Made by a program: the position numbers and the translations under genes
The notes under the pieces: generated by a model
What the model was told of the DNA's origin: nothing
What the model saw: only the letters and a program-made list of their open reading frames with translations
Databases searched by the model: none
Source of the DNA: Alphaproteobacteria bacterium
Lineage (GTDB): Bacteria; Pseudomonadota; Alphaproteobacteria; DATDPM01
Length of the DNA stretch: 64,000 nucleotides
Direction of reading: 5' to 3'
Assembly: GCA_041479345.1 (NCBI GenBank)
Contig: JBGOXX010000001.1
Location: 1,209 to 65,208 of the forward strand
In this document: positions 1 to 64,000 of the stretch, piece after piece
Numbering within the stretch: the first letter of the stretch is position 1
Layout: every line of letters begins with the position of its first letter

Positions 1-207
1 GATTGCGGTCACCGGATCGCCGGATTGGCGGCTTGCCTCGCCGACGCGAATAAGAGCCGCAACCGATCCGGCCGGAGCGCCCGGGTGATTGGCGACATCC
101 TCCGGAGTGGGCCGGAGCGAGTCGGTAATCGGATCGGTGGCGCAGCCGATGAGCAAGAAAGCGGCCGCGATCAAAGCCAGAAAGGCGAGGCGGTAAGAAC
201 TCAGCAT
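1..207 (-). CDS. putative lipoprotein, N-terminal part only; the gene runs off the left edge of the window
   Basis: Reverse-strand ATG at 207-205 gives MLSSYRLAFLALIAAAFLLIGCATDPITDSLRPTPEDV..., i.e. a signal peptide plus lipobox L-I-G-C. The frame stays open to position 1. It is absent from the ORF track because it has no stop inside the window. Confidence 0.4.
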   Translation of the reverse strand, partial: MLSSYRLAFLALIAAAFLLIGCATDPITDSLRPTPEDVANHPGAPAGSVAALIRVGEASRQSGDPVTAI

Positions 208-320
208 CGTGCGCGCTACTCCGGTTATCTTCCGGTTTAAGCACACCGTTTTAGGGTCGCATGGTTAACCCAAGGTTAAGTGGGACTATGTTCGTAAAAA
301 TGACACAGCATGCGCCCTCA

Positions 321-350
321 ATTCCCGCTCGCGTTATTCCCGCTCGCGTT
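321..350. repeat. perfect tandem duplication of the 15-bp unit attcccgctcgcgtt
   Basis: Read directly: attcccgctcgcgtt at 321-335 and again at 336-350, in the region downstream of the SET-domain gene. Confidence 0.8.
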
Positions 351-412
351 TGGGCGGCGGTGCATTTCGAGCGTCAGAAAGCAGGCGAGAGTCGTGCGCT
401 AATGAATTGCCG

Positions 413-838
413 TCAAAGGACGCATTTCGGCTCTTCGCACCAACACGGAATACCCTGTGGCACGAGATCGGTTTCCCGGTAATCCCACTTCAGTTCCGTG
501 CCTTTCGGGATCATTCGCTTGGCACGAACGACCAAAGTGCGTTCGATATAGCAATTGGGCTCGCAGGAATGATTCATGAAATCGACGCCGCCGATATCGT
601 CGGGGGTAATCGGGGACAGGGCGAAGAACTTCCCGTCCTGGACCGCCAAGTGGATCAACATATGCGGATTTTCGCTGCCGTAGTCGACGGTTCCGTCGGG
701 CTTGATATCGAGGGCCACGGCGCGGCCGTCGAAGATCGCCACCACGGCGTCCTTGGGGATGTCGGTGCGGCTGAACACACCGTGCTCCCCGCCCGGCAGC
801 TTCCGGATTTCCACATAATCGTAATTGGTCCAGCTCAT
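413..838 (-). CDS. SET domain-containing protein (putative protein-lysine N-methyltransferase), 141 aa
   Basis: Contains the SET signatures NHSCEPNC and ELKWDY together with an upstream GxG-type stretch. It is a compact, minimal SET domain. Confidence 0.8.
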   Translation of the reverse strand: MSWTNYDYVEIRKLPGGEHGVFSRTDIPKDAVVAIFDGRAVALDIKPDGTVDYGSENPHMLIHLAVQDGKFFALSPITPDDIGGVDFMNHSCEPNCYIERTLVVRAKRMIPKGTELKWDYRETDLVPQGIPCWCEEPKCVL

Positions 839-1108
839 TGCCTCGTCTCCCGCGGCCGCCAGCGGCTGGCGGCGATGCCCGCGATAATCCGCTGGCCGCC
901 CGTGGCCAGCTGCGCCCAGTTTCCCAATGTCATGGATAAGTCCCGATGGGGACTACAGCAAGGGTCGTCGCCCACAACTTCTTTGTCGAACCGTTTCTTA
1001 GTGAGTTGTTTTCGCCCGAACCGCCATTGGTCAAATCGGCGTCGACCGATTGACCGTCGTTTTCAGTATCGATTAGTTCCAAAATCAGGGCAAGTCCAAG
1101 CTGTCTAA

Positions 1109-1140
1109 CCTTCAACGCGTTTGGCCTTCAACGCGTTTGG
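1109..1140. repeat. perfect tandem duplication of the 16-bp unit ccttcaacgcgtttgg
   Basis: Read directly: copies at 1109-1124 and 1125-1140, in the intergenic region between the SET gene and the PilZ-like ORF. Confidence 0.8.
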
Positions 1141-1219
1141 CTCGACGGCGGAGGCGGTTTATGGTTACAACCGAACGCAACTTGTGGTTATAACCGGACA
1201 CGGGCGCATCGGGGGGAGC

Positions 1220-1549
1220 ATGCTGCGCGGCATATTGGGGAAGCTGTTCCGGCGTTCGGAACGGCGGCGTGGGCAGCGCGAAGAGGTGTCGCTCGGCACC
1301 GTCGAAATCGACGGACGCGGTTTCCGGGTCAGGAATTGGAGCTCAACCGGCTTTCTTGCCTCTCCTTGCGATTGCGGCCGCAAAGAAGGCGACAGCGTCG
1401 ACATCCTGTTCGATGTTCAAGCAGCCGGCCAGACCCTTCGCTTCGCCTGCAAAGCCATCGTGGTCCGAGTTGGAAACGGCGAGCTTGCCGGTGTATTCAC
1501 CATGATGGACCGGGATACCCGCATGGCCGTCGCCAATTATTTCCAATAA
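1220..1549 (+). CDS. candidate PilZ-domain (c-di-GMP binding) protein, about 109 aa
   Basis: ATG at 1220 is preceded by the GGGGGGAG Shine-Dalgarno at 1211-1218. The product MLRGILGKLFRRSERRRGQREEVSLGTVEIDGRGFRVRNWSSTGF... carries RxxxR motifs followed about 18 aa later by N-x-S-x-x-G, which is the PilZ RxxxR...(D/N)xSxxG pattern. It fills an otherwise empty 700-bp gap, but competing antisense ORFs exist. Confidence 0.4.
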   Translation: MLRGILGKLFRRSERRRGQREEVSLGTVEIDGRGFRVRNWSSTGFLASPCDCGRKEGDSVDILFDVQAAGQTLRFACKAIVVRVGNGELAGVFTMMDRDTRMAVANYFQ

Positions 1550-1553
1550 TTTC

Positions 1554-2579
1554 GTGACACTAGCGGATGACGCTGCGTATCCGGTTTTGGTCGAGGTCAG
1601 CCGCGGCGCAATGGTCGAAAGCCGTCACCGCGGCGCCGTAGCAGTCGTCGAATCCTCGGGATCATTGGTCCTCGGCAAAGGCGTCGTCGGCACGGAAATC
1701 TTTCCGCGCTCGGCCATCAAGCCGCTTCAGGCATTGCTGCTGATCGAAAGCGGTGCTGCCGACCGCTTCGGCATCACCCCGGAAGAGATCGCCCTGGCCT
1801 GCGCCAGCCACACCGGTGAGCCAAGGCATCTTTCGCTCATTGAACGCTGGCTGACGAAAATTGGTTGCAGCGCCGCCGATCTCGAATGCGGTCCGGAGCC
1901 GCCGCGGACCCCCGAAGATTTGCGCAACATGGTGCGAGACGGGGGCAAACCAACCCCGCTTCACAATAATTGCTCGGGCAAGCATGCCGGGTTCTTGACC
2001 GTCGCCAAACATCTCGGCGTGCCGACACGGGGGTACATTGAATACGATCATCCCGTGCAGCAGTATCTTCGCAAGATTCTCTCGGAAGTGTTTGAAACCG
2101 ATCTCGAAAGAGCCCCGCGCGGAATCGATGGCTGCGGCATCCCGGTCTTGGCAGTCCGGCTGGATAGACTGGCGCGCGGAATGGCCAGACTTGCCGATCC
2201 GTCGCTGGAACCCGAAAAGCGCCAGGCGGCAATGCTGCGAATTCGGCAAGCAATGGCGGCCCACCCTTTCCTGGTCGCCGGGACCGGCCGGTTCACGACC
2301 GCCGTGACCGAAATCACCAAGGACCGCGCGCTCCTGAAGGGCGGAGCGGAGGGCGTTTTTTGCGCGGCATTGCCGCAGCAAAAACTCGGGATCGCGATCA
2401 AGATCGAGGATGGTGCCGGCCGCGCCGCGGAGGTCGCGGCGGGCGCGTTGCTGCTGCGCTTTGGCGCGATTGGCGAGGCCGAAGCCGCGGCTCTCGCCAA
2501 TGTTTTAGAGCCCAGGATCGTCAATTGGGCGGGGGCGGTAGTGGGACAGATTCGCCCCGCCGAAAACCTGAGAGCCTAA
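1554..2579 (+). CDS. asparaginase family protein (L-asparaginase II-like, PF06089-type)
   Basis: GTG start at 1554. The HNNCSGKHAGFL motif and overall length of about 340 aa are typical of the Rhizobium-type asparaginase family. Confidence 0.8.
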   Translation: MTLADDAAYPVLVEVSRGAMVESRHRGAVAVVESSGSLVLGKGVVGTEIFPRSAIKPLQALLLIESGAADRFGITPEEIALACASHTGEPRHLSLIERWLTKIGCSAADLECGPEPPRTPEDLRNMVRDGGKPTPLHNNCSGKHAGFLTVAKHLGVPTRGYIEYDHPVQQYLRKILSEVFETDLERAPRGIDGCGIPVLAVRLDRLARGMARLADPSLEPEKRQAAMLRIRQAMAAHPFLVAGTGRFTTAVTEITKDRALLKGGAEGVFCAALPQQKLGIAIKIEDGAGRAAEVAAGALLLRFGAIGEAEAAALANVLEPRIVNWAGAVVGQIRPAENLRA

Positions 2580-2603
2580 CCAAGCCGCACAAAACGTTGA
2601 GTC

Positions 2604-4067
2604 ATGCAGTATCCCAAAGGCTTGCCAGGCGAAAGCGAACCCGGCAGAGTGCCGCCTATGTCCGATCAGGCGGCAGCTGGATTCTTCGGCCGAACCCGAA
2701 GCGCCTTCGTCAATACCTGGCGCGACATTTTGGGCGCGGCCAAACACAAGCTTTCGGGCGCCGTCCATCCCGACCTGCCGCCGGACGATCTCGACCGCCT
2801 GCGCCAGCAGATCGAGGAGTGCTTGACCGCCCGCGGCGGCGAGGTTTCGGCACGGGCGCGGGCCGCCGATCTGGGCACCACCTATCTTGGCTTAAACGAT
2901 GCGGGCCGTATCCGTTTTCTCGGGCTTCTGGCCCGCGACTACGGCTTCGACCGGCGGATGGTGGAAACTACCATCGCCAATCTGCACAAAGCACCGGATG
3001 CATCGCGCTATGCCGCCGCCGCCGGCGAATTGCGCCAGGCCTTGGTTCCGCTGCGGCTGAAGTTATTGCGTCAGTTCAGCGCGTTGGGGGAGGGAATTAA
3101 ATTTCTCTCTGATCTTCGTGCGGACGTCATGCGTTACGCCAAATCCGATCCGACCCTGGTTTCCCTGGACGCCGAACTTAGAGACCTTCTGGCCTCCTGG
3201 TTCGATATTGGGTTCCTGGATCTGCGGCGCATCACTTGGGATTCGCCGGCAGCCCTTCTCGAAAAGCTCATCGACTACGAGGCGGTGCATGAGATCCAGT
3301 CTTGGGCGGACCTTAAGAACCGGCTCGATTCGGACCGGCGCTGCTATGCCTTCTTTCATCCCCGGATGCCGAATGAGCCCCTGATCTTTATCGAGGTCGC
3401 TCTGGTTTCCGGAATGGCGGACAATGTCCAGACCTTGCTCGATGAATTGGCGCCTCACCAGGACCCGAAGACCGCCGACAGCGCCATCTTCTATTCGATC
3501 TCGAATGCCCAAAAAGGTCTGGCCGGGGTGAGCTTCGGGGGCTTTCTCATCAAGCGGGTGGTGGACGATCTCGCCCATGATTTTCCAAACCTCAAGATCT
3601 TCGCGACCCTGTCGCCAATCCCAGGCTTCAGAGCTTGGCTTGAAGAGCAAATCGGCGTCGACCGGCCGGTATTGGCGATGCCGGAAGCCCATGACATCGC
3701 TCACGCCCTTGGCACCGAAAACGCGGATACGGCGCTTCTCGACCTGTTATGCCAACCCGGCTGGGCCGAGGATCCGGAAAAAGCGGAGATCATACGGCCG
3801 GTCCTGCTGCGGCTTTGTGCCCGCTATCTCCTGGTCGAGAAAAGGGGAAGCCAGCCGCTCGACCCGGTGGCCCGTTTCCATCTGAGCAATGGCGCGCGGG
3901 TGGAGCGGCTCAACTGGCTGGCCGACAAGTCGCCTAGGGGCCTTCGCCAATCTGCCGGCATCATGGTGAATTACCGGTACAAGCTCGAAGAGATCGAGGC
4001 CAATCATGAGGCTTATACCGGCGAGGGCCGGATCGCCGCGGCACCTGGCGTCCGCGGCCTGCTCTAG
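2604..4067 (+). CDS. malonyl-CoA decarboxylase (MCD family)
   Basis: About 470-487 aa with MCD-family regions (FFHPRMPNEPLIFIEVAL, SFGGFLIKRVV, FATLSPIPGFRAWL). An alternative start lies at 2658 (MSDQAAAGFF). Confidence 0.85.
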   Translation: MQYPKGLPGESEPGRVPPMSDQAAAGFFGRTRSAFVNTWRDILGAAKHKLSGAVHPDLPPDDLDRLRQQIEECLTARGGEVSARARAADLGTTYLGLNDAGRIRFLGLLARDYGFDRRMVETTIANLHKAPDASRYAAAAGELRQALVPLRLKLLRQFSALGEGIKFLSDLRADVMRYAKSDPTLVSLDAELRDLLASWFDIGFLDLRRITWDSPAALLEKLIDYEAVHEIQSWADLKNRLDSDRRCYAFFHPRMPNEPLIFIEVALVSGMADNVQTLLDELAPHQDPKTADSAIFYSISNAQKGLAGVSFGGFLIKRVVDDLAHDFPNLKIFATLSPIPGFRAWLEEQIGVDRPVLAMPEAHDIAHALGTENADTALLDLLCQPGWAEDPEKAEIIRPVLLRLCARYLLVEKRGSQPLDPVARFHLSNGARVERLNWLADKSPRGLRQSAGIMVNYRYKLEEIEANHEAYTGEGRIAAAPGVRGLL

Positions 4068-4100
4068 CCCCTGTCTAGCCGGGGCGCCTAAATCCAAGCC

Positions 4101-4598
4101 TCAAGCCCCGCGGGCTTCGAGCACTTTGTCTTCGGTCCGGATGCGGAACCACAGCACCACCGCGTTGAGGATCGAGAAAACCACCGCGATTTTCCACGCA
4201 CCCAGAATGAGCGGCGCAACCGCAATCTCGGCCACGACCACCACGTAATTGGGATGGCGGATGAATCGGTACGGCCCGCGTTTGACCAAAGGCGCGCCCG
4301 GCAGAGTGACGATTCGTGCACACCAATACCGGCCAAGACTGGCCATCACCCAAATCCGGAAGGCGAGCAGGGCAAGATAAAGGAACAGAAAGCGGAAATG
4401 GATGAAGGCTTCGGCCGGAATCAGAAACGCCATCGCCGCCAGCCAGCCCGCGTGAACGGCAATAATCCACGCATAGACCGGCTCATCGATGACCAGCGCC
4501 CCCTGCGCAACGAGACGCTGGAGATTGCGCCGGGAATAGATCAACTCGGCCAATCGCTGGAGAACGAGAAACCCCACGACGACGATATGCGGATTCAT
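4101..4598 (-). CDS. isoprenylcysteine carboxyl methyltransferase (ICMT/PEMT) family membrane methyltransferase
   Basis: Multi-TM protein with the RHPNY motif and a downstream conserved acidic residue (FIRHPNYVVVVAEIA). Its start codon overlaps the PKS stop by 1 nt at 4598. Confidence 0.8.
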   Translation of the reverse strand: MNPHIVVVGFLVLQRLAELIYSRRNLQRLVAQGALVIDEPVYAWIIAVHAGWLAAMAFLIPAEAFIHFRFLFLYLALLAFRIWVMASLGRYWCARIVTLPGAPLVKRGPYRFIRHPNYVVVVAEIAVAPLILGAWKIAVVFSILNAVVLWFRIRTEDKVLEARGA

Positions 4599-5638
4599 CA
4601 GGCGGTTCCCAAAACCAGGAACCCGGCGGTGAACCCGGGACCGAGCGACGACATCAGCTTTCGACCGCCAAGCGCCGCATCCAGCGTACGCCGCAGGACG
4701 AACATGATGGTTGCCGCCGACATATTTCCGAAGTCGCGCAACACGTCGCGGCCGAGAATCATGCCTCCGGGAGCGAGACCAAAGGCCTCTTCCAAAGCGT
4801 CGATCACCTTGGCGCCGCCGGGATGACAGACGAAATTGGCGATATCGGACAGCGCCAGCTTATGGCCGGACAGAAAGTTCTCCGCGGCAGCCCGCAGATC
4901 CGAACGGACCAAGGCCGGAATATTTCGGGAGAACACGACGCCAAGGCCGTCGTCCTCCACCTCCCAGCCCATGACATCGAGGGAATCGGGCCAGCAATAC
5001 TCGCCCCAGGCGGAAATTTCCGGGCCGTCGCCCTCGCAACTGACAATCGCCGCGGCGGCACCGTCACCAAACAAGGCGGTGGCAATGATGTTGCTTTTCG
5101 ATTGATCGGCGCGCCGGAAGGTGAGGGAACACAATTCGACCACGAGATAGAGAATTTTATGTTGGGGCGCGGCTTTCGCCATTGCCGCCGCCCGGGCCAA
5201 ACCGAGGACGCCGCCGGCGCAGCCGAGGCCAAATACCGGCAACCGCCAGACATCGCGCCGCATTCCCATGCGTTCCATGATCAGGGCATCGAGGCTGGGA
5301 GTCGCAATCCCGGTGGTGGACACGGCGACGATCCCATCGATGTCCTCAACGGCGAGACCGGTTTGGTCCAGGACCTGACGCGCCGCGCGTTCGAGAAGAT
5401 CGACGGCGTTCTCGAGGAAAAGCCGGTTCTTCTCCCCCCAGCCATGGGGCTTCTCGTACCAGTCGAGGGGGACGCAGGAATACCGGCACTCGATGCCGGC
5501 ATTGCCGTATATCCCCATCATGCGCTCGATCTCGCTCGAATTGTGGGCGAAGACCCGTCTGACGCGGGCCATCACGTCGGACTGAGTCATACGATAGCGC
5601 GGGACGACAGTGGTCAGGCCAAGCAAATGGGGGGTCAT
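4598..5638 (-). CDS. type III polyketide synthase (chalcone/stilbene synthase family)
   Basis: The catalytic triad context is present: Cys in FGLGCAGGV, His in FVCHPGGAKV, Asn in FGNMSAATIMF. Length is 346 aa. Confidence 0.9.
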   Translation of the reverse strand: MTPHLLGLTTVVPRYRMTQSDVMARVRRVFAHNSSEIERMMGIYGNAGIECRYSCVPLDWYEKPHGWGEKNRLFLENAVDLLERAARQVLDQTGLAVEDIDGIVAVSTTGIATPSLDALIMERMGMRRDVWRLPVFGLGCAGGVLGLARAAAMAKAAPQHKILYLVVELCSLTFRRADQSKSNIIATALFGDGAAAAIVSCEGDGPEISAWGEYCWPDSLDVMGWEVEDDGLGVVFSRNIPALVRSDLRAAAENFLSGHKLALSDIANFVCHPGGAKVIDALEEAFGLAPGGMILGRDVLRDFGNMSAATIMFVLRRTLDAALGGRKLMSSLGPGFTAGFLVLGTA

Positions 5639-5844
5639 CCGGGACTCCGGTTGGGGCAGCTCAATTTCGACGGCAAGGCCCAGATTGCCAGGAGTAGGGG
5701 GATTGCCAATGGCCCAGGCAGGCCTTCACGCTATTGTGACCTGCCGTCTCACCTTAATATTCCAAATATTCCAGGTTTTTGCGTTGCCGTTGCGCGGACG
5801 GCGAAGATCATGGTGTCATCCCGCCGGCAATAAATCGGGTTCTC

Positions 5845-6624
5845 ATGGCTAAATCCAAATCCAAGAAAAACAAACCACAGACCCAAGACTCGCTGCCTCT
5901 CGGAAACTCCGGTCCTGCCGGCCAGACAACCCCGCACCGCGGCGGCCTTGTAGGGCGGCTTCGCAACTATTTCCTCGCCGGGATCGTCGTCACGGCGCCT
6001 ATCGGCATTACCGCCTATCTGGTCTCGACTTTCGTCAGCATCGTCGACGGCTGGGTCACGCCGCTCATTCCCCCCCGTTATAGTCCCGAAACCTATCTGC
6101 CGTTCGGCATTCCTGGCTTCGGCCTGATTTGCGCCATCGTCGGCCTGATCTTGGTCGGCGCGCTGACCGCCAATGTGGTGGGACGGTTGTTGCTCCATGC
6201 CGGCGACAGGCTCATGGCCGCCATGCCGGTGGTGCGCGGCGTCTATGGTGCGGTCAAGCAATTGACCGAAACCGTGCTCGGCAAGCAATCCGCCGCCTTT
6301 CGCGAGGTGGTGCTGCTCGAATATCCGCGCCGGGGCATTTGGAGTCTCGGCTTCATCACCGGGATCACCGAAGGCGAGATTCAGGATCTGACCGAGGACG
6401 AGGTATTGAACGTCTTCGTGCCGACAACGCCCAATCCGACTTCGGGTTTCCTCCTCTTCGTGCCGCGGCGCGAACTGGTCGTTCTCGACATGTCGGTGGA
6501 AGAAGGGATCAAGATGGTCATCTCGGGTGGAATCGTAACGCCCCCCGACCGCCGTTCGGTCGAGAAGAAATCCCGTCAGCGCGGCCTTGCGGTTTCCCAT
6601 GAAGGCGGCAGCGGCCAGTCTTGA
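5845..6624 (+). CDS. DUF502 family membrane protein
   Basis: RLRNYFLAGIVVTAPIGITAYLV followed by a conserved DUF502 core (PVVRGVYGAVKQL, GIWSLGFITG, TTPNPTSGFLLFVPR). ATG at 5845; the ORF track starts earlier at 5779. Confidence 0.7.
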   Translation: MAKSKSKKNKPQTQDSLPLGNSGPAGQTTPHRGGLVGRLRNYFLAGIVVTAPIGITAYLVSTFVSIVDGWVTPLIPPRYSPETYLPFGIPGFGLICAIVGLILVGALTANVVGRLLLHAGDRLMAAMPVVRGVYGAVKQLTETVLGKQSAAFREVVLLEYPRRGIWSLGFITGITEGEIQDLTEDEVLNVFVPTTPNPTSGFLLFVPRRELVVLDMSVEEGIKMVISGGIVTPPDRRSVEKKSRQRGLAVSHEGGSGQS

Positions 6625-6634
6625 TCGGAAACAC

Positions 6635-7867
6635 TCATTCATATCGCAAGGCTTCGATCGGAAGAAGATGCGAGGCTTTGCGTGCCGGATAGAACCCGAA
6701 AAAGATTCCGACCGCCGCCGAGAACCCGACCGCAAGGAAAATGGCTTCGCCCCTAAGCTGAGTTTGCCAGCCTGCCCAATGGCCGATGGCTAGCGAGGCC
6801 GCTGCACCAAGCACAATGCCGGCCGCGCCGCCGACCAGGGAAAGCGTCGTTGCTTCAACCAGAAACTGGCTCAGGATTTCTTTGCCTCGGGCGCCGACCG
6901 CCATTCGCAACCCGATCTCCCGCGTCCGCTCGGTGACCGAGACCAGCATGATGTTCATGATTCCGATGCCGCCCACGACCAGCGATACCGAGGCGATGGC
7001 GGCCAGCAACATCGTCAAGGCGCGGGAAGAGGCCTGCTGCGCTTCCAAAATCTCGGAAAGATTGCGCAGCCAGAAGTCATCGTCTTGGCCGGGCTGAATT
7101 CGGTGCCGCTGGCGCAGCAGCAACTGAATCTGTTTCTGCGTCGCTTCGAGGTCGACGCCATTTTCCATTTTCACAAGTATAGCGCCGACGGCCCGGCGGT
7201 TTGCCTCGCTCGCCCCAAGAACCCGATTGCGCGCGGTGGTCAGCGGCATGATGACCACGTCATCCTGGTCCTGGCCTTGGAGGCTCTGGCCCTTGCGGTC
7301 GAGGATGCCGATGATGGTGAACGGAACCTTCTTGACCCGGATCATCTTTCCGACCGGATCGGTATCGCCGAAAAGCGTGTGCGCCGTGGTCTGGCCGAGC
7401 AAGGCGACTTTCGCCGCCTTTTCCAACTCGGCGTGTCCGAAGGGACGCCCCTCCACCACATCCCATTCCCGAGCCACGAAAAAATCGGGCGTCGTTCCGA
7501 ATACGACCGTTGACCAGTTGATGTCGCCATAGATGACTTGCGCGGCGCCGCGCATGCCGGGTGCGGCCACCCGGGTGCCGAACACATCGCGTTGGATGGC
7601 CAGCGCATCGTCTTCGGACAGCGTCAACTGGGTGCCGAAGCCGAGCCGAACGCCGCCGGAGGTAATGGCCCCGGACACGACGATGATGAGATTGGACCCG
7701 AGCGTGCGGATCTGGTCGGCAACCTGGGATTCGGCGCCCGATCCGACCGCAATCATCGTAATCACCGAACCAACACCGATCACGATCCCGAGCATGGTGA
7801 GCGTGCTCCGCAAGACGTTGAGCCGGAGTGCTTCCAGGGCGATGCGAATGCTGGCGAGAAGATTCAT
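6635..7867 (-). CDS. ABC transporter permease, FtsX/MacB-type (periplasmic domain plus 4 TM)
   Basis: N-terminal TM, a large periplasmic domain and a C-terminal FtsX-like TM bundle. The start overlaps the ATPase stop with an ATGA motif at 7864-7867. Confidence 0.85.
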   Translation of the reverse strand: MNLLASIRIALEALRLNVLRSTLTMLGIVIGVGSVITMIAVGSGAESQVADQIRTLGSNLIIVVSGAITSGGVRLGFGTQLTLSEDDALAIQRDVFGTRVAAPGMRGAAQVIYGDINWSTVVFGTTPDFFVAREWDVVEGRPFGHAELEKAAKVALLGQTTAHTLFGDTDPVGKMIRVKKVPFTIIGILDRKGQSLQGQDQDDVVIMPLTTARNRVLGASEANRRAVGAILVKMENGVDLEATQKQIQLLLRQRHRIQPGQDDDFWLRNLSEILEAQQASSRALTMLLAAIASVSLVVGGIGIMNIMLVSVTERTREIGLRMAVGARGKEILSQFLVEATTLSLVGGAAGIVLGAAASLAIGHWAGWQTQLRGEAIFLAVGFSAAVGIFFGFYPARKASHLLPIEALRYE

Positions 7868-8610
7868 GCCGCCGAACCGATGGATGAGAGCCGCGACAAG
7901 ACCTCGGCGGCGCGCCGCGGCGAGGGAACCGGGTTGTCGTTCACCAACCGGCCGTCCCGGAAACTCAAGATGCGGCGGGTAAAGGCCGCGACATCGGCCT
8001 CGTGGGTGACGACGACGACGGTGATGCCCTTGTCGTTCAATTGCTGGAACAGGCCCATGACTTCGACGCTGGTGCGGGAATCGAGAGCCCCGGTCGGTTC
8101 ATCCGCCAAAATCAGGATCGGATCGTTGGCGAGCGCCCGGGCGATCGCCACGCGCTGCTGCTCGCCGCCGGAAAGCTGCGACGGCTGATGATAAGCGCGT
8201 TCGGCGAGACCCACTTCCCGCAGCCGAGCCAAGGCTTTCGCCCGTCTGACGGCCGACGGGACGCCGGCGTAAATCAACGGCAGCTCGACATTTTCGATCG
8301 CCGTCATCCGCGGCAGAAGATTGAAATGCTGAAAGACGAAGCCGATCCGCCGATTGCGGATTCGGGCCAAAGCATCGCCGTCGAGTCGCGAAACATCTTC
8401 TCCGGCGAGAAAGTAACGGCCCGCCGTCGGGCTATCGAGACAGCCGAGAAGATTCATGAAGGTGGATTTGCCGGAGCCCGACGGCCCCATGATGGCAACC
8501 AACTCGCCCGGATCTATTTTGACCGAGACGTCGCGGACCGCAAGCAGCGGCCGATCGCCCATCCGGTATTCCTTGAAAAGATTGTCGGTCTCGATCAGCG
8601 GTCCGGCCAT
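7864..8610 (-). CDS. ABC transporter ATP-binding protein (MacB-like ATPase)
   Basis: Walker A GPSGSGKST, signature LSGGEQQRVAIARAL, Walker B ILILADEPTGALD. ATG at 8610 (MAGPLIETDNLFKEY) lies 1 nt after the adaptor stop; the ORF track extends spuriously to 8733. Confidence 0.9.
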   Translation of the reverse strand: MAGPLIETDNLFKEYRMGDRPLLAVRDVSVKIDPGELVAIMGPSGSGKSTFMNLLGCLDSPTAGRYFLAGEDVSRLDGDALARIRNRRIGFVFQHFNLLPRMTAIENVELPLIYAGVPSAVRRAKALARLREVGLAERAYHQPSQLSGGEQQRVAIARALANDPILILADEPTGALDSRTSVEVMGLFQQLNDKGITVVVVTHEADVAAFTRRILSFRDGRLVNDNPVPSPRRAAEVLSRLSSIGSAA

Positions 8611-8611
8611 C

Positions 8612-10153
8612 TTAGAACCTTGGGCCGCCAAATCCGGGCAGGGAATTGGACGCGTTTGCAGCGCCCGATGGTATTTCGCCGATGACCAGTTGTTGGCCTT
8701 CCTTAAGATCTCCGTCGGCAATCTCCGTGGCATTGCCGTCGGTAATGCCGAGCTTGACCGCGACCGGTTTTACGGCGCCTACGGAATCGATCGCATAAAC
8801 CTGGGGGCTTTTCGCAGCGTTCGCATCCTTGGCCGCCTGCAATTGGCCGTAGCGCAAGGCGCCATTCGGCACCAATAGGGCATTGTCCCTTTTCGCCGTC
8901 ACGACGCGAACATTTGCCGTAAGACCGGGCAAGAGAAGCAAATCGGGATTCGGCGCCGAAATCACCACATCGTAAGTCACGACGTTTTGCACCACCTGAG
9001 GCGCCTTGCGGACCTGAACGACATTACCTTCGAAGGTGATGTCGGGATGGGCATCGACGGTGAAGAAGACTTTTTGGCCGTCTTTGATGGCGCCCACATC
9101 CGCTTCGTCGATCGAGGCATCGACCTGCATCGCCCGAAGGTCTTGGGCGATGGTGAAGAGGACGGGGGCCTGGAGGCTGGCCGCCACCGTCTGGCCGACA
9201 TCGACATTGCGCAAGATCACCGTGCCGTCGACTGGTGCTCGGATATAGGTGTGGTCGAGATCGACTTGGGCAGCGCGCTCGGCCGCTTCTTTTTGCGCGA
9301 CTTGGGCCTGCGCCGTCTCCACATTCGCCGCCGCCGTTCGAATTTGGGCTTCGGCCGAGCGGATCGCCGCGCTCTGGCTCAATTCGAGGGCCTCGGTGCT
9401 TCCCAATTCGGCCTGGGCTTGGTCGAAGACGGACTGGGCCTTGTCTCTATCGGCGAGCGTTCCAGCGCCCGTTTGGGACAGCTTCAGTTTCCGGTCGTAA
9501 TCGCGGGTGGCATCGACCAGAGCTGCTTTCGCCTTGGCCTTTTGCGCCCCCGCAGAGACATGGTTGGAGCGGGTCGATTCCAGATCCGCCTGCGCGCGCT
9601 CAAGGCTGGCTTGCTGCATCGAGACCGACGCTTTGGCGACCGCAACATCGGCTTGCGCCTGGGCGAGCCGGGTTTCGAACGTATCCGGATCGATTCGGGC
9701 GATAAGTTGGCCTTTGGTCACCTCGGTGTTGAAATCGGCGTCGAGCTCCTTGATCTGGCCCGAAACCTGGGAACCGACCTGAACCGTGATCACCGCATTG
9801 ACCGTTCCCGAGGCAATGACCGTCGCCGTGACCGGCCCGCGCGTCGCGGCGCCCATCCGATAAGTAGGCGCGGCAGCCGGAGCGACCCAATGCCGGTAGC
9901 CAAACCAGGCCACGGCAACAATCGATATGGCTACGAGGCCAACCCAAACGACCCGTCGGCGGAGTTGGGAAGATCCAGCAAGAGATTTTCCGGCCGCGGC
10001 ATCGGAGGCCGCACCATCAGATGAGGGTGGCGTTGGCTTTAAATCCGGAGCAAGGCTCATCGCGGCTCGGTCGTTCATGGGGCCATGGCCTTTATATGGG
10101 GTGCAGCAGGAGTAATGCATAGTAACGCGTAACGCCGCTTTGACCTGGGTCAA
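8612..10153 (-). CDS. HlyD-family periplasmic adaptor subunit (MacA/DevB-like)
   Basis: Single N-terminal TM (VVWVGLVAISIVAVAWFGY), a long Ala/Gln-rich coiled coil, and beta-barrel/lipoyl-like segments. The start is uncertain (alternative M at 10078). Confidence 0.8.
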   Translation of the reverse strand: MTQVKAALRVTMHYSCCTPYKGHGPMNDRAAMSLAPDLKPTPPSSDGAASDAAAGKSLAGSSQLRRRVVWVGLVAISIVAVAWFGYRHWVAPAAAPTYRMGAATRGPVTATVIASGTVNAVITVQVGSQVSGQIKELDADFNTEVTKGQLIARIDPDTFETRLAQAQADVAVAKASVSMQQASLERAQADLESTRSNHVSAGAQKAKAKAALVDATRDYDRKLKLSQTGAGTLADRDKAQSVFDQAQAELGSTEALELSQSAAIRSAEAQIRTAAANVETAQAQVAQKEAAERAAQVDLDHTYIRAPVDGTVILRNVDVGQTVAASLQAPVLFTIAQDLRAMQVDASIDEADVGAIKDGQKVFFTVDAHPDITFEGNVVQVRKAPQVVQNVVTYDVVISAPNPDLLLLPGLTANVRVVTAKRDNALLVPNGALRYGQLQAAKDANAAKSPQVYAIDSVGAVKPVAVKLGITDGNATEIADGDLKEGQQLVIGEIPSGAANASNSLPGFGGPRF

Positions 10154-10171
10154 GCTGGTGCGAGCCGGTAC

Positions 10172-12265
10172 TCAGCCCGAGTGCAGGGTCGCGATTACCG
10201 CGTCCCGCTCGAAGAGGTAAAGAAGGATGCGGAGGGCATCTCCCCGCCCGGACGAAAGTTCCGGATCACGGTTCAAGATAAGCTCGGCGTCGTCGCGGGC
10301 GGCGGCGAGCAGAATTTCGTGGCGGGCAATATCGGCGAGCTGGAATTCGGGCAGACCGCTTTGCCGGGTTCCGAGCAATTCGCCCGCACCCCGGAGCCGC
10401 AAGTCCTCTTCGGCGATCCGAAAGCCGTCATCGGTCTCGCGCAGAATCGAAAGACGGGCCCGCGCGTTCTCGGTCAAGGGCGGCGCATAGAGCAGAAGAC
10501 ACGTCGATGGCCGGTCCGATCGCCCGACGCGGCCGCGCAGTTGATGAAGCTGAGCCAGGCCGAACCGTTCCGCATGTTCGATCACCATGACGGTGGCCTC
10601 GGGCACATCGACGCCGACTTCGATCACCGTGGTCGCGACCAGAATATCGAGATCGCCGGCCGCGAAGGCGGCCATGGCTTTGTCTTTGTCCACGCCTTTC
10701 ATCCGGCCGTGAACGAGACCGACTCGCGCACCGAACCGTTTGGCGAGTGCGGCATGGCGTTCTTCGGCCGCCGCCAGATCGAGCGCTTCGGATTCGGCCA
10801 CCAGCGGACAGACCCAATAGACCCGCGCCTGATTCGCGATCGCCCGGGCGACTGCCGCAATCACTTCTTCCAAGCGTTCCAGCGGAAGGGCCCGAGTATC
10901 GATCGGTTTGCGTCCGGCCGGTTTTTCGGTCAGGCGCGAGACATCGAGATCGCCATAGACCGTCAGCATCATGGTGCGCGGAATGGGGGTCGCGGTCATC
11001 ACCAGCACATCCGCACCTTCCGCCCCGCTGGCCCCTTTTTCCGCCAGCGCCAGCCGTTGGTGCACGCCGAAGCGGTGTTGCTCATCGACGACGGCGAGCG
11101 CCAGATCGGCGAATTCCACGTCTTCTTGAAAGAGCGCGTGGGTGCCGACGGCAAGCTTCACCTCGCCGCTTTTCAGTCCGTCGTAGATGGCACTTCTAGC
11201 CTTGCCTTTCTCGCGGCCGGTCAGCAACGCCACCGAAACCCCGGCCGCAGTCGCCAAAGATTCGATCGTCTTCATATGCTGGCGGGCGAGGATTTCGGTC
11301 GGCGCCATCAGGGCTGCTTGGTGGCCCGCTTCGACCGCCGTCAGCATGGCCAGGAATGCCACGACGGTTTTGCCGCTGCCGACGTCGCCTTGAAGCAGGC
11401 GAAGCATGCGGGTGGGGGCCGCCATATCGCGGCGAATTTCCTCCAAGCTTTGCGTTTGCGAAGCGGTCAGCTGAAAGGGCAGGGCCGCCAATACTCGGCC
11501 GCTCAAATGGCCATCGCCGGCAATACTGCGGCCCGGCAATTTTCGCTGACGCGCTCGGATCATCGCCAGCGCCAATTGGTTGGCGAGAAGCTCGTCATAG
11601 GCCAAGCGCGAGCGCGGGTCTGTGCCGGGATCGAGATCCGAATCGCTTTGCGGGGCGTGAGCCATGCTGAGGCTTTCCCGCCAGGATTTCCAGCTTCGAT
11701 CTTTCAGAAACGCCGGCTCGATCCATTCCGGCAGATCGGGTGCGCGCTCGATCGCCGCGCGAATAGCCTTCAGAAGCGGTTTGGCGGTCAAACCCGCGGT
11801 CATCGCGTAAACCGGCTCCACAATCTGGAGCCGGGAAAGTTCCGCCGGCGTGCCGATGTGATCCGGGTGGGTCATCTGCAGCGCCTCGCGGAAACGCTCG
11901 ATCTTTCCGCTGACCACCCGTTGCTCGCCAATGGGCAGCGCTTTGCGCAGGTAATCGTCGTGGCCATGGAAAAACACCAGGGTCAGCTCATCGCTGCCAT
12001 CGCTGACGCGCACTTTATAGGGGAGGCGGCGGTTGGGCGGCGGAATATGAGCCACCACCGTCACCGTCACGGTGGCGATCCGGTCCGGTTGCGCATCGGC
12101 TAGTTTGGGGGCATAGCGGCGGTCGATGATCCCGACCGGCAGGTGCCAGAGCAAATCGGCCACCCTCGGCCCCGTCAATTTTTCGACCAGCTTGGACAGC
12201 CGCGGGCCGATGCCGGGAAGGGCGGTCACCGGGGCGAAGAGGGGATTCAGGATCGGGGGGCGCAA
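10172..12265 (-). CDS. recG: ATP-dependent DNA helicase RecG
   Basis: Walker A GDVGSGKT, DEQHRFGV motif, length of about 697 aa, and an N-terminal wedge region. Confidence 0.95.
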   Translation of the reverse strand: MRPPILNPLFAPVTALPGIGPRLSKLVEKLTGPRVADLLWHLPVGIIDRRYAPKLADAQPDRIATVTVTVVAHIPPPNRRLPYKVRVSDGSDELTLVFFHGHDDYLRKALPIGEQRVVSGKIERFREALQMTHPDHIGTPAELSRLQIVEPVYAMTAGLTAKPLLKAIRAAIERAPDLPEWIEPAFLKDRSWKSWRESLSMAHAPQSDSDLDPGTDPRSRLAYDELLANQLALAMIRARQRKLPGRSIAGDGHLSGRVLAALPFQLTASQTQSLEEIRRDMAAPTRMLRLLQGDVGSGKTVVAFLAMLTAVEAGHQAALMAPTEILARQHMKTIESLATAAGVSVALLTGREKGKARSAIYDGLKSGEVKLAVGTHALFQEDVEFADLALAVVDEQHRFGVHQRLALAEKGASGAEGADVLVMTATPIPRTMMLTVYGDLDVSRLTEKPAGRKPIDTRALPLERLEEVIAAVARAIANQARVYWVCPLVAESEALDLAAAEERHAALAKRFGARVGLVHGRMKGVDKDKAMAAFAAGDLDILVATTVIEVGVDVPEATVMVIEHAERFGLAQLHQLRGRVGRSDRPSTCLLLYAPPLTENARARLSILRETDDGFRIAEEDLRLRGAGELLGTRQSGLPEFQLADIARHEILLAAARDDAELILNRDPELSSGRGDALRILLYLFERDAVIATLHSG

Positions 12266-12334
12266 AATACCTTGCCGGGTTTGATCGAGGACGACGGGAG
12301 CCTTATATCGTAGGGCAACTTACCTGGGACCGGA

Positions 12335-12592
12335 ATGAGCGACGATATCCGCCGCAAGCGTTTGCGTTACCGAAGCTGGCACCGTGGCACCAAGGAGTTG
12401 GACCTGCTCTTGGGCGGTTTTGCCGACCGGCATCTGGCCGAATTTTCGCCGGTCCAGCTTGACCGGTTCGAGGCTCTGCTTCAGAACAGCGACCCGGACA
12501 TCTATCTCTGGATTAGCGGCCGGGAGCCCATTCCCGAAGCCCATGACGACGACGTTATGGCGCTGTTACGGAACTTCAAAATCAAGACCTAA
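12335..12592 (+). CDS. sdhE: FAD assembly factor SdhE (DUF339)
   Basis: 85 aa with RLRYRSWHRGTKELDLLLG...F motifs of the SdhE/Sdh5 family. It sits between recG and mfd, as is typical in alphaproteobacteria. Confidence 0.8.
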   Translation: MSDDIRRKRLRYRSWHRGTKELDLLLGGFADRHLAEFSPVQLDRFEALLQNSDPDIYLWISGREPIPEAHDDDVMALLRNFKIKT

Positions 12593-12597
12593 GGCCC

Positions 12598-15500
12598 TTG
12601 GAAAACCTAAGGAAATTCTTCGAGACGCCCGGGCGCGTCATGATCGCGGGCGCGCCCGAGGGCTTCGACGCGCAAGTTGTTTCGCGGCTCGCCAAGAAGC
12701 ACGGCGCGGAAAGGCCGCGGCCGATTCTTCATGTCGCCGAGGACGAGGCGCGCATGGAGAGAATGGCCGAATGTCTCCGCTTCTATGCGCCGGGTCTCGA
12801 AACGCTGACCTTTCCGGCCTGGGACTGCCTGCCTTACGACCGGGTGTCGCCCAATGGCGAGGTAGTGGCTCGGCGGATCGAAACCTTGGCCAAGCTGGCC
12901 GGGGGCATCGGCGAAGGTGAACCGCTTGTTGTCGTCACTACCGTCAGTGCTGTTCTGCAGCGGGCACCGCCCCGGGATCTCTTCCGCGAGGCGATCTTCG
13001 CCGCCGGATTGGGTGACCGGCTTTCCCTCGACGACCTCGCGGGCTATCTCGCCCGGAACGGCTATAACCGGGCCGATACGGTTCGGGAGCCGGGGGAATA
13101 TGCTCTGCGAGGCGGCATCGTCGATCTGTTCCCGCCGGGAAGCGAGGAGCCTCTCCGTCTCGATCTTTTCGGCGATGCGATCGAGGCGATCCGCAGCTTC
13201 GATCCCGTCACCCAGCGTTCGGATAAGAGGCTGGAGCGGTTTTCTCTGAAGCCGGTGAGCGAAGTCCTGCTCACCGAAGAGTCGATCGGCCGATTCCGTT
13301 CCGGCTACCGCGATCTGTTCGGCGCCGCCAGACGCGACGATCTCCTTTACGAGGCGGTGAGCGCCGGGCGGCGATACAGCGGCATGGAGCATTGGCTGCC
13401 GCTGTTCTACGAGCGCATCGAAACCTTGTTCGATTACCTGCCGGATGCGGCGGTGACCCTCGATCCCAATGCGGAAGACGCGGTCAAAGCGAGGCTCGAT
13501 ACGATCGCCGATTATTACGCGGCGCGGGTCGCCCCCAGTCCTAGCGACGGCGAAGCGCCTTACCGGCCGCTTCCGCCCGACCGTCTTTATCTTGGGGAAG
13601 CCGAATGGGCGGATCTTGTGGCGCCGCGGCCGGTCGGCGTCTTCTCGCCCTTTGCGGCACCGGAACACGCGGCCGGATTTGTCGATGCCGGGGGCCGGCC
13701 CGGCCGGGACTTTGCCGATGTGCGGGCACGGCCGGACGCGAATGTTTTCGATGCGCTGCGCGATTTATTGACCGCCGAAGCGAAAAACGGCCGCCATTCC
13801 ATCGTCGCCTGTTACAGCGACGGATCGCGGGAGCGATTCTTGGGATTGTTGCGCGACCACGGAATCAACGGCGCCACCCTTTGCGCCAGCTGGCACCAGG
13901 TGGGCCATCTCGCCAAGGAATCGGTTGCTCTGGTCATCTTGCCGATCGAGCACGGCTTTGCCGCGCCCGATGCTTTCGTCGTCACCGAACAGGATATTTT
14001 GGGCGACCGGTTGGCGCGGCCGCCGCGCCGCCGCCGTCATGCCGAGGCGTTCATTGCCGAGGCCTCAAATTTGGGCGAAGGCGATTTTGTCGTCCATGTC
14101 GAGCACGGCATCGGCCGTTACGAGGGACTCGAGACCCTCGACGTCGGCGGCGCGCCTCATGATTGCCTGAAGCTCATCTACAGGGACGGCGATAAGCTTT
14201 ATGTGCCGGTCGAAAGCATCGAAGTGCTGTCGCGCTACGGCTCGGAAGGAAGTGCGGCCGAGCTCGACAAACTGGGCGGGGCAGGGTGGCAGGCGCGAAA
14301 GGCCCGGGTCCGCAAACGGATCAAGGACATCGCCGACCAGCTTCTGCGCATCGCCGCGGCGCGCGAGCTGCATGACGCGCCGGTGCTGACGCCGCCGGAA
14401 GGACTCTATGACGAATTCGCAGCGCGCTTTCCTTATGCCGAAACCGACGATCAGCTGACGGCCATTGCCGACAGCATAGCGGATTTGGCTTCGGGCCGGC
14501 CGATGGACCGGCTGATTTGCGGCGATGTCGGCTTCGGCAAAACCGAAGTGGCGCTGCGCGTCGCCTTCACCGCCGTGATGTCCGGCGTTCAAGTTGCCGT
14601 CGTGACGCCGACCACGCTGCTGGCGCGCCAGCACCTCATCACGTTCCGCCGTCGATTCGAGGGATTGCCGGTGCGCATCGGATCGCTGTCGCGACTGAGT
14701 TCGGCGACCGAGGCGGCCAGCGTGAAGCAGGGATTGGCGAATGGCAGCGTCGACATCGTGGTCGGAACCCATGCCTTGCTCGCCAAGGACCTGGCGTTCC
14801 GCAATCTCGGTCTGCTGATCGTCGACGAGGAACAGCATTTTGGCGTGGTCCAAAAGGAGCGCCTGAAACAGCTTCGCGCCAATATTCACGTGCTGACACT
14901 GACGGCAACACCCATTCCGCGCACGCTGCAGATGGCGCTGGCCGGCGTCAAGGAAATGAGCCTCATTGCAACGCCTCCCGTCGATCGGCTCGCGGTCCGG
15001 ACTTTCGTCTTGCCCTTTGATCCCGTGGTGGTGCGTGAGGCGATTTTGCGCGAGCACTACCGGGGCGGACAGACTTTCTATGTGTGTCCCAGGATCGAGG
15101 ACCTAGCGGGGGTCGCCGAACGAATTAAAAAGCTGGTGCCGGAAATCCGGATTGCGACCGCCCACGGAAAATTGGCGGCGCGCCAACTTGAAACCGTCAT
15201 GTCCGAATTCTATGACGGAAAATTCGACCTTCTCATCTCGACCAACATTATCGAATCCGGACTCGACATTCCGTCGGCGAACACGCTGATCGTCCACCGC
15301 GCCGATATGTTCGGCTTGGCCCAACTCTATCAATTGCGCGGGCGCATCGGCCGTTCCAAGCAACGCGCCTATGCGTATCTGACCTTGCCGCCGGGCCGGG
15401 TCTTGAATCCGACCGCCCAGCGCCGCCTCGAAATTCTCCATGCGCTCGATTCGCTTGGCGCCGGATTCAGTTTGGCGAGCCACGATCTGGATATCCGGGG

Positions 15501-16110
15501 CGCCGGGAATCTTTTAGGCGACGAGCAATCGGGACATATCCGGGAAGTCGGCATCGAGCTCTATCAGAGTATGCTGGAACAGGCGGTCGCCGAAGTGCGC
15601 GGCGGCGGGCAAGCGGCGGAGGAATGGACGCCGCAGATTTCGATCAGCATGCCGGTTCTCATTCCGGAAAGCTACGTGGCCGATCTTGGTGTGCGGCTTG
15701 GGCTTTACCGGCGCATCGCCAATCTTCAGGAAGAATCCGAAATCGAGGCCTTTGCCGCCGAAATGATCGACCGCTTCGGGCCACTCCCGGCCGAGGCGGA
15801 AAATCTGTTTAGCGTGGTTGCCCTGAAGCGGCTATGCCGCGACGCCAATGTCGAAAAGATCGAGGCGGGGCCCCGGGGCGCCGTGCTGACCTTCCGCGAC
15901 AATCATTTCGCCAATCCCGCCGGGCTCATCGATTTCATCGCCCGCCACGCCGGGACGGTGAAGCTGCGCCCCGACCACAAACTGGTCGTTCAGCGGACCT
16001 GGGATACCGGAACGGACCGCGCCGCAGGCTTGCGCCAAATCCTCCGCGACATTGCGGCGATTGCCGCGCGGGCCAATTCCGTGGAAAAGAAGGGAGCAAA
16101 AGTCAGTTAG
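12598..16110 (+). CDS. mfd: transcription-repair coupling factor Mfd
   Basis: 1170 aa with GDVGFGKTEVA, DEEQHFGV, a UvrB-homology N-terminus and a TRG motif region. Confidence 0.95.
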   Translation: MENLRKFFETPGRVMIAGAPEGFDAQVVSRLAKKHGAERPRPILHVAEDEARMERMAECLRFYAPGLETLTFPAWDCLPYDRVSPNGEVVARRIETLAKLAGGIGEGEPLVVVTTVSAVLQRAPPRDLFREAIFAAGLGDRLSLDDLAGYLARNGYNRADTVREPGEYALRGGIVDLFPPGSEEPLRLDLFGDAIEAIRSFDPVTQRSDKRLERFSLKPVSEVLLTEESIGRFRSGYRDLFGAARRDDLLYEAVSAGRRYSGMEHWLPLFYERIETLFDYLPDAAVTLDPNAEDAVKARLDTIADYYAARVAPSPSDGEAPYRPLPPDRLYLGEAEWADLVAPRPVGVFSPFAAPEHAAGFVDAGGRPGRDFADVRARPDANVFDALRDLLTAEAKNGRHSIVACYSDGSRERFLGLLRDHGINGATLCASWHQVGHLAKESVALVILPIEHGFAAPDAFVVTEQDILGDRLARPPRRRRHAEAFIAEASNLGEGDFVVHVEHGIGRYEGLETLDVGGAPHDCLKLIYRDGDKLYVPVESIEVLSRYGSEGSAAELDKLGGAGWQARKARVRKRIKDIADQLLRIAAARELHDAPVLTPPEGLYDEFAARFPYAETDDQLTAIADSIADLASGRPMDRLICGDVGFGKTEVALRVAFTAVMSGVQVAVVTPTTLLARQHLITFRRRFEGLPVRIGSLSRLSSATEAASVKQGLANGSVDIVVGTHALLAKDLAFRNLGLLIVDEEQHFGVVQKERLKQLRANIHVLTLTATPIPRTLQMALAGVKEMSLIATPPVDRLAVRTFVLPFDPVVVREAILREHYRGGQTFYVCPRIEDLAGVAERIKKLVPEIRIATAHGKLAARQLETVMSEFYDGKFDLLISTNIIESGLDIPSANTLIVHRADMFGLAQLYQLRGRIGRSKQRAYAYLTLPPGRVLNPTAQRRLEILHALDSLGAGFSLASHDLDIRGAGNLLGDEQSGHIREVGIELYQSMLEQAVAEVRGGGQAAEEWTPQISISMPVLIPESYVADLGVRLGLYRRIANLQEESEIEAFAAEMIDRFGPLPAEAENLFSVVALKRLCRDANVEKIEAGPRGAVLTFRDNHFANPAGLIDFIARHAGTVKLRPDHKLVVQRTWDTGTDRAAGLRQILRDIAAIAARANSVEKKGAKVS

Positions 16111-17519
16111 CGCAAACTGTGCCGGGCGCGTTCGATGAGGCTCGCCGAGGTGTCGCCGGGAACGAAGTCGGCGCAGCCGGCTTGAAGCCAAACGGTGACC
16201 GCATCCTTCCCGCCATTGATGCCGAACTGAGTATTGAGGAGCACGCCGGAAATCCTATGCGCGACAATATCGGCGTCTTCCATTGCGGTTTCGGGAAGAA
16301 CGACGCAAAACTCTTTGTCACCAACCCGCGCCACCATGTCTTCGCTACGGACCAGCACCGAAATCCATTCCGCGACTTGGCGCAGGAGATCGTTAGCGGC
16401 GGCGGCACCGAAATCGCGGGCGACCCAGGCCAGGTTCTGGACCTGGAATGAGACCAAGGACAAATGCTTGCGCCAGGATGTGGACGCGGAAATCAAGCGA
16501 TCGAGATGAGCGAGCAAAAAGTCGCGGCCATAGACGCCGCCGGCCTCATGGATACCGGCCTTGCTCTGAATAGCCGCCAATTGATCGCGGATCGAAAGCC
16601 GCAGCTTTTGACGGTGCACCAGGGATTCGATCGCGGTATGAATTTCGGTTTGATCGAGCGGGCGAAGAATCAAGACGCTGGCGCCGCTCATATAAGGTTC
16701 TTCCACGCTGTCGAAAGCGCCGCGGTCGGCGATCAACAGGGCCGGAAGATTGAAAAGCCGGGTGTTGTTACGAATTTGGCCGCAGAGATAGAGCGCGTCT
16801 TCCGCATTGCCATCGATGACGATGACCAGGGCGTCATAGGATTCGCGATGGAGGAGGGATGCCGCGGCAAAAACATCCGGCGCGGTCACGAGGTCGAAAT
16901 CGCGACCGAGCGCTTTTTTGACATCGTCCAATTCTCGGTTGGCCGCCCCGGTGACGAGGATACGGCTGACTTCACCGGCCCGTGGCGCCGCAATCTTGCC
17001 GTCGATCTTCAAACCGAGAGCGCGGGCGGTGGCAATCCGATGCTCCAATTCCGTCCGCATGATCGCAAGCCGCACCAGCGGCTTGAGACGCAGAAGCAAG
17101 ATCGTCTCGCTGAAGGGTCCGATGACGACGTCATCGACGCCGGCATTCAGGGCCCGCCGCCGAAATGCCGGGGGAGCCAGTTCCGCCACCATGACGACGG
17201 GAATATGGGCGGTCTCGCCGCTCTTGAGGGAATGGGCAAGTTTGACGGCTTTTTCGCCGCCATCGCTGGCATCGATGAGAGCCAGGTCCGGATGTTCGTC
17301 CCGGCCCAGCTTGCGGGCGGTGACCGAGAAATCGCTGGCGGACGTGGCGTAACCCTGGCCGCGCAGCATTTTGGCAAGCTGACGCGCGCGGTTTTGGTCT
17401 TCGCTCAAAATCAAGATACGGGCGAGGCAGGCACCCGCAACCGCGGGCGCATTCGCGACGGTGCTGCGCGATGCTCCTTCACACGGAGTAAGACCGTCCG
17501 ATTTTCCCCAGAGACCCAT
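16107..17519 (-). CDS. PleD/PopA-like response regulator: REC-REC-GGDEF with a degenerate A-site
   Basis: Two receiver domains followed by a GGDEF fold. The active-site motif reads RVGDKEF instead of GG(D/E)EF, while an RxxD I-site (RSED) is kept 5 residues upstream. ATG at 17519. Confidence 0.8.
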   Translation of the reverse strand: MGLWGKSDGLTPCEGASRSTVANAPAVAGACLARILILSEDQNRARQLAKMLRGQGYATSASDFSVTARKLGRDEHPDLALIDASDGGEKAVKLAHSLKSGETAHIPVVMVAELAPPAFRRRALNAGVDDVVIGPFSETILLLRLKPLVRLAIMRTELEHRIATARALGLKIDGKIAAPRAGEVSRILVTGAANRELDDVKKALGRDFDLVTAPDVFAAASLLHRESYDALVIVIDGNAEDALYLCGQIRNNTRLFNLPALLIADRGAFDSVEEPYMSGASVLILRPLDQTEIHTAIESLVHRQKLRLSIRDQLAAIQSKAGIHEAGGVYGRDFLLAHLDRLISASTSWRKHLSLVSFQVQNLAWVARDFGAAAANDLLRQVAEWISVLVRSEDMVARVGDKEFCVVLPETAMEDADIVAHRISGVLLNTQFGINGGKDAVTVWLQAGCADFVPGDTSASLIERARHSLR

Positions 17520-17694
17520 GCTAGGACATATCCCCGAAATTGGTTACCAAATCGTGAGCAAATCCGCAGAAGCAAAAGATTTTTCAGGGAATTCTCCCCT
17601 GAATGATGGCTTAAAAATGCACCCCTTTAGCGGCCGCCGCCGGAAGGCTATTTTGATGGCTAGATTTCACGGAATTCGAATGAGGATTTGTGCA

Positions 17695-18225
17695 ATGCAA
17701 AAACGAAATGTCATTGCGCTTTGCCTGGCAACGATGCTGGCCATTCCAAGATTGGCGGTTGCGGCGGATTGTGCGGCGGGGATGCAGGATCAAGTCTATG
17801 CCGCATACGTCCGCACCGCACAACTGGAGCTCAATCTCCACGGTTACGATGCCGGGACCCCTGATGGAATGCCAAGTCCAAAGCTCGAATCAGCGGTCCG
17901 CGACTACCAGAAGGACGCCAAGCTTCCCGAGGACGGCTGCGTCAGTAAGGGCTTGGTGGATCATCTTGAATTCGTCTTGCCCCGGGTCGAGAAGGCGCGC
18001 AACCCGCGCGCCGAATCGGCGGTCGGGGAGGTGCAAAAGCTGTTGATGCAGCGCGGCTATTACAGGGGCACGGTGGACGGCATGAACGGATTGCAGACCC
18101 GCGATGCCATAAGGCGATTCGAAAAAGACGCCAACCTGCCGCTCACCGGCAAGGTCGACGAATCGCTGATCGCGAAAATCCAGGCGGCGGATCCGTCAAT
18201 TCGCGGCGATAAGACAGCTCCGTAA
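17695..18225 (+). CDS. secreted protein with two peptidoglycan-binding (PG_binding_1) repeats
   Basis: ATG at 17695 follows the GAGGA Shine-Dalgarno at 17682-17686. A signal peptide (MQKRNVIALCLATMLAIPRLAVA) precedes two LxxxGY..DG..G..T..AI..FQ/E...LP.TG repeats. Confidence 0.7.
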   Translation: MQKRNVIALCLATMLAIPRLAVAADCAAGMQDQVYAAYVRTAQLELNLHGYDAGTPDGMPSPKLESAVRDYQKDAKLPEDGCVSKGLVDHLEFVLPRVEKARNPRAESAVGEVQKLLMQRGYYRGTVDGMNGLQTRDAIRRFEKDANLPLTGKVDESLIAKIQAADPSIRGDKTAP

Positions 18226-18343
18226 TCCTTCAAATAAAAAGGATTTTCCCGCTGTAGAACCGCCGGCATTAACCGGATTTTAAGCATGACTAGCTCAACT
18301 GGGGGCTGTAGCTGGCGCTCCAGCGCGGGCGCTGGCGGGGGAT

Positions 18344-19453
18344 TTGCGGCATCGTGCCGCAATCGCGATAAGGCGGGCCACGACCGTGGCGGTTGCAGAC
18401 GTACTCACATCGCGCCGCATTTCCGCGGGCGCGGGAATTTCGCCGGAACCCGGATGGTTGACGCGCGGCCTCATTGCGCTCGACCGCCCCGGCCTGATCG
18501 CCGCCGTCAGCGTCGTCTCCATCGTCTTTTCGGAAATTATCGCAGGCATCATCAGCCTCACGATGCAGGGCACGATACCGGCGGTCGTCGTGGTAGCCGC
18601 CATCGTGACGCCGGGCATCGTGGCGCCGCTGGCGTCACTGCTGCTGGTCGCCGTCATCGATCACTTGAAACGTGAGGTCGACGACCGGAAGCGCGCCGAA
18701 GATGCGCTACGAATGGCCATTGAGATGGCCGAGCAGGCCAATCGCACGAAATCGACCTTTCTGGCCAATACCAGCCACGAATTGCGGACGCCGCTCAATG
18801 CCGTCATCGGCTTTTCCGATATGATTCGGGACGGCATGGGCAGCGGCGTTTCCTCCGACAAGCTGATCGAATACGCAACTCACATCAACGACTCCGGCCG
18901 TCATCTGCTGGCCGTGCTCAATGACATTCTCGATCTTTCAAAAGTTGAGGCCGGCAAGGTCGACCTCTTCGAGGAAGAAATCAATGTGGGCGCGATCATT
19001 CGCTCCTCCACGGCCCTGATGCGCGAGCGCGCCGATCACGGTTCCGTCGTGTTGGCGGCGGAGGTGCCGACAACCTTGCCGATGCTGTGGGCGGATCCCC
19101 GCAAACTCCGGCAGGTTCTGTTGAACCTGCTCTCGAACGCGATCAAATTCACCGCCGCCGGCGGCCAAGTGACGGTGGAAGCCGTCGCCGATTCGACCGG
19201 CGCCGTTTTCATTTCGGTGGCCGACACCGGCATCGGCATTGCCGCCAAGGATATCGCGCTGGCGCTTGCCCCCTTCAGCCAAGTCGACAGCGCACTCAAT
19301 CGCAAATTCGAAGGAACAGGGCTCGGTCTTCCCCTTGCCAAGGCCCTGGTCGAACTTCATCAAGGCCGGTTCGAGTTGGAAAGCGAGCCGGGCGTGGGGA
19401 CGACCGTCACCATATCGTTTCCGGCGGCGCGCGCCCGCCAGCGCGCGGCGTAA
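18344..19453 (+). CDS. membrane-bound sensor histidine kinase (HisKA + HATPase_c), PleC/DivJ/CckA-like core
   Basis: Two TM helices are followed by the H-box [24 protein letters not shown]1/G2 boxes and GTGLGLPLAKALVELHQG. The start is uncertain: TTG at 18344, with no early ATG. Confidence 0.85.
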   Translation: MRHRAAIAIRRATTVAVADVLTSRRISAGAGISPEPGWLTRGLIALDRPGLIAAVSVVSIVFSEIIAGIISLTMQGTIPAVVVVAAIVTPGIVAPLASLLLVAVIDHLKREVDDRKRAEDALRMAIEMAEQANRTKSTFLANTSHELRTPLNAVIGFSDMIRDGMGSGVSSDKLIEYATHINDSGRHLLAVLNDILDLSKVEAGKVDLFEEEINVGAIIRSSTALMRERADHGSVVLAAEVPTTLPMLWADPRKLRQVLLNLLSNAIKFTAAGGQVTVEAVADSTGAVFISVADTGIGIAAKDIALALAPFSQVDSALNRKFEGTGLGLPLAKALVELHQGRFELESEPGVGTTVTISFPAARARQRAA

Positions 19454-19507
19454 GATCCCGACGGTTTTTGCCCAACGGTTTCTGAGCGAAACTCACGCCC
19501 AAAATGA

Positions 19508-19543
19508 AAAGCCCGCGCGGCTTATGCCGCGCGGGCTTTTGCA
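19508..19543. terminator. bidirectional intrinsic terminator between the convergent kinase gene and cspA
   Basis: Perfect 11-bp GC stem gcccgcgcggc / gccgcgcgggc (19511-19521 and 19526-19536) with the 4-nt loop ttat. It is flanked by aaaa upstream and tttt downstream. Confidence 0.6.
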
Positions 19544-19579
19544 TCGACGGCTCCCACTGAGGGAGCCGAGAAACCGATA

Positions 19580-19792
19580 TTAGTCGGCAGGTCCGAGATC
19601 GACGGCCTTTGCACCGCGCGGCTCGTTCAGCACTTGGTAGGTCACGCGTTGACCTTCCATGAGCGAGCGCATGCCTGCACGTTCGACGGCCGTGATATGG
19701 ACGAACACATCCTTATCGCCCTGACCGGCGTCTGGGGTGATGAAGCCGTAGCCCTTGGTGGCATTGAACCACTTAACTGTTCCGGTAGCCAT
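19580..19792 (-). CDS. cspA: cold-shock protein, CspA family
   Basis: 70 aa with GTVKWFNATKGYGFITPD and the RNP motifs KGYGFI / VFVHI. Confidence 0.9.
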   Translation of the reverse strand: MATGTVKWFNATKGYGFITPDAGQGDKDVFVHITAVERAGMRSLMEGQRVTYQVLNEPRGAKAVDLGPAD

Positions 19793-20092
19793 GATTACTC
19801 CTTAATTTAACAAACAACAAAAACGCCGGCCGAGAGCGGCCGACGTTGTACGGGTCTCACAATTTCGGGAAGTAACCAGGCTAGGCCGGTTAGCTTTTAT
19901 GCATGGGCTCTGGAGCACGGTACGCCGATAACTTGTGTGACTTCGGGCCTTATATGGGCGGTTCTTTGCCGCCGCGCAACAAAAATCGACGATTATTAAC
20001 CGAGAACACCACAAGAACTCCCCGGGAAATCTGCGATTCGCGCGGGTAGCGGCGGGTTTCGCAAGAGCGTATGATTTTGGTGACGAGGGGCC
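19793..20092. promoter_or_regulatory. 300-bp divergent leader/promoter region, probably a long cspA 5' UTR
   Basis: Non-coding gap between the cspA start (19792) and the divergent CBS gene (20093). Cold-shock genes typically carry long structured 5' UTRs. Only spurious antisense ORFs cover it. Confidence 0.4.
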
Positions 20093-20536
20093 ATGAAGCA
20101 CAGAACCGTTTCGGAATTTGTGCGCGACCAAGTCGTCGCCGAACTTCCCCCCACCGCCACGGTGCGGGAAGCGGTTAGACTCATGGCCGACCGCCATATC
20201 GGCGCCGTCACGGTCACCGAAACGGGACGTCTGTCCGGCATCTTTACCGAACGCGACATGGTGAGCCGGGTCGCGGCACCGGGAAAGGACCCCGACCGCA
20301 CCACGCTCGCCGCCGTCATGACCGGGCATCCCCAGACGATTGCCGCGGATGCCTCGACCATCGAGGCTCTCCGGATAATGCAGGCGGGCGGGTTCCGTCA
20401 TTTGCCGGTCGTACATCACGGCAAACTTGTCGGCGTCTTGTCCTTGCGTGATTTCACCGGCACCGATTTGATCGAGATCGAACGCGCCTCCGATATCGAG
20501 CGGGCGGTGGCCGAAGGCGGGATACTCCACGACTGA
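20093..20536 (+). CDS. CBS domain-pair protein
   Basis: ATG at 20093 with a GACGAGGGG Shine-Dalgarno. Two CBS motifs are present (HIGAVTVTE...LSGIFTERD and RHLPVVHHGKLVGVLSLRD). Confidence 0.85.
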   Translation: MKHRTVSEFVRDQVVAELPPTATVREAVRLMADRHIGAVTVTETGRLSGIFTERDMVSRVAAPGKDPDRTTLAAVMTGHPQTIAADASTIEALRIMQAGGFRHLPVVHHGKLVGVLSLRDFTGTDLIEIERASDIERAVAEGGILHD

Positions 20537-20650
20537 CCGCCGGCCGCGGCTCGCCGGCTCCGCCGTTTTTCCTAATATTTCAATAAAATCCGCCGCCTCC
20601 AAATCAGGCAGTTTGTCTGCACATTAACGGCATCTTTACCGTCCGGAACG

Positions 20651-22903
20651 ATGATCCGCTGGGGGCAGACGCTCCGGCATCCCCCACAGGGTCCGGGGCC
20701 AGGCAGACGAGACGTTAACGTGCGAAAACAAACCGCGGAGCTCCGCGAAAATATCCGGGAGCCGGCTGATGCAGCCGCGCTCCCCATCGGTGTTCCGGAT
20801 TCATCGGCGGCCATGGCGGGCACCGAACGGATTCGCGACTTCGCGGAACTGGCCTCCGAATGGTTTTGGGAGACCGGGCCGGACCTCCGCTTTACCTTTC
20901 TGTCGGAGCGCTTCGAACAGATCACCGGACTTTCTCGCGACTCGGTCCTCGGCCATACCATCCTTGAAGCCGCCCGTGCCGATCTGCGCGATCCGCGTTG
21001 GCAGCGCCATCTTGAAGATTTCTTAGCTCAGCGCCCGTTTCACGATTTCCAATTCGCGACCCAGCTGCCATCCGGAGAAACCCGGCAGTTGCGGGTCAAC
21101 GGCAAGCCCTACCACGATACCCAGGGACGGTATCTCGGCTATCGCGGAACCGGTTCCGATGTGACCGATTCCGAGCGCACTCATGAAAGCCTGTTTGCGG
21201 TCAAAGCGCGGCTCGAACATCTGCTCAACACCAGCCCCGCGATGATCTACAGCTTCAAGGCAGGCGACAATCACGCCGCGACGTTTGCCAGTAACAACAT
21301 CAAGACACAGCTCGGCCACGACCCCCACGAATTCCTCGACGACCCCGGATTCTGGACTCAGCACATCCATCCCGAGGATGCGCCGCGCGTGTTCGCCGAT
21401 ATGGCGAAGTTGTTCAAAAACGGCCGCCATTCTCAAGAATACCGGTTCCGTCACAAGGACGGCAGCTACCGTTGGATGCGCGACGAGTTGGTTCTCGTCG
21501 AAGACAATGACGGAACACCGTTGGAGGTTGTCGGCTATTGGGTCGACATCACCGACCGCAAGCGGGCCGAAGAGGCAGTCCGGGAGAGCGAAAAGGCGCT
21601 GAAGCGGACGAACCGCGCCCTGCAAGCCGTCAGCGAATGCAACGAGGCGCTGGTTCGAATCACCAACGAATCGGAACTCTTGCGCGAGGTGTGCCGTATC
21701 ATCGTCCAATCCCGCAATCATCGTATGGCTTGGGTCGGCCTGACGGAAAATGACGAGGCAAAGACGGTCAGGCCCGCCGCGAACTGGGGTTCGGACGACG
21801 GCTATCTGAGCGAAATCAAGGTGAGTTGGGACGATCACGCGAAGGACCTGGGCCCGGTCGCCCGCGCGATCGTGACCGGCAAGCCTTATGTCGTCCGGGA
21901 CACGGCGAGCGATTCGAATTTCGCGGCGTGGCGCGACGCGGCCTTGAAGCGCGGATTCCTTTCGGTCATCGCCCTGCCGCTGCAAGTCAACGATCGGCCG
22001 ATCGGCTGCTTGGCCATTTATGCGCCCGCCTCCGATGCCTTCGATGACGTGGAAGTCAGGCTCTTGGCCGGCCTCGCCGACAATCTCGCCTATGGCATTT
22101 CCACGATCCGGACGCGCGCCGACCGGGCCCGGGCCGAAGACGCCGTCCGGGAATATGCCGAAAAGCTCGAACGAAGCAATCGCGAGCTCCAGGATTTCGC
22201 CTATGTGGCATCGCACGATCTTCAGGAGCCGCTGCGGAAGATCGAAGCCTTCGGCGACCGGCTCAAAACGAAATGCTCCAGTACTCTTGGCGAAGACGGT
22301 CAGCTTTACCTCGATCGCATGCAACGCGCATCCGCGCGCATGCGGGCTCTGATCAATAGCTTGCTCACCTATTCCCGCATCACGACGAAAGCTCAACCCT
22401 TCGAAGTCCTGAACTTGACCGAGGCGGCGAAGGACGCGGCGTCCGATCTTCAGATGCGCATCGAGAAAGAAAACGGGCGTGTCGAAATCGCCGACATGCC
22501 GACGATCGATGCCGATGCGACGCAAATGCGGCAGCTCTTCCTCAACCTGATCGGCAACGGCCTCAAATTCCATAAGGCGGAGGAAGCCCCGGTCGTTCGC
22601 GTTTCGGCCGAACTCTGCGGCCGCGACGGCGGCCCGATCGACGGCGCCGATCCGCAGGATCAGTGGTGCCGCATTGCCATCGCCGACAACGGAATCGGCT
22701 TCGACGAAAAATACACCCACCGAATCTTCAGCATGTTTCAGCGGCTGCATGGCCGCAACGAATACGAAGGCACGGGGATCGGACTTGCGACCTGCCGCAA
22801 AATTGTCGAGCGGCATGGTGGCTCGATCACCGCCAAGACGGCGCCTGGAATGGGTGCCACGTTCATTGTGCTAGTTCCGGCACGTCAGGCCCATAAGGAG
22901 TAA
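20651..22903 (+). CDS. PAS-PAS-GAF sensor histidine kinase (phytochrome-type HisKA with the ASHDLQEPLR H-box)
   Basis: PAS repeats, a GAF domain, the H-box YVASHDLQEPLRKI, and an HATPase_c region (IADNGIGFDEKYTHRIF, GTGIGLATCRKIVERHGG). An alternative start lies at 20813. Confidence 0.85.
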   Translation: MIRWGQTLRHPPQGPGPGRRDVNVRKQTAELRENIREPADAAALPIGVPDSSAAMAGTERIRDFAELASEWFWETGPDLRFTFLSERFEQITGLSRDSVLGHTILEAARADLRDPRWQRHLEDFLAQRPFHDFQFATQLPSGETRQLRVNGKPYHDTQGRYLGYRGTGSDVTDSERTHESLFAVKARLEHLLNTSPAMIYSFKAGDNHAATFASNNIKTQLGHDPHEFLDDPGFWTQHIHPEDAPRVFADMAKLFKNGRHSQEYRFRHKDGSYRWMRDELVLVEDNDGTPLEVVGYWVDITDRKRAEEAVRESEKALKRTNRALQAVSECNEALVRITNESELLREVCRIIVQSRNHRMAWVGLTENDEAKTVRPAANWGSDDGYLSEIKVSWDDHAKDLGPVARAIVTGKPYVVRDTASDSNFAAWRDAALKRGFLSVIALPLQVNDRPIGCLAIYAPASDAFDDVEVRLLAGLADNLAYGISTIRTRADRARAEDAVREYAEKLERSNRELQDFAYVASHDLQEPLRKIEAFGDRLKTKCSSTLGEDGQLYLDRMQRASARMRALINSLLTYSRITTKAQPFEVLNLTEAAKDAASDLQMRIEKENGRVEIADMPTIDADATQMRQLFLNLIGNGLKFHKAEEAPVVRVSAELCGRDGGPIDGADPQDQWCRIAIADNGIGFDEKYTHRIFSMFQRLHGRNEYEGTGIGLATCRKIVERHGGSITAKTAPGMGATFIVLVPARQAHKE

Positions 22904-22908
22904 CCTCG

Positions 22909-23376
22909 ATGAAAGCCAATGGAAAACCCATCATCATCCTGATGGCGGATGATGATTCCGACGACCGCATGCTGGTCAAGGACGCGTTCGAAGAAAGCCG
23001 CCTCAACAACGATTTGCACTTCGTCGAGGACGGCGAGCAGCTCATCGATTACCTGTACCGTCGCGGAAATTTTGCCCACCTCAAGGGCCAGCCTTATCCG
23101 GGCCTCATCCTTCTCGACCTCAACATGCCGAAGAAAGACGGACGCGAGGCCTTGGCGGAAATCAAGAGCGATCCGGACCTACGCCGCATCCCGATCGTGA
23201 TTCTGACGACCTCGCGGGCGGAAGAAGACATTCTGCGGACCTACGATCTCGGCGCGAACTCCTTCATCACCAAGCCGGTGACGTTCGAAAGCCTGGTTCA
23301 GGTGGTGCAGGTTCTCGGCAATTATTGGGTCGAGATCGTCGAGCTTCCTTCGATCTGCGCGCCGGCGGCCGCGTAA
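22909..23376 (+). CDS. single-domain response regulator (CheY/Rcp1-like receiver)
   Basis: ATG at 22909 is preceded by the AAGGAG Shine-Dalgarno at 22895-22900. Receiver motifs are ILMADDDSDD, ILLDLNMPKKDG and a T...K pattern. Confidence 0.9.
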   Translation: MKANGKPIIILMADDDSDDRMLVKDAFEESRLNNDLHFVEDGEQLIDYLYRRGNFAHLKGQPYPGLILLDLNMPKKDGREALAEIKSDPDLRRIPIVILTTSRAEEDILRTYDLGANSFITKPVTFESLVQVVQVLGNYWVEIVELPSICAPAAA

Positions 23377-23397
23377 ACCAAACCGATAACCGAACCG

Positions 23398-24597
23398 ATG
23401 CCGGCCGCACCCATCCGCATCCTGCTCGTTGAGGACGATGAGGACGATTACCTCATCACCCGCGATCTCCTGTCCGAGATCGCGGACGTCCAATACGACA
23501 TCAAATGGGCGCCGACGTTCGACGACGGTTTGGCCGCACTTGACTGCGACGCCGACAGCCCGCCGACCTTTGACATTTGCTTGATCGATTACCGGCTCGG
23601 CGAAAAGAGCGGCATCGATCTGCTGCGCACGACCGTTCAGCGCGGATGCCTGATGCCGGTCATTTTGCTGACCGGGGCCGGCGACCGGGATATCGATATG
23701 GCGGCGATGGAAGCCGGCGCCGCGGACTTCCTCGACAAGACGACGTTGACCGCCCCGTTGCTGGATCGTTCGATCCGTTATGCGATCGCCCAGTCACGGG
23801 ATCGCCGGGCGCTGATCGAGAAATCCCATTCGCTGTCTTCGGCGAAGGAACAAGCCGAGATCGCCAATCGCGCCAAGTCGGAATTCCTCGCCAATATGAG
23901 TCACGAGCTGCGCACGCCGCTCAACGCCATCATCGGGTTTTCCGAGATCATGAAGGACGAGCTCTCGGGACCGATCAACAATCCCTATTACCGCGAATAT
24001 GTGCGCGACATTTACGCCAGCGCCAACCATCTGCTCGAAGTCATCAACGACATCCTCGACGTGTCGAAGGTCGAAGCCGGCAAAATCGAGCTTCAGGAAT
24101 CGCCGGTCGAAATCGATTCGACGATTCAAGCGGCGGTGCGGCTGGTCATCGAGCGCGCCCGCGAAGCCGATATCCGCGTCGATGTGACTTTGCCGCAGCC
24201 CTTGCCCCGGCTTTACGCCGATGCCCGCCGCGTCAAGCAGATGATGCTCAATTTACTGTCGAACGCCGTGAAATTTACGCCGGCGGGCGGAAGCGTCAAA
24301 GTCAACGCCCATGCCGACGATACCGGGCTTTCGATCTCGGTGGCCGATACCGGCATCGGCATCGCCGAAGACAAGATCGCGCTGGTCTTCACGCCGTTCG
24401 CGCAAGTCGACGGTTCGTTGAAGCGCCGCTATGAAGGCACCGGCCTCGGCTTGTCGCTAACCAAGGGATTGATCGAGATGCATGGCGGAACGATCGTGAT
24501 GGAAAGCGCGCCGGGGCAGGGGACCACGGTCACGCTGTGGTTCCCCCGTGAGCGCCTGGTTTCCGAAACGGCAGTCCCGGCGGCGCGCACCGCGTAA
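23398..24597 (+). CDS. hybrid REC-HisKA-HATPase histidine kinase (N-terminal receiver)
   Basis: Receiver domain ([10 protein letters not shown]...LIDYRLG) followed by the H-box [21 protein letters not shown] and an HATPase_c region [18 protein letters not shown]. Confidence 0.9.
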
Positions 24598-24661
24598 CGC
24601 CGGTACTGCCATATCCAACGCTTGAGGGTTCCCGGCCCTCGCGCCGTTGAAAGGACGGCAA

Positions 24662-26593
24662 ATGGCCCATTCCGGCTACGATGTCATGGCGAACTTCGCC
24701 GACGCGCAATCGACGGAACCATTTGGCGCGCTCTTCGACAACGACTTCCAGCCGATGCTCCTGATCGACCCGGAAACGACGGCGATCGTCGACGCCAACA
24801 GCGCAGCCTGCGCATTTTACGGGTACAGCCGAGCCGAGTTCGTCCGTCTCAAGAAGACGAACATCAACGTGGCGCCGGAATCCGAGATAAGAGACCTGGT
24901 CAAGAACGCGGTCGTGGGCCACCACACGCGATCTCAACTCCAACATCGTCTGGCCAATGGCGATATCCGCGACGTCGAAGACTGGATCGGGATCGTCGCC
25001 GTCGGCCGGCGGCAACTGCTCTGCTCGATCGTCCGGGACGTCACGGACCAGCGGCGCACCGAAGCGGCGTTGCGGGCGAGCCAGGTGATGCTCGCCACGG
25101 CCGAGCGCATCGCCCAAGTCGGCAGCTGGGATTGGGATATTGCTGGAAATACCTTGGTCTGGTCCGAGGAACAGTGCCGCTTGTTCGGCTACGCGCCGGA
25201 GGACTTCAACGAAAAGTACGAAGGCTGGATGGTGTGCATCCATCCCGACGACCGGAAACGCGTGCAGGAGGCGATCGACGCCGCGGTGGCCGGCCAGAAG
25301 GTCTACGACATCGAATATCCGATCATCGGCCCGGGCGGCACCAAGCGATTCATTCACGCCAGAGGCGAAGTGTTCCAGGACAAGGACGGCAAATCGGTTC
25401 GCATGGTGGGGACCTGCCACAACATTACCGAGCGCCGGTCCGCCGAGGAAACGCTCCGTCAATCGCAAAAGCTCGAATCGGTCGGCCAATTGACCGGCGG
25501 CATCGCCCACGATTTCAACAATCTGCTGGGTGTCATTATCGGCAATCTGGACCTGATCCTCGACCGGAGGAAGCTCGACGCCGGTCTCAAAAAATTAGTC
25601 CAGGCCGCCCTCGATGCCGCGTTGCGCGGCGGCGATCTCACCCAGCGCCTGCTCGCGTTTTCGCGCAAGCAAACCCTGCAATCCAAAGTCATTTATCTCG
25701 GCGAGCGGTTGATTCAGGCCGGCACCTTGTTGCGGCGGACGCTGGGCGAGCAGATCACCGTGAAGGTCCGCGCCGCACCCGATCTCTGGCCCGTGGTCGC
25801 GGATTCCTCGCAAATCGACAATGTGATTCTCAATTTGGCGATCAATGCCCGCGACGCGATGCCCAAAGGCGGGGCCATCACCATCGACGTGTCCAATGTC
25901 CGGTTCGACGCGGACTATGCCGCCCGGAATGTCGAAGTCATTTTGGGCGATTACGTCCTTCTTGCCGTCACCGATACCGGCGAGGGCATGCCGCCGGACG
26001 TGCTCGAGCGCGTCTTCGAGCCGTTTTTCACGACCAAAGAGGTCGGCAAGGGATCGGGTCTTGGCCTCAGCATGGTCTACGGCTTCGTCAAGCAATCGAA
26101 CGGGCACATCAAGATCGAGAGCGCGGTTGGCCACGGCACGAGTGTGAACATCTACTTGCCGCGCGCCGCTGCGGCCGCCGCCGCCGAGGCGGCGCCCGAA
26201 AATCGAAATGTGAATCTATCCGCCAATGGCGAAGTGATCCTGGTGGTCGAAGACAATGACAGCGTGCGCGCCGTCGCCGTCAATCAACTGGCCAGTCTCG
26301 GCTATCGGACGTTGAAGGCGGAAAGCGGCGAAGCGGCTCTCGCCTTGCTCGACAAGCATCCCGAAATCGATCTGATGTTCTCGGACGTGGTCATGCGCGG
26401 CGGAATGAACGGCTATGAGCTGGCGCTCGAAGCCTGCAAGCGCCGCCCCGGCCTCAGGGTTCTTCTGACCTCCGGCTGTGAAATGAAATCCGCCGACGGC
26501 CTCGACGGTGTCGAGAAATTCGAACTGCTGAAAAAACCCTATCGCAAGCGCGATCTCGCCCAAATGCTCTGCCACCTTCTGGCGCTGAATTAG
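24662..26593 (+). CDS. PAS/PAC sensor hybrid histidine kinase with a C-terminal receiver
   Basis: ATG at 24662 with an AAGGA Shine-Dalgarno; the ORF track starts at TTG 24647. Two PAS/PAC domains, the H-box [14 protein letters not shown], HATPase_c, and a C-terminal REC ([11 protein letters not shown]...[13 protein letters not shown]). Confidence 0.85.
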
Positions 26594-26637
26594 ACTCCGG
26601 ACAGTCCTGCTCTTGCTGCGTTCGCGGTTCGTGAAAC

Positions 26638-26727
26638 TGGCGGATGGGGTGAGATTTGAACTCACGGAACCCTTGCGGGTTCTCCGGTTTTCAAGACCGG
26701 TGCCTTAAACCGCTCGGCCACCCATCC
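26638..26727 (-). tRNA. tRNA-Ser (anticodon TGA), type II with a long variable arm, CCA encoded
   Basis: Reverse strand: GGATGGG acceptor / CCCATCC, D-arm GCCGAGCGGTTTAAGGC, anticodon stem CCGGT/ACCGG with loop CTTGAAA (UGA anticodon), an 18-nt variable arm, T-arm GTGAG TTCAAAT CTCAC, discriminator G and CCA. Confidence 0.85.
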
Positions 26728-27002
26728 CGCTTGTCGAGCCATGGCTTAACAATTCCGGCGCAGGCAGGGAAGGGGCGATTGGCTGCGTTACCGATTGAGA
26801 AGAGCGTAGGAATAGGGAGAATTGTTGGTTGGTGATCCGGCAATGGGTCGATGCGGCCCAGATTTCGGCGCTCACTCGCGCGCCACAAGCAGACGCGAAT
26901 AGCGCTCGACCGCGCAATCGGTCGCGGTAGGTCATGGGGGTGAGTGCTACAGCTACACCTCTGTTATAAGTGATTCTTCGAATCCCGGCGGGGCCAATTA
27001 CC

Positions 27003-27662
27003 ATGCCATCCAGACCGGCGGCTGCCGCCGAACCTATTCCGATCGAGCAGCTTGAGACCAAGCGGCTTCAGGTCAAACGCCTTTCGCGCCGGAGCCTGCC
27101 ACGAGATACGGCCGCGCTGGCACGTTTCCTCATCGGCAAGACGCTGGTTCACGACAGCGCCGAGGGAAGAATGAGCGGCCGCATCGTCGAAACCGAGGCC
27201 TATCCGCCCGGCGATTCCAGCGGCCACGCCTTCATCGGCCCGACCACGCGGAACCGCTCGCTGTTCCTCAAACACGGCCACGCTTACGTCTATTTGGGCT
27301 ACGGCGTTTGGTTTTTGCTCAACGTATCGAGCGAATCCCCTGGTGTGGGCGCCGGCGTTCTGCTGCGCGCCGTCGAACCCCTGGAAGGAATCGAATTGAT
27401 GCAGCGCCATCGCGGCACCCTGCGGCTGCGGGATTTGGCGCGCGGCCCCGGCCGGCTTGCCGCGGCGTTTGGGATCGACCGAAAATTCGACGGCACGGAT
27501 TTATGCGGGAAGGGACCGCTCTGGCTCGGCACGGCGGTGGCTCCTGTCGGCCGCATCGGCGCCAGCCCGCGCATCGGCATCTCGCGGGAGATCAACCGGC
27601 GCTTACGTTTTTATGAGCGCGGCAATCCCCATGTGAGCGGACCGAAGCGGCTGACAGTCTGA
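27003..27662 (+). CDS. DNA-3-methyladenine glycosylase (Mpg/AAG family)
   Basis: LPRDTAALARFLIGKTLVH...GRIVETEAYPPGDSSGHAF...LFLKHGHAYVY is the typical Mpg family core. ATG at 27003; the ORF track starts at GTG 26970. Confidence 0.8.
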   Translation: MPSRPAAAAEPIPIEQLETKRLQVKRLSRRSLPRDTAALARFLIGKTLVHDSAEGRMSGRIVETEAYPPGDSSGHAFIGPTTRNRSLFLKHGHAYVYLGYGVWFLLNVSSESPGVGAGVLLRAVEPLEGIELMQRHRGTLRLRDLARGPGRLAAAFGIDRKFDGTDLCGKGPLWLGTAVAPVGRIGASPRIGISREINRRLRFYERGNPHVSGPKRLTV

Positions 27663-27704
27663 ATTACGCTGATTGCGCCGCGACGACGATGCGGCGGCGT
27701 GAAC

Positions 27705-28133
27705 TTACGATCGGGCTAGCTTGGCGGGGAGGCTCCCGGCATTTTCCACGCCGCCTTCGGCCAGCCAAACCAATGCCTGTTCGCAGGTATTGAAGGTCGC
27801 GAAATTGTGCGTTTTGAAATGAACGGCGATAGCCTTGACGACCTGGTCCGTCCATTCGTCGCGCGAAACAATGGCGATGCGTTTGCCGTTATCGTTTTTT
27901 CCGTTGGCAAACTCATACCATCGGTTCGAAATTTCTCTGACATCGTCAATTCCGATGGAGCCCGTATACAGCGTTTGGTCGGTGAGGCAATTGTAGGTAA
28001 GAACTTCCGGGTGCCGGCGCCAGATTTCCGGAATCTGCGAAACCGCCATCTCTCCGGTCACGTCCCCAGTGTAACGAGTGGTCAGCAGACGGCGCTGATG
28101 ATCAATCTCCCAGGTAATCTCCGACACTGGCAT
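27705..28133 (-). CDS. hypothetical protein, weakly STAS/SpoIIAA-like (DUF3478-like)
   Basis: The C-terminal pattern RIAIVSRDEWTDQVVKAIAVHFKTHNFATF...ALVWL resembles the SpoIIAA-like DUF3478 family from memory. No enzymatic motifs were found. The start is uncertain (28133 or 28163). Confidence 0.45.
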   Translation of the reverse strand: MPVSEITWEIDHQRRLLTTRYTGDVTGEMAVSQIPEIWRRHPEVLTYNCLTDQTLYTGSIGIDDVREISNRWYEFANGKNDNGKRIAIVSRDEWTDQVVKAIAVHFKTHNFATFNTCEQALVWLAEGGVENAGSLPAKLARS

Positions 28134-28283
28134 CCCCCGAAGCACAGACAGAGCGGCACACAATCTAACGGTGCCAGCACCGGCGGACCAGCTAAGAAAT
28201 CAGTTGAGTAAAATATGATAAGTCGGTTGTATTTTTAGAAGTTTTCCAGCCGGAACCTATGACCGGCAGGGGCCGGCGCGATG

Positions 28284-28481
28284 TCAACCATTGCGGTTCG
28301 CGTCTATAGGCACGCAATCGTGGCGGCCGGACAAAAAGCAATCTTGAACCTTCCTATCCGCAGCTAAGTTTTGAACCTGCCGGTAGCCGCCGAGGATCAA
28401 CAGCAAGACGATGATCGCGGCCCCGATATTGGCCGCAACGACAGATCGATCGTCGTTGCGGCCGTTTCGGTCATCGGACAT
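28284..28481 (-). CDS. possible small single-TM membrane protein (65 aa)
   Basis: ATG at 28481 with an AGGAA-like Shine-Dalgarno. One hydrophobic helix (AAIIVLLLILGG). It lies downstream of, and co-oriented with, the secreted His-rich protein gene. Support is weak. Confidence 0.2.
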   Translation of the reverse strand: MSDDRNGRNDDRSVVAANIGAAIIVLLLILGGYRQVQNLAADRKVQDCFLSGRHDCVPIDANRNG

Positions 28482-28525
28482 TTTCCTGATCGCGTTTCCG
28501 GTCGCGCGCCATGCAAACGGCTGGG

Positions 28526-28933
28526 CTACATCGCGCCCTTAAGAGCCGCCGCGGAATCGGCGGCGTCTTTTTTCGCTTCGGTCAGATCGTTCGAGGCGAG
28601 GCCCGCCACGGCTCTCTGCAAGCCGTCGTTCAACGCCTTCTTTTTCGCGGCATCCGCGGTGTCCGGAATGGCGCCGCTACCCATGCCGTCACAAGGGTTC
28701 ATCTGTTTGGCGTCGAAACCTTCGCCTTTCGGCCCGACCAGACAATTCACGGCATGATGCAGATGCGCATGAACCGTATCGATGATCGTGGCCTGAGCGG
28801 CAAGTCCTGCATGCTGTGCCGCGGTCGCCGCTTCCTTGGCGGCGTCGGCCGCCCACGCCGGCGAGGCCGCCAGCGTTACGGCCGTGACAAGAACGAGACA
28901 ATGCTGCATCGCGGATATGGATTTGTTCCTCAT
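28526..28933 (-). CDS. secreted/periplasmic Ala-rich protein with a His cluster and a Cys pair (135 aa)
   Basis: ATG at 28933 with an AGGGAG Shine-Dalgarno. The signal peptide is MRNKSISAMQHCLVLVTAVTLAASPAWA. The mature part contains HAHLHH and NCLVGPKGEGFDAKQMNPCDGMGSG. Confidence 0.55.
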   Translation of the reverse strand: MRNKSISAMQHCLVLVTAVTLAASPAWAADAAKEAATAAQHAGLAAQATIIDTVHAHLHHAVNCLVGPKGEGFDAKQMNPCDGMGSGAIPDTADAAKKKALNDGLQRAVAGLASNDLTEAKKDAADSAAALKGAM

Positions 28934-29133
28934 GCTGGGTCTCCCTGATTGATGGGTGCATGCGCCGGCATTACCGGGGCTGCCTATAGACCGGTGCCGC
29001 CCGGCCTTCATTCCATAGCCTTCAATTTCCGGGCCTTTATCGGACCCGGCCGAGCGGTCGGTTAAGGCCGTTTAACAAACCGTATACCTATTTGCTGTCT
29101 AATCGAGGGCGTTTCCAGCCACTCCAAAAGGCC

Positions 29134-30366
29134 ATGATTTCTGCCCGTTCCGTCACACCAGGCTACGCCGAACTTGCCGGCGGGACGCCGCTGAACGACT
29201 GGACGACGCCGGCGGCGGCGCTTGGCCCGCAATCGACCTGCGCGGAAGCTTCCGATGTCTTTTCCGAAAACCCCGAGCTGACGGCGCTCGCCGTTGTCGA
29301 CGGCTCCCGAATCGTCGGCCTCGTGACCCGCAGCGAGCTGTTCGCGGCGCTTTCCGACCGGTTCGCGGTCGCCGCGGCGGCCGACGAGCCGGTCGCAAAA
29401 ATTATGAATCGCCGGCCCCTCGTTATCGAAGCGAGCTGCGATTTTGAAAAACTGATCGACATGGTCGCATCCAAACGCTCCGACGCCTTCGCCGCCGGAT
29501 TTATCGTGACGCAAAACGGCGTCTATCGCGGCATCGGGGTCGTCCGATTGCTGATGGGTGCCGCCGCCGACCGGCTCGCCCAGCGGCATACCGAAATCCA
29601 GCGCGCACAGATGGAAGCCGAGCAGTCGAGCAAGAGCAAGGCGCAATTCCTTGCCGCGGTCAGTCACGAACTGCGCACGCCCTTGAACGCCATCATTGGA
29701 TTTTCGCAGATCATTGCCGAAGGCACTTTCGGTCCGAATGACTTCGAACGCTATCGCGGCTATGCCGCGGATATTCAAAATAGCGGCGAGCATCTGCTGG
29801 AGATCATCAACGACATTCTCGATATCTCCAAAATCGAATCCGGCAAATTGGTCTTGCACGAGGAATTCCTGGACATCGAACCTCTCGTCGACGTCACGCT
29901 GCGCCTGGTGCGCCAACGCGCCTTGGAAAATCAGGTGGCGCTCGCCGTTCAGGTCGGTGGGCCGCCCTTCCGCCTGCGCGGCGACAAGCGGTTGCTTCGC
30001 CAGCTCCTGCTGAACCTTGTCGCCAACGCCGTAAAATTCACGCCCCCCACCGGCAAGGTGACGGTCTCCGCCCATCGAACACCGGATGGCGGTTTGTCCG
30101 TCGTCGTCGAAGATACCGGCATCGGAATCGCCAGCGAAGACATCCCGAAGGCGATGATGCCATTCGGGCAAGTGGATAGCCGGTTGGGACGCAAATACGA
30201 AGGCACCGGGCTCGGCCTTCCGTTGGCCAAGGCAATGGCGGAAGCCCATGGCGGTACGCTCAAATTGGAAAGCCAGCTCGGCGTTGGAACGATGGTGACG
30301 GTGCGGCTGCCCGCCGAACGCTTGATCGAATTGCCGGAAGACGGACTCGGGAGCGAAGCGGTATGA
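29134..30366 (+). CDS. cytoplasmic CBS-domain sensor histidine kinase
   Basis: ATG at 29134 with an AAAGG Shine-Dalgarno; the ORF track starts at TTG 29092. An N-terminal CBS pair precedes the H-box [21 protein letters not shown] and HATPase_c GTGLGLPLAKAMAEAHGG. No TM segment. Confidence 0.85.
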   Translation: MISARSVTPGYAELAGGTPLNDWTTPAAALGPQSTCAEASDVFSENPELTALAVVDGSRIVGLVTRSELFAALSDRFAVAAAADEPVAKIMNRRPLVIEASCDFEKLIDMVASKRSDAFAAGFIVTQNGVYRGIGVVRLLMGAAADRLAQRHTEIQRAQMEAEQSSKSKAQFLAAVSHELRTPLNAIIGFSQIIAEGTFGPNDFERYRGYAADIQNSGEHLLEIINDILDISKIESGKLVLHEEFLDIEPLVDVTLRLVRQRALENQVALAVQVGGPPFRLRGDKRLLRQLLLNLVANAVKFTPPTGKVTVSAHRTPDGGLSVVVEDTGIGIASEDIPKAMMPFGQVDSRLGRKYEGTGLGLPLAKAMAEAHGGTLKLESQLGVGTMVTVRLPAERLIELPEDGLGSEAV

Positions 30367-31724
30367 GCCATCGGCCGATCGCCGCCATTCTGCAAATTGC
30401 GGCAGTCGCCGCGATCACCATCCTCGCAACGGAATCGTCGGTGGGCGCCGAATCGTCGATTCTCGATTACGACAGCGGCGGCCATCTACGGAAATTGCAC
30501 GACGTGGCGCCCGAAACGCCGCGCACATCCGGCCAGACCCAATCCGGACAGACCCAATCCGGACAAGCGTCCGACGCGGCGGCGGCCCCGGAATTCGACC
30601 CCGACACATGGTTCGAGCCGGATCAGGTGCTGATCGCCAATCCCCCGGCAAATTTCGAGGATACGGTCAGGTTCGAAGGCTTCCACGTTCTCCAAAAGGT
30701 GCCGCTCAAAGCCCTGGCGATGGAGGTCTGGCGCGTCCACACCCCCGATAAGATCGGCGTCGGCGATGCGGTTGCCCAGCTGCGGCAGGAATTCCCGGGT
30801 TTACTTGTCGATGCCGATCACCTCTACCGGCAAAGCGCTGGACCGGCCTCTGCGGCGACGGCGAGTCAAGCGCGGGCGATCATCGGCTGGAGCGATCTCG
30901 ATCCCGGCTGCGGCACCGGCATCAAGATCGGCATGGTCGATACGCCGGTTGATGTGACCCATCGCGCCTTGGCCGGTCAGAAAATCGTCTATCGCTCCTT
31001 CATTCTGCCCTCACGCACACCGGCACCGGCCGATCATGGAACCGCCATCGCCGCGATGCTGGTCGGCAAGCCGGGAAATGACGGCTTCGGCGGTCTCTTG
31101 CCGGGGGCGGAGCTGCTGGCCGGGAATATCTTCACCTTCAACGATCAGGGCGCTGAAATGGCCGATGTGGTGGCACTTCTGCGCGCCCTCGACTGGCTGA
31201 CCGCCGAGAAAGTACAGGTCGTGAATCTCAGCATGGCGGGCGCCGACAATCAGCTGATGCACCATGTGGTCGAGCAAGCGGGGGCCCGCGGCATGGTCCT
31301 CGTGGCCGCGGTCGGCAATTGGGGCACGACCGACCGGCCGGCCTATCCGGCGGCCTATGCCCAGGCCATCGGGGTTACCGCCGTCGACGCCAACGACTCT
31401 ATTTATTCCTATGCAAACCGCGGTTCCTATGTCGCCTTTGCCGCACCCGGCGTCCAGATCTGGACCGCGGTGCCGGGGGGCGGCCGGTTCCAAAGCGGAA
31501 CATCGTTCGCGGTGCCTTATTTGACGAGCGTCATTGCGACCGAAATGGCGGCGGGGCGGGCACCTTCGGCCGAACGCATTCGCGACCTCCTGAGTCACGA
31601 AGCGGTCGATCTCGGCCCGCCGGGCAAGGACAATACTTTCGGTTGGGGGCTCATCAGAACGCCGCCTTTGTGCAACCAAGGCGGCGCGCCGCAGAATCCC
31701 GATGCGGCCGATGCCGCTCACTAA
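30363..31724 (+). CDS. secreted S8-family serine peptidase (subtilisin-like)
   Basis: A signal peptide precedes the Asp region GMVDTPVD, His DHGTAIAAML, oxyanion Asn VVNLSMAG and Ser GTSFAVPY. The start overlaps the kinase stop (ATGA, 30363-30366). It contains an SGQTQSGQTQSGQ micro-repeat. Confidence 0.85.
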   Translation: MSHRPIAAILQIAAVAAITILATESSVGAESSILDYDSGGHLRKLHDVAPETPRTSGQTQSGQTQSGQASDAAAAPEFDPDTWFEPDQVLIANPPANFEDTVRFEGFHVLQKVPLKALAMEVWRVHTPDKIGVGDAVAQLRQEFPGLLVDADHLYRQSAGPASAATASQARAIIGWSDLDPGCGTGIKIGMVDTPVDVTHRALAGQKIVYRSFILPSRTPAPADHGTAIAAMLVGKPGNDGFGGLLPGAELLAGNIFTFNDQGAEMADVVALLRALDWLTAEKVQVVNLSMAGADNQLMHHVVEQAGARGMVLVAAVGNWGTTDRPAYPAAYAQAIGVTAVDANDSIYSYANRGSYVAFAAPGVQIWTAVPGGGRFQSGTSFAVPYLTSVIATEMAAGRAPSAERIRDLLSHEAVDLGPPGKDNTFGWGLIRTPPLCNQGGAPQNPDAADAAH

Positions 31725-31818
31725 TCGGCTTCTAGGGAAGGCTTCGGAAGAGAGCGCGTTGCGGGAATCGTCTTGCTGTGGCAAAAATCGCCGCCGTGAT
31801 TGAAATCGCCGGTCGCCC

Positions 31819-32841
31819 GTGAACCTTCCGATCCGACTTGCCCGTGCGCTGTGCGGTTTGCTGGCCTTGTTTTGGGCCGGGACTGCCTTGGCCGATGACG
31901 TTTCCCCAGCCGACAATGACGCCTTTGCCGCCTGGCTTACCGATCTGCGCGCCGAAGCGGTCGCTCGCGGGATCTCCCAGCAGACGGTCGATTTGGCGCT
32001 TGCCGATGTCACGCCGCTCGAACGCGTGATCGAGCGCGATCGTACACAGCCGGAATTCACCCAGACCCTGGATCAGTACTTAAATAAGCGGGTAACGGAG
32101 GACTTGGTCTCACAAGGGCAACAACTGGTCCAAGAGAACCGGGCCCTGCTCGAACGCGATTACAAGAAATACGGGGTTCAGCCGCGCTTCGTCGTGGCGT
32201 TGTGGGGGATAGAAACCAAGTATGGGCGCTATACCGGCGGTTTCGGGGTCGTTCAGGCGCTCGTGACGCTCGCCTATGACGATCGGCGCAAGGACAAGTT
32301 CCGTGAGGAGTTGTTCTTCGCCCTTAAGATTCTGGATGAAGGCGATATCGAGCTTCCCAACATGACCGGGTCGTGGGCCGGTGCTATGGGCCAGAGCCAG
32401 TTCATGCCGTCGGTGTTCTTCAAATATGCGGTCGACGGCGACGGCGATGGCAAACGCGATATCTGGACCGACAAGGCGGACATCTTCGCGTCGGCCGCCA
32501 ATTACCTCTCCCAGTCGGGATGGAAAGGCGACCAAACTTGGGGCCGCGAAGTTCAGCTGCCGCCGGATTTCGACGCCTCCCTGGCGGATCCCTTCGACAA
32601 ACAAAGCGATCACGAGAAGCTGCGCAAGCCGCTGAGCGAATGGCAGAAGCTTGGCGTGCGCCGCGCCGATGGGGGACCGTTGCCTGCCCGCGATCTCGAG
32701 GCGGCACTCATCCTGCCCGATGGGCGGGACGGCAAGGCCTATCTCGTCTACGATAATTTCCGCGTTTTGCTGACCTGGAATCCGGCATTCCTGTTCGCCG
32801 TTACGGTGGGCACGCTTGCCGATAAGCTGGATGACGAATAA
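31819..32841 (+). CDS. mltB: lytic murein transglycosylase (MltB family)
   Basis: GTG start at 31819, signal peptide, and the catalytic WGIETKYG motif within an SLT_2 domain. Confidence 0.85.
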   Translation: MNLPIRLARALCGLLALFWAGTALADDVSPADNDAFAAWLTDLRAEAVARGISQQTVDLALADVTPLERVIERDRTQPEFTQTLDQYLNKRVTEDLVSQGQQLVQENRALLERDYKKYGVQPRFVVALWGIETKYGRYTGGFGVVQALVTLAYDDRRKDKFREELFFALKILDEGDIELPNMTGSWAGAMGQSQFMPSVFFKYAVDGDGDGKRDIWTDKADIFASAANYLSQSGWKGDQTWGREVQLPPDFDASLADPFDKQSDHEKLRKPLSEWQKLGVRRADGGPLPARDLEAALILPDGRDGKAYLVYDNFRVLLTWNPAFLFAVTVGTLADKLDDE

Positions 32842-32873
32842 GCTTGCGCCGATTTCGGCTGCGGGGGAGCCGC

Positions 32874-33872
32874 ATGCTCGCTTCTAGGCGCTGGATCGCG
32901 CCCTGTCTGATGGCCGCGTCGGGGCTCATGCTGGCTTCCTGTGCGGAAACCGCAATCGTTGCCAATACCACCAAAGAAATCACCCAGGCTTCGACTCCGG
33001 CGGCGAAATCGTCTCCGGTCTATAAGGTCGGCAAGCCCTATCAGGTGGACGGCGTTTGGTATTACCCCGGCGCCGACTACAGTTACGTCGCGACCGGCAT
33101 CGCTTCGTGGTATGGGCCGGATTTCCACGGCAAGCTCACGGCGAACGGCGAAGTCTTCGACATGAACGAAGTGACCGGCGCGCACAAGACCCTGCCGCTG
33201 CCGACCATCGCCCGCGTCACCAATCTGGACAACGGCCGTTCGATCATGGTGCGAATCAACGATCGCGGACCGTTCGTGAACGGACGGATCATCGACCTTT
33301 CGCGCCGCGCGGCGCAGCTTTTAGGCTTCGAGCAGGCCGGAACCGCCAAGGTCCGGGTTGAGGTGGAGGCCGATCAAAGCCGGCAACTGGCTCTGTCCCT
33401 GCCGCACGATTCGAACGAGGCCGTGCCGGCGCCCGCCGTCATTGCGGCGCCGCGTGCCCCCGTCGAAGCCCAGGCCTTGCCGCCGCCCGGGCAATCGGCC
33501 CTGGCGAGCCCGCCGCCCGCCGCTCCATCTCCGGCTCCGGCTCCGGCGAAACCAGCTCCGCTCCTCCAGGCGGCCGCGGATCCGCCGCCGGCGGCCATCA
33601 AAGCGCCGCCACCCGTCGTCACCCAAGGCGCGCCCGGGCCGACCAATGTCTATGTTCAGGCCGGGGCGTTCAGCCAATTCGACAATGCCAATCGTTTGCG
33701 TGCCCAATTGTCGCCCCTTGGCGATGCCAAGATTTCGCCGGTCTTGGTCAACAATCAACAAATGTTCCGGGTGCGGCTGGGACCGCTCAATAATGTCGGC
33801 GCCGCCGATCAGTTGTTGGATCGGATCATCAAGGCGGGCTATAAGAACGCCGAATTGGTCGTTGCCGAATAG
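32874..33872 (+). CDS. rlpA: septal ring lytic transglycosylase RlpA family lipoprotein (DPBB + SPOR)
   Basis: ATG at 32874 with a GGGGGAG Shine-Dalgarno and lipobox LASC. DPBB core (WYGPDFHGKLTANGEVFD...RINDRGPF), a Pro/Ala-rich linker, and a C-terminal SPOR domain (VYVQAGAFSQFDNANRL). Confidence 0.85.
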   Translation: MLASRRWIAPCLMAASGLMLASCAETAIVANTTKEITQASTPAAKSSPVYKVGKPYQVDGVWYYPGADYSYVATGIASWYGPDFHGKLTANGEVFDMNEVTGAHKTLPLPTIARVTNLDNGRSIMVRINDRGPFVNGRIIDLSRRAAQLLGFEQAGTAKVRVEVEADQSRQLALSLPHDSNEAVPAPAVIAAPRAPVEAQALPPPGQSALASPPPAAPSPAPAPAKPAPLLQAAADPPPAAIKAPPPVVTQGAPGPTNVYVQAGAFSQFDNANRLRAQLSPLGDAKISPVLVNNQQMFRVRLGPLNNVGAADQLLDRIIKAGYKNAELVVAE

Positions 33873-33917
33873 CGCCCCGAAGCCGCGCCCGAACGCCTGC
33901 AAAGTAAGAAGGAAACG

Positions 33918-35081
33918 ATGATCCATAGGCACGCCATCGATTTTGTTCCCGGTATTTTTCGCGCTTCCGCCGCCGGGTTGCTCACCCTCGTCCTGCTGGC
34001 CGGTCCGGCGCGGGCGATCGATACGGAAGCCAAGCAAGCCTTCATTGTCGATTACGACACCGGCACCGTCCTGCTGGAAAAGAGCGCCGACGAGCAAATG
34101 CATCCCTCGTCCATGAGCAAGCTGATGACGCTCTACGTGCTCTTCGATCACCTGAAGAGCGGAAGCGTCAAGCTCGATGACGAACTGCCGGTCAGCGACA
34201 AAGCGTGGAAGATGGGCGGCAGCAAGATGTTCGTCCCTAACGGCGGCAAGGTGAAGGTCGAGGATTTGATCCGCGGGATCGCGATTCAGTCCGGCAACGA
34301 CGCCTGCGTCGTCGTCGCCGAAGGCATCGCCGGAAGCGAAGACGCCTTCGCCGATCAGATGAACCAGAAGGGCAAGCAGATCGGCTTAACGAATTCGACA
34401 TTCAAGAATGCCACCGGCTGGCCCGATCCCGGGCATTTGATGACGGCGCGCGATCTCGCCATCCTGGCGCGCCACCTCATTGCCGACTTTCCCGAGTACT
34501 ATCACTATTTCAGCGAGATCGACTTCACCTACAACGGAATCAAACAGGGCAACCGCAATCCCCTCCTTTACAAGAATCTGGGGGCCGACGGCCTGAAGAC
34601 CGGTCACACCGATGAAGGGGGATATGGAGAAGTAGGCTCCGCCAAACGCGGAGACCGGCGGCTCATCGTCGTCCTCAACGGCATGGAAACCATGAAATTC
34701 CGCGCCGAGGAATCCGAAAAGCTCATCGACTGGGGCTTCAACGAGTACAACAATTACGCCTTGCTCAAGGCCGGCGACACGATAAGCGACGCCGAAGTCT
34801 GGCTCGGCAATGCGCCGACGGTGCCCTTGGTCATGCCATCGAATGTGGTCGTCACCTTGCCGCGCAAGGCGCGCCGGGGGATGAAAGTCACCGTTTCATA
34901 CGACGGCCCCATCCCGGCACCCATCGCCAAAGGCGCGCCGATCGCGAAACTCGTGGTGACGGCACCCGACATCGATCCGATACAAATCCCGCTCGTCGCC
35001 GGTGCGGATGTCGGTACCCTCGGCTTCACAGGCCGCATCACCGCCGCACTCGAACACGTCATCTGGGGCCAGACAAAGTGA
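33918..35081 (+). CDS. dacC: D-alanyl-D-alanine carboxypeptidase (S11, PBP5/6 class)
   Basis: Signal peptide, SxxK (SMSK), SGN (QSGND) and KTG (LKTGHTD) motifs. A strong Shine-Dalgarno (AAGAAGGAAACG) precedes the start. Confidence 0.9.
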   Translation: MIHRHAIDFVPGIFRASAAGLLTLVLLAGPARAIDTEAKQAFIVDYDTGTVLLEKSADEQMHPSSMSKLMTLYVLFDHLKSGSVKLDDELPVSDKAWKMGGSKMFVPNGGKVKVEDLIRGIAIQSGNDACVVVAEGIAGSEDAFADQMNQKGKQIGLTNSTFKNATGWPDPGHLMTARDLAILARHLIADFPEYYHYFSEIDFTYNGIKQGNRNPLLYKNLGADGLKTGHTDEGGYGEVGSAKRGDRRLIVVLNGMETMKFRAEESEKLIDWGFNEYNNYALLKAGDTISDAEVWLGNAPTVPLVMPSNVVVTLPRKARRGMKVTVSYDGPIPAPIAKGAPIAKLVVTAPDIDPIQIPLVAGADVGTLGFTGRITAALEHVIWGQTK

Positions 35082-35121
35082 TCGCCGCGCGACCGCCCGG
35101 TTTTCCAGGAGCGGCGCATTA

Positions 35122-35751
35122 GTGTCCCGATTCATCACGCTCGAAGGGGGAGAGGGCGCCGGCAAATCGACGCAAATCCGCCTTCTTGCCGAATGGCTAC
35201 GTGCCGGCGGCATTGACGTCATCACCACCCGAGAACCCGGCGGATCGCCGGGCGCCGAAGAAATCCGCGCCCTCCTGGTTGACGGCGAAACCCATCGCTG
35301 GGATGCCCTGACCGAAGCGATGCTTCATTGCGCCGCCCGGCGCGATCACCTCGCCAATACGGTCGAACCGGCATTGCGCTCCGGGCGTTTCGTGATTTCC
35401 GACCGCTTCGCGGATTCGACGCTGGCTTATCAAGGTTACGGGCTCGGCCTCGACAGCGAAACGATCGCGGCGCTGAACAAGATTGCAACCGGCGGCCGCA
35501 GCCCCGATCTGACGATCATCCTCGACGTGCCGGTGGAGGAGGGATTGAAACGCGCGAACGCGCGGGGGGGCAGCGCGCGCTACGAACGCATGGGTAGCGG
35601 TTTTCACGAGCGGCTGCGAAAAGGCTTTCTCGAAATCGCCAAACGCGAACCCCAGCGCTGTGCCGTCGTCAATGCTTGGCTGTCCGTTCCCGAGGTCGAA
35701 AGCGCGATCCGCGACGTGGTACGGGCGCGCCTGAAATTGAAACTTCCGTGA
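35122..35751 (+). CDS. tmk: dTMP kinase
   Basis: GTG start at 35122 (VSRFITLEGGEGAGKST P-loop). The ORF track start at 35002 would overlap dacC and is unlikely. Confidence 0.85.
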   Translation: MSRFITLEGGEGAGKSTQIRLLAEWLRAGGIDVITTREPGGSPGAEEIRALLVDGETHRWDALTEAMLHCAARRDHLANTVEPALRSGRFVISDRFADSTLAYQGYGLGLDSETIAALNKIATGGRSPDLTIILDVPVEEGLKRANARGGSARYERMGSGFHERLRKGFLEIAKREPQRCAVVNAWLSVPEVESAIRDVVRARLKLKLP

Positions 35752-35758
35752 GCATCCC

Positions 35759-36823
35759 GTGAGCGACGACGAGAAATCCTGGCCGGAACCTCGCGCGAAT
35801 CGTGATCTCGTCGGCCACGAGGCGGCGGAAACCGCACTCCTCGACTCCTTGCGGTCGGGCCGGATGCCCCATGCCTGGTTGTTCTGTGGACCGGAAGGGA
35901 TCGGGAAGGCGACGCTGGCCTTCCGCTTTGCGCGCTATTTGCTGGCCGGCGCCGCATCCCGTGCCGGATTGTTCGGTGAAACGAACGGACTTGATCTCGA
36001 TCCCGCGAACCCCGCCTTCAAACGGGTTGCCGCGGGAAGTCACGCCGACTTGCTGACCGTCAGCATCGGCCGCAACCCCGACACCGGCAAGATGCGCAGC
36101 GAAATCGTGGTCGAAGACGTGCGCGGCGTCTCGAACTTCTTGCACATGACCCCCGCCGAAGGCGGTTATCGCGTGGTTGTCATCGACAGCGTCGATGCGA
36201 TGAATCGCAATGCCGCCAACGCGCTTCTGAAAATTTTGGAAGAGCCGCCGGCTCAAGCCGTGCTGCTTCTCGTTAGCCATGCGCCGGGCCGGCTGCTGGC
36301 CACCATCCGATCGCGCTGCCGCAAGCTCGTCTTGCATCCCCTCGGCGCACAGCCCATGGATGCGCTGTTGGCCCGCTATCTGCCCGAATTGCCGCAAGCA
36401 GACCGGCTGTCGATCGCCGAACTCGCCGAGGGCTCTCCGGGCAAGGCATTGACCCTTGCCAGCCACGGCGGCCTCGAACTCTATAAGGAGATGATGACCC
36501 TGATCGCGAAGGGGAACGGAACGGCGATTGCCAAGTTCTGGGAGCGGACCGGCAGGGACGAAGAGGGATTTCGGACCGCCGCTTCGCTTTATCTTTGGTG
36601 GCTGGCCCGCGCCATTCGCGGCGCCGCATCGGGCAACGCGCAAGAGATCGTCCCGGGGGAAGCGGCAGCACTCGCCCGCATTGCGGAGGCCCGCAGCCTT
36701 GATCGCCTGGTCGAGCTATGGGAAAAATCGGGCCGGCTTTTCGCCCGGACGGAAAGCATCAATCTGGAGCGCAAGCAGGTGGGGTTGAGCGCCTTCCTCG
36801 CCTTCGAGAGCGCCTTAAACTAA
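35759..36823 (+). CDS. holB: DNA polymerase III subunit delta-prime
   Basis: GTG start. HAWLFCGPEGIGKATLA P-loop-like motif and a clamp-loader fold. It sits in the tmk-holB-metG synteny. Confidence 0.85.
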   Translation: MSDDEKSWPEPRANRDLVGHEAAETALLDSLRSGRMPHAWLFCGPEGIGKATLAFRFARYLLAGAASRAGLFGETNGLDLDPANPAFKRVAAGSHADLLTVSIGRNPDTGKMRSEIVVEDVRGVSNFLHMTPAEGGYRVVVIDSVDAMNRNAANALLKILEEPPAQAVLLLVSHAPGRLLATIRSRCRKLVLHPLGAQPMDALLARYLPELPQADRLSIAELAEGSPGKALTLASHGGLELYKEMMTLIAKGNGTAIAKFWERTGRDEEGFRTAASLYLWWLARAIRGAASGNAQEIVPGEAAALARIAEARSLDRLVELWEKSGRLFARTESINLERKQVGLSAFLAFESALN

Positions 36824-36898
36824 AATCCAATCCACGATCTGAAGCCGCGCCTTTCTTCCGGCGCGGCCAGCCAGGCAAGGCGGGCCAAACAGGTACGA

Positions 36899-38473
36899 AT
36901 GTCCAAACCGTATTTCATCACCACGCCGATCTATTACGTGAACGATGCGCCGCATATCGGCCATGCGTATACGACGCTGTCTTGCGACGTGCTGGCGCGG
37001 TTCATGAGGCTCGACGGACGCCGGGTCATGTTTTTGACCGGCACCGACGAGCACGGGCAAAAAGTGGAGAAAGCGGCGGCCCTCGCCGGCAAGGATCCGC
37101 AAAGCTTTGCCGACGAGGTTTCCCAGAATTTCCGCCGGCTGACCAAGGTCATGAATTTCAGCAATGACGATTTCATCCGCACCACCGAGCCGCGGCATAA
37201 ACTGGCGATTCAGGCGCTGTGGCGCGAAATGGCGACCCGCGGGCATATTTATCGCGGCAGCTATGCCGGTTGGTACGCCGTGCGCGACGAAGCGTTCTAC
37301 GCCGAATCGGAGCTCACCGCCGGCCCCGGTGGCAAAAAACTGGCGCCCTCCGGCGCCGAGGTCGAATGGGTGGAAGAGCCGAGCTATTTCTTCGATCTCT
37401 CAAAATGGCAAGAGCCGCTGCTGAAATTCTACGCCGACAATCCCGATTGCATCGGACCGGAATCGCGGCGGAACGAGGTCATTAGCTTCGTCAAATCGGG
37501 CTTGCGCGATCTGTCGATCTCGCGCACCACCTTCAAATGGGGAATCCCGGTTCCCGACGATCCCGACCACATCATGTATGTGTGGCTCGACGCGCTCGGC
37601 AACTACATCACCGCCGTCGGCTATCCGGATATTCAGGGCGAAACGTTCTCGACCTTCTGGCCCGCCAATCTTCACATGGTGGGGAAAGATATTTTGCGCT
37701 TCCACGCGGTTTATTGGCCGGCCTTTCTGATGGCCGCGGGCCTGAATCCGGCCAAGCGGGTCTTTGCCCATGGCTGGTGGACCAATGAGGGGCAGAAGAT
37801 TTCAAAATCGGTCGGCAATATCATCGATCCCTTCGCCTTGGTCGAAAGATACGGGCTCGATCCGGTGCGCTATTTCTTGATGCGTGAGGTGCCGTTCGGG
37901 CTCGACGGCGATTTTTCCCATCGCGCCATGATCCATCGCACCAACAGCGATCTTGCCAACGACTACGGCAATCTGGTGCAGCGCGTGCTGTCCATGATCA
38001 ACAAGAATTGCGGCGCGCAAATTCCGGAATTCGGAACCTTCACGCCGGAAGACGAAGCCATGCTGACGGCCATTCCCAAGGCGCTCGATTCCTTGCGCCG
38101 GGCGATGAGTGCCCAGGCCTTCAACGACGTGCTCGATCAGGTCTGGGCGGTGATCAGAGCCGGCAATCGCTATGTGGACGAGCAAGCGCCTTGGGCGCTG
38201 AAGAAATCCGACGCCAAGCGCATGGGAACGGTTCTTTACGTGCTGGCGGAGACGATCCGTCACATCGCGATTCTGACCCAGCCCTTCGTGCCGGCCGCAT
38301 CCGCCAAAATTCTCGATCAGCTCGCGGTGCTTCAGGAGCGCCGCACGCTGTCGCATCTCGATCCCGCCTACCGTCTGTCGTCCGGCGCGCCTTTGCCCAA
38401 ACCGGAAGGCGTTTTCCCGCGCTATGTCGAAAGCGAACCGGCGCCGGAATCGGAATCCAATTCCGATCGATAA
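36899..38473 (+). CDS. metG: methionine--tRNA ligase
   Basis: HIGHAYT and KISKS motifs; 524 aa. Confidence 0.95.
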   Translation: MSKPYFITTPIYYVNDAPHIGHAYTTLSCDVLARFMRLDGRRVMFLTGTDEHGQKVEKAAALAGKDPQSFADEVSQNFRRLTKVMNFSNDDFIRTTEPRHKLAIQALWREMATRGHIYRGSYAGWYAVRDEAFYAESELTAGPGGKKLAPSGAEVEWVEEPSYFFDLSKWQEPLLKFYADNPDCIGPESRRNEVISFVKSGLRDLSISRTTFKWGIPVPDDPDHIMYVWLDALGNYITAVGYPDIQGETFSTFWPANLHMVGKDILRFHAVYWPAFLMAAGLNPAKRVFAHGWWTNEGQKISKSVGNIIDPFALVERYGLDPVRYFLMREVPFGLDGDFSHRAMIHRTNSDLANDYGNLVQRVLSMINKNCGAQIPEFGTFTPEDEAMLTAIPKALDSLRRAMSAQAFNDVLDQVWAVIRAGNRYVDEQAPWALKKSDAKRMGTVLYVLAETIRHIAILTQPFVPAASAKILDQLAVLQERRTLSHLDPAYRLSSGAPLPKPEGVFPRYVESEPAPESESNSDR

Positions 38474-38582
38474 TCGGCAATGGCGCTCTGGTTGCGGCCA
38501 CTAAGGCATAACCGCCTTGACGCATGCGGTTCCGGCGATATGTTCGCGCCAGGATCGCAGCAATTTTGGGTAACCGAAGACC

Positions 38583-39368
38583 ATGCTGGTCGATAGCCAT
38601 TGCCATCTCGATTTTCCCGACTTTGCGCCCGAGCGCGACGACGTGGTGGCGCGCGCCCGCAACGCCGGGGTTAAGACGATGCTCACGATCTCCACAAAGC
38701 TCAGCACCTTTTCGGGCGTGCGCGAGGTGGCGGATTCCTATCCCGATGTTTTCTGCACGGTCGGCGTCCATCCCCACGAAGCGGACAAAGAGGAGGGGGC
38801 GAAGGACGCAAGGAAACTGGCGGAGCTCTGCAATCACCCCAAGGTCGTCGGCTTGGGCGAATCGGGTCTCGACTATTATTACGGCCACAGCAGCCGCGAC
38901 AATCAACGCGGCGCCTTCACCGCCCATATGGAGGCCGCGCGCGATACCGGCTTACCCATCGTCGTGCATAGCCGCGATGCCGATTCCGATACCGTCGAGC
39001 TGCTCGCCGCGCAATCGGCAAAGGGAGGCCTTACCGGTCTCATCCATTGCTTTACCGGAACTCGCCTGCTCGCCGAAGGCGCCCTCGATCTCGGCTTCTA
39101 TATTTCTTTTTCCGGGATCATCACGTTCAAGAACGCCGAGGAATTGCGCGAGATCGCCGGCCGCGTGCCCTTAGAACGTATTTTGGTCGAAACCGATGCG
39201 CCCTATCTGGCGCCCATTCCCAATCGCGGCAAGCGGAATGAACCTGCTTTCGTCGTCCACACGGCGGCCCTTCTTGCCAAGCTCAAAGGGATTTCGCCGG
39301 AAGAATTGGCACAGGCGACCACCGATAATTTCTTCCGCCTGTTCGCCAAGGCGCAGAGGCCGTCATGA
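38583..39368 (+). CDS. tatD: TatD family hydrolase
   Basis: MLVDSHCHLDF... with conserved His/Glu/Asp metal ligands. Confidence 0.9.
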   Translation: MLVDSHCHLDFPDFAPERDDVVARARNAGVKTMLTISTKLSTFSGVREVADSYPDVFCTVGVHPHEADKEEGAKDARKLAELCNHPKVVGLGESGLDYYYGHSSRDNQRGAFTAHMEAARDTGLPIVVHSRDADSDTVELLAAQSAKGGLTGLIHCFTGTRLLAEGALDLGFYISFSGIITFKNAEELREIAGRVPLERILVETDAPYLAPIPNRGKRNEPAFVVHTAALLAKLKGISPEELAQATTDNFFRLFAKAQRPS

Positions 39369-40132
39369 GGGTGACGATTCTCGGTTGCGGCGGGTCCGGC
39401 GGCGTACCGCTCATCGGCGACTACTGGGGCGCGTGCAATCCCCGGAACCCGAAAAACCGCCGGCTTCGGGTTTCAATTCTGGTAGAGGAGGGGGGGACCA
39501 CCATCTTGGTCGACACCTCACCCGATCTGCGTCAGCAGGCCCTGGCCGCAAGGCTCAGCAAATTGGACGCCGTTCTTTTCACCCATGCCCATGCCGATCA
39601 TTTGAACGGGATCGACGATTTACGGCCGGTCAACCGGCTGATCGACCGGCCGCTCGATGTCTATGGCAGCCCAGAGACCATGCGTGAAATCAGAGAACGC
39701 TTTGGCTATGTCTTCGAGCCGGCCCATCCCGGGTTCGGCTTCTATAAGCCGGTTCTCAAACCCCATGAGGTGACAGAGCCGTTTTCCGTCGGGCCGGTCC
39801 CGGTCAGACCCTTCGAACAGGATCACGGGTTCACCACGACCACCGGTTACCGGATCGGAAACATCGCTTATTCCACCGACGTCGTTGATCTGCCGGGAGC
39901 GTCATTCGCCGCCCTCGAAAATCTCGATCTCTGGATCGTCGATTGCCTCCGTTTCGATCCCCATCCAACCCACGCCCATTTGGACAAAGCCCTGGACTGG
40001 ATTACCTACGTGAAACCGAAGCGCGCCGTGCTGACCCATATGAACCAGAGCCTCGATTACGACGAGGTCGCTAACCGCTGTCCGTCAGGCGTCGAACCGG
40101 CTTTCGACGGCATGGTGATCGAGACCGGATAG
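39365..40132 (+). CDS. MBL-fold metallo-hydrolase
   Basis: HAHADH motif. The start overlaps the tatD stop by 4 nt. Confidence 0.8.
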   Translation: MRVTILGCGGSGGVPLIGDYWGACNPRNPKNRRLRVSILVEEGGTTILVDTSPDLRQQALAARLSKLDAVLFTHAHADHLNGIDDLRPVNRLIDRPLDVYGSPETMREIRERFGYVFEPAHPGFGFYKPVLKPHEVTEPFSVGPVPVRPFEQDHGFTTTTGYRIGNIAYSTDVVDLPGASFAALENLDLWIVDCLRFDPHPTHAHLDKALDWITYVKPKRAVLTHMNQSLDYDEVANRCPSGVEPAFDGMVIETG

Positions 40133-40254
40133 AGCTCGCCGCTGTTTCCCAAATTTTCGCCGAGCACCAGAAATCTCGATCTTCTTCAGCTTCCTACGCA
40201 CTTAAACATACGTCCTTAAGGCATTGAGGATGCATGCACATCCAATCGCGCCGG

Positions 40255-40310
40255 CTTGGCAATTCCGATATTTTATATTTTCCATAATATATATTATGCG
40301 ACATATCCAG
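40255..40310. promoter_or_regulatory. strongly AT-rich stretch in an otherwise GC-rich genome, promoter-like, upstream of the SDR gene
   Basis: The run ttttatattttccataatatatattatgcgacatatcc is about 80% AT. Near-palindromes attgaggatgcatgcacatccaat (40223-40246) and cttaa...ttaag (40201-40220) lie just upstream. Confidence 0.4.
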
Positions 40311-40427
40311 ATGGCCGCTGCATAGCAGATCGGGCGCTGTGCTAGTCTTGCCTTCATGTAAATCTATGGCGAGACCGCGGTCGTCACCGGCGCCTCGAGC
40401 GGCATCGGGGCCGAGACCGCCAAGGCG

Positions 40428-41150
40428 TTGGCGGCCCGAGGGGCGCGAGTCGTCCTGCTCGCCCGCCGCAAGGACGCCCTCGACCAGTTGGCATCTGAAA
40501 TCCGCGCGGCCGGCGGAATCGCCTTCGTCTATGCGATCGACCTCGGCGACGCGAAGGCGGTGGCCCGCATCGCCGAGGCCATCAAATCCGATGTCGGGGT
40601 TCCCGGCATCCTGGTGAACAATGCCGGCTCGGGCGTCTGGCGGTTCATCGACGAGACCAGCCCGGAAGAGGCGGTGGCGATGATGACCCTGCCCTATTTC
40701 GCCGCCTTCTATGTCACCCGCGCCTTCCTGCCGGAGATGCTCCGGCGGAACCGCGGGTTCATCGTCAATGTGAACTCGCCGGCCTCGCAATTCACCTGGC
40801 CCGGGGCCAGCGCCTATACCGCGGCGCGCTGGGCACTTCGCGGCTTCACCGAATCGCTCCGCTCCGATCTTTACGGAACCTCGCTTCGGGTGATGCATTT
40901 CGTCGCCGGACATACCAAGTCCGGTTACTGGCAAGCCAATCCCGGAAGCGAAGAACGAGTCCCAAAGATCGCCAAGCTCGTTCCCACCTTGACCCCACAA
41001 CAGGCGGCCGCGGCCCTGGTGCGGGGAATCGAGCAAGACCGCCGCGAAGTCGTGGTGCCGTTCATGATGCGGCTTTTCTATATCCAGCACGCCCTCTTCC
41101 CCTGGGCGGTGGAATGGATGTTGCGGGTAACGGGTTATCGGCGGCGTTGA
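40428..41150 (+). CDS. short-chain dehydrogenase/reductase (SDR) family oxidoreductase; N-terminus disrupted or non-canonical
   Basis: Classical SDR body (NNAGSG...; Y...K catalytic region). The Rossmann motif TGASSGIG is encoded in the same frame at 40386-40409, but no ATG/GTG/TTG separates the upstream stop (40359-40361) from it. The nearby ATG at 40366 is in the +1 frame. Confidence 0.6.
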   Translation: MAARGARVVLLARRKDALDQLASEIRAAGGIAFVYAIDLGDAKAVARIAEAIKSDVGVPGILVNNAGSGVWRFIDETSPEEAVAMMTLPYFAAFYVTRAFLPEMLRRNRGFIVNVNSPASQFTWPGASAYTAARWALRGFTESLRSDLYGTSLRVMHFVAGHTKSGYWQANPGSEERVPKIAKLVPTLTPQQAAAALVRGIEQDRREVVVPFMMRLFYIQHALFPWAVEWMLRVTGYRRR

Positions 41151-41231
41151 TTAGCTCTGGCTGGTCTCATTGCCCGGCTTCTCGAAGCTGCTAATCTCCG
41201 CCCCACCGCCATAGCCACCACGGAACCTCCG

Positions 41232-42047
41232 ATGACAAACCCGGATTCACACCGCGATCCCATGTCGCGGCTGCTCGAGATCATGGCCCACCTGCGCGAT
41301 CCCCGATCGGGATGCCCTTGGGACAAGGAACAGAGCTTTCGCACCATCGCGCCCTACACCATCGAAGAGGCCTATGAGGTGGCGGATGCGATCGAGCGCG
41401 AGGATTGGCCTGCCTTGCGCGAGGAACTCGGCGATCTGTTGTTTCAAGTCGTGTTCTACGCCCAGATGGGCCGGGAAAAAGGCTGGTTTGACTTCGGTGA
41501 TATTGCCCGCGACATCGCCGGCAAGATGGAGCGACGCCACCCCCATGTTTTCGGCGACGCCAAAATCGAAACCGCCGAAGACCAGACCAGGGCCTGGGAA
41601 AATCATAAGGCGGCCGAACGGGGCGCCAAGGCCATCGGCATTGCCGAGCACAGCGCCTTGGATGGCGTGCCGCTTGCCCTGCCCTCCCTCACCCGCGCCG
41701 AGAAGCTTCAGAAACGCGCGGCCCGGGTCGGTTTCGACTGGCCGGAGGCGGCCCAGGTCCTCGATAAAATCGAAGAAGAGATCGCCGAGCTGCGTGCCGA
41801 ACTAAAAGTTGGATCGAAGCCCGGTCCAGGCACCGAGGACGAGTTGGGCGATTTGCTGTTCGCTCTGGTCAATCTGGCGCGCCATCTCGGCCATGACGCG
41901 GACCAAGCGCTCCGCGGGACCAATGCCAAATTCGAGCGCCGCTTCCGCTTTATCGAGGCCGAATTGGCCAAAGCCGGCAGGCGGCCGGATCAAGCCAGCC
42001 TGGACGAGATGGAAGCCCTGTGGCAGCGGGCAAAGAAGGCGGAATAG
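41232..42047 (+). CDS. mazG: nucleoside triphosphate pyrophosphohydrolase MazG
   Basis: Tandem MazG domains (CPWDKEQSFRTIAPYTIEEAYEVADAI; EELGDLLFQVVF). Confidence 0.85.
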   Translation: MTNPDSHRDPMSRLLEIMAHLRDPRSGCPWDKEQSFRTIAPYTIEEAYEVADAIEREDWPALREELGDLLFQVVFYAQMGREKGWFDFGDIARDIAGKMERRHPHVFGDAKIETAEDQTRAWENHKAAERGAKAIGIAEHSALDGVPLALPSLTRAEKLQKRAARVGFDWPEAAQVLDKIEEEIAELRAELKVGSKPGPGTEDELGDLLFALVNLARHLGHDADQALRGTNAKFERRFRFIEAELAKAGRRPDQASLDEMEALWQRAKKAE

Positions 42048-42149
42048 CGTTTCATTTCAGAAATTTACGAACCGGCTTGCCGCGCCCTTTGTGCGTTGCA
42101 CCTAAATGAAGTATCAAAACGCCTCCGAATTTTTAGGCCGGGAGCCGCC

Positions 42150-43031
42150 ATGACCGAAACCGTCGCTTTCATCGGATTGGGAACCATGGGCTTTCCCATG
42201 GCCGGGCATCTCGCCCGCGCCGGCCACCAGGTTACGGTTTTCAATCGCACCCAGACCGTCGCCGAGGCCTGGGCCAAGAATTATTCCGGCCGCTCCGCCG
42301 CCACCCCCGCCGAGGCCGCCCGGGGTGCTGGATTCGTATTCGTCTGTGTCGGCAATGACGACGATCTGCGGCAAGTCGTGCTTGGCGAGGACGGCGCTTT
42401 CGCCGGCATGAACCCCGACGCGGTTCTGACCGATCACACCACCGCCTCCGCCAAGATTGCCCGCGAACTCGCAGGCATAGCGCGCGAAGGCGGAATTCAT
42501 TTCCTCGACGCCCCGGTTTCGGGCGGCCAATCCGGCGCCGAGAACGGCGCGCTCACCATCATGGCCGGCGGCGATGAGGCGCCTTTCGAAAAGGCCCGTC
42601 CCGTCATTGAGGCTTACGCCAAGGCCGTGACCCTGATGGGCCCGTCCGGCTCCGGCCAGCTCACCAAGATGGTGAATCAAATCTGCATTGCCGGTCTCAT
42701 TCAAGGCCTGGCCGAGGGTCTCAATTTCGCGGCAAAAGCCGGGCTGGACGCCAAGCTGGCCGTCGACGTGATCTCGAAGGGTGCGGCCCAATCCTGGCAA
42801 ATGGACAACCGCGCCAAGACCATGCTGGAGAACCGCTTCGATTTCGGCTTTGCCGTCGACTGGATGCGAAAAGACATCGCCATATGTTTGGACGAAGCGC
42901 GGGCCTGCGGCGCCGCCATTCCGGTCACCGCCCTGGTCGATCAATTCTATGCCCGGGTGCAGGCCAAAGGCGGCGGGCGCTTCGATACCTCGAGCTTGAT
43001 CACCGTGTTGCGGGATCCTCACGATGTCTAG
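42150..43031 (+). CDS. NAD(P)-dependent beta-hydroxyacid dehydrogenase (3-hydroxyisobutyrate / 2-hydroxy-3-oxopropionate reductase family)
   Basis: ATG at 42150 with a GGAG Shine-Dalgarno. FIGLGTMG Rossmann motif, a catalytic Lys region and the conserved C-terminal domain. Confidence 0.85.
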   Translation: MTETVAFIGLGTMGFPMAGHLARAGHQVTVFNRTQTVAEAWAKNYSGRSAATPAEAARGAGFVFVCVGNDDDLRQVVLGEDGAFAGMNPDAVLTDHTTASAKIARELAGIAREGGIHFLDAPVSGGQSGAENGALTIMAGGDEAPFEKARPVIEAYAKAVTLMGPSGSGQLTKMVNQICIAGLIQGLAEGLNFAAKAGLDAKLAVDVISKGAAQSWQMDNRAKTMLENRFDFGFAVDWMRKDIAICLDEARACGAAIPVTALVDQFYARVQAKGGGRFDTSSLITVLRDPHDV

Positions 43032-44451
43032 ACCCTTAAGCCGGAGCGAATTGGAAGCGGGCGACGCCGAACTCGCAGCCAGCTTGGTGGCGCGCGGCCG
43101 CGCCGCCATGGCCGAATTCGAAAACGCCGGCCAAGCCGTATTGGATGAAGCGGTCACCGCGCTGGCTTGGTCCCATTACCGGCCGGAAAACGCGCGGGAG
43201 CTCGCCGAAACAGCCGTGCGCGCCACCGGCCTTGGCAATGTTTCCGACAAGATCGAGAAAATCCGGCGCAAGACCTTCGGTACGCTCCGCGATCTCTCGC
43301 GGGTCAAATCGACCGGTGTGATCGAGGAAATTCCCGAACGCGGCCTCGTCAAATTCGCCAAGCCGGTCGGTGTCGTCGCCGCAATTTGCCCCAGCACCAA
43401 TCCGGCCTCGACCGCGGCCAACAAGGCGATGATGGCCATCAAGGGCGGCAATGCGATCGTGCTGGCCCCCTCGCCTCTCGGCTGGACCGCGACCGCCCGC
43501 TCGGCCGAGCTGATGCGCGAGGAATTGGCGAGGACAGGGAAGCCCGCGGATTTGGTTCAGATCTTACCGCAACCGGTCATCAAATCCCGCACCGAGGCGC
43601 TGATGAGCGCCTGCGATCTCGTCGTTGCGACCGGGTCATCGGATAGCGTGCGCCGTGCCTACAAAAGCGGGAAGCCGGCGATTGGCGTCGGCACCGGCAA
43701 TGTTCCGGTCATCATCGATTCCAGCGCCGACCTCAAAGACGCGGCGCGGAAGATCGCCGCCTCGAAAACCTTCGACAATGGGACGTCCTGCGCCGCCGAA
43801 AACGCGGTGATCATTCTGGACGATGTCTACCGGCCAGCCATCGAGGCGCTCGTCGCCGAAGGCGGATATCTCGCCGACGACATCGAAAAGCGTTTGATCG
43901 CGGCAAAGTTCTGGATCAACGGCCACCTCAGCCGCGAACTGATTGCCCGCGATGCGGATGTCTTCGCCCGCGCCTGTAATCTCGGCCCCCAGGCCAGGCA
44001 AGCGCGGTTCTTCATGGTCGAAGAAACCGGTGTCGGTCCCGGATTTCCATTTTCGGGAGAAAAACTATCCCTCGTGCTGGCGGTGTATCGGGCGGAGACT
44101 TTTGACCAGGCCGTTGGGCTTGCCCGCGCCATTCTCGATTTCCAAGGCAAGGGCCACTCCTGCGGTATTCACACCAGGGACATGGCCCATGCTCGCGAGC
44201 TCGCCGCCAAGGCCGAGGCGGTGCGGGTGCTGGTCAATCAGTCCCATGCGTTCGGTGGCGGGGGCGGCTTTGACAACGGGTTGAATTTCACGCTGTCCCA
44301 AGGCTGCGGAACCTGGTCCGGCAACAGCATTTCGGAAAATCTCAACTACCGGCATTTCCTGAACATCACCCATCTCTCCGTGCCGATCCCGGAAGACCGG
44401 CCGGCGGAAAACGATCTGTTCGGCGATTATTGGGAGCGGTTTGGGCGTTAG
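43024..44451 (+). CDS. CoA-acylating aldehyde dehydrogenase (EutE/PduP-like ALDH)
   Basis: Catalytic Cys context TFDNGTSCAAENAVII matches the acylating ALDH (EutE/PduP) class. The start overlaps the preceding dehydrogenase gene by 8 nt. Confidence 0.75.
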   Translation: MSRPLSRSELEAGDAELAASLVARGRAAMAEFENAGQAVLDEAVTALAWSHYRPENARELAETAVRATGLGNVSDKIEKIRRKTFGTLRDLSRVKSTGVIEEIPERGLVKFAKPVGVVAAICPSTNPASTAANKAMMAIKGGNAIVLAPSPLGWTATARSAELMREELARTGKPADLVQILPQPVIKSRTEALMSACDLVVATGSSDSVRRAYKSGKPAIGVGTGNVPVIIDSSADLKDAARKIAASKTFDNGTSCAAENAVIILDDVYRPAIEALVAEGGYLADDIEKRLIAAKFWINGHLSRELIARDADVFARACNLGPQARQARFFMVEETGVGPGFPFSGEKLSLVLAVYRAETFDQAVGLARAILDFQGKGHSCGIHTRDMAHARELAAKAEAVRVLVNQSHAFGGGGGFDNGLNFTLSQGCGTWSGNSISENLNYRHFLNITHLSVPIPEDRPAENDLFGDYWERFGR

Positions 44452-45764
44452 TGTATCCGCTTGTTCTCGAACTTCGCGAGATCGGCGGGGAGAAGACCGA
44501 CGCGGATATGGGCAAATTCTTGATCGTCGCGCCGGCTGAGGACTTGGCCGTGACGATAGAGCCAGGCGATCGCCGCACCGTCCGCGAGATCCACAGCCAA
44601 TTCGACAATATCCCTCGCGCTTTGGACGCGGGCCGCAATCGCCTCCATCAGATGATCAACACCCTCCCCCGTCGCCGCCGAAATAAGAATCTGGTTCGGA
44701 TTGCGCGCCGCCTGATTGGCGAGATGGATGCGCGTGGGCTTGTCCAAAAGATCGATCTTGTTCAACGCCTCGATCATTCCGGCATCGACGGCGGCACTGA
44801 GACCCAGATCGCGCAAGACTTCTTCCACGTCCTGCTTCTGGCTATCGGTATCGGGATGGGCGACGTCGCGGACGTGAACGATGATGTCGGCGGCTAGCAC
44901 TTCTTCGAGGGTCGCGCGGAAGGCGGCGACCAGATCGGTCGGGAGATCGGAGATGAATCCGACGGTGTCGGACAAAATCGCCTTCGGCCCACCCGGCAAT
45001 TTGACCGCCCGCATGGTCGGATCGAGGGTCGCGAACAGGAGATCCTGGGCGAAGACCTTCGATTCCGTCAGCCGGTTGAACAGCGTCGATTTACCGGCGT
45101 TGGTGTAGCCAACAAGCGCCACGATCGGATAAGGCACGCGCTTTCGCGCCTCGCGATGCAGGCCGCGGGTACGCTTGACGTCCTGCAGCTCGCGCTTGAG
45201 CCGGATGATTCGATCGCCGATCTGCCGCCTATCGGATTCGATCTGGGATTCACCGGGTCCGCCCAAGAAACCGAAACCGCCGCGTTGCCGTTCCAAGTGG
45301 GTCCAGGACCGGACCAATCGGCTTTTCTGGTAAGTCAGCGACGCCAGCTCGACCTGCAGCCGGCCTTCGCTGGTTCGCGCCCGGTCGCCGAAGATTTCGA
45401 GAATGAGCCCGGTGCGATCGATGACCTTGCACTTCCAGGCCCGCTCCAGATTGCGCTGCTGAACCGGCGACAGCGTTCCGTCGACGACGGCAACACCGAC
45501 ATCGTTTTCCGCGATGGTGAGGCCGAGCCTGTCCACCGCACCTTTGCCGAGCAGTGTTGCCGGCTTCGGATGGTCGAGGCGCACCGCTTCGGCGTCGATA
45601 ACATTCAGGCGAATAGCGGCGGCAAGGCCCGTCGCTTCGGCGAGCTTGGCCTCGGTGTCGCGCTCGTTGGCGCTGTGGCGCAGCAGCGGGCAGACGACGA
45701 GCGCCCGCCCGGTTGAATTGGCGGCATGGCCGTTTGCGCCGGCGGCGCCGTTCTTAAGCGTCAT
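44448..45764 (-). CDS. hflX: GTPase HflX
   Basis: G1 GYTNAGKST and the HflX N-terminal domain. The probable start ATG at 45764 (MTLKNG...) overlaps the hfq 3' end by 11 nt; the ORF track extends to 45854. Confidence 0.85.
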
Positions 45765-46005
45765 CCCCCTCCTTGGAGGACTCGAAGAGCTGAATGGGCC
45801 CAGCGGGCATAACGGTTGAGATCGCGTGCTTGTAAACGAGCTGCGATTGCGCATCGCGGCGCAGCAGCACGCAGAAATTATCGAAAGCCGTGATGATCCC
45901 CTGAAGCTTCACGCCATTGACCAAAAAAATGGTAACTGCCGTTTTGTTTTTCCGGATGTTATTGAGAAAAACATCCTGGATATTTTGTGATTTCTCCGTC
46001 GACAT
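45754..46005 (-). CDS. hfq: RNA chaperone Hfq
   Basis: Sm1/Sm2 motifs ([19 protein letters not shown]; YKHAI); 83 aa. Confidence 0.95.
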
Positions 46006-46176
46006 GGGATAACCCCCATTATTTTTTATTGTCCCCCCGGTCGCCTGCTGTTTCCCGCTTGTCTATTCGCATCGCGACCGCCCGCTGAGTTGAGCACATT
46101 GCTCCCCAGTTTAATGTCCCAATATAACAGAAAAACGTCGGAATTCTAAGGCGTAAGCGGGCCGGGCTCGGGTGTT

Positions 46177-46839
46177 CTAACCTTCCGAATCGAGGACCAG
46201 GGCCTCGAGTTCGGCAAATCCGCGAACGTGGCAAAATGGCGGATAACTGCCGAATTCTCCGGGTTTGGGGGACATTTCGCGGAGCAGCACCGCGACGCAA
46301 TGGGCCCGATGGGCGCATTCCATGTCGGATTGCCCGTCCCCCACCAGCCAGACGCCGGGGCCGGGCGAGATGCCGGATTTGGCCAAGGCCTGAAGGGCGG
46401 GAGCCGGGTCCGGCTTGTCTGCCGGAGCGTCGGTGGCGCCCACAATCGCGCCGAAATGTCCGGCCCAGCCGAGATGCGCCGCCTCCCGGCGCAGATAGTC
46501 GCCGGTCTTGTTGCTGATCACCGCGAGATAGAGTCCCGATTTCTTGAGCCGCAGAATGGCGTCTTCCGCGCCGCGATGCGGCTTCAGAAATTGAAGGTGA
46601 TTCTCGGCGAAGTGACGATAAAAAATTCCCCGCGCTTCCTCCCAGCGGTCGCCGAACAATTCGGGGAAACTATTGCGCAACGACCGGCGCGCTTCAAATT
46701 TCGTCTGTTCGATCGTCCAAACCGGTTTGCCCATCGCCTCGAGTGTCGCGTTCATCGCGGCGTGAATCGATTCCCAATTGTCGACAAGGGTGTCATCCCA
46801 ATCGAAGAGAATGGCCCGCGGCCGGCGCGTGCCCGTCAA
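46177..46839 (-). CDS. HAD-IA family hydrolase (phosphatase-like)
   Basis: DWDDTLVD motif I, the ISNK motif and a DG..D motif IV region. Confidence 0.75.
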   Translation of the reverse strand: MTGTRRPRAILFDWDDTLVDNWESIHAAMNATLEAMGKPVWTIEQTKFEARRSLRNSFPELFGDRWEEARGIFYRHFAENHLQFLKPHRGAEDAILRLKKSGLYLAVISNKTGDYLRREAAHLGWAGHFGAIVGATDAPADKPDPAPALQALAKSGISPGPGVWLVGDGQSDMECAHRAHCVAVLLREMSPKPGEFGSYPPFCHVRGFAELEALVLDSEG

Positions 46840-47699
46840 GCCGCGGCTCCCTCGCTTGTCGCGTAGTCGCGGTAGAGTTCTTGAAGCCGGCGCGTGACGG
46901 GGCCGGGGGCTCCGTCGCTGACGGAATCACCGTCGATTTTCACCACCGGCGTCACATAGGCGGTGGTGCTGGTCAAAAAGGCTTCGCGCGCGGCTTTGGC
47001 TTCGGCGACGGTGAATGGGCGCTCGACCAGTTTCACTTGGGCTTCGTGAGCGATTTTGACCAACGAGTTGCGGGTAACGCCGCTTAAGATCGTTTGATCG
47101 GTTTTGCGGGTGATGAGCTCCCCCGCCGCGGTCACGATCCAAACATTGGTCGAGGTCCCCTCGGTCACATACCCATCGTCGCCGACCATCAAGGCCTCGA
47201 ACACGCCGGCCTCGGCCGCCTGCTGCTTGCCCAGCACATTGGGCAGCAAAGCGACGGTCTTGATGTCGCAGCGCTTCCAGCGGATGTCGGGAATCGTAAT
47301 GACGGCAACGCCCTTGCGCTGGGCCGCCTCGCTCGCCGGCTTCGATCGTTTTGCGGTCACCACCAGGGAGGGTGCAACCCCTTTGGGAAAGACATGATCG
47401 CGGGGCGCCACGCCGCGATTGACTTGAAGATAGACGATGCCGTTGTGTACGCCATTGCGCCGCAATACTTCACGCACGATCTGGCGCAGCGCGGTGCGCG
47501 CCACCGGCCAGGCGATCGAAAGCGCCTTCAGCGAGCGGTCAAGCCGGTCCCAATGCGGCTCTTCATCGAGCAAATTACCGCTCGAAACGCCGACGACTTC
47601 ATAAACGCCGTCGGCAAATTGGAATCCGCGATCTTCGATATGAACCTGGGCGTGGCGGTGCGGCACGTAGCGGCCGTTCACATAAGCGATGCGCGACAT
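46836..47699 (-). CDS. class IV aminotransferase (D-amino-acid / branched-chain aminotransferase fold)
   Basis: EDRGFQFADGVYEV motif and a PLP-Lys region. It overlaps the HAD start by 4 nt. Confidence 0.8.
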   Translation of the reverse strand: MSRIAYVNGRYVPHRHAQVHIEDRGFQFADGVYEVVGVSSGNLLDEEPHWDRLDRSLKALSIAWPVARTALRQIVREVLRRNGVHNGIVYLQVNRGVAPRDHVFPKGVAPSLVVTAKRSKPASEAAQRKGVAVITIPDIRWKRCDIKTVALLPNVLGKQQAAEAGVFEALMVGDDGYVTEGTSTNVWIVTAAGELITRKTDQTILSGVTRNSLVKIAHEAQVKLVERPFTVAEAKAAREAFLTSTTAYVTPVVKIDGDSVSDGAPGPVTRRLQELYRDYATSEGAAA

Positions 47700-47714
47700 G
47701 AGATTTCCGATTGA

Positions 47715-49091
47715 TTAGAAATATTCGAGCCTGACCGAGAACATTTTTTCGATCTTCTTCACCGCCTCGGCCCCGGCAAAGAGCACGATGCGATCCCCCG
47801 TCTTGATCACCGTATCGCCGCGCGGGATGATCACGTCCTCGCCGCGCACCAAAGCGCCGATGACGACGCCGATCGGAAGATCGATGTCTTTGAGCGGATT
47901 GCCGACCAGCGGCGAAGTCTCAAGCGCATCGCCTTCGATGACTTCGCCAACCCCTTCGCCCAGGGAATGCACGGAACGGATGCGGCCGCGCCGGACGTGC
48001 TGAAGAATCGTCGAGACGGTGATCGCCCGCGGACTGACCGCGACATCGATACCGAGATTCGTAATCAGCGGCCCAAACACCGGATTGTTGATCAGCGCCA
48101 CCGCCCGCCGGCATCCCTGGCGCTTCGCAAGCAGTGCTGCCAGCACATTGACCTCGTCGTCGTTGGTAACGAGGACGATGGTTTCGGCGTTATGCACATT
48201 CGCTTCGGCAAGAATATTGGAGTCGAGCACGTCGCCGACCAAGACCGTGGTCCGCGACAGCGCTTGGCTGGCTCGCTCCGCCGCCAACCGATTCGATTCG
48301 ACGACCTTCACATTGGCGCCCGGCTGGCTGGCTTCGATCGATTGGGCGAGGAAAATGCCGATATTGCCGGCGCCGACGATGACCACCCGGCGCGCCTCGG
48401 GCTCTTCATGTCCAAATGCCGCCATCACCCGCGACACGTGTTCGCTATCGACCGCAAAATAGACGTCGTCGCCAGCCAGCATCTGGGATTCGCCGCTGAC
48501 AAAAAGCGGCTGGCCTTGGCGCAAAATGACGAGGATCGCGATGTTGAGATCCGGAAACAGGCCGGTCAATTGCCGCAGCGGCGTGTTGATGAGCGGACAA
48601 TCCGCGCCGCAACGCACGCCGATCACCCGCACCTTGCCGTCAATCAGCGGAATCATTTCGAACGAACCCGGAGCTTGAAGGCGGCGGGCGATGGCGCGCG
48701 CGATTTCGATCTCGGGCGAAATAATCACGTCGATCGCCATGTGATCGCGGCTGAACAAATTGCCCCATGCCGGATCCAAATAGCTTTGATGCCGGACGCG
48801 GGCGATCTTCGTCGGCACGTTGAACAAGGAATGGGCGACCTGACAGGCCACCATATTGATTTCATCGTCCTTGGTGACGGCAATCAGCATGTCGGCGTCG
48901 GCGGCACCGGCCCGTTCCAAGACTTCGGGATGGGAAGCGAAGCCGACGATCCCCTGCACATCGAGCGAATCGCCGATCTTGCCGATCAGTTCGGGCGACT
49001 GGTCAATCACGACGACGTCGTTCTCTTCGGCAGCCAAATGGCGCGCAATGCTGGTGCCGACCTGTCCGGCCCCGCAAATGATGAATTTCAT
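47715..49091 (-). CDS. trkA: Trk system potassium uptake protein TrkA (two tandem RCK/NAD-binding modules)
   Basis: MKFIICGAGQVG Rossmann start, duplicated RCK_N/RCK_C architecture, 458 aa. Confidence 0.9.
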   Translation of the reverse strand: MKFIICGAGQVGTSIARHLAAEENDVVVIDQSPELIGKIGDSLDVQGIVGFASHPEVLERAGAADADMLIAVTKDDEINMVACQVAHSLFNVPTKIARVRHQSYLDPAWGNLFSRDHMAIDVIISPEIEIARAIARRLQAPGSFEMIPLIDGKVRVIGVRCGADCPLINTPLRQLTGLFPDLNIAILVILRQGQPLFVSGESQMLAGDDVYFAVDSEHVSRVMAAFGHEEPEARRVVIVGAGNIGIFLAQSIEASQPGANVKVVESNRLAAERASQALSRTTVLVGDVLDSNILAEANVHNAETIVLVTNDDEVNVLAALLAKRQGCRRAVALINNPVFGPLITNLGIDVAVSPRAITVSTILQHVRRGRIRSVHSLGEGVGEVIEGDALETSPLVGNPLKDIDLPIGVVIGALVRGEDVIIPRGDTVIKTGDRIVLFAGAEAVKKIEKMFSVRLEYF

Positions 49092-49182
49092 GACCTGTGC
49101 TCTTTCGGCAAGTTTCGTTCGATGGCCGTCAATTCGGCGGGATTAGGCCCTTGGTAGCGCAAGCGGTTCAACCGTTCAAACT

Positions 49183-50589
49183 CTAACTATTCAAATTTTG
49201 CGGCCGTTCGGCCTGGTGGAGGCCGAGCGATTTGAGCTTGCGATGGAGCGCGGACCGTTCCATGCCGACAAAGGCCGCGGTACGCGAGATATTACCGCCA
49301 AAGCGCATGACTTGCGCGGTCAGATATTCGCGCTCGAAGACTTCGCGGGCTTCCCGCAAGGGGAGCGTCATGATCTCGCTGCCCCGCTCCCATTGCAGGA
49401 CCGTCGGGGTTATGCCGCTGATTTCAGGCGGCAGCATATCGCTGCGAATCGGCTCCGTCGCATCCCCCGGCGCCATGATGAGCAGCCAATCGATGACATT
49501 GCGCAGCTGCCGGACATTTCCTTTCCACTCATAACTTTGCAGCGCCGCCATCGCATCTTCGCCGATCTCGCGTGCCGGCATTCCCGCCGCCTCCGCCGAA
49601 CGGCGCATGAAATGGCGCGCCAGCAAAGGGATATCCTCGCGCCGGTCGGTCAAGGCCGGGACGCGGATCGGGACGACGCTTAACCGGTAAAACAGATCCT
49701 CGCGGAAATTGCCCTGAGCCATCTCCTCGGTCAGATCGCGATTGGACGACGAAATAACCCGCACATCGACCTCCACGGCATCGGTTCCTCCGACCCGCTG
49801 AAAAGTTTGCTCCTGAAGCGCACGCACGATCTTGCCTTGGGTTTCCAGCGGCATGTCGGCGACTTCGTCCAGGAAAAGCGTCCCGCCATGCGCTTGTTCG
49901 AAAGTGCCGATCTTGCGCGGCGATTCGGGACCTTCGACTCCGGCCTCGATCCCGAAGAGCTCCTGCTCCAATCGATCGGGCCTCATCGTTGCGCAATTCA
50001 ACACGACGAACGGGCCCGAAGCGCGTTTGGACCGGGTATGAAGCATGCGCGCGACGACCTCTTTACCGGCACCCGCCAGACCGGTAATGAGAACCCGGCT
50101 TCCGGTCGGAGCCACGCGCTCCACCATTTGTCGCAGTTGATTGATCGCCGAAGATTGACCGATCAATTCCGCTTCCGCGCCGACGCGGAGCCGGAGCTCC
50201 TCATTTTCGCGCCGAAGCCTTGCCGCCTCGATGGCGCGCTCGACAACCAGAAGCAGCCGGTCCGCCTTGAAGGGTTTTTCGATGAAATCGTAAGCGCCCT
50301 TCTTGATGGCGGCGACCGCGGTTTCGATCGTTCCGTGACCGCTGATCATCACCACGGGCACGGCCGGGTGTTCTTTTTTAATCACGTCCAGAAGTTCGAT
50401 GCCGTCGAGCTCGCTGCCTTGCAGCCAAATATCGAGAATGACCAGGCTGGGCCGCTGGGAGCGGATGGCAGCGAGTGCGCTCGTACTGTCCGCCGCTTCC
50501 CGCGTCTCGAATTCCTCGTCGGCGAGCACGCCCGACATCAAGATGCGATTGTCGGACTCGTCGTCAACGATAAGAATGTCATGAGCCAT
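49183..50589 (-). CDS. ntrX: sigma-54-dependent response regulator NtrX
   Basis: REC (ILIVDDESDNR), AAA+ (GLAGAGKE, EQELFGIEAG) and a C-terminal HTH. Located in the ntrYX-trkA synteny. Confidence 0.85.
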   Translation of the reverse strand: MAHDILIVDDESDNRILMSGVLADEEFETREAADSTSALAAIRSQRPSLVILDIWLQGSELDGIELLDVIKKEHPAVPVVMISGHGTIETAVAAIKKGAYDFIEKPFKADRLLLVVERAIEAARLRRENEELRLRVGAEAELIGQSSAINQLRQMVERVAPTGSRVLITGLAGAGKEVVARMLHTRSKRASGPFVVLNCATMRPDRLEQELFGIEAGVEGPESPRKIGTFEQAHGGTLFLDEVADMPLETQGKIVRALQEQTFQRVGGTDAVEVDVRVISSSNRDLTEEMAQGNFREDLFYRLSVVPIRVPALTDRREDIPLLARHFMRRSAEAAGMPAREIGEDAMAALQSYEWKGNVRQLRNVIDWLLIMAPGDATEPIRSDMLPPEISGITPTVLQWERGSEIMTLPLREAREVFEREYLTAQVMRFGGNISRTAAFVGMERSALHRKLKSLGLHQAERPQNLNS

Positions 50590-52903
50590 GAGCGGCGGTC
50601 CTCAAGGATTCCGGCCTTTGGGAATCGGCTTGTTCGCTCTCGCCGGCTTCCGCCAATCTGGCAAAAACCATACGGACTCGGGCGCCGCCGCCGTCGCGAT
50701 CGGAGAGGATCAAATCGCCCCCGTGATCCTCCATGATCTTCTTCACGATCGCGAGACCAAGCCCCGTGCCCTTCGCCCGCGTCGTGACATAAGGTTCGGT
50801 CAAGCGCTCGCGATGGGCGGCTGGGAAACCCGGCCCGTTATCCTCGATGTCCACGATCATGCGTCCGCCTTCCCGCGCGATATGCAGCCAAACCCGGCCG
50901 TCGCGTTCGCCTTGGCCTGCCCCCTCGAGGGCTTCCGCCGCGTTCTGCAAAAGATTGGTAAGCGCCTGGCCGATTTGGCGGCCGTCACAGCGGACCGAGA
51001 CCGATTCTTCGGGAATGTCGCAGGAAAACGCGATCTTCGGATAGGCGTTCTGTTGCAGAAACACGGCGCGCCGGCACATATCCGCCAAATCCGATTCCTC
51101 CATGACCGGTGCCGGCATCCGGGCAAAGGACGAAAACTCGTCGACCATCCGCCCGATGTCGCCCACCTGGCGGACGATCGTATCGGTGCAGATGATGAAA
51201 GTTTCCGGATCCGATTTGATTTCGCGCAGGTATTTGCGTTTCAGCCGCTCCGCCGACAATTGAATGGGCGTCAGCGGGTTCTTGATCTCGTGGGCGATGC
51301 GCCGCGCAACATCGGCCCAGGCGGCCTTGCGCTGGGCCGACAGCAATTCGGTCACGTCGTCGAAGGTGACAACGAAGCCTTTGACGACGCCGTCGGCTTT
51401 TTCGGTTGCGATGCGCACCAGGAGCGTCCGCACCCGCCCGCCCGGCATGACGGTGATCTGGGATTCCGCGATGCGGTCCGAGCGGCGCTTCGCCTTACGG
51501 AGCAACCCTGCCATTTCCGGAACGACTTCGGAAAGGTCTGCCCCGATTTTCCGGTCCAATGGAATGCCCAGCAATTTCGAGGCCGAGCGATTCGGAAGAT
51601 TGATGCGCCCATCCTTGTCCAAGCCGATGACGCCGGCCGAAACGCCGGATAGCACCGTTTCCGTAAATCGGCGCCGCATATCGAGCTGGCTGTTCGCTTC
51701 GACCAATTCGGTGCGCTGCTCTTCGAGCTGGCTGGTCATGCGATTGAATGCGCGGCTGAGCGTTCCAAGTTCATCGTTCTGCGGCCCTTCATCAACACGC
51801 GCGGTCAAATCTCCCGACCGCACCTGTTCGGCCGCGGTCACCAAGCGCGTGATCGGGCGCGCCAATTGGGTCGCCAGCATCAGGCCGACGAGCACCGCGG
51901 CCAACAAAATCAGCAACGCGACGACGACGAAGATCATGACGAAGGTCAATTGCAAACCCGAACGCTGCCCTTCCAATTTCTGGTATGTGCTGACCGCGCT
52001 TTGGGTCGCCTGCATGTGGGCGATGACCTTCGGATCGACGAAGCGGCCGACATAAAGATACATGTCATTGACCTGGTTGAGTTTGACCAGCGCCCGCACG
52101 CGATCGTCGCTGGCGCCGGTCAGGATGGCCACGTCTCGGGTGTTGGCGGTGTCGATCGCATCATAAGGTGGCTGTTCGAATTCGAGGGCGAAGCTGAAGC
52201 CCGCATGGGCGATCACATGCCCGTTGCCGTTGTAGTAGTAGAATACCACCGCCTCGGAGAGCGACCGCAGCGACGCTTCTTCGTTCAGGACTTGAGTCAG
52301 CGCTTTCGGGCTCCCCAACAGGGTCGGCTCACGACCGATGAGATCGGCGATCGAGAGAACGTCAGAGCGGATATTTTCTTTGTGTTCGCGAAGATAAGCC
52401 TCGGCCACCGCGAGCGATTCGTTGACCGCCGTGCTCACCCTCTTGTCGAACCAGGATTGAACGCCAAGATCGAAAAACAGCGCGAAGAAGACCGACATGA
52501 TGATGGCCGGCGTTGCCGCGACCAAGCCGAACATCAAGACAAGACGGGTGTGCAGCCGCGACCCCGCGGAGCCCCGTCGCCGCGCCGCCCAGATCGCAAC
52601 GATGCGTCTCGCCACGACAATGGCAAGCACCAGGAGAAGAACGAGATCGGCAATCAAGATGCCGAGCACCAGACTCGGATCGGTCTCGGAGAGCCCTGAG
52701 CTGGTGAAGACGGCATAGGTAGCGATACCCATGCCGGCAGCCGCCAGCATCAAGAAGAACATGAATTTGCGGGCGAGTCCGATGCGCTCCGCCCAAGCCT
52801 CGAGGCGGCGCAACCATAACCAGATGCGCGAGGCTCCCCCCGCTTCGTCCGTGGTACCGCTCATCATCGCATAATCCGGAATCGCGCGCCCGGGTTGAAA
52901 CAA
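50579..52903 (-). CDS. ntrY: sensor histidine kinase NtrY
   Basis: N-terminal TM region, HAMP, PAS, the H-box [12 protein letters not shown] and HATPase_c. Its 3' end overlaps the ntrX start by 11 nt. Confidence 0.85.
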   Translation of the reverse strand: MFQPGRAIPDYAMMSGTTDEAGGASRIWLWLRRLEAWAERIGLARKFMFFLMLAAAGMGIATYAVFTSSGLSETDPSLVLGILIADLVLLLVLAIVVARRIVAIWAARRRGSAGSRLHTRLVLMFGLVAATPAIIMSVFFALFFDLGVQSWFDKRVSTAVNESLAVAEAYLREHKENIRSDVLSIADLIGREPTLLGSPKALTQVLNEEASLRSLSEAVVFYYYNGNGHVIAHAGFSFALEFEQPPYDAIDTANTRDVAILTGASDDRVRALVKLNQVNDMYLYVGRFVDPKVIAHMQATQSAVSTYQKLEGQRSGLQLTFVMIFVVVALLILLAAVLVGLMLATQLARPITRLVTAAEQVRSGDLTARVDEGPQNDELGTLSRAFNRMTSQLEEQRTELVEANSQLDMRRRFTETVLSGVSAGVIGLDKDGRINLPNRSASKLLGIPLDRKIGADLSEVVPEMAGLLRKAKRRSDRIAESQITVMPGGRVRTLLVRIATEKADGVVKGFVVTFDDVTELLSAQRKAAWADVARRIAHEIKNPLTPIQLSAERLKRKYLREIKSDPETFIICTDTIVRQVGDIGRMVDEFSSFARMPAPVMEESDLADMCRRAVFLQQNAYPKIAFSCDIPEESVSVRCDGRQIGQALTNLLQNAAEALEGAGQGERDGRVWLHIAREGGRMIVDIEDNGPGFPAAHRERLTEPYVTTRAKGTGLGLAIVKKIMEDHGGDLILSDRDGGGARVRMVFARLAEAGESEQADSQRPESLRTAAHGS

Positions 52904-52946
52904 TCGCCCAATCCCGCGGAAATCCGCGGGCGGGCGCTAAAGAGGC

Positions 52947-54392
52947 TTATTTTATGCCTCGTACGACGCGGATGTCCAATTCGCGAATCCGCTTGCGCAG
53001 GGTATTGCGGTTGACGCCCAGCAATTGCGCGGCCTTGATTTGGTTTCCGCGCGTTGCCTCCAACGTCAAGGAAATGAGCGGGCGCTCCACTTCCTTCAGA
53101 ATACGGCCGTGGAGACCGGCCGCCGGCAAGGCATTTTTATGCGCGCCGAAATAGTCGCGGAGGTGGCGTTCGACCGCGGCGCCGAGGGAATCCGCTTCGA
53201 TGGCGCCTGCCGGCCGGATCGGCGGCAAGGCTTCGGCAAGCTCCGCTTCGATGGCATCCACCCCGATGACTTCCTGCGAATAGAGTGCCGCCAAACGGCG
53301 CACCAGGTTTTCGAGTTCGCGGACATTACCCGGCCAGCGATAGCTCCGCAGCCGCTCGAGCGCCGCTCCGTCGAGCCTCTTTGACGGCAATCCTTCGGCC
53401 AACGCTTGCGCCAAGAAGTGACGGACCAGGGCGGGAATGTCATCGGTCCGTTCGCGCAAGGGTGGCACGCGAATCGGCACGACATTGAGGCGATAGAATA
53501 AATCTTCGCGGAACAGTCCCTGATCGATGAGCTGCCGCAGATCGCGGTGGGTGGCAGCGATGATGCGCACATTGGCCCGGATCGGCGTGCGCCCGCCCAC
53601 GGTCATGTACTCGCCGGACTGCAGAACGCGCAGCAGCCGGGTTTGCGCATCGAGCGGCATGTCGCCGATCTCATCGAGGAATAGCGTTCCGCCCTCGCCT
53701 TGCTCGAAGCGTCCCGAACTGCGGGAAGCAGCGCCGGTGAACGCGCCCTTCTCGTGGCCGAACAGTTCGCTCTCGATCAGCTCGCGGGGAATCGCCGCCA
53801 TATTGACCGCAATAAAGGGCCCATTGCGCCGCTTGCCGTAATCATGGAGCGCCCGGGCGACCAATTCTTTGCCCGTTCCCGATTCTCCGGCGATCATTAC
53901 GGTCAAGTCGGTTCCCATCAACCGCGCCAAGACCCGGTAGATTTCCTGCATCGCCGGCGAGCGGCCGATCAGCGGCAGCTGCTCTTCGCCTTCTTCGCGG
54001 TCCATTTCCTCTTCGGCGGAGGGCCGCCGCTCGGTGAGTGCTCGCCGCACCATGCCGATGAGCTCGTTCAGATCGAAGGGTTTCGGCAAATATTCAAAGG
54101 CCCCGCGCTCGGTCGCCTTGACCGCCGTCAGCAGCGTGTTCTGCGCGCTCATCGCGATGATGCGTAGGTCCGGCCGGATCTTGCGGATGCGCGGAATAAG
54201 ATCGAGGCCGTTCTCGTCCGGCATGATGACGTCGGTGATGACGAGATCGCCCTGCCCGTCGGCAATCCAGCGCCACAAGGTTGCGGCATTGCCGGTGGTC
54301 CGCACTTCGTAACCGACCCGCGCCAGCGCCTGTTCGAGAACGGTCCGGATCGCGCGATCGTCGTCGGCAATCAAAATCGTGGCTGTACTCAT
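52947..54392 (-). CDS. ntrC: nitrogen regulation protein NR(I) NtrC
   Basis: REC, sigma-54 AAA+ ([23 protein letters not shown]) and a Fis-type HTH. Confidence 0.9.
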
Positions 54393-55537
54393 TGCGCCCC
54401 GCCTTGCTCGACAAACATCGGCAGCCGCACGCGGAAGATGGTGCGGCGCGGCTGGCTGTCGAATTCAATAACACCGCCGTGGTCGTTGATGATCTTGGCG
54501 ACGAGCGCCAAGCCGAGCCCAGTTCCTCCGGCCTTGGTGGTCACGAAGGCATCGAACAGGCAGGAATGCAGATCGTCGGGAATTCCGTCGCCGTTGTCCT
54601 GAACGCTGACCATCAGCGGCAGATCCATTCGCGTCGCACTTCCGGGCACGGCCATCCGCACGCCGTGCTGATAGGCCGTCGACAGCACGATCTCGCCGCC
54701 CTTTTTCGGCGCCGCCTCGGCCGCGTTCTTGACCAGATTGAGAAGGACTTGGATCAATTGGTCCCGGTTGCCGTGCACCGGCGGCAGCGAAGGGTCGTAG
54801 TTCTCGATGAAGCGCATGCCGCGGGCAAACCCGGATTCGCCGAGCCGGCGAACATGTTCCAGCACGCGATGAATGTTTACCGCCCCCCGTTCGATGCCGC
54901 GCTTTTCGGAAAACACTTCCATCCGATCGACCAGCGCACAAATCCGATCCGCCTCGTCACAAATGAGCTCGGTCAGTTTCTTGTCCGGCGCCGGCGCGTT
55001 CTGTTCGAGGAGCTGGGCAGCGCCCCGGATGCCGGAGAGTGGATTTTTGATTTCATGAGCCAAAACCGCCGCCATGCCGGTCACCGACCGGGCGGCGCTG
55101 CGATGGGTCAATTGATGATCGATCTTGTCCGTAATCGACCGTTCGCGGAGAGTCACGATGACGGAATCGGGCATCTCTGGCACCGGCGAAACCTGGATCG
55201 TCACGAAGCGGTCACCGATTCGCGGCGTTGCGATCGTCACGCCATATTCGAAGACGCTGTGCCCCCCTTCATGCACTTGCGAAACCAGGGACAGAAGCGG
55301 GCTGTCGGACGGGACGAGATCTTGAAGCTGCTTGGCGCATAATTGCTCGGCGCTCGCCGCAAAGAAATTTTCCGCGGCGAAATTGGCGTATTGAACGGCG
55401 CCGGCCTCGCCGACCACCAGCACCGGATCGGGAAGCGCGTTGAGAATGGAGAGAATATTCGACCCCGGCAAATCGCCGCGCAGTCGCCGGCCGAATGGCG
55501 TGATCGTGCTCGCCCTGACGCCGTTTCGAGCCATCAC
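54389..55537 (-). CDS. ntrB: nitrogen regulation protein NR(II) NtrB histidine kinase
   Basis: PAS domain, the H-box [19 protein letters not shown] and HATPase_c. It overlaps ntrC by 4 nt. Confidence 0.85.
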
Positions 55538-56517
55538 GCGGCCTCGCGCGCCAAAGGTTCGAAGAAATCCGCAATCTTCCGTTTCAATGCCGCCGCTTCG
55601 CCGATGGCATTGACCTCAGCCCGGAACTCGGCCGAGCCGGGCAGGCCCTTGCAGTACCAGCCGATATGCTTGCGGGCGATTCGCACCCCGGTGTGCTCGC
55701 CGTAATGGCTCAGCATGTCGTCGAGATGGCTGCGTAAGATTTGGTATTGCTCGGCGAGGGGCGGATCGGCCAGGCGCTCGCCGGTTTCCAGAAACCGGCT
55801 CACTTGCTTCAGAAACCAGGGCCGGCCATAGGCGCCGCGCCCGATCATCACGCCGTCCGCACCGGATTGTTCGAGGCAGGCTTTGGCTTCTTCGAGAGTC
55901 GTGATGTCGCCATTGGCGATCACCGGAATTGAAACCGATTCTTTGACTTCGCGAATGAAACTCCAATCGGCGCGGCCCTGATACATCTGGCAGCGCGTGC
56001 GGCCGTGAACCGTCAGCATTTTGATGCCGGAGGCTTCGGCGATTTTCGCGAGCTTCGGCGCGTTGCGATTCTGGTCGTCCCATCCGGTGCGCATTTTCAG
56101 CGTCACCGGCAGAGTCACCGCATTCACCGTCGCTTCGAGGATTCGCGCCGCCTTGAGTTCGTCGCGCATCAAGGCGGAGCCGGCTTCGCCGTTCACCACC
56201 TTTTTCACCGGGCAGCCCATATTGATATCGATCAGAGCCGCCCCCCGGTCCGCGTTGAGTTTGGCGGCGGTACCCATCACGTCCGGCTCGCAACCGGCGA
56301 GTTGCACCGCCATCGGAAATTCTTCCGGCTCATTGGCGGCCATGCGAAGCGTCTTGGCGTTCTGGCGAACCATCGCCTCGCTCGCGATCATCTCGGAAAC
56401 CACCAACGCGGCGCCCTGGCGCTTCACCAGACGCCGGAACGGCAGGTCGGTGACGCCGGACATCGGCGCAAGGATTACCCCATTGGTTAGGCGCAAGGGC
56501 CCGACCGCAATGCTCAT
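55534..56517 (-). CDS. dusB: tRNA-dihydrouridine synthase B (NifR3)
   Basis: Dus TIM-barrel motifs ([23 protein letters not shown]). Located upstream of ntrBC, as is classic. Confidence 0.9.
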
Positions 56518-56770
56518 TTTTAAGGCTCTCGGTGATGCCTGATTACGGAATAGGCAGTGTACCCTGGCTGATAGGCCAGTTTCAACCGCCCGTCGACTTT
56601 ATCCGAAATCAGGCATTGCCAGGCGGAAAGATCCAGGATGGGCGGGCCCTCCGGCCAAAAACATCCGGGAAAAACAAGGGTCAATACCCTTTGGCAGGGC
56701 CTGGCACCCCTTGGCAAGGATCGGAGGGATGTCTAGGTTGGGCGCCCGAACATTTCTTGCAGGATTCGCA

Positions 56771-57925
56771 ATGCCCGGAAACGTGGCTCTCGTGGTCGCC
56801 GCCGGCCGCGGCCAGAGGCTCGGTTCTTCTACTCCGAAGCAGTATCTGCCGCTCGCCGGCGAACCTCTCTTGCGCTACAGCCTCGCTGCCTTTGCCTCCC
56901 ATCCGTCGATTGCGGCGGTTGCGGCGGTGATCGCACCGGAAGACCGCGCCCTTTATGACCGTGCCGCCGACGGACTGACGCTGTTGCCGCCGGTCATGGG
57001 CGGCGCCACACGGCAGGAATCGGTGCGCAACGGCCTCGAAGCGCTGAGCCAGCGCGACCCCGAACGTATTCTCATTCACGACGCCGCCCGGCCCTTCATC
57101 GATCACGACACCATTGGCCGGGTCTTGGACGCGCTTGATTCGGCGGCGGCGGCGATTGCCGCGGTCCCCGTTGCCGACACCTTGAAGCGCGGCGAAAACG
57201 GTCGGGTCGCCGGGACCGTCGAACGGAACGGGCTTTGGCGCGCCCAAACGCCCCAAGGTTTTCATTATCGCGCTATTCTCGAAGCGCATCGGCGATTTTC
57301 ACAATCCGAAGCGACCGATGACGCGATGCTGGCGGAAAAAGCCGGAATGGCGGTAGCGCTGGTCATGGGAAGCGAGGAGAATTTCAAAGTGACGACGAGT
57401 GATGATTTACGCCGCGCCGAACGTTTCGCCTCGGCCGGCGACGTGCGCACGGGGCTTGGGTTCGATGCCCATCGGTTTTCGCCCGGCGATCATCTTTGGC
57501 TTTGTGGAATCAAAATTCCTTTCGACCGCACGCTATCGGGGCACTCCGACGCGGATGTCGGATTGCATGCCGCGACCGACGCCCTTCTCGGCGCCATTGG
57601 TGCTGGCGATATCGGGGTGCATTTCCCGCCCAGCGACGATAAATGGCGCGGGGCGCCCTCACACAAATTCCTGCGCTTTGCCGCGGACAAAATTGCGGAG
57701 CAAGGCGGCTCGATTCTCAATCTCGATGTGACGCTCATCTGCGAACAGCCGCGCATCGGGCCGCACCGCGACGCCATGGTTTCGCGCATCGCGGAAATCC
57801 TCGGCGTTCCGGCGGCGCGAGTCAGCGTCAAGGCCACGACGACCGAGGGCATGGGCTTTACCGGAAGGGGCGACGGCATCGCCGCACAAGCGGTCGCCGC
57901 GGTGCGCCTGCCCTTTCCGCGATGA
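56771..57925 (+). CDS. ispDF: bifunctional 2-C-methyl-D-erythritol 4-phosphate cytidylyltransferase / 2,4-cyclodiphosphate synthase
   Basis: IspD motif VVAAGRGQRLG and IspF motif GHSDADVGLHA. ATG at 56771. Confidence 0.9.
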   Translation: MPGNVALVVAAGRGQRLGSSTPKQYLPLAGEPLLRYSLAAFASHPSIAAVAAVIAPEDRALYDRAADGLTLLPPVMGGATRQESVRNGLEALSQRDPERILIHDAARPFIDHDTIGRVLDALDSAAAAIAAVPVADTLKRGENGRVAGTVERNGLWRAQTPQGFHYRAILEAHRRFSQSEATDDAMLAEKAGMAVALVMGSEENFKVTTSDDLRRAERFASAGDVRTGLGFDAHRFSPGDHLWLCGIKIPFDRTLSGHSDADVGLHAATDALLGAIGAGDIGVHFPPSDDKWRGAPSHKFLRFAADKIAEQGGSILNLDVTLICEQPRIGPHRDAMVSRIAEILGVPAARVSVKATTTEGMGFTGRGDGIAAQAVAAVRLPFPR

Positions 57926-58443
57926 CTCCGCGGCCGCCTACCGGCATAGCGGTGCTCCATCCGGCATGGCTGTTGGCAACCTGGTTCGGCGCCGGACTCG
58001 TTCCCAAAGCGCCGGGAACACTCGCCTCACTTGCCGCGTTGCCTTTCGCCTGGGTCATTCAATCGCAATTCGGCGCGACCGGTTTAACGGCCGCCGCCGT
58101 CATCGCGACCGCGATCGGATTGTGGGCCTGTAGCCGGCTCATCACGCCCACGAGCACCGACGATCCCGGGCACGTCGTGATCGATGAAGTGGCCGGGCAA
58201 TGGCTGACTCTTGCACCGGTGGCGGCAATGGCGCCGCTGCCGGATTACGTGTCTTATGCGACGGGGTTCGTATTGTTCCGCCTCTTCGATATCTTGAAGC
58301 CCTTCCCCGTGGGTTGGGCCGAGCGGCGATTTAAGGGTGCGCTTGGCATCATGGCGGACGATATCTTCGCCGCGGTTTATGCCGGCATCGGGACCGGTTT
58401 CATCTATGCTTATTCCCATGGCCTCGGACCTTTTTCCGCATAA
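57922..58443 (+). CDS. pgpA: phosphatidylglycerophosphatase A
   Basis: PgpA core (GAGLVPKAPGT...DE...G). The ATGA overlap with the ispDF stop is at 57922-57925. Confidence 0.8.
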   Translation: MTPRPPTGIAVLHPAWLLATWFGAGLVPKAPGTLASLAALPFAWVIQSQFGATGLTAAAVIATAIGLWACSRLITPTSTDDPGHVVIDEVAGQWLTLAPVAAMAPLPDYVSYATGFVLFRLFDILKPFPVGWAERRFKGALGIMADDIFAAVYAGIGTGFIYAYSHGLGPFSA

Positions 58444-58921
58444 CCTCGTCGAGCTGGCGCGCTCGCTCGTGACAAGCTGCCGGGAAAGGCATCTCGGCCT
58501 CGTCACCGCCGAATCGTGCACCGGCGGATTGATCGCCGCCTGCCTCACCGAAATTCCCGGAGTCTCGCAAGTCTTTCGCGGCGGCTTCGTCACCTACGCC
58601 AATGAGGCCAAGACCACGGAGCTCGGTGTGCCGGTCGATCTGCTGCAAAAAGTCGGCGCGGTGAGCGAAGAAGTTGCCCGGGCCATGGCGGAAGGCGCCC
58701 TGAAGCGGCTCGATGCCGATCTTGCCGTTTCGGTCACGGGAATTGCCGGGCCGGATGGGGGAACGCCGGCCAAACCCGTCGGCCTCGTTCACATCGCGGC
58801 CGCGCGCAAGGGCAAGCCGACCTTGCACGAGAGTTATCAATTTCCCGGCGGCCGGCAGGCGGTGCGGCTTTCATCCGTCGAAGCCGCGCTAAAACTCGCG
58901 CTGTGCGCCGCCCATGCTTGA
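58418..58921 (+). CDS. CinA-family C-terminal domain protein (nicotinamide-nucleotide amidohydrolase PncC-like)
   Basis: LVTAESCTGGLIAACLTEIPGVS...GGFVTYANEAK. The start ATG at 58418 or 58406 overlaps the pgpA 3' end. Confidence 0.8.
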   Translation: MASDLFPHNLVELARSLVTSCRERHLGLVTAESCTGGLIAACLTEIPGVSQVFRGGFVTYANEAKTTELGVPVDLLQKVGAVSEEVARAMAEGALKRLDADLAVSVTGIAGPDGGTPAKPVGLVHIAAARKGKPTLHESYQFPGGRQAVRLSSVEAALKLALCAAHA

Positions 58922-59660
58922 CGGTCCCGTAATTCAGCCGGCGGGCAAACCCCTCGCGTTCCTCGACATCGTGCTGACTTGCGGCGTCGCCGCAACGATT
59001 GCGCTGCTTGGCTTTTTTTCGCTTTATGTCGCCGCCGCGCTAAATCCCCAAGGCCCGGAAAATTCCCCGAGCGTTCAGATCGCGGTCTTTCTTCTTCTCG
59101 AACCGGTGGCGATTTTCGGGGCGGTGTTCGGCGTCCTGATCTATCGCCGCGGCTTTTCCTGGGCGGATCTCGGCGTGCGGCCGATCCACCGCAAATGGGT
59201 GCTGCCCGCCATTCTCGCGGCGTTCGGCGGCCTTTTCGCCGCGGGAGCGATCTCCCAGATCACCGAACGGTACTTCAACACGCCGATGATGGACCAATAC
59301 ATGTCGGAGCTGGTTCCCGGCGGGATTACCTGGCAGCGCGCCGTGGCTTTGATTGTAACGATCGGAATCCTGGTGCCGATCGCGGAGGAACTGCTTTTTC
59401 GCGGCGTGCTTTACACCTGGCTGCGGCAACGTCTGTCGATCCTTCCCTGCGTTCTTATCAGCGCGGCGCTCTTCGCTTTGGCCCACGGCAACCGGCAAAT
59501 GGTGGTTCAGATCTTTATCGTTGGAATCGTTTTGGCGCTGATTTACGAAAAGAGCCGCTCGATTCTTGTCTCCGGCCTCGTGCACATGACGGTCAACACG
59601 TTCTCGCTCGCCGTCATTTTTTACTATGCCGGTGCCGCCCCCGGCGTCGCCGCGCCGTAG
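58914..59660 (+). CDS. CPBP family intramembrane glutamic endopeptidase (CAAX protease/Abi)
   Basis: EELLFRG motif 1 and FxxxH motifs (FALAHGN, LVHMTVN), with multiple TM segments. Confidence 0.75.
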   Translation: MLDGPVIQPAGKPLAFLDIVLTCGVAATIALLGFFSLYVAAALNPQGPENSPSVQIAVFLLLEPVAIFGAVFGVLIYRRGFSWADLGVRPIHRKWVLPAILAAFGGLFAAGAISQITERYFNTPMMDQYMSELVPGGITWQRAVALIVTIGILVPIAEELLFRGVLYTWLRQRLSILPCVLISAALFALAHGNRQMVVQIFIVGIVLALIYEKSRSILVSGLVHMTVNTFSLAVIFYYAGAAPGVAAP

Positions 59661-60097
59661 ACCTGGCGGGCGCGGGATTCGAAGGCGGCGACCATCCGCC
59701 GCACCGCCTCGTTGAAGAACGCCCCCATGATCCGCTGCAGAAAAGCCGAACGGAATTCGAAGTCGATATAAAAATCGATCTTGCAGGCGCCGGCGCCGGC
59801 CGGTTCAAAGGCCCAGTGATTGTCGAGCCTGCGGAAGGGACCGTTCAAATAAGTGACGTCGATGCGGCCCGAGCCGCGTTCGCCGGGCGGCGTCAGCGTT
59901 ACCTTTGACGTGAATTTCTCGCGAACCATTTTGTAGCCGACGACGAGATCGGCATAGATGGCGTTTTCCTCGCGCTTGGTTATCCGCGCGGCGATGCACC
60001 AGGGCAAAAACTCCGGATAGCGTTCGATATCGGCGACGAGATCGAAGAGCTGACGCGGTGCATAGGGAAGAACGCGTTGTTCGGCGTGAGTCGGCAA
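59624..60097 (-). CDS. SRPBCC family protein (RatA/COQ10-like START-domain protein)
   Basis: A polyketide_cyc2-like fold typical of the gene downstream of lipA in alphaproteobacteria. Its 3' end overlaps the convergent CPBP gene by 37 nt. Confidence 0.75.
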   Translation of the reverse strand: MPTHAEQRVLPYAPRQLFDLVADIERYPEFLPWCIAARITKREENAIYADLVVGYKMVREKFTSKVTLTPPGERGSGRIDVTYLNGPFRRLDNHWAFEPAGAGACKIDFYIDFEFRSAFLQRIMGAFFNEAVRRMVAAFESRARQVYGAATPGAAPA

Positions 60098-60100
60098 GGG

Positions 60101-61066
60101 TTACCTGGCGATCGTTGCCGGCATGTCGCGGCGCAGCGCCCGCAATTTAGCGAAATCTTCGCCCGCATGATAGGACGAGCGGGTGAGCGGCGACGCGGCA
60201 ACGAGCAGAAACCCCTTGCCCGTCCCCAGCGCTTTGTATTCGGCGAATTCCTCCGGCGGCACGTAACGCGCGACCGCGATGTGCGCGGGCGTCGGACGCA
60301 AATATTGGCCGATGGTCAGAAAATCCACTTCGGCGGCGCGAAGATCGTCCATCGTTTGCGCAACCTCATCCGCCGTTTCCCCCAAGCCAACCATGATCCC
60401 CGACTTGGTGAACATTTGCGGCGCCAATTCCTTGACCCGGGCGAGAAGCGCCAGCGAGTGCGCATACTTGGCACCCGGCCGCACCTCGCGATACAGCCGC
60501 TTCACGGTTTCGAGATTGTGGTTGAACACATCGGGCGCAGCGGCCGCCACCATTTCCGCGGCACCTTCCTTGTGCAGAAAATCGGGGGTGAGAATTTCGA
60601 TCGTGGCTTCCGGCGCGCGGGCGCGGATTTCTTCGATGCAATGGACGAAGTGGCGCGCCCCGCCGTCGTCGAGATCGTCGCGATCGACCGAGGTGATGAC
60701 GATATGCTTAAGCCCAAGGGTTGCGACCGCTTGCGCCACCCGTTCGGGCTCGTGCGGATCGAGCTTGTCGGGCCGTCCCGTCGCCACATTGCAAAAGGAA
60801 CAAGCGCGGGTGCAAACCGAGCCTAAGACCATGACCGTCGCATGGCGCTTCGACCAGCACTCGCCGATATTGGGACAAGCGGCTTCTTCGCACACCGTGT
60901 TGAGGCGAAGCTCGTGCATCAGCGCGCGCGTTTCATCATAAGCGCTCTTGGTCGAGGCACCTGGGGTCGAGGTGCCGGGGGTCGAGGCGCTGGAGGCGGG
61001 CATCCGCGCCCTGATCCAGGACGGTTTGGCGAGTGGTTCGGAGAGCATCGTTGTCGCTTTGGCCAA
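60101..61066 (-). CDS. lipA: lipoyl synthase
   Basis: [13 protein letters not shown] and the radical-SAM CSFCNV cysteine clusters. Confidence 0.95.
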
Positions 61067-61112
61067 GGAGTGCCTTCTGGTTTATCCCGGTCCCACTTAA
61101 CCGGAAGTAAAT

Positions 61113-61478
61113 CTAGCGGCGGTCCGCCGGCGCGGTATCGGGCGCCGCTGGGGCCTGCGCCCCTAGCGCCGGTTCCAGGATCATGACTTCGTCCGGCCGT
61201 GCCAAGTTGAGCATGGCGTGGGCGCGCTCGTCCAACAGATCGGGATCGAGCTTGTCGTTGCCCAACAGCGATACGCGATGCTCCAACGCTTCGCGCTCGC
61301 CGTGAACGCGGTCATAGGTCGCGTTGGCGTATTTGAGCTGCTGCGTCACCTGCCACCAGGCGATCAAGCCGCGATCGCCCTCCACCGCGTGGTAGCCGAA
61401 ATAGCCGGCCACGGCCACCATGAGCACCGGCCCGGCCACGTCGCGGGCGCGGCGGCGAATTTCTGCTAACAGCGCCAT
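61113..61478 (-). CDS. septum formation initiator family protein (FtsB/DivIC-like)
   Basis: 121 aa with an N-terminal TM (VLMVAVAGYFGY) and a coiled coil. It lies immediately downstream of eno, as in many alphaproteobacteria. Confidence 0.6.
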   Translation of the reverse strand: MALLAEIRRRARDVAGPVLMVAVAGYFGYHAVEGDRGLIAWWQVTQQLKYANATYDRVHGEREALEHRVSLLGNDKLDPDLLDERAHAMLNLARPDEVMILEPALGAQAPAAPDTAPADRR

Positions 61479-61530
61479 AATCCGATGGAATCACGGGCGA
61501 GTCAGGCGGTCAACGGGAAACAGCGGAGGG

Positions 61531-62826
<1,296 letters not shown>

Positions 62827-62895
62827 TCAAAAAGCCCGGCAACAGATAGCTGGGCAAGCAGCGTTTACGCAAGGAAAAGGGCTAACGAATGGGAC

Positions 62896-63750
62896 TTAGG
62901 CAACCGGCCGGGATTTGGCGATCCGGTCGAATTGCAGGAGCTCAGTGAGCAAATCTTCCATACGATCAAGCCGCATCATGGTCGGGCCGTCGGAAGGCGC
63001 ATGGTCCGGATCCTGATGGGTTTCGATGAAAAGCCCGGCAACGCCAACCGCAACCGCGGCCCTTGCCAACACGGATACGAATTCCCGCTCCCCGCCGCTC
63101 TTATTACCCATACCCCCTGGTTGTTGAACCGAGTGGGTCGCATCGAAGATCACGGGACAGCCGGTGCGCGCCAATATCGGCAGCGCCCGCATATCGGAAA
63201 CCAGCGTGTTATAGCCGAAGGAAACGCCGCGCTCGGTCAGCAGGACGTTTCGATTGCCCCCCTCCTCCATCTTGGCCACCACATTCGCCATGTCCCAGGG
63301 TGCCAGAAATTGACCCTTCTTGATGTTGACGACACGGCCGGTTTTCGCCGCCGCCAGCAGAAGATCGGTCTGGCGGCAAAGAAAGGCCGGGATTTGGAGA
63401 ATATCGACGGCCTCGGCGACAATCGCGCATTGTTCCGGCGTGTGGACATCGGTCAAAACCGGGCAGCCGGTTTTCTCGCGGATTTCGGCCAGTATCGGCA
63501 AAGCCTTTTCAAGTCCGATCCCGCGCGGGCTTTTGCTGCTGGTCCTATTCGCCTTATCGAACGACGTTTTGTAGACGAGCCCGATTTTGAGTTTGTCCGT
63601 AATCGCCTTGAGCGCGGACGCCATCTCAAGCGCGTGGGCACGGGATTCGAGCGCGCAAGGTCCGGCAATCAGCGCCATCGGCAGATCGTTGCCGAAAGTG
63701 ACTTTGCCGACGGCGATATGGCGGCTTGCTGGCATGCGTCCTTCCGGCAT
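62896..63750 (-). CDS. kdsA: 3-deoxy-8-phosphooctulonate synthase
   Basis: KdsA core (LIAGPCALES, the KTSFDKANRTS region); 284 aa. Confidence 0.9.
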   Translation of the reverse strand: MPEGRMPASRHIAVGKVTFGNDLPMALIAGPCALESRAHALEMASALKAITDKLKIGLVYKTSFDKANRTSSKSPRGIGLEKALPILAEIREKTGCPVLTDVHTPEQCAIVAEAVDILQIPAFLCRQTDLLLAAAKTGRVVNIKKGQFLAPWDMANVVAKMEEGGNRNVLLTERGVSFGYNTLVSDMRALPILARTGCPVIFDATHSVQQPGGMGNKSGGEREFVSVLARAAVAVGVAGLFIETHQDPDHAPSDGPTMMRLDRMEDLLTELLQFDRIAKSRPVA

Positions 63751-64000
63751 CAGACGAGACGCGACTGATCGAGCGCCGCTTTGATGAAGGAAACGAAAAG
63801 CGGATGCGGGTCGAAGGGCTTGGATTTCAGCTCGGGATGGAATTGCACGCCGATGAACCAGGGATGGTCCGGAATCTCGACCATTTCGGGAAGCGTGCCA
63901 TCCGGCGATTTGGCGGAAAAGATCATGCCGTGTTTGGCGAGCCGATCCTCGTAAGCGAGGTTCACTTCATAGCGGTGGCGGTGGCGCTCGCTGATGCGGT
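63750..64000 (-). CDS. pyrG: CTP synthase, C-terminal (glutamine amidotransferase) end only; the gene continues beyond the right edge
   Basis: ...[31 protein letters not shown] is the PyrG C-terminus. Its stop shares 1 nt with the kdsA start (TGATG at 63748-63752). Confidence 0.85.

Follow-up and report, generated by a model that had tools for sequence, protein, structure and literature searches.

We propose that the signalling region at positions 16107-30366 of the window (the whole 64,000-nucleotide stretch of DNA analysed here) is quite probably a conserved core-chromosomal neighbourhood of an uncultured alphaproteobacterium, in which independent two-component modules lie side by side, that three kinases with similar cores in it (HK1, HK3 and HK5) are not local duplicates, and that the HK2-receiver-HK3(-HK4) operon is its sole demonstrable multi-gene unit. 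In this same explanation, HK1 and HK5 would be orphan kinases, with their partners encoded at other loci. The finding is an ordinary one, because the look-alike kinases are old and independent members of one huge subfamily that are merely neighbours.

Gene content of the region

The first-pass annotation had counted five histidine kinases, four receiver-containing proteins, two CBS proteins, cspA and a PG-binding protein in these 14 kb, and Pfam agrees with this inventory (Table 1). The receiver-containing proteins are the REC-REC-GGDEF protein, the single receiver, HK3 and HK4, whereas the two CBS proteins are the stand-alone CBS-pair protein and HK5 (all Pfam). The signalling cluster itself is real and is also conserved in relatives; its description as one island does not hold, as a tRNA-Ser gene and the gene for a methylpurine DNA glycosylase split the HK2-HK4 operon from HK5.

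Table 1. Features of the signalling region and its downstream border, with coordinates in the window
Feature	Coordinates	Strand	Basis and remarks
REC-REC-GGDEF protein, PleD architecture, PopA-like degenerate active site	16107..17519	-	Pfam REC and GGDEF
PG_binding_1 protein	17695..18225	+	Tandem domain, PF01471 94 bits in two stretches; one N-terminal hydrophobic segment; start from the gene call in L001
HK1, orphan membrane kinase	18386..19453	+	Pfam and hydropathy; hydrophobic block at residues 42-109 leads straight into HisKA-HATPase; start of the gene caller (longest ORF 18344)
cspA-type cold-shock protein	19580..19792	-	PF00313 83 bits
Stand-alone CBS-pair protein	20093..20536	+	PF00571 83 bits in two stretches
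HK2, soluble PAS-PAS-GAF-HisKA-HATPase kinase	20651..22903	+	Pfam; phytochrome-type H-box ASHDLQEPLRKI; opens the trio; start by gene caller 20813
Rcp1-type single-domain receiver	22909..23376	+	Middle gene of the trio, 5 bp past HK2
HK3, receiver-kinase (REC-HisKA-HATPase)	23398..24597	+	Pfam; His169; 43.6 kDa; last gene of the trio, 21 bp past the receiver gene
HK4, soluble hybrid kinase (PAS-PAS-HisKA-HATPase-REC)	24662..26593	+	Pfam; alternative start 24647
tRNA-Ser (TGA)	26638..26727	-	ARAGORN; Rfam 61.8 bits; marks the operon end
Methylpurine DNA glycosylase, housekeeping	26970..27662	+	PF02245 187 bits
HK5, orphan soluble CBS-kinase (CBS-HisKA-HATPase)	29134..30366	+	Pfam; alternative start 29092; stop codon and S8 protease start overlap
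Secreted S8 subtilase	30363..31724	+	PF00082 103 bits; 4 bp (ATGA) overlap with HK5

The REC-REC-GGDEF protein resembles PleD and PopA in that it aligns full-length to PleD and keeps an intact RxxD I-site (RSED), and it scores 195 bits against the NCBIfam PleD family model (cut-off 474). It differs from PleD in that GGEEF has become GDKEF, with the loss of one metal-binding Asp, and in that the Thr and Lys of REC1 are replaced by Ala and Gly. Because of these substitutions, the protein probably lacks cyclase activity and is unlikely to accept phosphate in the normal way.

Relationships and partners of HK1, HK3 and HK5

Over approximately 240 aa, the cores of HK1 and HK3 are 53% identical, those of HK1 and HK5 51% and those of HK3 and HK5 50% (E 1e-72 to 1e-90), whereas the DHp and CA cores of the same three kinases are 26-28% identical to those of HK2 and HK4. 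Such mutual identity is far above chance and therefore reflects real homology, and the earlier assignment of the three kinases to one HisKA subfamily with different inputs is borne out: membrane in HK1, receiver in HK3 and CBS in HK5, whose CBS domains we take to be likely adenosyl-ligand sensors. The sequence motifs given for them need minor correction, since the H-box of HK5 does not fit FLAN[TM] and its G2 region reads ESQLGVGTMVT rather than ES.PG.GTTVT. The H-boxes are indeed alike (SHELRTPLN in HK1, HK3 and HK5), but this likeness is a signature of the subfamily. The residues NAGF at the alpha-1 positions H+7, 8, 11 and 12 were found in 349 of 357 sampled cores (98%), and the alpha-2 motif is conserved across the whole subfamily in the same 357 cores. 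At E<=1e-30, a search with the HK3 core yields 348,101 representative clusters, and cores of 44-55% identity also occur in Flavobacteriaceae, Omnitrophota and Methanoperedens. HK1, HK3 and HK5 are ancient paralogs of a very large HisKA subfamily that includes PleC, DivJ and PdhS.

The first-pass annotation had gone further and called the three cores PleC/DivJ/CckA-like, with a shared downstream regulator. Membership in the same subfamily as PleC and DivJ is correct, but a specific likeness to them is not apparent, as the models of TorS, LuxQ, HrmK and BarA score equally. Matches to the NCBIfam models of DivJ (201-224 bits, cut-off 1000) and PdhS (194-226 bits, cut-off 2000), like those to the other four, all lie 3-10 fold under the curated cut-offs. 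The comparison with CckA has to be transferred to HK4, whose best match in the PDB is CckA 5idj (188 bits). Of the three kinases, HK3 alone was searched at full length against the PDB; it matches 52 sequences there at E<=1e-10, and 5idj is not among them. In addition, no CckA model appears in the NCBIfam top 25 for HK1, HK3 or HK5. As for the shared regulator, the sequence gives no pointer to any particular one. NAGF and the H-box do not discriminate, because they are common to 98% of the sampled members of a family that comprises more than 300,000 clusters; the local single receiver is of the Rcp1 type and matched to HK2, and the PleD-like protein has a degenerate receiver.

A different reading accepts that the three kinases are ancient paralogs and holds that they nevertheless converge, as PdhS-type kinases whose common target would be an unlinked homologue of DivK and/or PleD, in the manner of the multiple PdhS kinases of Agrobacterium and Brucella. 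This would fit the DivJ and PdhS model matches, the JGI label 'PleC' carried by many orthologs of the CBS-kinase and the presence of a PleD-architecture protein near HK1, and, as in the PdhS family (PleC, DivJ, PdhS and CbrA), the three proteins carry the H-box of the broad HisKA subfamily. We nevertheless regard it as unlikely. The DivJ and PdhS scores lie 4-10 fold under the equivalog cut-offs, they and the H-box and NAGF residues are as unspecific as described above, the closest solved structure to HK3 is 7z8n (an entry cited in a Pseudomonas GacS paper), the local PleD-like receiver is without the conserved Thr and Lys, and HK3 shares its cassette with a kinase of another class and with an Rcp1-type receiver. 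The sensor architectures of HK1, HK3 and HK5 differ from those of the PdhS family, and no DivK-type partner lies nearby.

Far less probable still is a recent local duplication that produced three paralogous cores, which then gained different inputs and came to act on a single downstream regulator. The location of all three genes within 12 kb, a mutual core identity well above that to the other two local kinases and the identical alpha-1 specificity positions speak for such an event. However, each kinase has its own old series of orthologs with the same architecture, also in distant Alphaproteobacteria: 66-99% and then 45-50% (in Pelagibius and Rhodospirillaceae) for the REC-kinase HK3, 53-97% for the membrane kinase HK1, and 56-99% and then 40-48% (in Ferrovibrio, Govanella and Rhodospirillaceae) for the CBS-kinase HK5. 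These ortholog groups also occur apart in distant genomes, where the HK2-receiver-HK3 trio is found without HK1 or HK5 and the CBS-kinase alone, its distant orthologs being orphans in unrelated contexts.

The cores themselves point in the same direction. Among the cores sampled, they are not mutual closest relatives, a result that the annotation itself had named as contrary to a 'locally expanded' family, and hundreds of kinases with other sensors from other taxa are closer to each core than the three are to one another. When cores only were searched with phmmer, the window paralogs ranked 163-293 among the 357 cores sampled. Single-core matches to the HK3 core at 59-61% identity reach 300-308 bits, compared with 240-259 bits between the window paralogs, and more than 100 clusters with PAS, PAS_7, PF14827 sensor-domain, DAHL or HAMP have cores 55-61% identical to HK1, above HK3 and HK5. 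None of 100 neighbour-joining bootstraps joined any two window kinases without foreign-architecture kinases, in a distance tree of 250 columns whose sample was enriched for the best matches of each query and whose deep branching order among groups is loose. Without resampling, the tree places the HK1 and REC-kinase groups within one clade of 148 that includes 26 foreign-architecture kinases, and because of this shared clade HK1 and HK3 may be somewhat nearer to each other, with HK5 more distant. At the nucleotide level, nothing points to a recent duplication or to gene conversion: blastn identities are 65-77%, in patches only, and the longest exact shared word is 12-14 nt.

Conservation of the neighbourhood

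The gene order from mfd through the REC-REC-GGDEF protein, the PG-binding protein, HK1, cspA, the CBS-pair protein, HK2 and the receiver to HK3 is retained in the relatives L004 and L008 (77-78% protein identity), the comparison with L008 reaching just past HK3, where that locus stops. Further downstream, the L004 contig also has HK5, the S8 protease, SLT and RlpA, including the adjacency of HK5 and the protease. The cspA protein is 91-100% identical to the copies in relatives. Housekeeping genes flank the region, with mfd on one side and an SLT-rlpA-dacC-holB-metG block on the other, and GC content is uniform across it (0.59-0.64).

A mobile or horizontally transferred origin of the 14 kb as a signalling island is very improbable: a tRNA-Ser gene lies within the region, the relative L007 (95%) has an integrase block beside the tRNA-Ser position and HK4 is restricted to close relatives, but the uniform GC, the housekeeping flanks and the mfd-to-rlpA order conserved at 77-78% protein identity argue against this, and no integrase or repeat boundary was found in the window. 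At most, variation would concern HK4 and the segment next to the tRNA, and the tRNA-Ser gene is likely an integration site in a relative. HK4, absent from L004 and L008, is a lineage-specific addition to the operon, and because of this absence from relatives at 77-78% it is not the essential CckA.

The HK2-receiver-HK3 cassette and known systems

Within the conserved neighbourhood of independent modules, the trio of HK2, the Rcp1-type receiver and HK3 is kept in eight relatives (L004, L008, L006, L009, L010, L091, L092 and L093), in the last six of which both H-box types of its kinases are also retained. Judged from these comparisons, it is a cassette conserved across Alphaproteobacteria and the one demonstrable functional unit here. 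The H-box of HK2 includes ASHDLQEPLR, and the best solved relatives of its core in the PDB are 8f71 and then bacteriophytochromes. The single receiver matches 5te9 (139 bits), Rcp1 (125), RcpA (116) and 4zyl, i.e. RPA3017 (112), whereas CheY reaches approximately 45 bits; it thereby appears to be matched to HK2.

A relay may be modelled by analogy with BphP2/BphP3-LhfD-LhfE-LhfA of R. palustris, all partner assignments being based on adjacency and family resemblance. A cytoplasmic signal perceived via the PAS and GAF domains would lead to autophosphorylation of HK2. From HK2, the phosphate would go to the Rcp1-type receiver, serving as a sink or adaptor, to the N-terminal REC domain of HK3, or to both. 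Depending on its state, this REC domain would gate the kinase core of HK3, and HK3 in turn would phosphorylate an unlinked output regulator.

The hybrid kinase HK4 shares with CckA the H-box AHDFNNLL, PAS domains and a C-terminal receiver. It differs in that it is soluble by prediction, with no predicted transmembrane segment, and in that its scores against the NCBIfam CckA models (305-386 bits) fall below the cut-off of 1000.

In Rhodopseudomonas palustris, the Lhf relay consists of BphP2/BphP3, LhfD (RPA3017), LhfE (RPA3018) and LhfA, and LhfE combines REC and a kinase domain (His185) with a redox-sensing Cys262 (PMC6879726). The gene order is the same in both systems: a kinase with a phytochrome-type DHp, then an Rcp1-type receiver (the local one matching RPA3017 as given above), then a receiver-kinase of approximately 42-44 kDa. 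HK3 also consists of REC and kinase, with His169 in place of His185 of LhfE, a likeness at the level of architecture. HK2 has PAS_3, PAS_4 and GAF_2 only in Pfam, with neither PHY nor the bilin-lyase PAS_2, and on this evidence it therefore does not qualify as a photoreceptor; its counterparts in relatives carry PAS_7 or PAS only. No REC-HTH protein of the LhfA type was found in the region or in the flanks of the relatives' loci. Cysteines of HK3 occur at positions 50, 61 and 84 only, all in the receiver, and because its core is without Cys there is no counterpart of Cys262. In addition, a CckA-type hybrid kinase (HK4) is appended here. With respect to the Cph1-Rcp1 pair, HK2 is without a photosensory PAS-GAF-PHY module, but its H-box and core are nearest to those of bacteriophytochrome kinases among the named solved structures, and the adjoining receiver is Rcp1-like.

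Gene content and spread of the region

Independent two-component genes make up the region, a conserved cluster of an ordinary kind. Its gene order was derived from an ORF listing together with Pfam and NCBIfam scans, which bear out the inventory of the first-pass annotation (five histidine kinases, here HK1-HK5, four receiver proteins, two CBS proteins, cspA and a PG-binding protein). By hydropathy, a hydrophobic block is present in HK1 only (residues 42-109, without a sizeable loop), and HK2-HK5 are soluble. Neither of the two small genes between the DNA glycosylase and HK5 has a Pfam family above threshold: one has a sub-threshold SpoIIAA/STAS-like match only (19 bits), and the other, encoding an Ala-rich protein, matches nothing in Pfam or NCBIfam; gene calls exist for both in the contig L001 too. 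An Rfam gathering scan of 15000-32000 returned the tRNA and nothing else, and consensus scans for promoters and terminators over 15500-32000 yielded about as many matches as shuffled sequence, operon limits having been set without these consensus scans.

Genes of the region and its flanks, in window coordinates
Feature	Position	Strand
mfd	12598-16110	+
REC-REC-GGDEF protein	16107-17519	-
PG_binding_1 protein	about 17695-18225	+
HK1	18344/18386-19453	+
cspA	19580-19792	-
CBS-pair protein	20093-20536	+
HK2 (PAS-PAS-GAF-HisKA-HATPase)	20651-22903	+
Single receiver, 155 aa	22909-23376	+
HK3 (REC-HisKA-HATPase)	23398-24597	+
HK4 (PAS-PAS-HisKA-HATPase-REC)	24662-26593	+
tRNA-Ser(TGA)	26638-26727	-
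Methylpurine DNA glycosylase	26970-27662	+
Small gene between DNA glycosylase and HK5	27705-28163	-
Small gene between DNA glycosylase and HK5	28526-29011	-
HK5 (CBS-HisKA-HATPase)	29134-30366	+
S8 subtilase, secreted	30363-31724	+
SLT_2, RlpA, PBP5/DacC, holB, metG	after S8 subtilase	
hflX, trkA, ntrX, ntrY, ntrC, probably ntrB	farther along the window	

The exact HK3 protein is present in MAG assemblies, and gene order is identical on the sole contig long enough for comparison (L001). In two relatives with HK3 proteins 77-78% identical (L004 and L008), the order mfd, REC-REC-GGDEF, PG-binding, HK1, cspA, CBS, HK2, REC and HK3 is retained; the L004 contig continues downstream with HK5, S8, SLT, RlpA and PBP5, and the L008 locus stops just past HK3. 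HK4 is absent from both, and the tRNA/MPG segment is replaced by other genes in L004. In a 68% relative (L006), PG-binding, cspA, CBS, HK2, REC and HK3 are retained, and HK1 and HK5 are absent from that locus. In a 95% relative (L007, 13455-21200), HK4 is followed by a block of a phage-type integrase, an HTH_17 protein and a resolvase at the site of the window's tRNA-Ser(TGA), which lies 44 bp past the HK4 stop codon; in this relative, insertion of a mobile element near the tRNA-Ser position is probable.

The distant orthologs of the CBS-kinase stand alone, close to htpG, to hrcA-grpE-dnaKJ or to ferredoxin genes. Distant HK1-like genes have unrelated surroundings as well, and a conserved partner for HK1 was rejected. 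Two of the orphan CBS-kinase orthologs adjoin heat-shock genes (htpG in one case and hrcA-grpE-dnaKJ in the other). The stop codon of HK5 and the start codon of the S8 subtilase gene overlap (ATGA, 30363-30366) and the pair is retained in L004, but HK5 and the protease were rejected as a conserved module given the unrelated contexts of the distant orthologs. The separate contexts across relatives indicate that the three groups of HK1-, HK3- and HK5-like kinases travel independently. Horizontal transfer of the whole region was rejected on synteny and on composition, which runs across the region without a break (GC of approximately 61% in the window). Farther along, a second two-component block on the reverse strand (49183-55537) contains NtrX, NtrY and NtrC by Pfam and, in the ntrB position, an ORF (54389-55537) matched by kinase cores in phmmer, with trkA and hflX after the block; this standard alphaproteobacterial arrangement confirms the core-chromosome context. 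The proximity of HK1, HK3 and HK5 is a lineage-level arrangement in the core chromosome, neither an island nor an expansion.

Relationships of the HK1, HK3 and HK5 cores

The DHp-CA cores of HK1, HK3 and HK5 had been interpreted as a locally expanded family of PleC/DivJ/CckA-like paralogs. Their similarity is real (core identity of 53% for HK1/HK3, 51% for HK1/HK5 and 50% for HK3/HK5, with E 1e-72 to 1e-90), whereas the HK2 and HK4 cores are only 26-28% identical to each of the three. The H-box and G2 motifs described as near-identical also hold, apart from small departures in the HK5 H-box and a G2 region that reads ESQLGVGTMVT in HK5. At the DNA level, the three genes show 65-77% identity in patches only and a longest exact common word of 12-14 nt, which rules out recent duplication or gene conversion.

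In searches of a collection of 5.8 billion proteins, each of the three kinases tops its own ortholog series of matching architecture: REC-kinases 99% down to 66% identical to HK3, with a more distant set at 45-50% in Pelagibius, Rhodospirillaceae and others; membrane kinases 97% down to 53% identical to HK1; and CBS-kinases 99% to 56% identical to HK5, with a more distant set at 40-48% in Ferrovibrio, Govanella and Rhodospirillaceae. Directly below the HK1 orthologs, the matches listed include more than 100 clusters with cores 55-61% identical to HK1 and with different sensor domains (PAS, PAS_7, the PF14827 sensor domain, DAHL and HAMP), and these foreign-sensor clusters are nearer to the HK1 core than HK3 or HK5 is. 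When cores excised from all 357 fetched proteins were re-scored against one another, HK3 and HK5 ranked 163rd and 280th for HK1, HK1 and HK5 ranked 217th and 293rd for HK3, and HK3 and HK1 ranked 225th and 285th for HK5. A tree was built by neighbour joining from Kimura distances over 250 columns and rooted on HK2. A clade of any two window kinases free of foreign-architecture kinases was found in none of its 100 bootstrap replicates; the clade joining two window kinases contained a median of approximately 135 foreign-architecture kinases over these replicates. Judged by the ranks, the bootstrap counts and the separate ortholog series, the three cores are not each other's closest relatives, and local expansion is not supported.

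With HMMER, the HK3 core was run exhaustively against 1.84 billion cluster representatives, of which 348,101 matched at E<=1e-30. Most of the top full-sequence scores belong to very long proteins (about 600-2400 aa, with one of 390 aa) that have at least two separately matched stretches, probably tandem kinase cores of the HK3 subfamily in one polypeptide. Because giant two-core proteins with inflated summed scores top the list, the comparison was confined to single-core matches, which reach 59-61% identity and 300-308 bits, compared with 240-259 bits between the window paralogs. Even Flavobacteriaceae, Omnitrophota and Methanoperedens archaea have cores 44-55% identical to HK3, and the best match in the genome-contig search was a MAG at 78%. 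The likeness of the three cores is conservation inside one HisKA subfamily, not HisKA-wide conservation.

Family labels and the question of a shared regulator

The DivJ and PdhS equivalog models of NCBIfam score 194-226 bits on the HK1, HK3 and HK5 cores, the TorS, LuxQ, HrmK and BarA models score equally on the same cores, and all of these scores are 3- to 10-fold under the curated cut-offs. Of the three kinases, the one compared with solved structures was HK3, at full length; its top match was 7z8n (176 bits), an entry cited in a paper on Pseudomonas GacS, followed by HK853 (approximately 151 bits), the hybrid kinase 6qrj (147 bits) and DivL (119 bits), and CckA (5idj) was absent from its 52 matches at E<=1e-10. 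HK4, which has the H-box AHDFNNLL, finds its best solved-structure match in CckA 5idj (188 bits) and scores 305-386 bits with CckA models (cut-off 1000), so that the label "CckA-like" fits HK4 and not HK1, HK3 or HK5. The HK2 core (ASHDLQEPLRKI) is nearest to 8f71 and then to bacteriophytochrome kinases among solved structures. The different H-boxes and structure matches of HK2, HK3 and HK4 imply that three DHp classes are present in one operon.

Over its full length, the REC-REC-GGDEF protein can be aligned with PleD. In its first receiver the conserved Thr and Lys are replaced by Ala and Gly, respectively, and GGEEF has become GDKEF with loss of a metal-binding Asp, while the RxxD inhibitory I-site is kept (RSED). 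Such a pattern is characteristic of PopA, a c-di-GMP effector, and not of a cyclase that can be phosphorylated, and from these residues the protein is a candidate PopA-like c-di-GMP effector. Its gene runs on the other strand from mfd, with a 4-bp overlap at the mfd stop codon, and adjoins mfd in relatives too.

In the alignment of 357 cores, the consensus of the H-box and, beyond it, HLL.lINDILDLSKiEaGk is kept across all architecture groups. The alpha-1 positions H+7, H+8, H+11 and H+12 reportedly dominate partner specificity, as concluded from Laub-lab rewiring of EnvZ and PhoQ. These positions read N-A-G-F in 349 of the 357 cores, so that agreement at them between HK1, HK3 and HK5 says nothing about a common partner. 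PdhS-family kinases are proposed to act, all of them, on DivK and PleD (PMC7003649), and DivK/PleD partners of HK1, HK3 and HK5 may be encoded elsewhere, although nothing in the window specifically favours them. With the receiver of the PleD-like protein degenerate and the alpha-1 residues family-wide, the shared downstream regulator that had been implied is not identifiable.

Thus, one subfamily with different inputs is what survives of the earlier interpretation, and the expansion, the CckA likeness and the common regulator do not. A common H-box and G2 box in neighbouring alphaproteobacterial kinases is a subfamily signature, which attests neither local expansion nor a common target. The result is of little weight for discovery, with the conserved cassette as its one reusable point.

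The HK2-receiver-HK3 cassette and the Lhf relay

HK2, the single receiver and HK3 (20651-24597) are the one conserved unit of the region, and this trio has the same order and short gaps in all REC-kinase ortholog contexts examined (L004, L006, L008, L009, L010, L091 from Pelagibius sp., L092 from Rhodospirillaceae SYSU D60014, and L093). Its first gene encodes a sensor kinase of varying PAS/GAF/PAS_7 inputs, whose H-box (ASHDLQEPLR) is of the phytochrome type and whose core is 41-71% identical to that of HK2; the second encodes a receiver of approximately 150 aa, 45-86% identical to the window's; and the third encodes, in all of these contexts, a REC-kinase with the H-box of the HK3 subfamily. 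No linked output regulator was found in any of them. The 155-aa receiver scores 139 bits with 5te9, 125 with Rcp1, 116 with RcpA and 112 with 4zyl (RPA3017), versus approximately 45 with CheY, and belongs unambiguously to the phytochrome-associated Rcp1 type. At L093 (GCA_050260515.1, labelled Gemmatimonas sp.), the trio lies between metG and tatD and adjoins holB, a housekeeping block (metG/holB) that is also the one downstream in the window; this alphaproteobacterial-looking gene order suggests that the contig may be mis-binned.

The nearest described system is the Lhf relay of R. palustris, in which the single-domain receiver LhfD (RPA3017), a proposed phosphate sink, takes its phosphate from BphP2 and BphP3, the 42-kDa receiver-kinase LhfE (RPA3018, His185) acts below the phytochromes, and activation of the REC-HTH regulator LhfA needs LhfE (PMC6879726). 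By analogy, control of HK3 by HK2 would run via the small receiver, the receiver at the N-terminus of HK3 or both, and HK3 would signal to an unlinked regulator. Several differences exist: Pfam finds neither a PHY nor a PAS_2 photosensory module in HK2, no LhfA-like gene is linked to the trio, Cys is absent from the HK3 core, and HK4 is appended to the trio in the window's lineage. The likeness of HK3 to LhfE is one of gene organisation.

A wider and rather doubtful reading is that the trio represents a widespread non-photosensory Lhf/phytochrome relay, in which a kinase of one DHp class would control a kinase of another via the latter's N-terminal receiver, with the small receiver as phosphate sink and the output always unlinked; in the window's lineage it would also be wired to the CckA-type hybrid kinase HK4, and HK1 and HK5, which have all four alpha-1 specificity residues as in HK3, could share the output regulator of HK3. 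As a conserved cassette, the trio could offer a simple system for studying how one kinase controls another. In several alphaproteobacterial lineages it combines the Lhf gene organisation of R. palustris with sensors other than phytochromes, and it is modestly interesting as a further multi-kinase relay of an already known sort.

Follow-up and report, generated by a model that had tools for sequence, protein, structure and literature searches.

A conserved trio of sensor kinase, Rcp1-type receiver and REC-kinase in an alphaproteobacterial genome, probably a branched two-tier kinase cascade

The window analysed here, i.e., the whole stretch of 64,000 nt, shares 99.85% identity with the MAG of an uncultured alphaproteobacterium. 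Five co-directional ORFs with the domains predicted for them by a sequence-only reading were confirmed with Pfam (Table 1), and the phospho-acceptor histidines as well as the Asp, Thr and Lys residues of the receivers are all intact across them. The block is flanked by a cold-shock protein gene (csp), which is called as CSD protein in L081, L082, L087 and L090, and by a tRNA-Ser. Scans of the block for promoters and terminators gave no signal above background, and the case for a non-chance arrangement was drawn from synteny and not from these scans.

Table 1. Features of the locus, with positions in the window.
Feature	Position	Strand	Description	Basis
Membrane-anchored kinase	18344-19453	+	two TM segments	Pfam; translation, hydropathy
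Cold-shock protein gene	19580-19792	minus	upstream boundary, divergent from CBS gene	read from sequence
Stand-alone CBS-pair protein	20093-20536	+	147 aa	Pfam CBS, E 1.9e-23
Conserved non-coding block TTAACGGCATCTTTACCGTCCGG	20625-20647	+	~75 nt upstream of likely HK1 start	
HK1 sensor histidine kinase	20720-22903	+	PAS, PAS_3, GAF_2, HisKA, HATPase_c	Pfam
GAF module of HK1	21563-22129	+	567 nt, in frame, covering residues 305-493 of the 750-aa HK1 ORF	alignment
Rcp1-type single-domain response regulator	22909-23376	+	155 aa	Pfam receiver, E 5.5e-20
REC-kinase	23398-24597	+	399 aa; N-terminal REC, HisKA, HATPase_c	Pfam
Soluble CckA-like hybrid kinase	24662-26593	+	643 aa; PAS, PAS_3, HisKA, HATPase_c, REC	Pfam
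tRNA-Ser(UGA)	26638-26727	minus	downstream boundary, convergent, borders variable slot	ARAGORN, Rfam
CBS-HisKA-HATPase_c kinase	29092-30366	+		Pfam

The CBS gene adjoins csp in L001, L081, L082, L087 and L090, is kept only in close relatives and was found in none of the distant loci considered below; in L082/L083 another gene intervenes between it and the first kinase (HK1). Upstream of HK1 lies a conserved non-coding block, whose exact pattern recurs in L001, L081, L087 and L090 and of which a degenerate copy adjoins HK1 in L082, despite the gene that splits CBS from HK1. This block is a candidate promoter or operator of the three genes from HK1 to the REC-kinase, and the CBS gene is probably a neighbour with its own transcription unit rather than the operon member it had been taken for.

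The longest HK1 ORF begins at ATG 20651 (750 aa) and the public record places the start at ATG 20813, but GTG 20720 is the most likely start, since relatives have their start codons at the aligned position and ATG 20651 is replaced by ATC in L082. The gap between the CBS gene and HK1 consequently amounts to at least 183 nt and not to 115 nt, so that from the earlier description of a co-directional run with gaps of 6-115 nt the common direction stood and the upper limit did not. HK1 is soluble, with no TM segment found, and carries the H-box FAYVASHDLQEPLRKI (His522 in the 750-aa ORF). Its transmitter core, for which phytochrome kinases are nearest, matched PDB 8f71 (1.8e-52) and bacteriophytochrome kinases (1e-31), which together with the SHDLQEPLR motif bears out the phytochrome type assigned to it. 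The GAF module is missing from the kinases of relatives at ~77% nucleotide identity; its borders are marked by a direct repeat of 34 nt (copies at 21552-21585 and 22119-22152, 82% identical, spacing 567), and the DNA alignment of the window to L001 and L082 picks up again at 22130, past the module. In an AF2 model (pLDDT 93.7) two long helices enclose a GAF fold. The module gave no PDB sequence match below E 0.1 and showed neither phytochrome features nor the bilin-binding hallmarks whose lack the sequence-only reading had already noticed.

Only 5 nt separate HK1 from the small receiver, and the AAGGAG noticed before is located at 22895-22900, 8 nt before the receiver ATG 22909, where it overlaps the last two sense codons of HK1. 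In line with the comparison to Cph1-Rcp1 made before, the protein (Asp70, Thr100 and Lys122 intact, C-terminal tail YWVEIVELP) is Rcp1-like: phmmer against the PDB returned 5te9 (7.4e-40), Rcp1 (1.7e-35), RcpA (8.8e-33) and RPA3017 (4zyl, 1.4e-31), after which scores fall to 1e-12, with CheY at ~1e-11. The next gene encodes the kinase with a receiver as input that had been described, here termed REC-kinase. Its receiver residues Asp13, Asp64, Thr92 and Lys114 are invariant in 17 orthologs, and its transmitter (His169) is of the classical HisKA/HATPase_c type with no HWE or HisKA_2 domain detected by Pfam; the core matched GacS 7z8n (8.5e-51) and HK853 (4e-44), and orthologs of identical architecture are abundant. 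The overall identity between the receiver of the REC-kinase and the small receiver is as low as 23%, and none of the solved structures is closely related to the former (best E 1.4e-08).

For the fifth gene, in which a PAS kinase with C-terminal receiver was correctly recognized, ATG 24662 is most likely the start and not the ORF start at 24647, because the resulting product is identical to the public protein P0121 and AAGGA stands 6 nt upstream. The hybrid kinase has no TM segments, a weaker PAS upstream of PAS_3, His283 in AHDFNNLL and the receiver Asp575. Its core matched CckA (5idj, 7.7e-54) and it scored E 2.9e-115 with the Brucella CckA model, but it reached only 386 and 305 bits with the NCBIfam CckA models, the cut-off of which is 1000. 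Only relatives with at least 87% nucleotide identity carry it, and in those at ~77% (L001, L082) it was not there at this position; a 74% homolog is isolated among unrelated genes in L089. REC-kinase and tRNA-Ser are 9 kb apart in L001, with other genes in between, and in L081 an integrase follows the expected tRNA-Ser position. The hybrid kinase thus appears to be a lineage-specific add-on in a variable slot by tRNA-Ser, and this distribution speaks against the operon membership proposed for it.

The three middle genes behave differently from their neighbours. Sensor kinase, Rcp1-type single receiver (~150 aa) and REC-HisKA kinase were found in this order at 11 of 11 independent loci, with REC-kinases 45-100% identical, unrelated flanking genes and swapped sensor domains (window/L087, L090, L081, L001, L082/L083, L084, L002, L003, L085, L086, L091, L092). 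First kinase and receiver are -4 to +14 nt apart, a spacing consistent with translational coupling; FA(Y/S)VASHDLQEPLR is invariant in the first kinases of all trio loci, as is the H-box of the REC-kinase. Judged from this synteny, it is only the middle three genes, and not the five-gene operon or relay put forward earlier, that form a unit conserved across bacteria.

Within this unit two sequence classes were observed, and the helix after the H-box of HK1 changes class jointly with helix 1 in both the small receiver and the receiver of the REC-kinase. Class A combines '...EPLRKIEAFGDRL' in HK1 with 'DDSDDRMLVKDAF' in the small receiver and a class-A pattern of its own in the REC-kinase receiver; class B combines '...EPLRM(V/I)xSYCQLL', 'NPGDARLTxEAL' and 'NPGDARLTRELL', respectively. 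The receiver half of the REC-kinase is 41-78% identical within and 27-38% between classes. Its own DHp helix is alike in both, and its transmitter half ignores the classes (window vs class B 57%, vs class-A P0067/P0073 50%). As there are two classes, which may go back to as few as one or two events in the evolution of 11 related loci, the joint switching is suggestive and not statistical.

The same gene order is known from phytochrome operons. In Agrobacterium tumefaciens agp1, agR and exsG form one operon (PMC1552090), and in the homologous cluster of Rhizobium NT-26 BphP1 phosphorylates AgR and Asp62 of ExsG, which inhibits the ExsG autokinase (PMC3899027). This system, Agp1 (BphP1)-AgR-ExsG(-ExsF), shares with the trio the succession of sensor kinase, Rcp1-type receiver and kinase with N-terminal receiver, the phytochrome-type transmitter and the phytochrome-associated receiver class, and the joint sequence switching agrees with the action of the first kinase in that system, which gates the second by phosphorylating both receivers (PMC3899027). 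However, the trio has no photosensory PAS_2-GAF-PHY core, its input being PAS-PAS-GAF with other PAS sets in orthologs; its REC-kinase is classical HisKA, whereas ExsG is of the HWE type, which makes it hexameric; and there is no gene for a second receiver of the ExsF kind in its vicinity. For bphP2/3-lhfD-lhfE of R. palustris, LhfD is dispensable and drains off phosphate as a sink, and LhfE, the REC-kinase, acts downstream via LhfA, a separate regulator (PMC6879726). The Lhf order (BphP2/BphP3, LhfD/Rpa3017, LhfE/Rpa3018, output LhfA) is that of the trio, its wiring is the one proposed below, and the small receiver is close to RPA3017, but the sensor of the trio is no phytochrome, no LhfA-like REC-HTH regulator is adjacent, and the redox-sensitive Cys262 needed by LhfE, which was compared by description only, faces a REC-kinase without Cys beyond residue 84. 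Cph1-Rcp1 of Synechocystis and CphA/B-RcpA/B share the H-box SHDLQEPLR, the coupled Rcp1-type receiver and the tail (F/Y)W..(I/T)V.LP, yet they are two-gene photoreceptor systems, and the trio lacks the bilin-binding module and adds a conserved third gene. CckA-ChpT-CtrA is comparable to the hybrid kinase only, for whose transmitter and C-terminal receiver CckA is the nearest match; the hybrid kinase differs in its bit score, the missing TM segments and the lack of a ChpT or Hpt found nearby. The trio therefore seems an ordinary further member of a known operon type, wired like phytochrome operons but without the light sensor.

Domains, intact catalytic residues, conservation of the trio and joint sequence switching are what was observed. 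The reading that we regard as rather probable is that of the cassette (~20720-24597) as a branched two-tier kinase cascade, whose phosphotransfer steps, gating sign, sensed signal and output we infer, for the orthologs too. HK1 would autophosphorylate at His522 and pass the phosphoryl group to Asp70 of the small receiver and to Asp64 of the REC-kinase receiver, the state of which would turn the ATP-dependent autokinase (His169) up or down; the REC-kinase would then act on a regulator encoded elsewhere, unlinked, and the small receiver would either compete for phosphate as a sink or form a second output by binding a protein. Neither the CBS gene nor the hybrid kinase would be an obligate part; both would be lineage neighbours. 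The term His-Asp-His-Asp relay, used earlier, would be wrong here: scanning part of the window ORFs turned up no Hpt domain, and in the precedent REC-kinase the receiver gates ATP-driven autophosphorylation with no phosphoryl transfer to His (PMC3899027).

That all five genes constitute one operon and one multi-step relay exchanging phosphoryl groups, from the CBS protein to the two downstream kinases and the hybrid receiver, is quite unlikely. The genes share one direction, lie 5-183 nt apart and showed no intrinsic terminator in between, the hybrid kinase follows 64 nt past the REC-kinase, which makes co-transcription and cross-talk possible in this lineage, and all five genes stand in this order in L081, L087 and L090 too. 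These are, however, close relatives (87-99.9% nucleotide identity); at ~77% the hybrid kinase is not in place and one lineage has a gene between CBS and HK1, distant trios lack both outer genes, and helix 1 of the hybrid receiver resembles neither the class A nor the class B pattern, besides the lack of an Hpt among the scanned ORFs and the solitary homolog. Independent two-component genes clustered by chance are hardly credible, although this signalling-rich region has five kinases in 12 kb and distant REC-kinases (33-38% identity, Azospirillum, Trichormus) occur outside trios, as the trio recurs at each of the 11 loci with 45-100% identity between unrelated flanks, with overlapping or near-overlapping frames. 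By synteny, chance clustering appears largely refuted for the trio; it would effectively be favoured for the CBS and hybrid-kinase genes.

A linear chain, in which HK1 addresses only the REC-kinase receiver and the REC-kinase the small receiver as terminal output, would resemble the transfer from ExsG to the single-domain receiver ExsF (PMC3899027), and among the ORFs scanned near the cassette no stand-alone receiver other than the small one turned out to be intact. It is nevertheless unlikely, since this receiver is of the Rcp1/AgR type, a class phosphorylated by phytochrome-type kinases, AgR is not phosphorylated by ExsG (PMC3899027), and helix 1 of the small receiver switches class while the DHp of the REC-kinase stays constant, which is unexpected for a cognate pair. 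Control of the REC-kinase without phosphorylation of its own receiver, which would be a docking or pseudo-receiver module while, for instance, the phosphorylated small receiver or HK1 binds the REC-kinase directly in a receiver-kinase or kinase-kinase contact of the sort known from multikinase networks, could draw on the unresolved action of BphP2/3 on LhfE in R. palustris (PMC6879726) and on kinase-kinase regulation as documented for RetS/GacS (PMC8498467, PMC5992135); the invariant receiver residues, a full set of those required for phosphorylation, and the way in which its helix 1 tracks the HK1 class make it improbable.

As to the output of the proposed branched cascade, the window ORFs scanned did not include a candidate regulator. 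By BLASTP, the transmitter of the REC-kinase shares 53% identity with that of the kinase at 18344-19453 and 48% with that of the kinase at 29092-30366, both of which have its H-box and are possible co-inputs to its regulator. Both these histidine kinases and a PleD-like protein lie within ~4 kb on either side and were absent from the sequence-only reading; in the latter protein GGEEF has become GDKEF, and the receiver is degenerate, with Lys changed to Gly.

A census of homologous loci, anchored on the kinase with a receiver domain as input (REC-kinase) and drawn from species-representative genomes and assemblies, yielded 11 loci in total. In all of them the same order was kept for a trio of genes, which encode a sensor kinase (HK1, in the window with PAS, PAS_3 and GAF_2 as input), a small receiver and the REC-kinase. 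Nucleotide identity of the relatives to the window amounted to 94% in L081, 87% in L090 and ~77% in L001, an Alphaproteobacteria MAG, and in L082/L083, and the synteny of the close clade comprised mfd, a PleD-like gene, a PG-binding protein, a membrane kinase, csp, the CBS gene and the trio. Six loci with a REC-kinase of only 45-50% identity (L002, L003, L084 of Pelagibius, L085 of Rhodospirillaceae SYSU D60014, L086, L091 and L092, L002 and L003 being near-identical) displayed entirely different flanks around a trio of unchanged order; in these distant trios the reading frames overlap or nearly so, and the sensor domains of the first kinase differ in set. Since REC-kinases of 33-38% identity, found on Azospirillum and Trichormus replicons, lie outside trios, they mark the lower limit of the cassette family.

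The genes adjoining the trio were less constant. Within the close clade the downstream hybrid kinase was present only in L081, L087 and L090. The 9 kb from the REC-kinase to tRNA-Ser in L001 are occupied by patatin, metallo-beta-lactamase, cyclase-TPR and AbiGi genes, L082 carries GFA and Mur-ligase-like genes at the hybrid-kinase position, and in L082/L083 the CBS gene and the sensor kinase are separated by a 286-aa gene. A homolog of the hybrid kinase with 74% identity was found on its own, surrounded by hemerythrin, GerE and radical-SAM genes. The sequence-only reading had combined all five co-directional genes into one operon, and ORF translation and Pfam did recover the five reading frames and every domain named for them; the synteny of the 11 loci, however, argues for the trio alone as the unit, with CBS gene and hybrid kinase as lineage-specific neighbours.

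Features of the locus and its surroundings, with strand and basis or remarks
Feature	Coordinates	Strand	Basis or remarks
PleD-like REC-REC-GGDEF protein	16107-17519	-	full-length PleD alignment 1e-33
Membrane-anchored kinase, two TM segments	18344-19453	+	transmitter 53% identical to that of the REC-kinase, same H-box
Cold-shock gene, divergent, upstream boundary	19580-19792	-	sequence
CBS pair protein	20093-20536	+	Pfam
HK1, longest ORF (PAS, PAS_3, GAF_2, HisKA, HATPase_c)	20651-22903	+	Pfam
Lone receiver	22909-23376	+	Pfam
REC-kinase (REC, HisKA, HATPase_c)	23398-24597	+	Pfam
Hybrid kinase, ORF as first given (PAS/PAS_3, HisKA, HATPase_c, REC)	24647-26593	+	Pfam
tRNA-Ser(UGA), convergent, downstream boundary	26638-26727	-	
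CBS-input kinase	29092-30366	+	transmitter 48% identical to that of the REC-kinase, same H-box

Two gene starts were revised. GTG 20720 is most likely the start of HK1, because the start codons of the relatives align there and ATG 20651, which sits in a conserved non-coding block, is ATC in L082; the public record places this start at ATG 20813. The hybrid kinase most likely begins at ATG 24662, since AAGGA is found 6 nt upstream and a public protein has the same sequence as the resulting product of 643 aa. As a consequence of the revised HK1 start the gap behind the CBS gene measures at least 183 nt, and those that follow in order 5, 21 and 64 nt. Exact-sequence look-up of the 750-aa HK1 and the 155-aa receiver gave no match; the window is not quite identical to the public record, in which HK1 is also given another start. 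Over 21.9 kb the window (G+C ~61%) shared 99.85% identity with contig JBGQMZ010000022.1, which belongs to MAG GCA_041500845.1. The phospho-acceptor His522 of HK1, Asp64/Thr92/Lys114 and His169 of the REC-kinase as well as His283 and Asp575/Thr603/Lys625 of the hybrid kinase are all intact, no hydrophobic segment was detected in any of the five proteins, and none of them reached an ortholog cut-off in NCBIfam.

A 23-nt non-coding block, TTAACGGCATCTTTACCGTCCGG (20625-20647), upstream of the sensor kinase is a candidate promoter or operator. It was exact in L001, L081, L087 and L090, down to 77% identity, although the remaining spacer does not align, and L082 shows a degenerate copy beside the kinase and not beside the CBS gene. 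The block did not match a sigma-70 or EcfG consensus. A scan of the locus for sigma-70 promoters and terminators did not exceed the shuffle background and found no intergenic terminator, the stability of the hairpin 3' of the CBS gene did not exceed that of shuffled sequence (z-score 0.57), no EcfG-type general-stress promoter motif matched near the locus, and an Rfam scan returned nothing besides the tRNA.

The slot at tRNA-Ser(UGA), of which the hybrid kinase is the only occupant in the window, varies in L001, L081 and L082; in L081 a phage-type integrase and unknown genes follow just past the hybrid kinase, at the expected tRNA site, and the site looks like an integration hot spot. In the distant locus L091 the trio is extended behind the REC-kinase by a fourth gene (7288-8451), which encodes a PAS_7-HisKA-HATPase_c kinase, and it is suggested that extra kinases were appended repeatedly downstream of the cassette in different lineages. 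The sensor kinase of L081 (5321-7505) was called as an 82-aa ORF and a 604-aa protein starting inside the first PAS, probably because this record contains a frameshift or was misassembled.

As to its relatedness, the trio combines parts familiar from phytochrome systems with an input that is not one. The H-box of HK1 is FAYVASHDLQEPLR, of the SHD(L/M)QEP type, and the FAYVASHDLQEPLRKI previously read from the sequence is present. Matches of the transmitter to bacteriophytochrome kinase domains (1e-31 to 5e-29) ranked before that to HK853 (7.5e-23), and 8f71 was the best PDB match to the core. The small receiver, which follows HK1 after 5 nt and is paired with an SHDLQEPLR kinase in the same way in 11/11 loci, clearly falls by sequence into the phytochrome-associated (Rcp1-type) class: its PDB matches were 5te9 (7.4e-40), Rcp1 (1.7e-35), RcpA (8.8e-33), RPA3017 (1.4e-31), RcpB (7e-28) and 6xvu (5.7e-27), after which scores fell to ~1e-12 (PleD) and 1e-11 (CheY). 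It is a single domain with Asp70, Thr100 and Lys122 present and a C-terminal tail YWVEIVELP. The AAGGAG Shine-Dalgarno attributed to it was located at 22895-22900, where it falls within the final two sense codons of HK1, 8 nt before the receiver ATG. HK1 shares with phytochrome kinases (Cph1/BphP) the type of transmitter, but not the photosensory core.

The input of HK1 was assigned by Pfam to PAS, PAS_3, PAS_4, PAS_9 and GAF_2, with PAS_2 and PHY absent from the output. Cysteines of the GAF are solely 330, 348 and 453, in N-terminal helices and a beta strand, and the helix of model residues 120-131 (FAAWRDAALKRG) has neither Cys nor His. Sequence and AF2 model (pLDDT 93.7), which displays a canonical GAF between two long helices, therefore agree with the initial remark that bilin hallmarks are missing, as there is no Cys/His at the bilin position. 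No PDB sequence matched the GAF segment below E 0.1, and a fold search retrieved GAF domains with all types of ligand (10-20% identity), without preference for phytochromes and without a ligand-specific neighbour.

This GAF forms an in-frame module of 567 nt (21563-22129) between DITDRK and RAEDAVRE, and is bracketed by a 34-nt direct repeat (21552-21585 and 22119-22152), the copies of which are 82% identical, 567 nt apart and in frame. It is missing from the sensor kinases of L001 and L082; relatives at ~77% identity lack exactly this segment, and DNA similarity resumes at exactly 22130. The repeat is the trace of a recombination in the PAS 'DIT' linker helix by which a domain was gained or lost, either as a gain in the window or as repeat-mediated loss elsewhere, and the repeat-bounded presence or absence of the GAF offers a tidy natural example of sensor-domain shuffling.

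Comparable gene arrangements are known. In A. tumefaciens agp1-agR-exsG form one operon (PMC1552090), and in the homologous cluster of Rhizobium NT-26 BphP1 phosphorylates AgR and Asp62 of ExsG, the autokinase of ExsG being inhibited by receiver phosphorylation and its phosphate passing to another receiver, neither AgR nor ExsG itself (PMC3899027). In bphP2/3-lhfD-lhfE of R. palustris the small receiver is dispensable and serves as a sink for phosphate; LhfE, the REC-kinase, acts via a separate regulator (PMC6879726). Both share the gene order of the trio, in agp1-agR-exsG with the REC-kinase as third gene, and by analogy the cassette would work like these systems. However, Agp1 and BphP are phytochrome sensors, whereas HK1 lacks a PAS_2-GAF-PHY core; ExsG has an HWE core, whereas the REC-kinase was assigned to HisKA; and LhfE has a redox-active Cys262, whereas the REC-kinase has no Cys beyond 84, as judged from the positions of its cysteines. 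Unlike in the ExsG and Lhf systems, no second receiver or REC-HTH regulator lies near the cassette here. The cassette belongs to neither the phytochrome nor the ExsG (HWE) nor the CckA family.

With regard to signal flow, the sequence-only reading had proposed a His-Asp-His-Asp relay. Such a relay would require a terminal regulator and an Hpt domain or protein besides a hybrid kinase, and no Hpt domain was found in the five genes and about 30 further ORFs of the window; a PF10090 match in the hybrid kinase was below cut-off and lay within the ATPase domain. The core of the hybrid kinase is CckA-like (7.7e-54), although it reached only 386 and 305 bits with NCBIfam CckA models of cut-off 1000 and is devoid of a hydrophobic segment. 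The REC-kinase (REC 8-117, HisKA 159-228, HATPase_c 275-385) has a classical HisKA core (7.8e-22), with GacS 7z8n and HK853 as best solved relatives, no HWE_HK or HisKA_2 in Pfam, and cysteines only at 50, 61 and 84, all in the receiver. A PleC/DivJ-like role, in which it would feed the adjacent PleD-like protein, was set aside, because its core is equally similar to LuxQ, TorS, BarA, PdhS and DivJ, and because in the PleD-like protein the receiver is degenerate and GGEEF is replaced by GDKEF.

What speaks for a branched arrangement is the joint switching of three sequence elements. The H-box of the first kinase is invariant over the 11 loci, but the following helix occurs in two forms, each paired with one form of helix 1 in the small receiver and in the receiver of the REC-kinase. 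In class A (window, L090, L001, L082, L084) RKIEAFGDRL of HK1 goes with DDSDDRMLVKDAF in the small receiver and with a form of its own in the REC-kinase receiver; in class B (L002, L003, L085, L086, L091, L092) RM(V/I)xSYCQLL goes with NPGDARLTxEAL and NPGDARLTRELL, respectively, the helices of the two receivers being almost identical to one another. Among 17 REC-kinase orthologs the receiver half was cleanly split, with 41-78% identity within and 27-38% between classes. The transmitter half, in contrast, has no class split (57% identity between window and class B, 50% between window and the class-A orthologs P0067/P0073), and its own DHp (...(I/M)GF...) is the same in both. Helices of this kind form the kinase-receiver contact surface, and the simplest reading pairs both receivers with the first kinase, and the REC-kinase transmitter with another conserved, unlinked partner, with the reservation that the two classes may stand for no more than one or two evolutionary events. 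HK1 would then act on two receivers as a branch, HK1-dependent receiver phosphorylation would control the autokinase of the REC-kinase, and this receiver-gated kinase would constitute the second tier. With all phosphotransfer steps deduced from sequence, the locus may be described as a branched two-tier kinase cascade, ordinary but neatly resolved.

In uncultured Alphaproteobacteria the phytochrome output half (SHDLQEPLR transmitter, Rcp1-type receiver and receiver-gated kinase) also circulates as a fixed cassette whose sensors are not photoreceptors. The joint switching of three interaction surfaces provides a concrete, testable prediction of wiring and could help to settle, for the Lhf system of R. 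palustris, in what way the REC-kinase is acted on by the first kinase. Current understanding is not overturned hereby; the value lies in a correction of annotation and not in a new mechanism. A wider synthesis, which we consider doubtful as a whole, would take the trio as a widespread, input-swappable cassette re-using the phytochrome output module for non-light signals, with one kinase driving two co-evolving receivers; the REC-kinase and two paralogous kinases nearby (membrane and CBS) would have one transmitter specificity in common, so that three inputs converge on one unlinked regulator in a multikinase network, and the GAF would be a sensor-domain exchange caught at the PAS 'DIT' linker.

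Concerning the neighbouring genes, it might be speculated that the membrane-anchored kinase and the CBS-input kinase share the partner of the REC-kinase. An S8 peptidase (30363-31724) follows the CBS-input kinase, a pairing kept in L082, L087 and L090. The CBS domain of this kinase and the stand-alone CBS protein are not paralogs. The PleD-like gene is kept in synteny in L001, L082 and L087; besides GDKEF for GGEEF its product has Gly for Lys and Ala for Thr in the first receiver, and is probably a catalytically dead, non-canonical relative, which, because of GDKEF and the missing receiver Lys, is unlikely as a conventional target. The cold-shock gene possesses a long 5' leader within 19580-19960 (-), in which a strong hairpin (19822-19847) flagged by the terminator scan probably represents a leader structure rather than a terminator.

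What the first reader, a model, noticed from the sequence alone, without database searches (positions are those of the whole stretch)
29134..31724. Cytoplasmic CBS-sensor histidine kinase translationally coupled to a secreted subtilisin-like S8 peptidase
The S8 peptidase start (ATG 30363) overlaps the kinase stop (TGA 30364-30366) in an ATGA junction, which implies co-translation. A soluble CBS kinase with adenylate/energy sensing paired to an exported subtilase is an unusual operon. It is followed by mltB-rlpA-dacC. A secreted His-rich protein is encoded divergently just upstream. This suggests a signalling-controlled envelope proteolysis or remodelling module.
Basis: partly seen in the sequence, partly recalled or inferred. 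Interest (0 to 1): 0.6.

Follow-up and report, generated by a model that had tools for sequence, protein, structure and literature searches.

The report
Orphan kinase gene overlapping exported subtilisin gene
A soluble sensor-kinase gene and an exported subtilisin-type protease gene really do overlap by four bases here, but the pairing is confined to a small group of uncultured alphaproteobacteria and has been lost within it, so it looks like an ordinary lineage-specific operon rather than a new signalling module.

Summary
A 410-aa cytoplasmic histidine kinase (CBS pair + HisKA + HATPase_c, 29134-30366) ends in an ATGA overlap with a 453-aa pre-pro-subtilisin (S8, 30363-31724). The S8 has an intact D193/H225/N288/S381 catalytic set. 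mltB-rlpA-dacC-tmk-holB-metG follow on the same strand.

The pair is conserved, but only in a narrow clade of uncultured alphaproteobacteria. Seven lineages have it (S8 identity 59-92%). The junction is -4 in the three closest and +3 to +64 nt in the others. Three lineages of the same S8 clade lack the kinase, and two of them are nested among kinase-bearing ones.

Kinase orthologues at 42-47% identity sit in unrelated contexts. S8 relatives at 39-49% have no kinase. Forty of 59 more distant S8 loci sit next to an ECF sigma/anti-sigma pair instead. No response regulator lies in the operon.

Best reading: a lineage-specific co-transcribed pair. An orphan kinase gene sits in front of a periplasmic protease gene that neighbours a housekeeping peptidoglycan cluster. 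A functional link beyond co-expression is not shown.

The "His-rich" neighbour is a small secreted protein of a widespread uncharacterised family and is adjacent only in the three closest genomes. Interest is low to moderate.

The parts
29134..30366 (+). Orphan cytoplasmic histidine kinase gene, 410 aa (CBS pair - signalling helix - DHp/HisKA - CA/HATPase_c)
   Evidence: ORF. Pfam CBS, HisKA and HATPase_c. Same gene call in public copies of the locus. No TM segment. AF2 model with mean pLDDT 81.7.
29191..29538 (+). Sensor region, aa 20-135: CBS pair (Bateman-type module)
   Evidence: Pfam CBS gives 2 stretches, 37 bits on the isolated N-terminus. AF2 shows a beta-alpha-beta-beta-alpha topology twice, pLDDT 85-93. 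The region is conserved along the ~400-aa kinase family.
29638..29844 (+). HisKA/DHp domain. The phospho-acceptor His178 (H-box HELRTP) is at nt 29665-29667.
   Evidence: Pfam HisKA at residues 169-237. H-box position. Invariant in alignment A3.
29980..30318 (+). HATPase_c catalytic domain with N, G1, F and G2 boxes intact
   Evidence: Pfam. Motif positions 294, 327, 343 and 357.
30363..30366 (+). ATGA stop/start overlap between the kinase and peptidase genes. A GGGAG Shine-Dalgarno-like sequence lies 9 nt upstream of the ATG.
   Evidence: Sequence. The overlap is also present in L084 and L094. It is replaced by gaps of +3, +15, +24 and +64 nt in L109, L085, L087 and L089.
30363..31724 (+). 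Pre-pro-subtilisin-type S8 serine peptidase gene, 453 aa
   Evidence: ORF. Pfam Peptidase_S8 102.8 bits. AF2 mean pLDDT 84. Best PDB fold matches are unautoprocessed pro-subtilisin E and pro-Tk-subtilisin.
30363..30449 (+). N-terminal signal peptide (or signal anchor), aa 1-29. Cleavage after VGA is judged by eye.
   Evidence: Hydrophobic stretch at residues 3-27, KD 2.13. Helix 5-22 in the model. Equivalent hydrophobic N-termini in homologues. The cleavage site is an inference.
30612..30833 (+). Propeptide-like domain, aa 84-157 (beta-alpha-beta-beta-alpha-beta)
   Evidence: AF2 secondary structure with pLDDT >90. Foldseek alignments of 370-418 columns to pro-subtilisins cover the prodomain plus the catalytic domain. 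No Pfam hit for this region.
30912..31673 (+). Catalytic domain, aa 184-437. Asp193 is at nt 30939, His225 at nt 31035, the oxyanion Asn288 at nt 31224 and Ser381 at nt 31503. Cys183 and Cys437 are invariant.
   Evidence: Invariant columns in the 31-sequence alignment A1. Positions. Alignment to thermitase.
31725..31818 (+). S8-mltB intergenic region, 94 nt, with no recognisable intrinsic terminator
   Evidence: No terminator-like site in the consensus scan. RNA fold z-score +0.75. No Rfam match.
31819..35081 (+). Context: mltB (31819-32841), rlpA (32874-33872) and dacC-like S11 carboxypeptidase (33918-35081). tmk, holB and metG follow on the same strand.
   Evidence: Pfam and NCBIfam. Gene calls. 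Synteny with S8 is kept in L084, L085, L088, L106, L108 and L109.
28934..29133 (.). Divergent intergenic region upstream of the kinase gene; presumed promoter region. It contains the palindrome GTTAAGGCCGTTTAAC at 29061-29076.
   Evidence: Sequence. The palindrome is unique in the window against 0.01 expected. The left half-site is not conserved in L094. No sigma-70 consensus match on the + strand.

Best explanation
This is a lineage-specific two-gene operon, possibly the head of a longer transcription unit.

Shown:
- The first gene encodes a soluble orphan histidine kinase. An N-terminal CBS pair feeds through one long helix into an intact HisKA/HATPase_c core.
- The second gene overlaps it by 4 nt. 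It encodes a Sec-exported pre-pro-subtilisin: signal peptide, short conserved hairpin, disordered linker, I9-like prodomain, and an S8A catalytic domain with an intact Asp-His-Ser triad and oxyanion Asn.
- The pair is conserved in seven lineages of one narrow clade.

Inferred:
- The two genes are co-transcribed from the divergent promoter region upstream of the kinase gene. In this species the protease may be translationally coupled to the kinase.
- Transcription may read through into mltB-rlpA-dacC, because no terminator is detectable.
- The protease is exported, autoprocesses its prodomain and acts in the periplasm.
- The kinase stays in the cytoplasm and signals to a response regulator encoded elsewhere. 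One candidate pool is the multi-kinase cluster with a single-domain receiver 6 kb upstream.
- Any link between the two proteins is therefore at the level of co-expression, for example autoregulation of the operon by the kinase's regulator. It is not a direct kinase-protease interaction.

The linkage is not obligatory, because both gene families mostly occur apart and the kinase gene has been lost from in front of S8 within the clade.
For: Gene structure and overlap.

Kinase: domains; no TM segment and all catalytic boxes present; AF2 model with CBS pair 20-135, helix 137-196, CA 244-399.

Peptidase: Pfam S8; invariant D193/H225/N288/S381 and C183/C437 in 31 homologues; AF2 pLDDT 84 with the prodomain fold; top PDB fold matches are unautoprocessed pro-subtilisins.

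Pair conserved with different upstream neighbours:
- window/L001-3, L084 (92% S8 identity) and L094 (84%): overlap -4
- L085/L086/L093 (68%): +15
- L087 (62%): +24, and here the pair stays together although mltB is 3.4 kb away
- L089 (61%): +64
- L109 (59%): +3

No terminator or structured RNA between S8 and mltB.

Non-obligatory linkage:
- L088 (65%), L108 (59%) and L106/L107 (54%) have S8-mltB without the kinase.
- In the NJ tree, L088 and L108 are nested among kinase-bearing lineages.
- Kinase orthologues at 42-47% identity lie in unrelated contexts.
- Among 80 S8 loci from species-representative genomes, none has this kinase upstream.

Upstream multi-kinase cluster: it includes a 155-aa receiver and a REC-HK whose core is 48% identical to this kinase. 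The same cluster lies near S8 in L088 and L089.
Against: - No transcript data exist. Co-transcription and coupling are inferred from spacing only.
- Retention of kinase-S8 adjacency while every upstream neighbour changed, and in L087 after separation from mltB, hints at selection for the linkage. That would favour a real functional connection over neutral synteny.
- The protease substrate is unknown.
- The regulator is unknown.
- The sampled relatives are metagenome contigs. 'Loss' of the kinase gene could be relocation elsewhere in those genomes.
Confidence: 0.6

Rival explanations
1. The kinase, the protease and the downstream mltB-rlpA-dacC genes form one functional module. A cytoplasmic energy or adenylate signal sensed by the CBS pair tunes periplasmic proteolysis and peptidoglycan remodelling.
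For: - Kinase-S8 adjacency is kept in seven lineages down to 56-59% protein identity, while the gene upstream of the kinase differs in each.
- The pair stays together in L087 although it is separated from mltB.
- S8 sits immediately upstream of mltB-rlpA-dacC in most clade members.
- No terminator lies between S8 and mltB.
Against: - Kinase lost or absent in three S8-mltB lineages.
- Kinase orthologues elsewhere have no S8 or peptidoglycan neighbours.
- S8 relatives at 39-49% identity have neither a kinase nor peptidoglycan genes nearby.
- rlpA-dacC-tmk-holB-metG is a housekeeping cluster whose neighbours may be there by descent only.
- No response regulator in the operon.
- The CBS ligand is unknown.
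Confidence: 0.2
2. The S8 belongs to a protease family that is a dedicated partner of signalling systems. It would either cleave a periplasmic sensor or anti-sigma domain or be the standard output gene. In this clade the usual ECF sigma/anti-sigma partner would have been replaced by a histidine kinase.
For: - 40 of 59 S8 loci at 33-43% identity have an ECF sigma (Pfam Sigma70_r2/r4) and/or a zf-HC2 anti-sigma gene within 2.5 kb. They are either co-directional upstream (with 4-nt overlaps in L062) or divergent.
- A review notes subtilases in conserved ECF contexts (PMC8999054).
Against: - 0 of 21 closer relatives (39-49% identity) have any signalling neighbour. The ECF-linked proteins may therefore be a separate subfamily.
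- There is no ECF sigma gene in the window.
- A cytoplasmic kinase has no periplasmic domain for the protease to act on.
- The one other kinase found upstream of an S8 (L020, PAS-type, no CBS) is at the rate expected by chance.
Confidence: 0.1
3. The adjacency is neutral synteny with no functional meaning. A kinase gene landed upstream of S8 in a recent ancestor and has not yet been shuffled away in most descendants.
For: - Narrow distribution.
- Repeated loss within the clade.
- Variable junction length, -4 to +64 nt.
- Both families are mostly found apart.
Against: - Flanks on the kinase side have turned over completely in the same set of genomes, yet the pair persists.
- Junctions stay very short, consistent with maintained co-transcription.
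Confidence: 0.1

Closest known systems
Pro-subtilisin E / pro-Tk-subtilisin / thermitase (MEROPS S8A subtilisins with an I9-type propeptide)
   Same: - Catalytic Asp-His-Ser order and oxyanion Asn.
- Predicted prodomain plus catalytic fold. Top Foldseek hits are 3whi, 2e1p and 2z2z, E about 1e-22, over 370-418 aligned columns.
- Best PDB sequence match is thermitase, E 3e-23.
   Different: - Only 23-28% identity.
- About 80 extra N-terminal residues: a conserved ILxYDxxGR hairpin and a disordered linker.
- Two family-invariant cysteines.
- Gram-negative host, so the protein is probably periplasmic rather than released.
- No Pfam Inhibitor_I9 hit by sequence.
DegS-DegU control of aprE (subtilisin) in Bacillus subtilis (from my own knowledge)
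   Same: A soluble cytoplasmic histidine kinase is linked to production of an exported subtilisin.
   Different: - DegS has no CBS pair, its regulator DegU is adjacent and aprE is unlinked.
- Here the kinase and protease genes overlap, no regulator is adjacent, and regulation of the protease by the kinase is not shown.
PleC/DivJ/PdhS-type alphaproteobacterial HisKA kinases
   Same: - The best NCBIfam matches of the kinase core are DivJ (221 bits) and PdhS (194 bits).
- JGI annotates homologues as 'PleC'.
- The core carries the FGP...Y..Y..DI..SG.HLL..INDILD.SKIE motif block.
   Different: - Scores are far below the equivalog cutoffs (1000 and 2000).
- The sensor is a CBS pair rather than PAS or transmembrane regions.
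- Orthology, a DivK-type partner and any cell-cycle role are untested.
Exported proteases that control peptidoglycan hydrolases: WprA/Epr (S8) in B. subtilis, Prc-NlpI and CtpA-LbcA (S41) in Gram-negatives (from my own knowledge)
   Same: An envelope protease encoded beside peptidoglycan-remodelling enzymes. This is a plausible analogy for what S8 might do next to mltB-rlpA-dacC.
   Different: No substrate evidence here. Prc and CtpA belong to a different peptidase family. The adjacency to mltB is restricted to this clade.
ECF sigma / anti-sigma / S8 loci in other Proteobacteria and Nitrospirales
   Same: Same S8 family (33-43% identity). The protease gene is the last gene of, or divergent from, a signalling operon, sometimes with 4-nt overlaps.
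   Different: The signalling partner is a membrane anti-sigma plus an ECF sigma, not a cytoplasmic kinase. No ECF sigma gene is present in the window.

Membership tests
Peptidase S8 (subtilase), Pfam PF00082 | Profile score above the gathering threshold | tested here: met
   102.8 bits against a cutoff of 21.8, residues 184-429.
Peptidase S8 (subtilase), Pfam PF00082 | Catalytic triad in the order Asp-His-Ser, plus the oxyanion-hole Asn | tested here: met
   D193, H225, N288 and S381 are invariant in 31 homologues. They align to the thermitase active-site motifs.
Pro-subtilisins with an I9-type propeptide | N-terminal beta-alpha-beta-beta-alpha-beta prodomain packed on the catalytic domain | tested here: inconclusive
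   The AF2 model shows this topology at residues 84-157 with pLDDT >90. Foldseek aligns it to unautoprocessed pro-subtilisins. There is no Pfam hit by sequence, and autoprocessing cannot be tested here.
Mycosin (T7SS-associated S8, TIGR03921) | Equivalog score at or above 278.75, and a T7SS context | tested here: not met
   104.4 bits. No T7SS genes in the neighbourhood.
QhpE (quinohemoprotein amine dehydrogenase maturation protease, NF049966) | Score at or above 165, and a qhp operon with a radical-SAM/SPASM QhpD | tested here: not met
   79.8 bits. No radical-SAM/SPASM homologue in the window. One follows S8 in L087 and L108.
Class I (HisKA-type) sensor histidine kinase | HisKA and HATPase_c domains with H, N, G1, F and G2 boxes | tested here: met
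   HisKA 71.3 bits and HATPase_c 98.5 bits. Boxes at residues 178, 294, 327, 343 and 357. They are invariant in A3.
DivJ / PdhS / PleC cell-cycle kinases (NCBIfam equivalogs) | Equivalog score at or above the cutoff (1000 for DivJ, 2000 for PdhS) | tested here: not met
   221 and 194 bits, over the kinase core only.
CBS-pair (Bateman) sensor module | Two tandem CBS motifs folding as beta-alpha-beta-beta-alpha, twice | tested here: met
   Pfam CBS 33-37 bits against a cutoff of 24, with two stretches. AF2 topology at residues 20-135, pLDDT 85-93.
CBS-pair (Bateman) sensor module | Binding of an adenosyl ligand (AMP, ATP, SAM and the like) | not testable with these tools
   No ligand assay is possible. 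Conserved residues are listed only.
Classical two-component operon | A cognate response-regulator gene adjacent to the kinase gene | tested here: not met
   The neighbours are a small secreted protein (divergent) and S8. The nearest receiver domains are 22909-23376 and those in the hybrid kinases at 23398-26593.
Translationally coupled gene pair | Stop codon of the upstream gene overlapping or abutting the start codon of the downstream gene | tested here: met
   ATGA at 30363-30366. It is conserved only in L084 and L094.
Translationally coupled gene pair | Downstream translation depends on upstream translation | not testable with these tools
   This needs reporter fusions with premature stop codons in the kinase gene.
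ECF sigma/anti-sigma-linked S8 loci | ECF sigma and anti-sigma genes within about 2.5 kb of the S8 gene | tested here: not met
   No ECF sigma homologue anywhere in the window. The feature is present in 40 of 59 distant relatives.
Anti-phage defence systems with S8 (PADLOC) | Strong match to a defence-system protease, with partner genes | tested here: not met
   Only a generic 'subtilase' hit (58.6 bits) and a weak IetS hit (22 bits). The kinase has no hit.

The most novel reading that the evidence does not exclude
This S8 family would be a recurrent, dedicated periplasmic effector of envelope-signalling operons. It would be driven by ECF sigma/anti-sigma in many Proteobacteria and Nitrospirales. 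In this uncultured alphaproteobacterial clade it would have been rewired to a cytoplasmic CBS-pair kinase. The cell's energy or nucleotide state would then set the level of a protease that trims or degrades peptidoglycan-remodelling enzymes (MltB, RlpA, DacC) encoded directly downstream.
Probability: 0.1. Interest if true: 0.55.

Novelty: new member of a known kind. Interest (0 to 1): 0.22.

Why it matters
If the kinase really controlled the protease and the downstream cell-wall genes, it would be an example of a cytoplasmic metabolic signal (through a CBS pair) governing periplasmic proteolysis. It would also give a function to an uncharacterised but widespread S8 subfamily. As the evidence stands, the locus mainly provides a clean annotation: an orphan CBS-pair kinase, an exported pro-subtilisin with all catalytic residues, and a clade-restricted, dispensable operon link. 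The finding more likely to repay further work is a side observation: more distant members of the same S8 family are very often encoded beside ECF sigma/anti-sigma pairs.

Tried and rejected
- Operator or CtrA-box idea. The palindrome GTTAAGGCCGTTTAAC at 29061-29076 is unique in the window. Its spacing is N6, not the N7 of a CtrA box, and its left half is not conserved in L094. Dropped as evidence.
- Intrinsic terminator or structured RNA between S8 and mltB. None was found.
- Sigma-70 promoter upstream of the kinase gene. There is no consensus match on the + strand, which is uninformative for this organism.
- Defence-system reading. PADLOC gives only generic subtilase hits.
- RiPP or QhpE-like reading. 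A radical-SAM/SPASM gene follows S8 in L087 and L108. There is none in the window, and the QhpE score is below cutoff.
- Kinase remnant in the 556-nt gap upstream of S8 in L088. There is no tblastn hit.
- L020 kinase upstream of S8. It is an unrelated PAS-type kinase, not a CBS kinase, and is counted as chance.
- Literature. No paper describing a CBS-kinase/S8 pair was found. The ECF reclassification paper has no mention of subtilases in its main text and no supplements are held. One review mentions subtilases in ECF54 contexts.
- The metagenome scan added only two informative loci, L093 and L094.
Full report
**Observation.** The region holds two co-directional ORFs exactly as described: 29134-30366 (410 aa; an alternative TTG start lies at 29092) and 30363-31724 (453 aa). 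The junction reads GGTATGAGCC, so the ATG of the second gene (30363-30365) overlaps the TGA of the first (30364-30366). A GGGAG Shine-Dalgarno-like sequence lies 9 nt upstream of that ATG. Gene callers on three public copies of this locus, including MAG assembly GCA_041500845.1, give the same two genes with the same overlap.

**The kinase.**
- Pfam finds CBS (33 bits, cutoff 24), HisKA (71 bits) and HATPase_c (98 bits). The isolated N-terminus gives two CBS stretches.
- There is no hydrophobic segment (maximum 19-aa Kyte-Doolittle mean 1.06). The H-box (His178) and the N, G1, F and G2 boxes are present.
- An AlphaFold2 model built on 25 homologues (mean pLDDT 81.7) shows a beta-alpha-beta-beta-alpha topology twice at residues 20-135. 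One continuous helix (137-196) runs from there into the DHp, followed by the CA domain at 244-399.
- It is therefore a soluble CBS-pair kinase. What the CBS pair binds is not testable here.
- NCBIfam places the core nearest DivJ and PdhS, but far below the equivalog cutoffs (221 against 1000).
- No response-regulator gene is adjacent.
- Six kb upstream lies a dense signalling cluster (18344-26593). It holds a plain kinase, a PAS-PAS-GAF kinase, a 155-aa single-domain receiver, a REC-kinase whose core is 48% identical to this kinase, and a PAS-kinase-REC hybrid.

**The peptidase.**
- Pfam Peptidase_S8 scores 103 bits.
- In a 31-sequence alignment spanning 41-93% identity, D193, H225, N288 and S381 are invariant, as are C183 and C437.
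- The N-terminus is hydrophobic (residues 3-27, KD 2.13).
- The AlphaFold2 model (pLDDT 84) has, in order: an N-terminal helix, a small conserved hairpin (31-48), a disordered linker (52-74), a beta-alpha-beta-beta-alpha-beta domain (84-157) and the catalytic domain (180-437).
- The best PDB fold matches are unautoprocessed pro-subtilisin E and pro-Tk-subtilisin, aligned over 370-418 columns, that is prodomain plus catalytic domain. The best sequence match is thermitase.
- It is not a mycosin or QhpE by NCBIfam cutoffs, and it is not a defence-system protease.
- In a Gram-negative with no further secretion signal, 'periplasmic' is the safer word than 'secreted'. This is an inference.

**Is the pairing conserved?** Yes, but narrowly.

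| Locus | S8 identity to window | CBS kinase upstream | Junction (nt) |
|---|---|---|---|
| window / L001-3 | 100% | yes | -4 |
| L084 | 92% | yes | -4 |
| L094 | 84% | yes | -4 |
| L085 / L086 / L093 | 68% | yes | +15 |
| L087 | 62% | yes | +24 |
| L089 | 61% | yes | +64 |
| L109 | 59% | yes | +3 |
| L088 | 65% | no | - |
| L108 | 59% | no | - |
| L106 / L107 | 54% | no | - |

- The gene upstream of the kinase differs in nearly every kinase-bearing lineage. It is a small secreted protein, a methyltransferase, a PHO4 transporter or asnB on the opposite strand.
- In L087 the pair stays together although a radical-SAM/SPASM gene and others separate it from mltB.
- L088 has cyanophycin synthetase, then a 556-nt gap with no kinase remnant, then S8-mltB.
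- L108 has S8, radical-SAM/SPASM, mltB.
- L106/L107 have a tandem S8-S8, then mltB.
- A neighbour-joining tree of the S8 proteins nests L088 beside L085 and L108 near L109. The kinase gene therefore disappeared from this position at least twice.
- Adjacency or near-adjacency of S8 to mltB-rlpA-dacC is kept in every lineage whose contig reaches downstream of S8. It is thus retained at least as well as kinase-S8 adjacency.

**Outside the clade the two families live apart.**
- A scan of species-representative genomes returned 80 S8 loci at 33-49% identity. None has this kinase upstream. The one kinase found upstream (L020) is an unrelated PAS kinase.
- In the other direction, the ~400-aa CBS-pair kinase family is widespread in Alphaproteobacteria at 40-48% identity over its full length.
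- Three members on long contigs lie next to HtpG, between grpE and dnaK, or next to a nitrilase. None is near an S8.

**A side finding about the S8 family.**
- Clustering of neighbouring ORFs in the 80 loci showed that 40 of the 59 more distant members (33-43% identity) have an ECF sigma factor (Sigma70_r2/r4) and/or a zf-HC2 anti-sigma factor within 2.5 kb. These lie either in the same operon upstream of S8 or divergently transcribed.
- None of the 21 closer members do.
- Seven loci share a five-gene arrangement: two Pfam-less proteins, the sigma factor, the anti-sigma factor and S8.
- A review notes subtilases in some ECF contexts (PMC8999054).
- This suggests that parts of the family are tied to envelope signalling. 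The window has no ECF gene, and the ECF-linked proteins may be a separate subfamily.

**How it most likely works.**
- Shown: gene structure, domain content, intact catalytic residues, export signal, prodomain fold and clade-restricted conservation of the pair.
- Inferred:
  - The two genes are co-transcribed from the divergent intergenic region.
  - The 4-nt overlap permits translational coupling in this species and its two nearest relatives.
  - No terminator or structured RNA is detectable before mltB, so read-through into mltB-rlpA-dacC is possible.
  - The protease is exported and autoprocessed, and acts in the periplasm.
  - The kinase signals to a distal regulator.
- The kinase is cytoplasmic and the protease is not, so a direct interaction is unlikely. 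The simplest real link would be autoregulation of the operon by the kinase's regulator, which would make S8 an output.
- I rate 'lineage-specific co-expressed pair without obligatory functional coupling' at about 0.6. A signalling-protease reading and purely neutral synteny are at about 0.1 each.

**The divergent neighbour.**
- The 135-aa protein at 28526-28933 (minus strand) has a signal peptide-like N-terminus and only six histidines, so it is not His-rich in the usual sense.
- It belongs to a well-conserved family without a Pfam domain: 390 hits, typically 50-75% identity across Alpha-, Beta- and Gammaproteobacteria.
- Invariant residues are H41, H57, H59, H60, C64 and C81, in a motif HxHLHHAVNCLVGPxGxGF...NPC...GxGAIPD.
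- It is adjacent to the kinase only in the window, L084 and L094, so it is not part of the conserved pair.

**Comparison with known systems.**
- The protease is a new member of the S8A pro-subtilisins.
- The kinase is a new member of HisKA kinases with an uncommon but catalogued CBS sensor.
- The arrangement resembles in logic the DegS-DegU control of subtilisin production, and proteases that regulate peptidoglycan hydrolases (WprA/Epr, Prc-NlpI, CtpA). Both analogies come from my own knowledge and were not tested here.
- No paper describing this pairing was found.

**Verdict.** The interpretation goes beyond the evidence. The operon is real in the sense of conserved tight adjacency, but it is restricted to a small uncultured clade, was repeatedly lost, and lacks a regulator or any direct tie to the cell-wall genes. 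Interest is low to moderate.

Noticed in passing
window 28526-28933 (- strand): A small secreted protein (135 aa) belongs to a widespread, strongly conserved family without a Pfam domain: 390 hits, 50-75% identity across Alpha-, Beta- and Gammaproteobacteria. Invariant residues are H41, H57, H59, H60, C64 and C81, in the motif HxHLHHAVNCLVGPxGxGF...NPC...GxGAIPD. It may be a periplasmic metal-binding protein.
   Followed up: partly
L025-L083 (e.g. L062:1345-7485, L067:1887-8077, L037:1786-8026): More distant members of the same S8 family are encoded beside an ECF sigma/anti-sigma pair in 40 of 59 loci. Seven loci share a five-gene arrangement: a ~700-aa and a ~415-aa protein without Pfam domains, ECF sigma, anti-sigma and S8, with 4-nt overlaps in L062.
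   Followed up: partly
L087:7416-8441 and L108:2392-3423: A radical-SAM/SPASM gene lies directly downstream of the S8 gene in two clade members. The two copies are 76% identical to each other. The gene is absent from the window. It may hint at a peptide-maturation role for S8 in those lineages.
   Followed up: partly
window 18344-26593: A dense signalling cluster holds a plain HisKA kinase (18344-19453), a PAS-PAS-GAF kinase (20651-22903), a 155-aa single-domain receiver (22909-23376), a REC-kinase (23398-24597; core 48% identical to the CBS kinase) and a PAS-kinase-REC hybrid (24647-26593). The PAS-HK/REC/REC-HK trio also lies near S8 in L088 and L089.
   Followed up: partly
window 29061-29076: A perfect palindrome GTTAAGGCCGTTTAAC lies 58 nt upstream of the kinase start. 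It is unique in the window (0.01 expected). It is conserved in L084, but its left half is lost in L094.
   Followed up: yes
L107:950-3957: A tandem duplication of the S8 gene (471 aa and 458 aa, each 54% identical to the window protein) sits upstream of mltB in a basal member of the clade, without the kinase.
   Followed up: no
L091:3101-10761 and L090:5001-8109: More distant orthologues of the CBS-pair kinase sit between hrcA-grpE and dnaK-dnaJ in one genome and next to htpG in another. This could be coincidence or a hint of a link to proteostasis.
   Followed up: no
window 28284-28481 (- strand) and 27705-28133 (- strand): A 65-aa single-TM protein and a weakly SpoIIAA/STAS-like 142-aa protein lie between the small secreted protein gene and the methylpurine-DNA glycosylase gene. 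Both are conserved only in the closest relatives.
   Followed up: no
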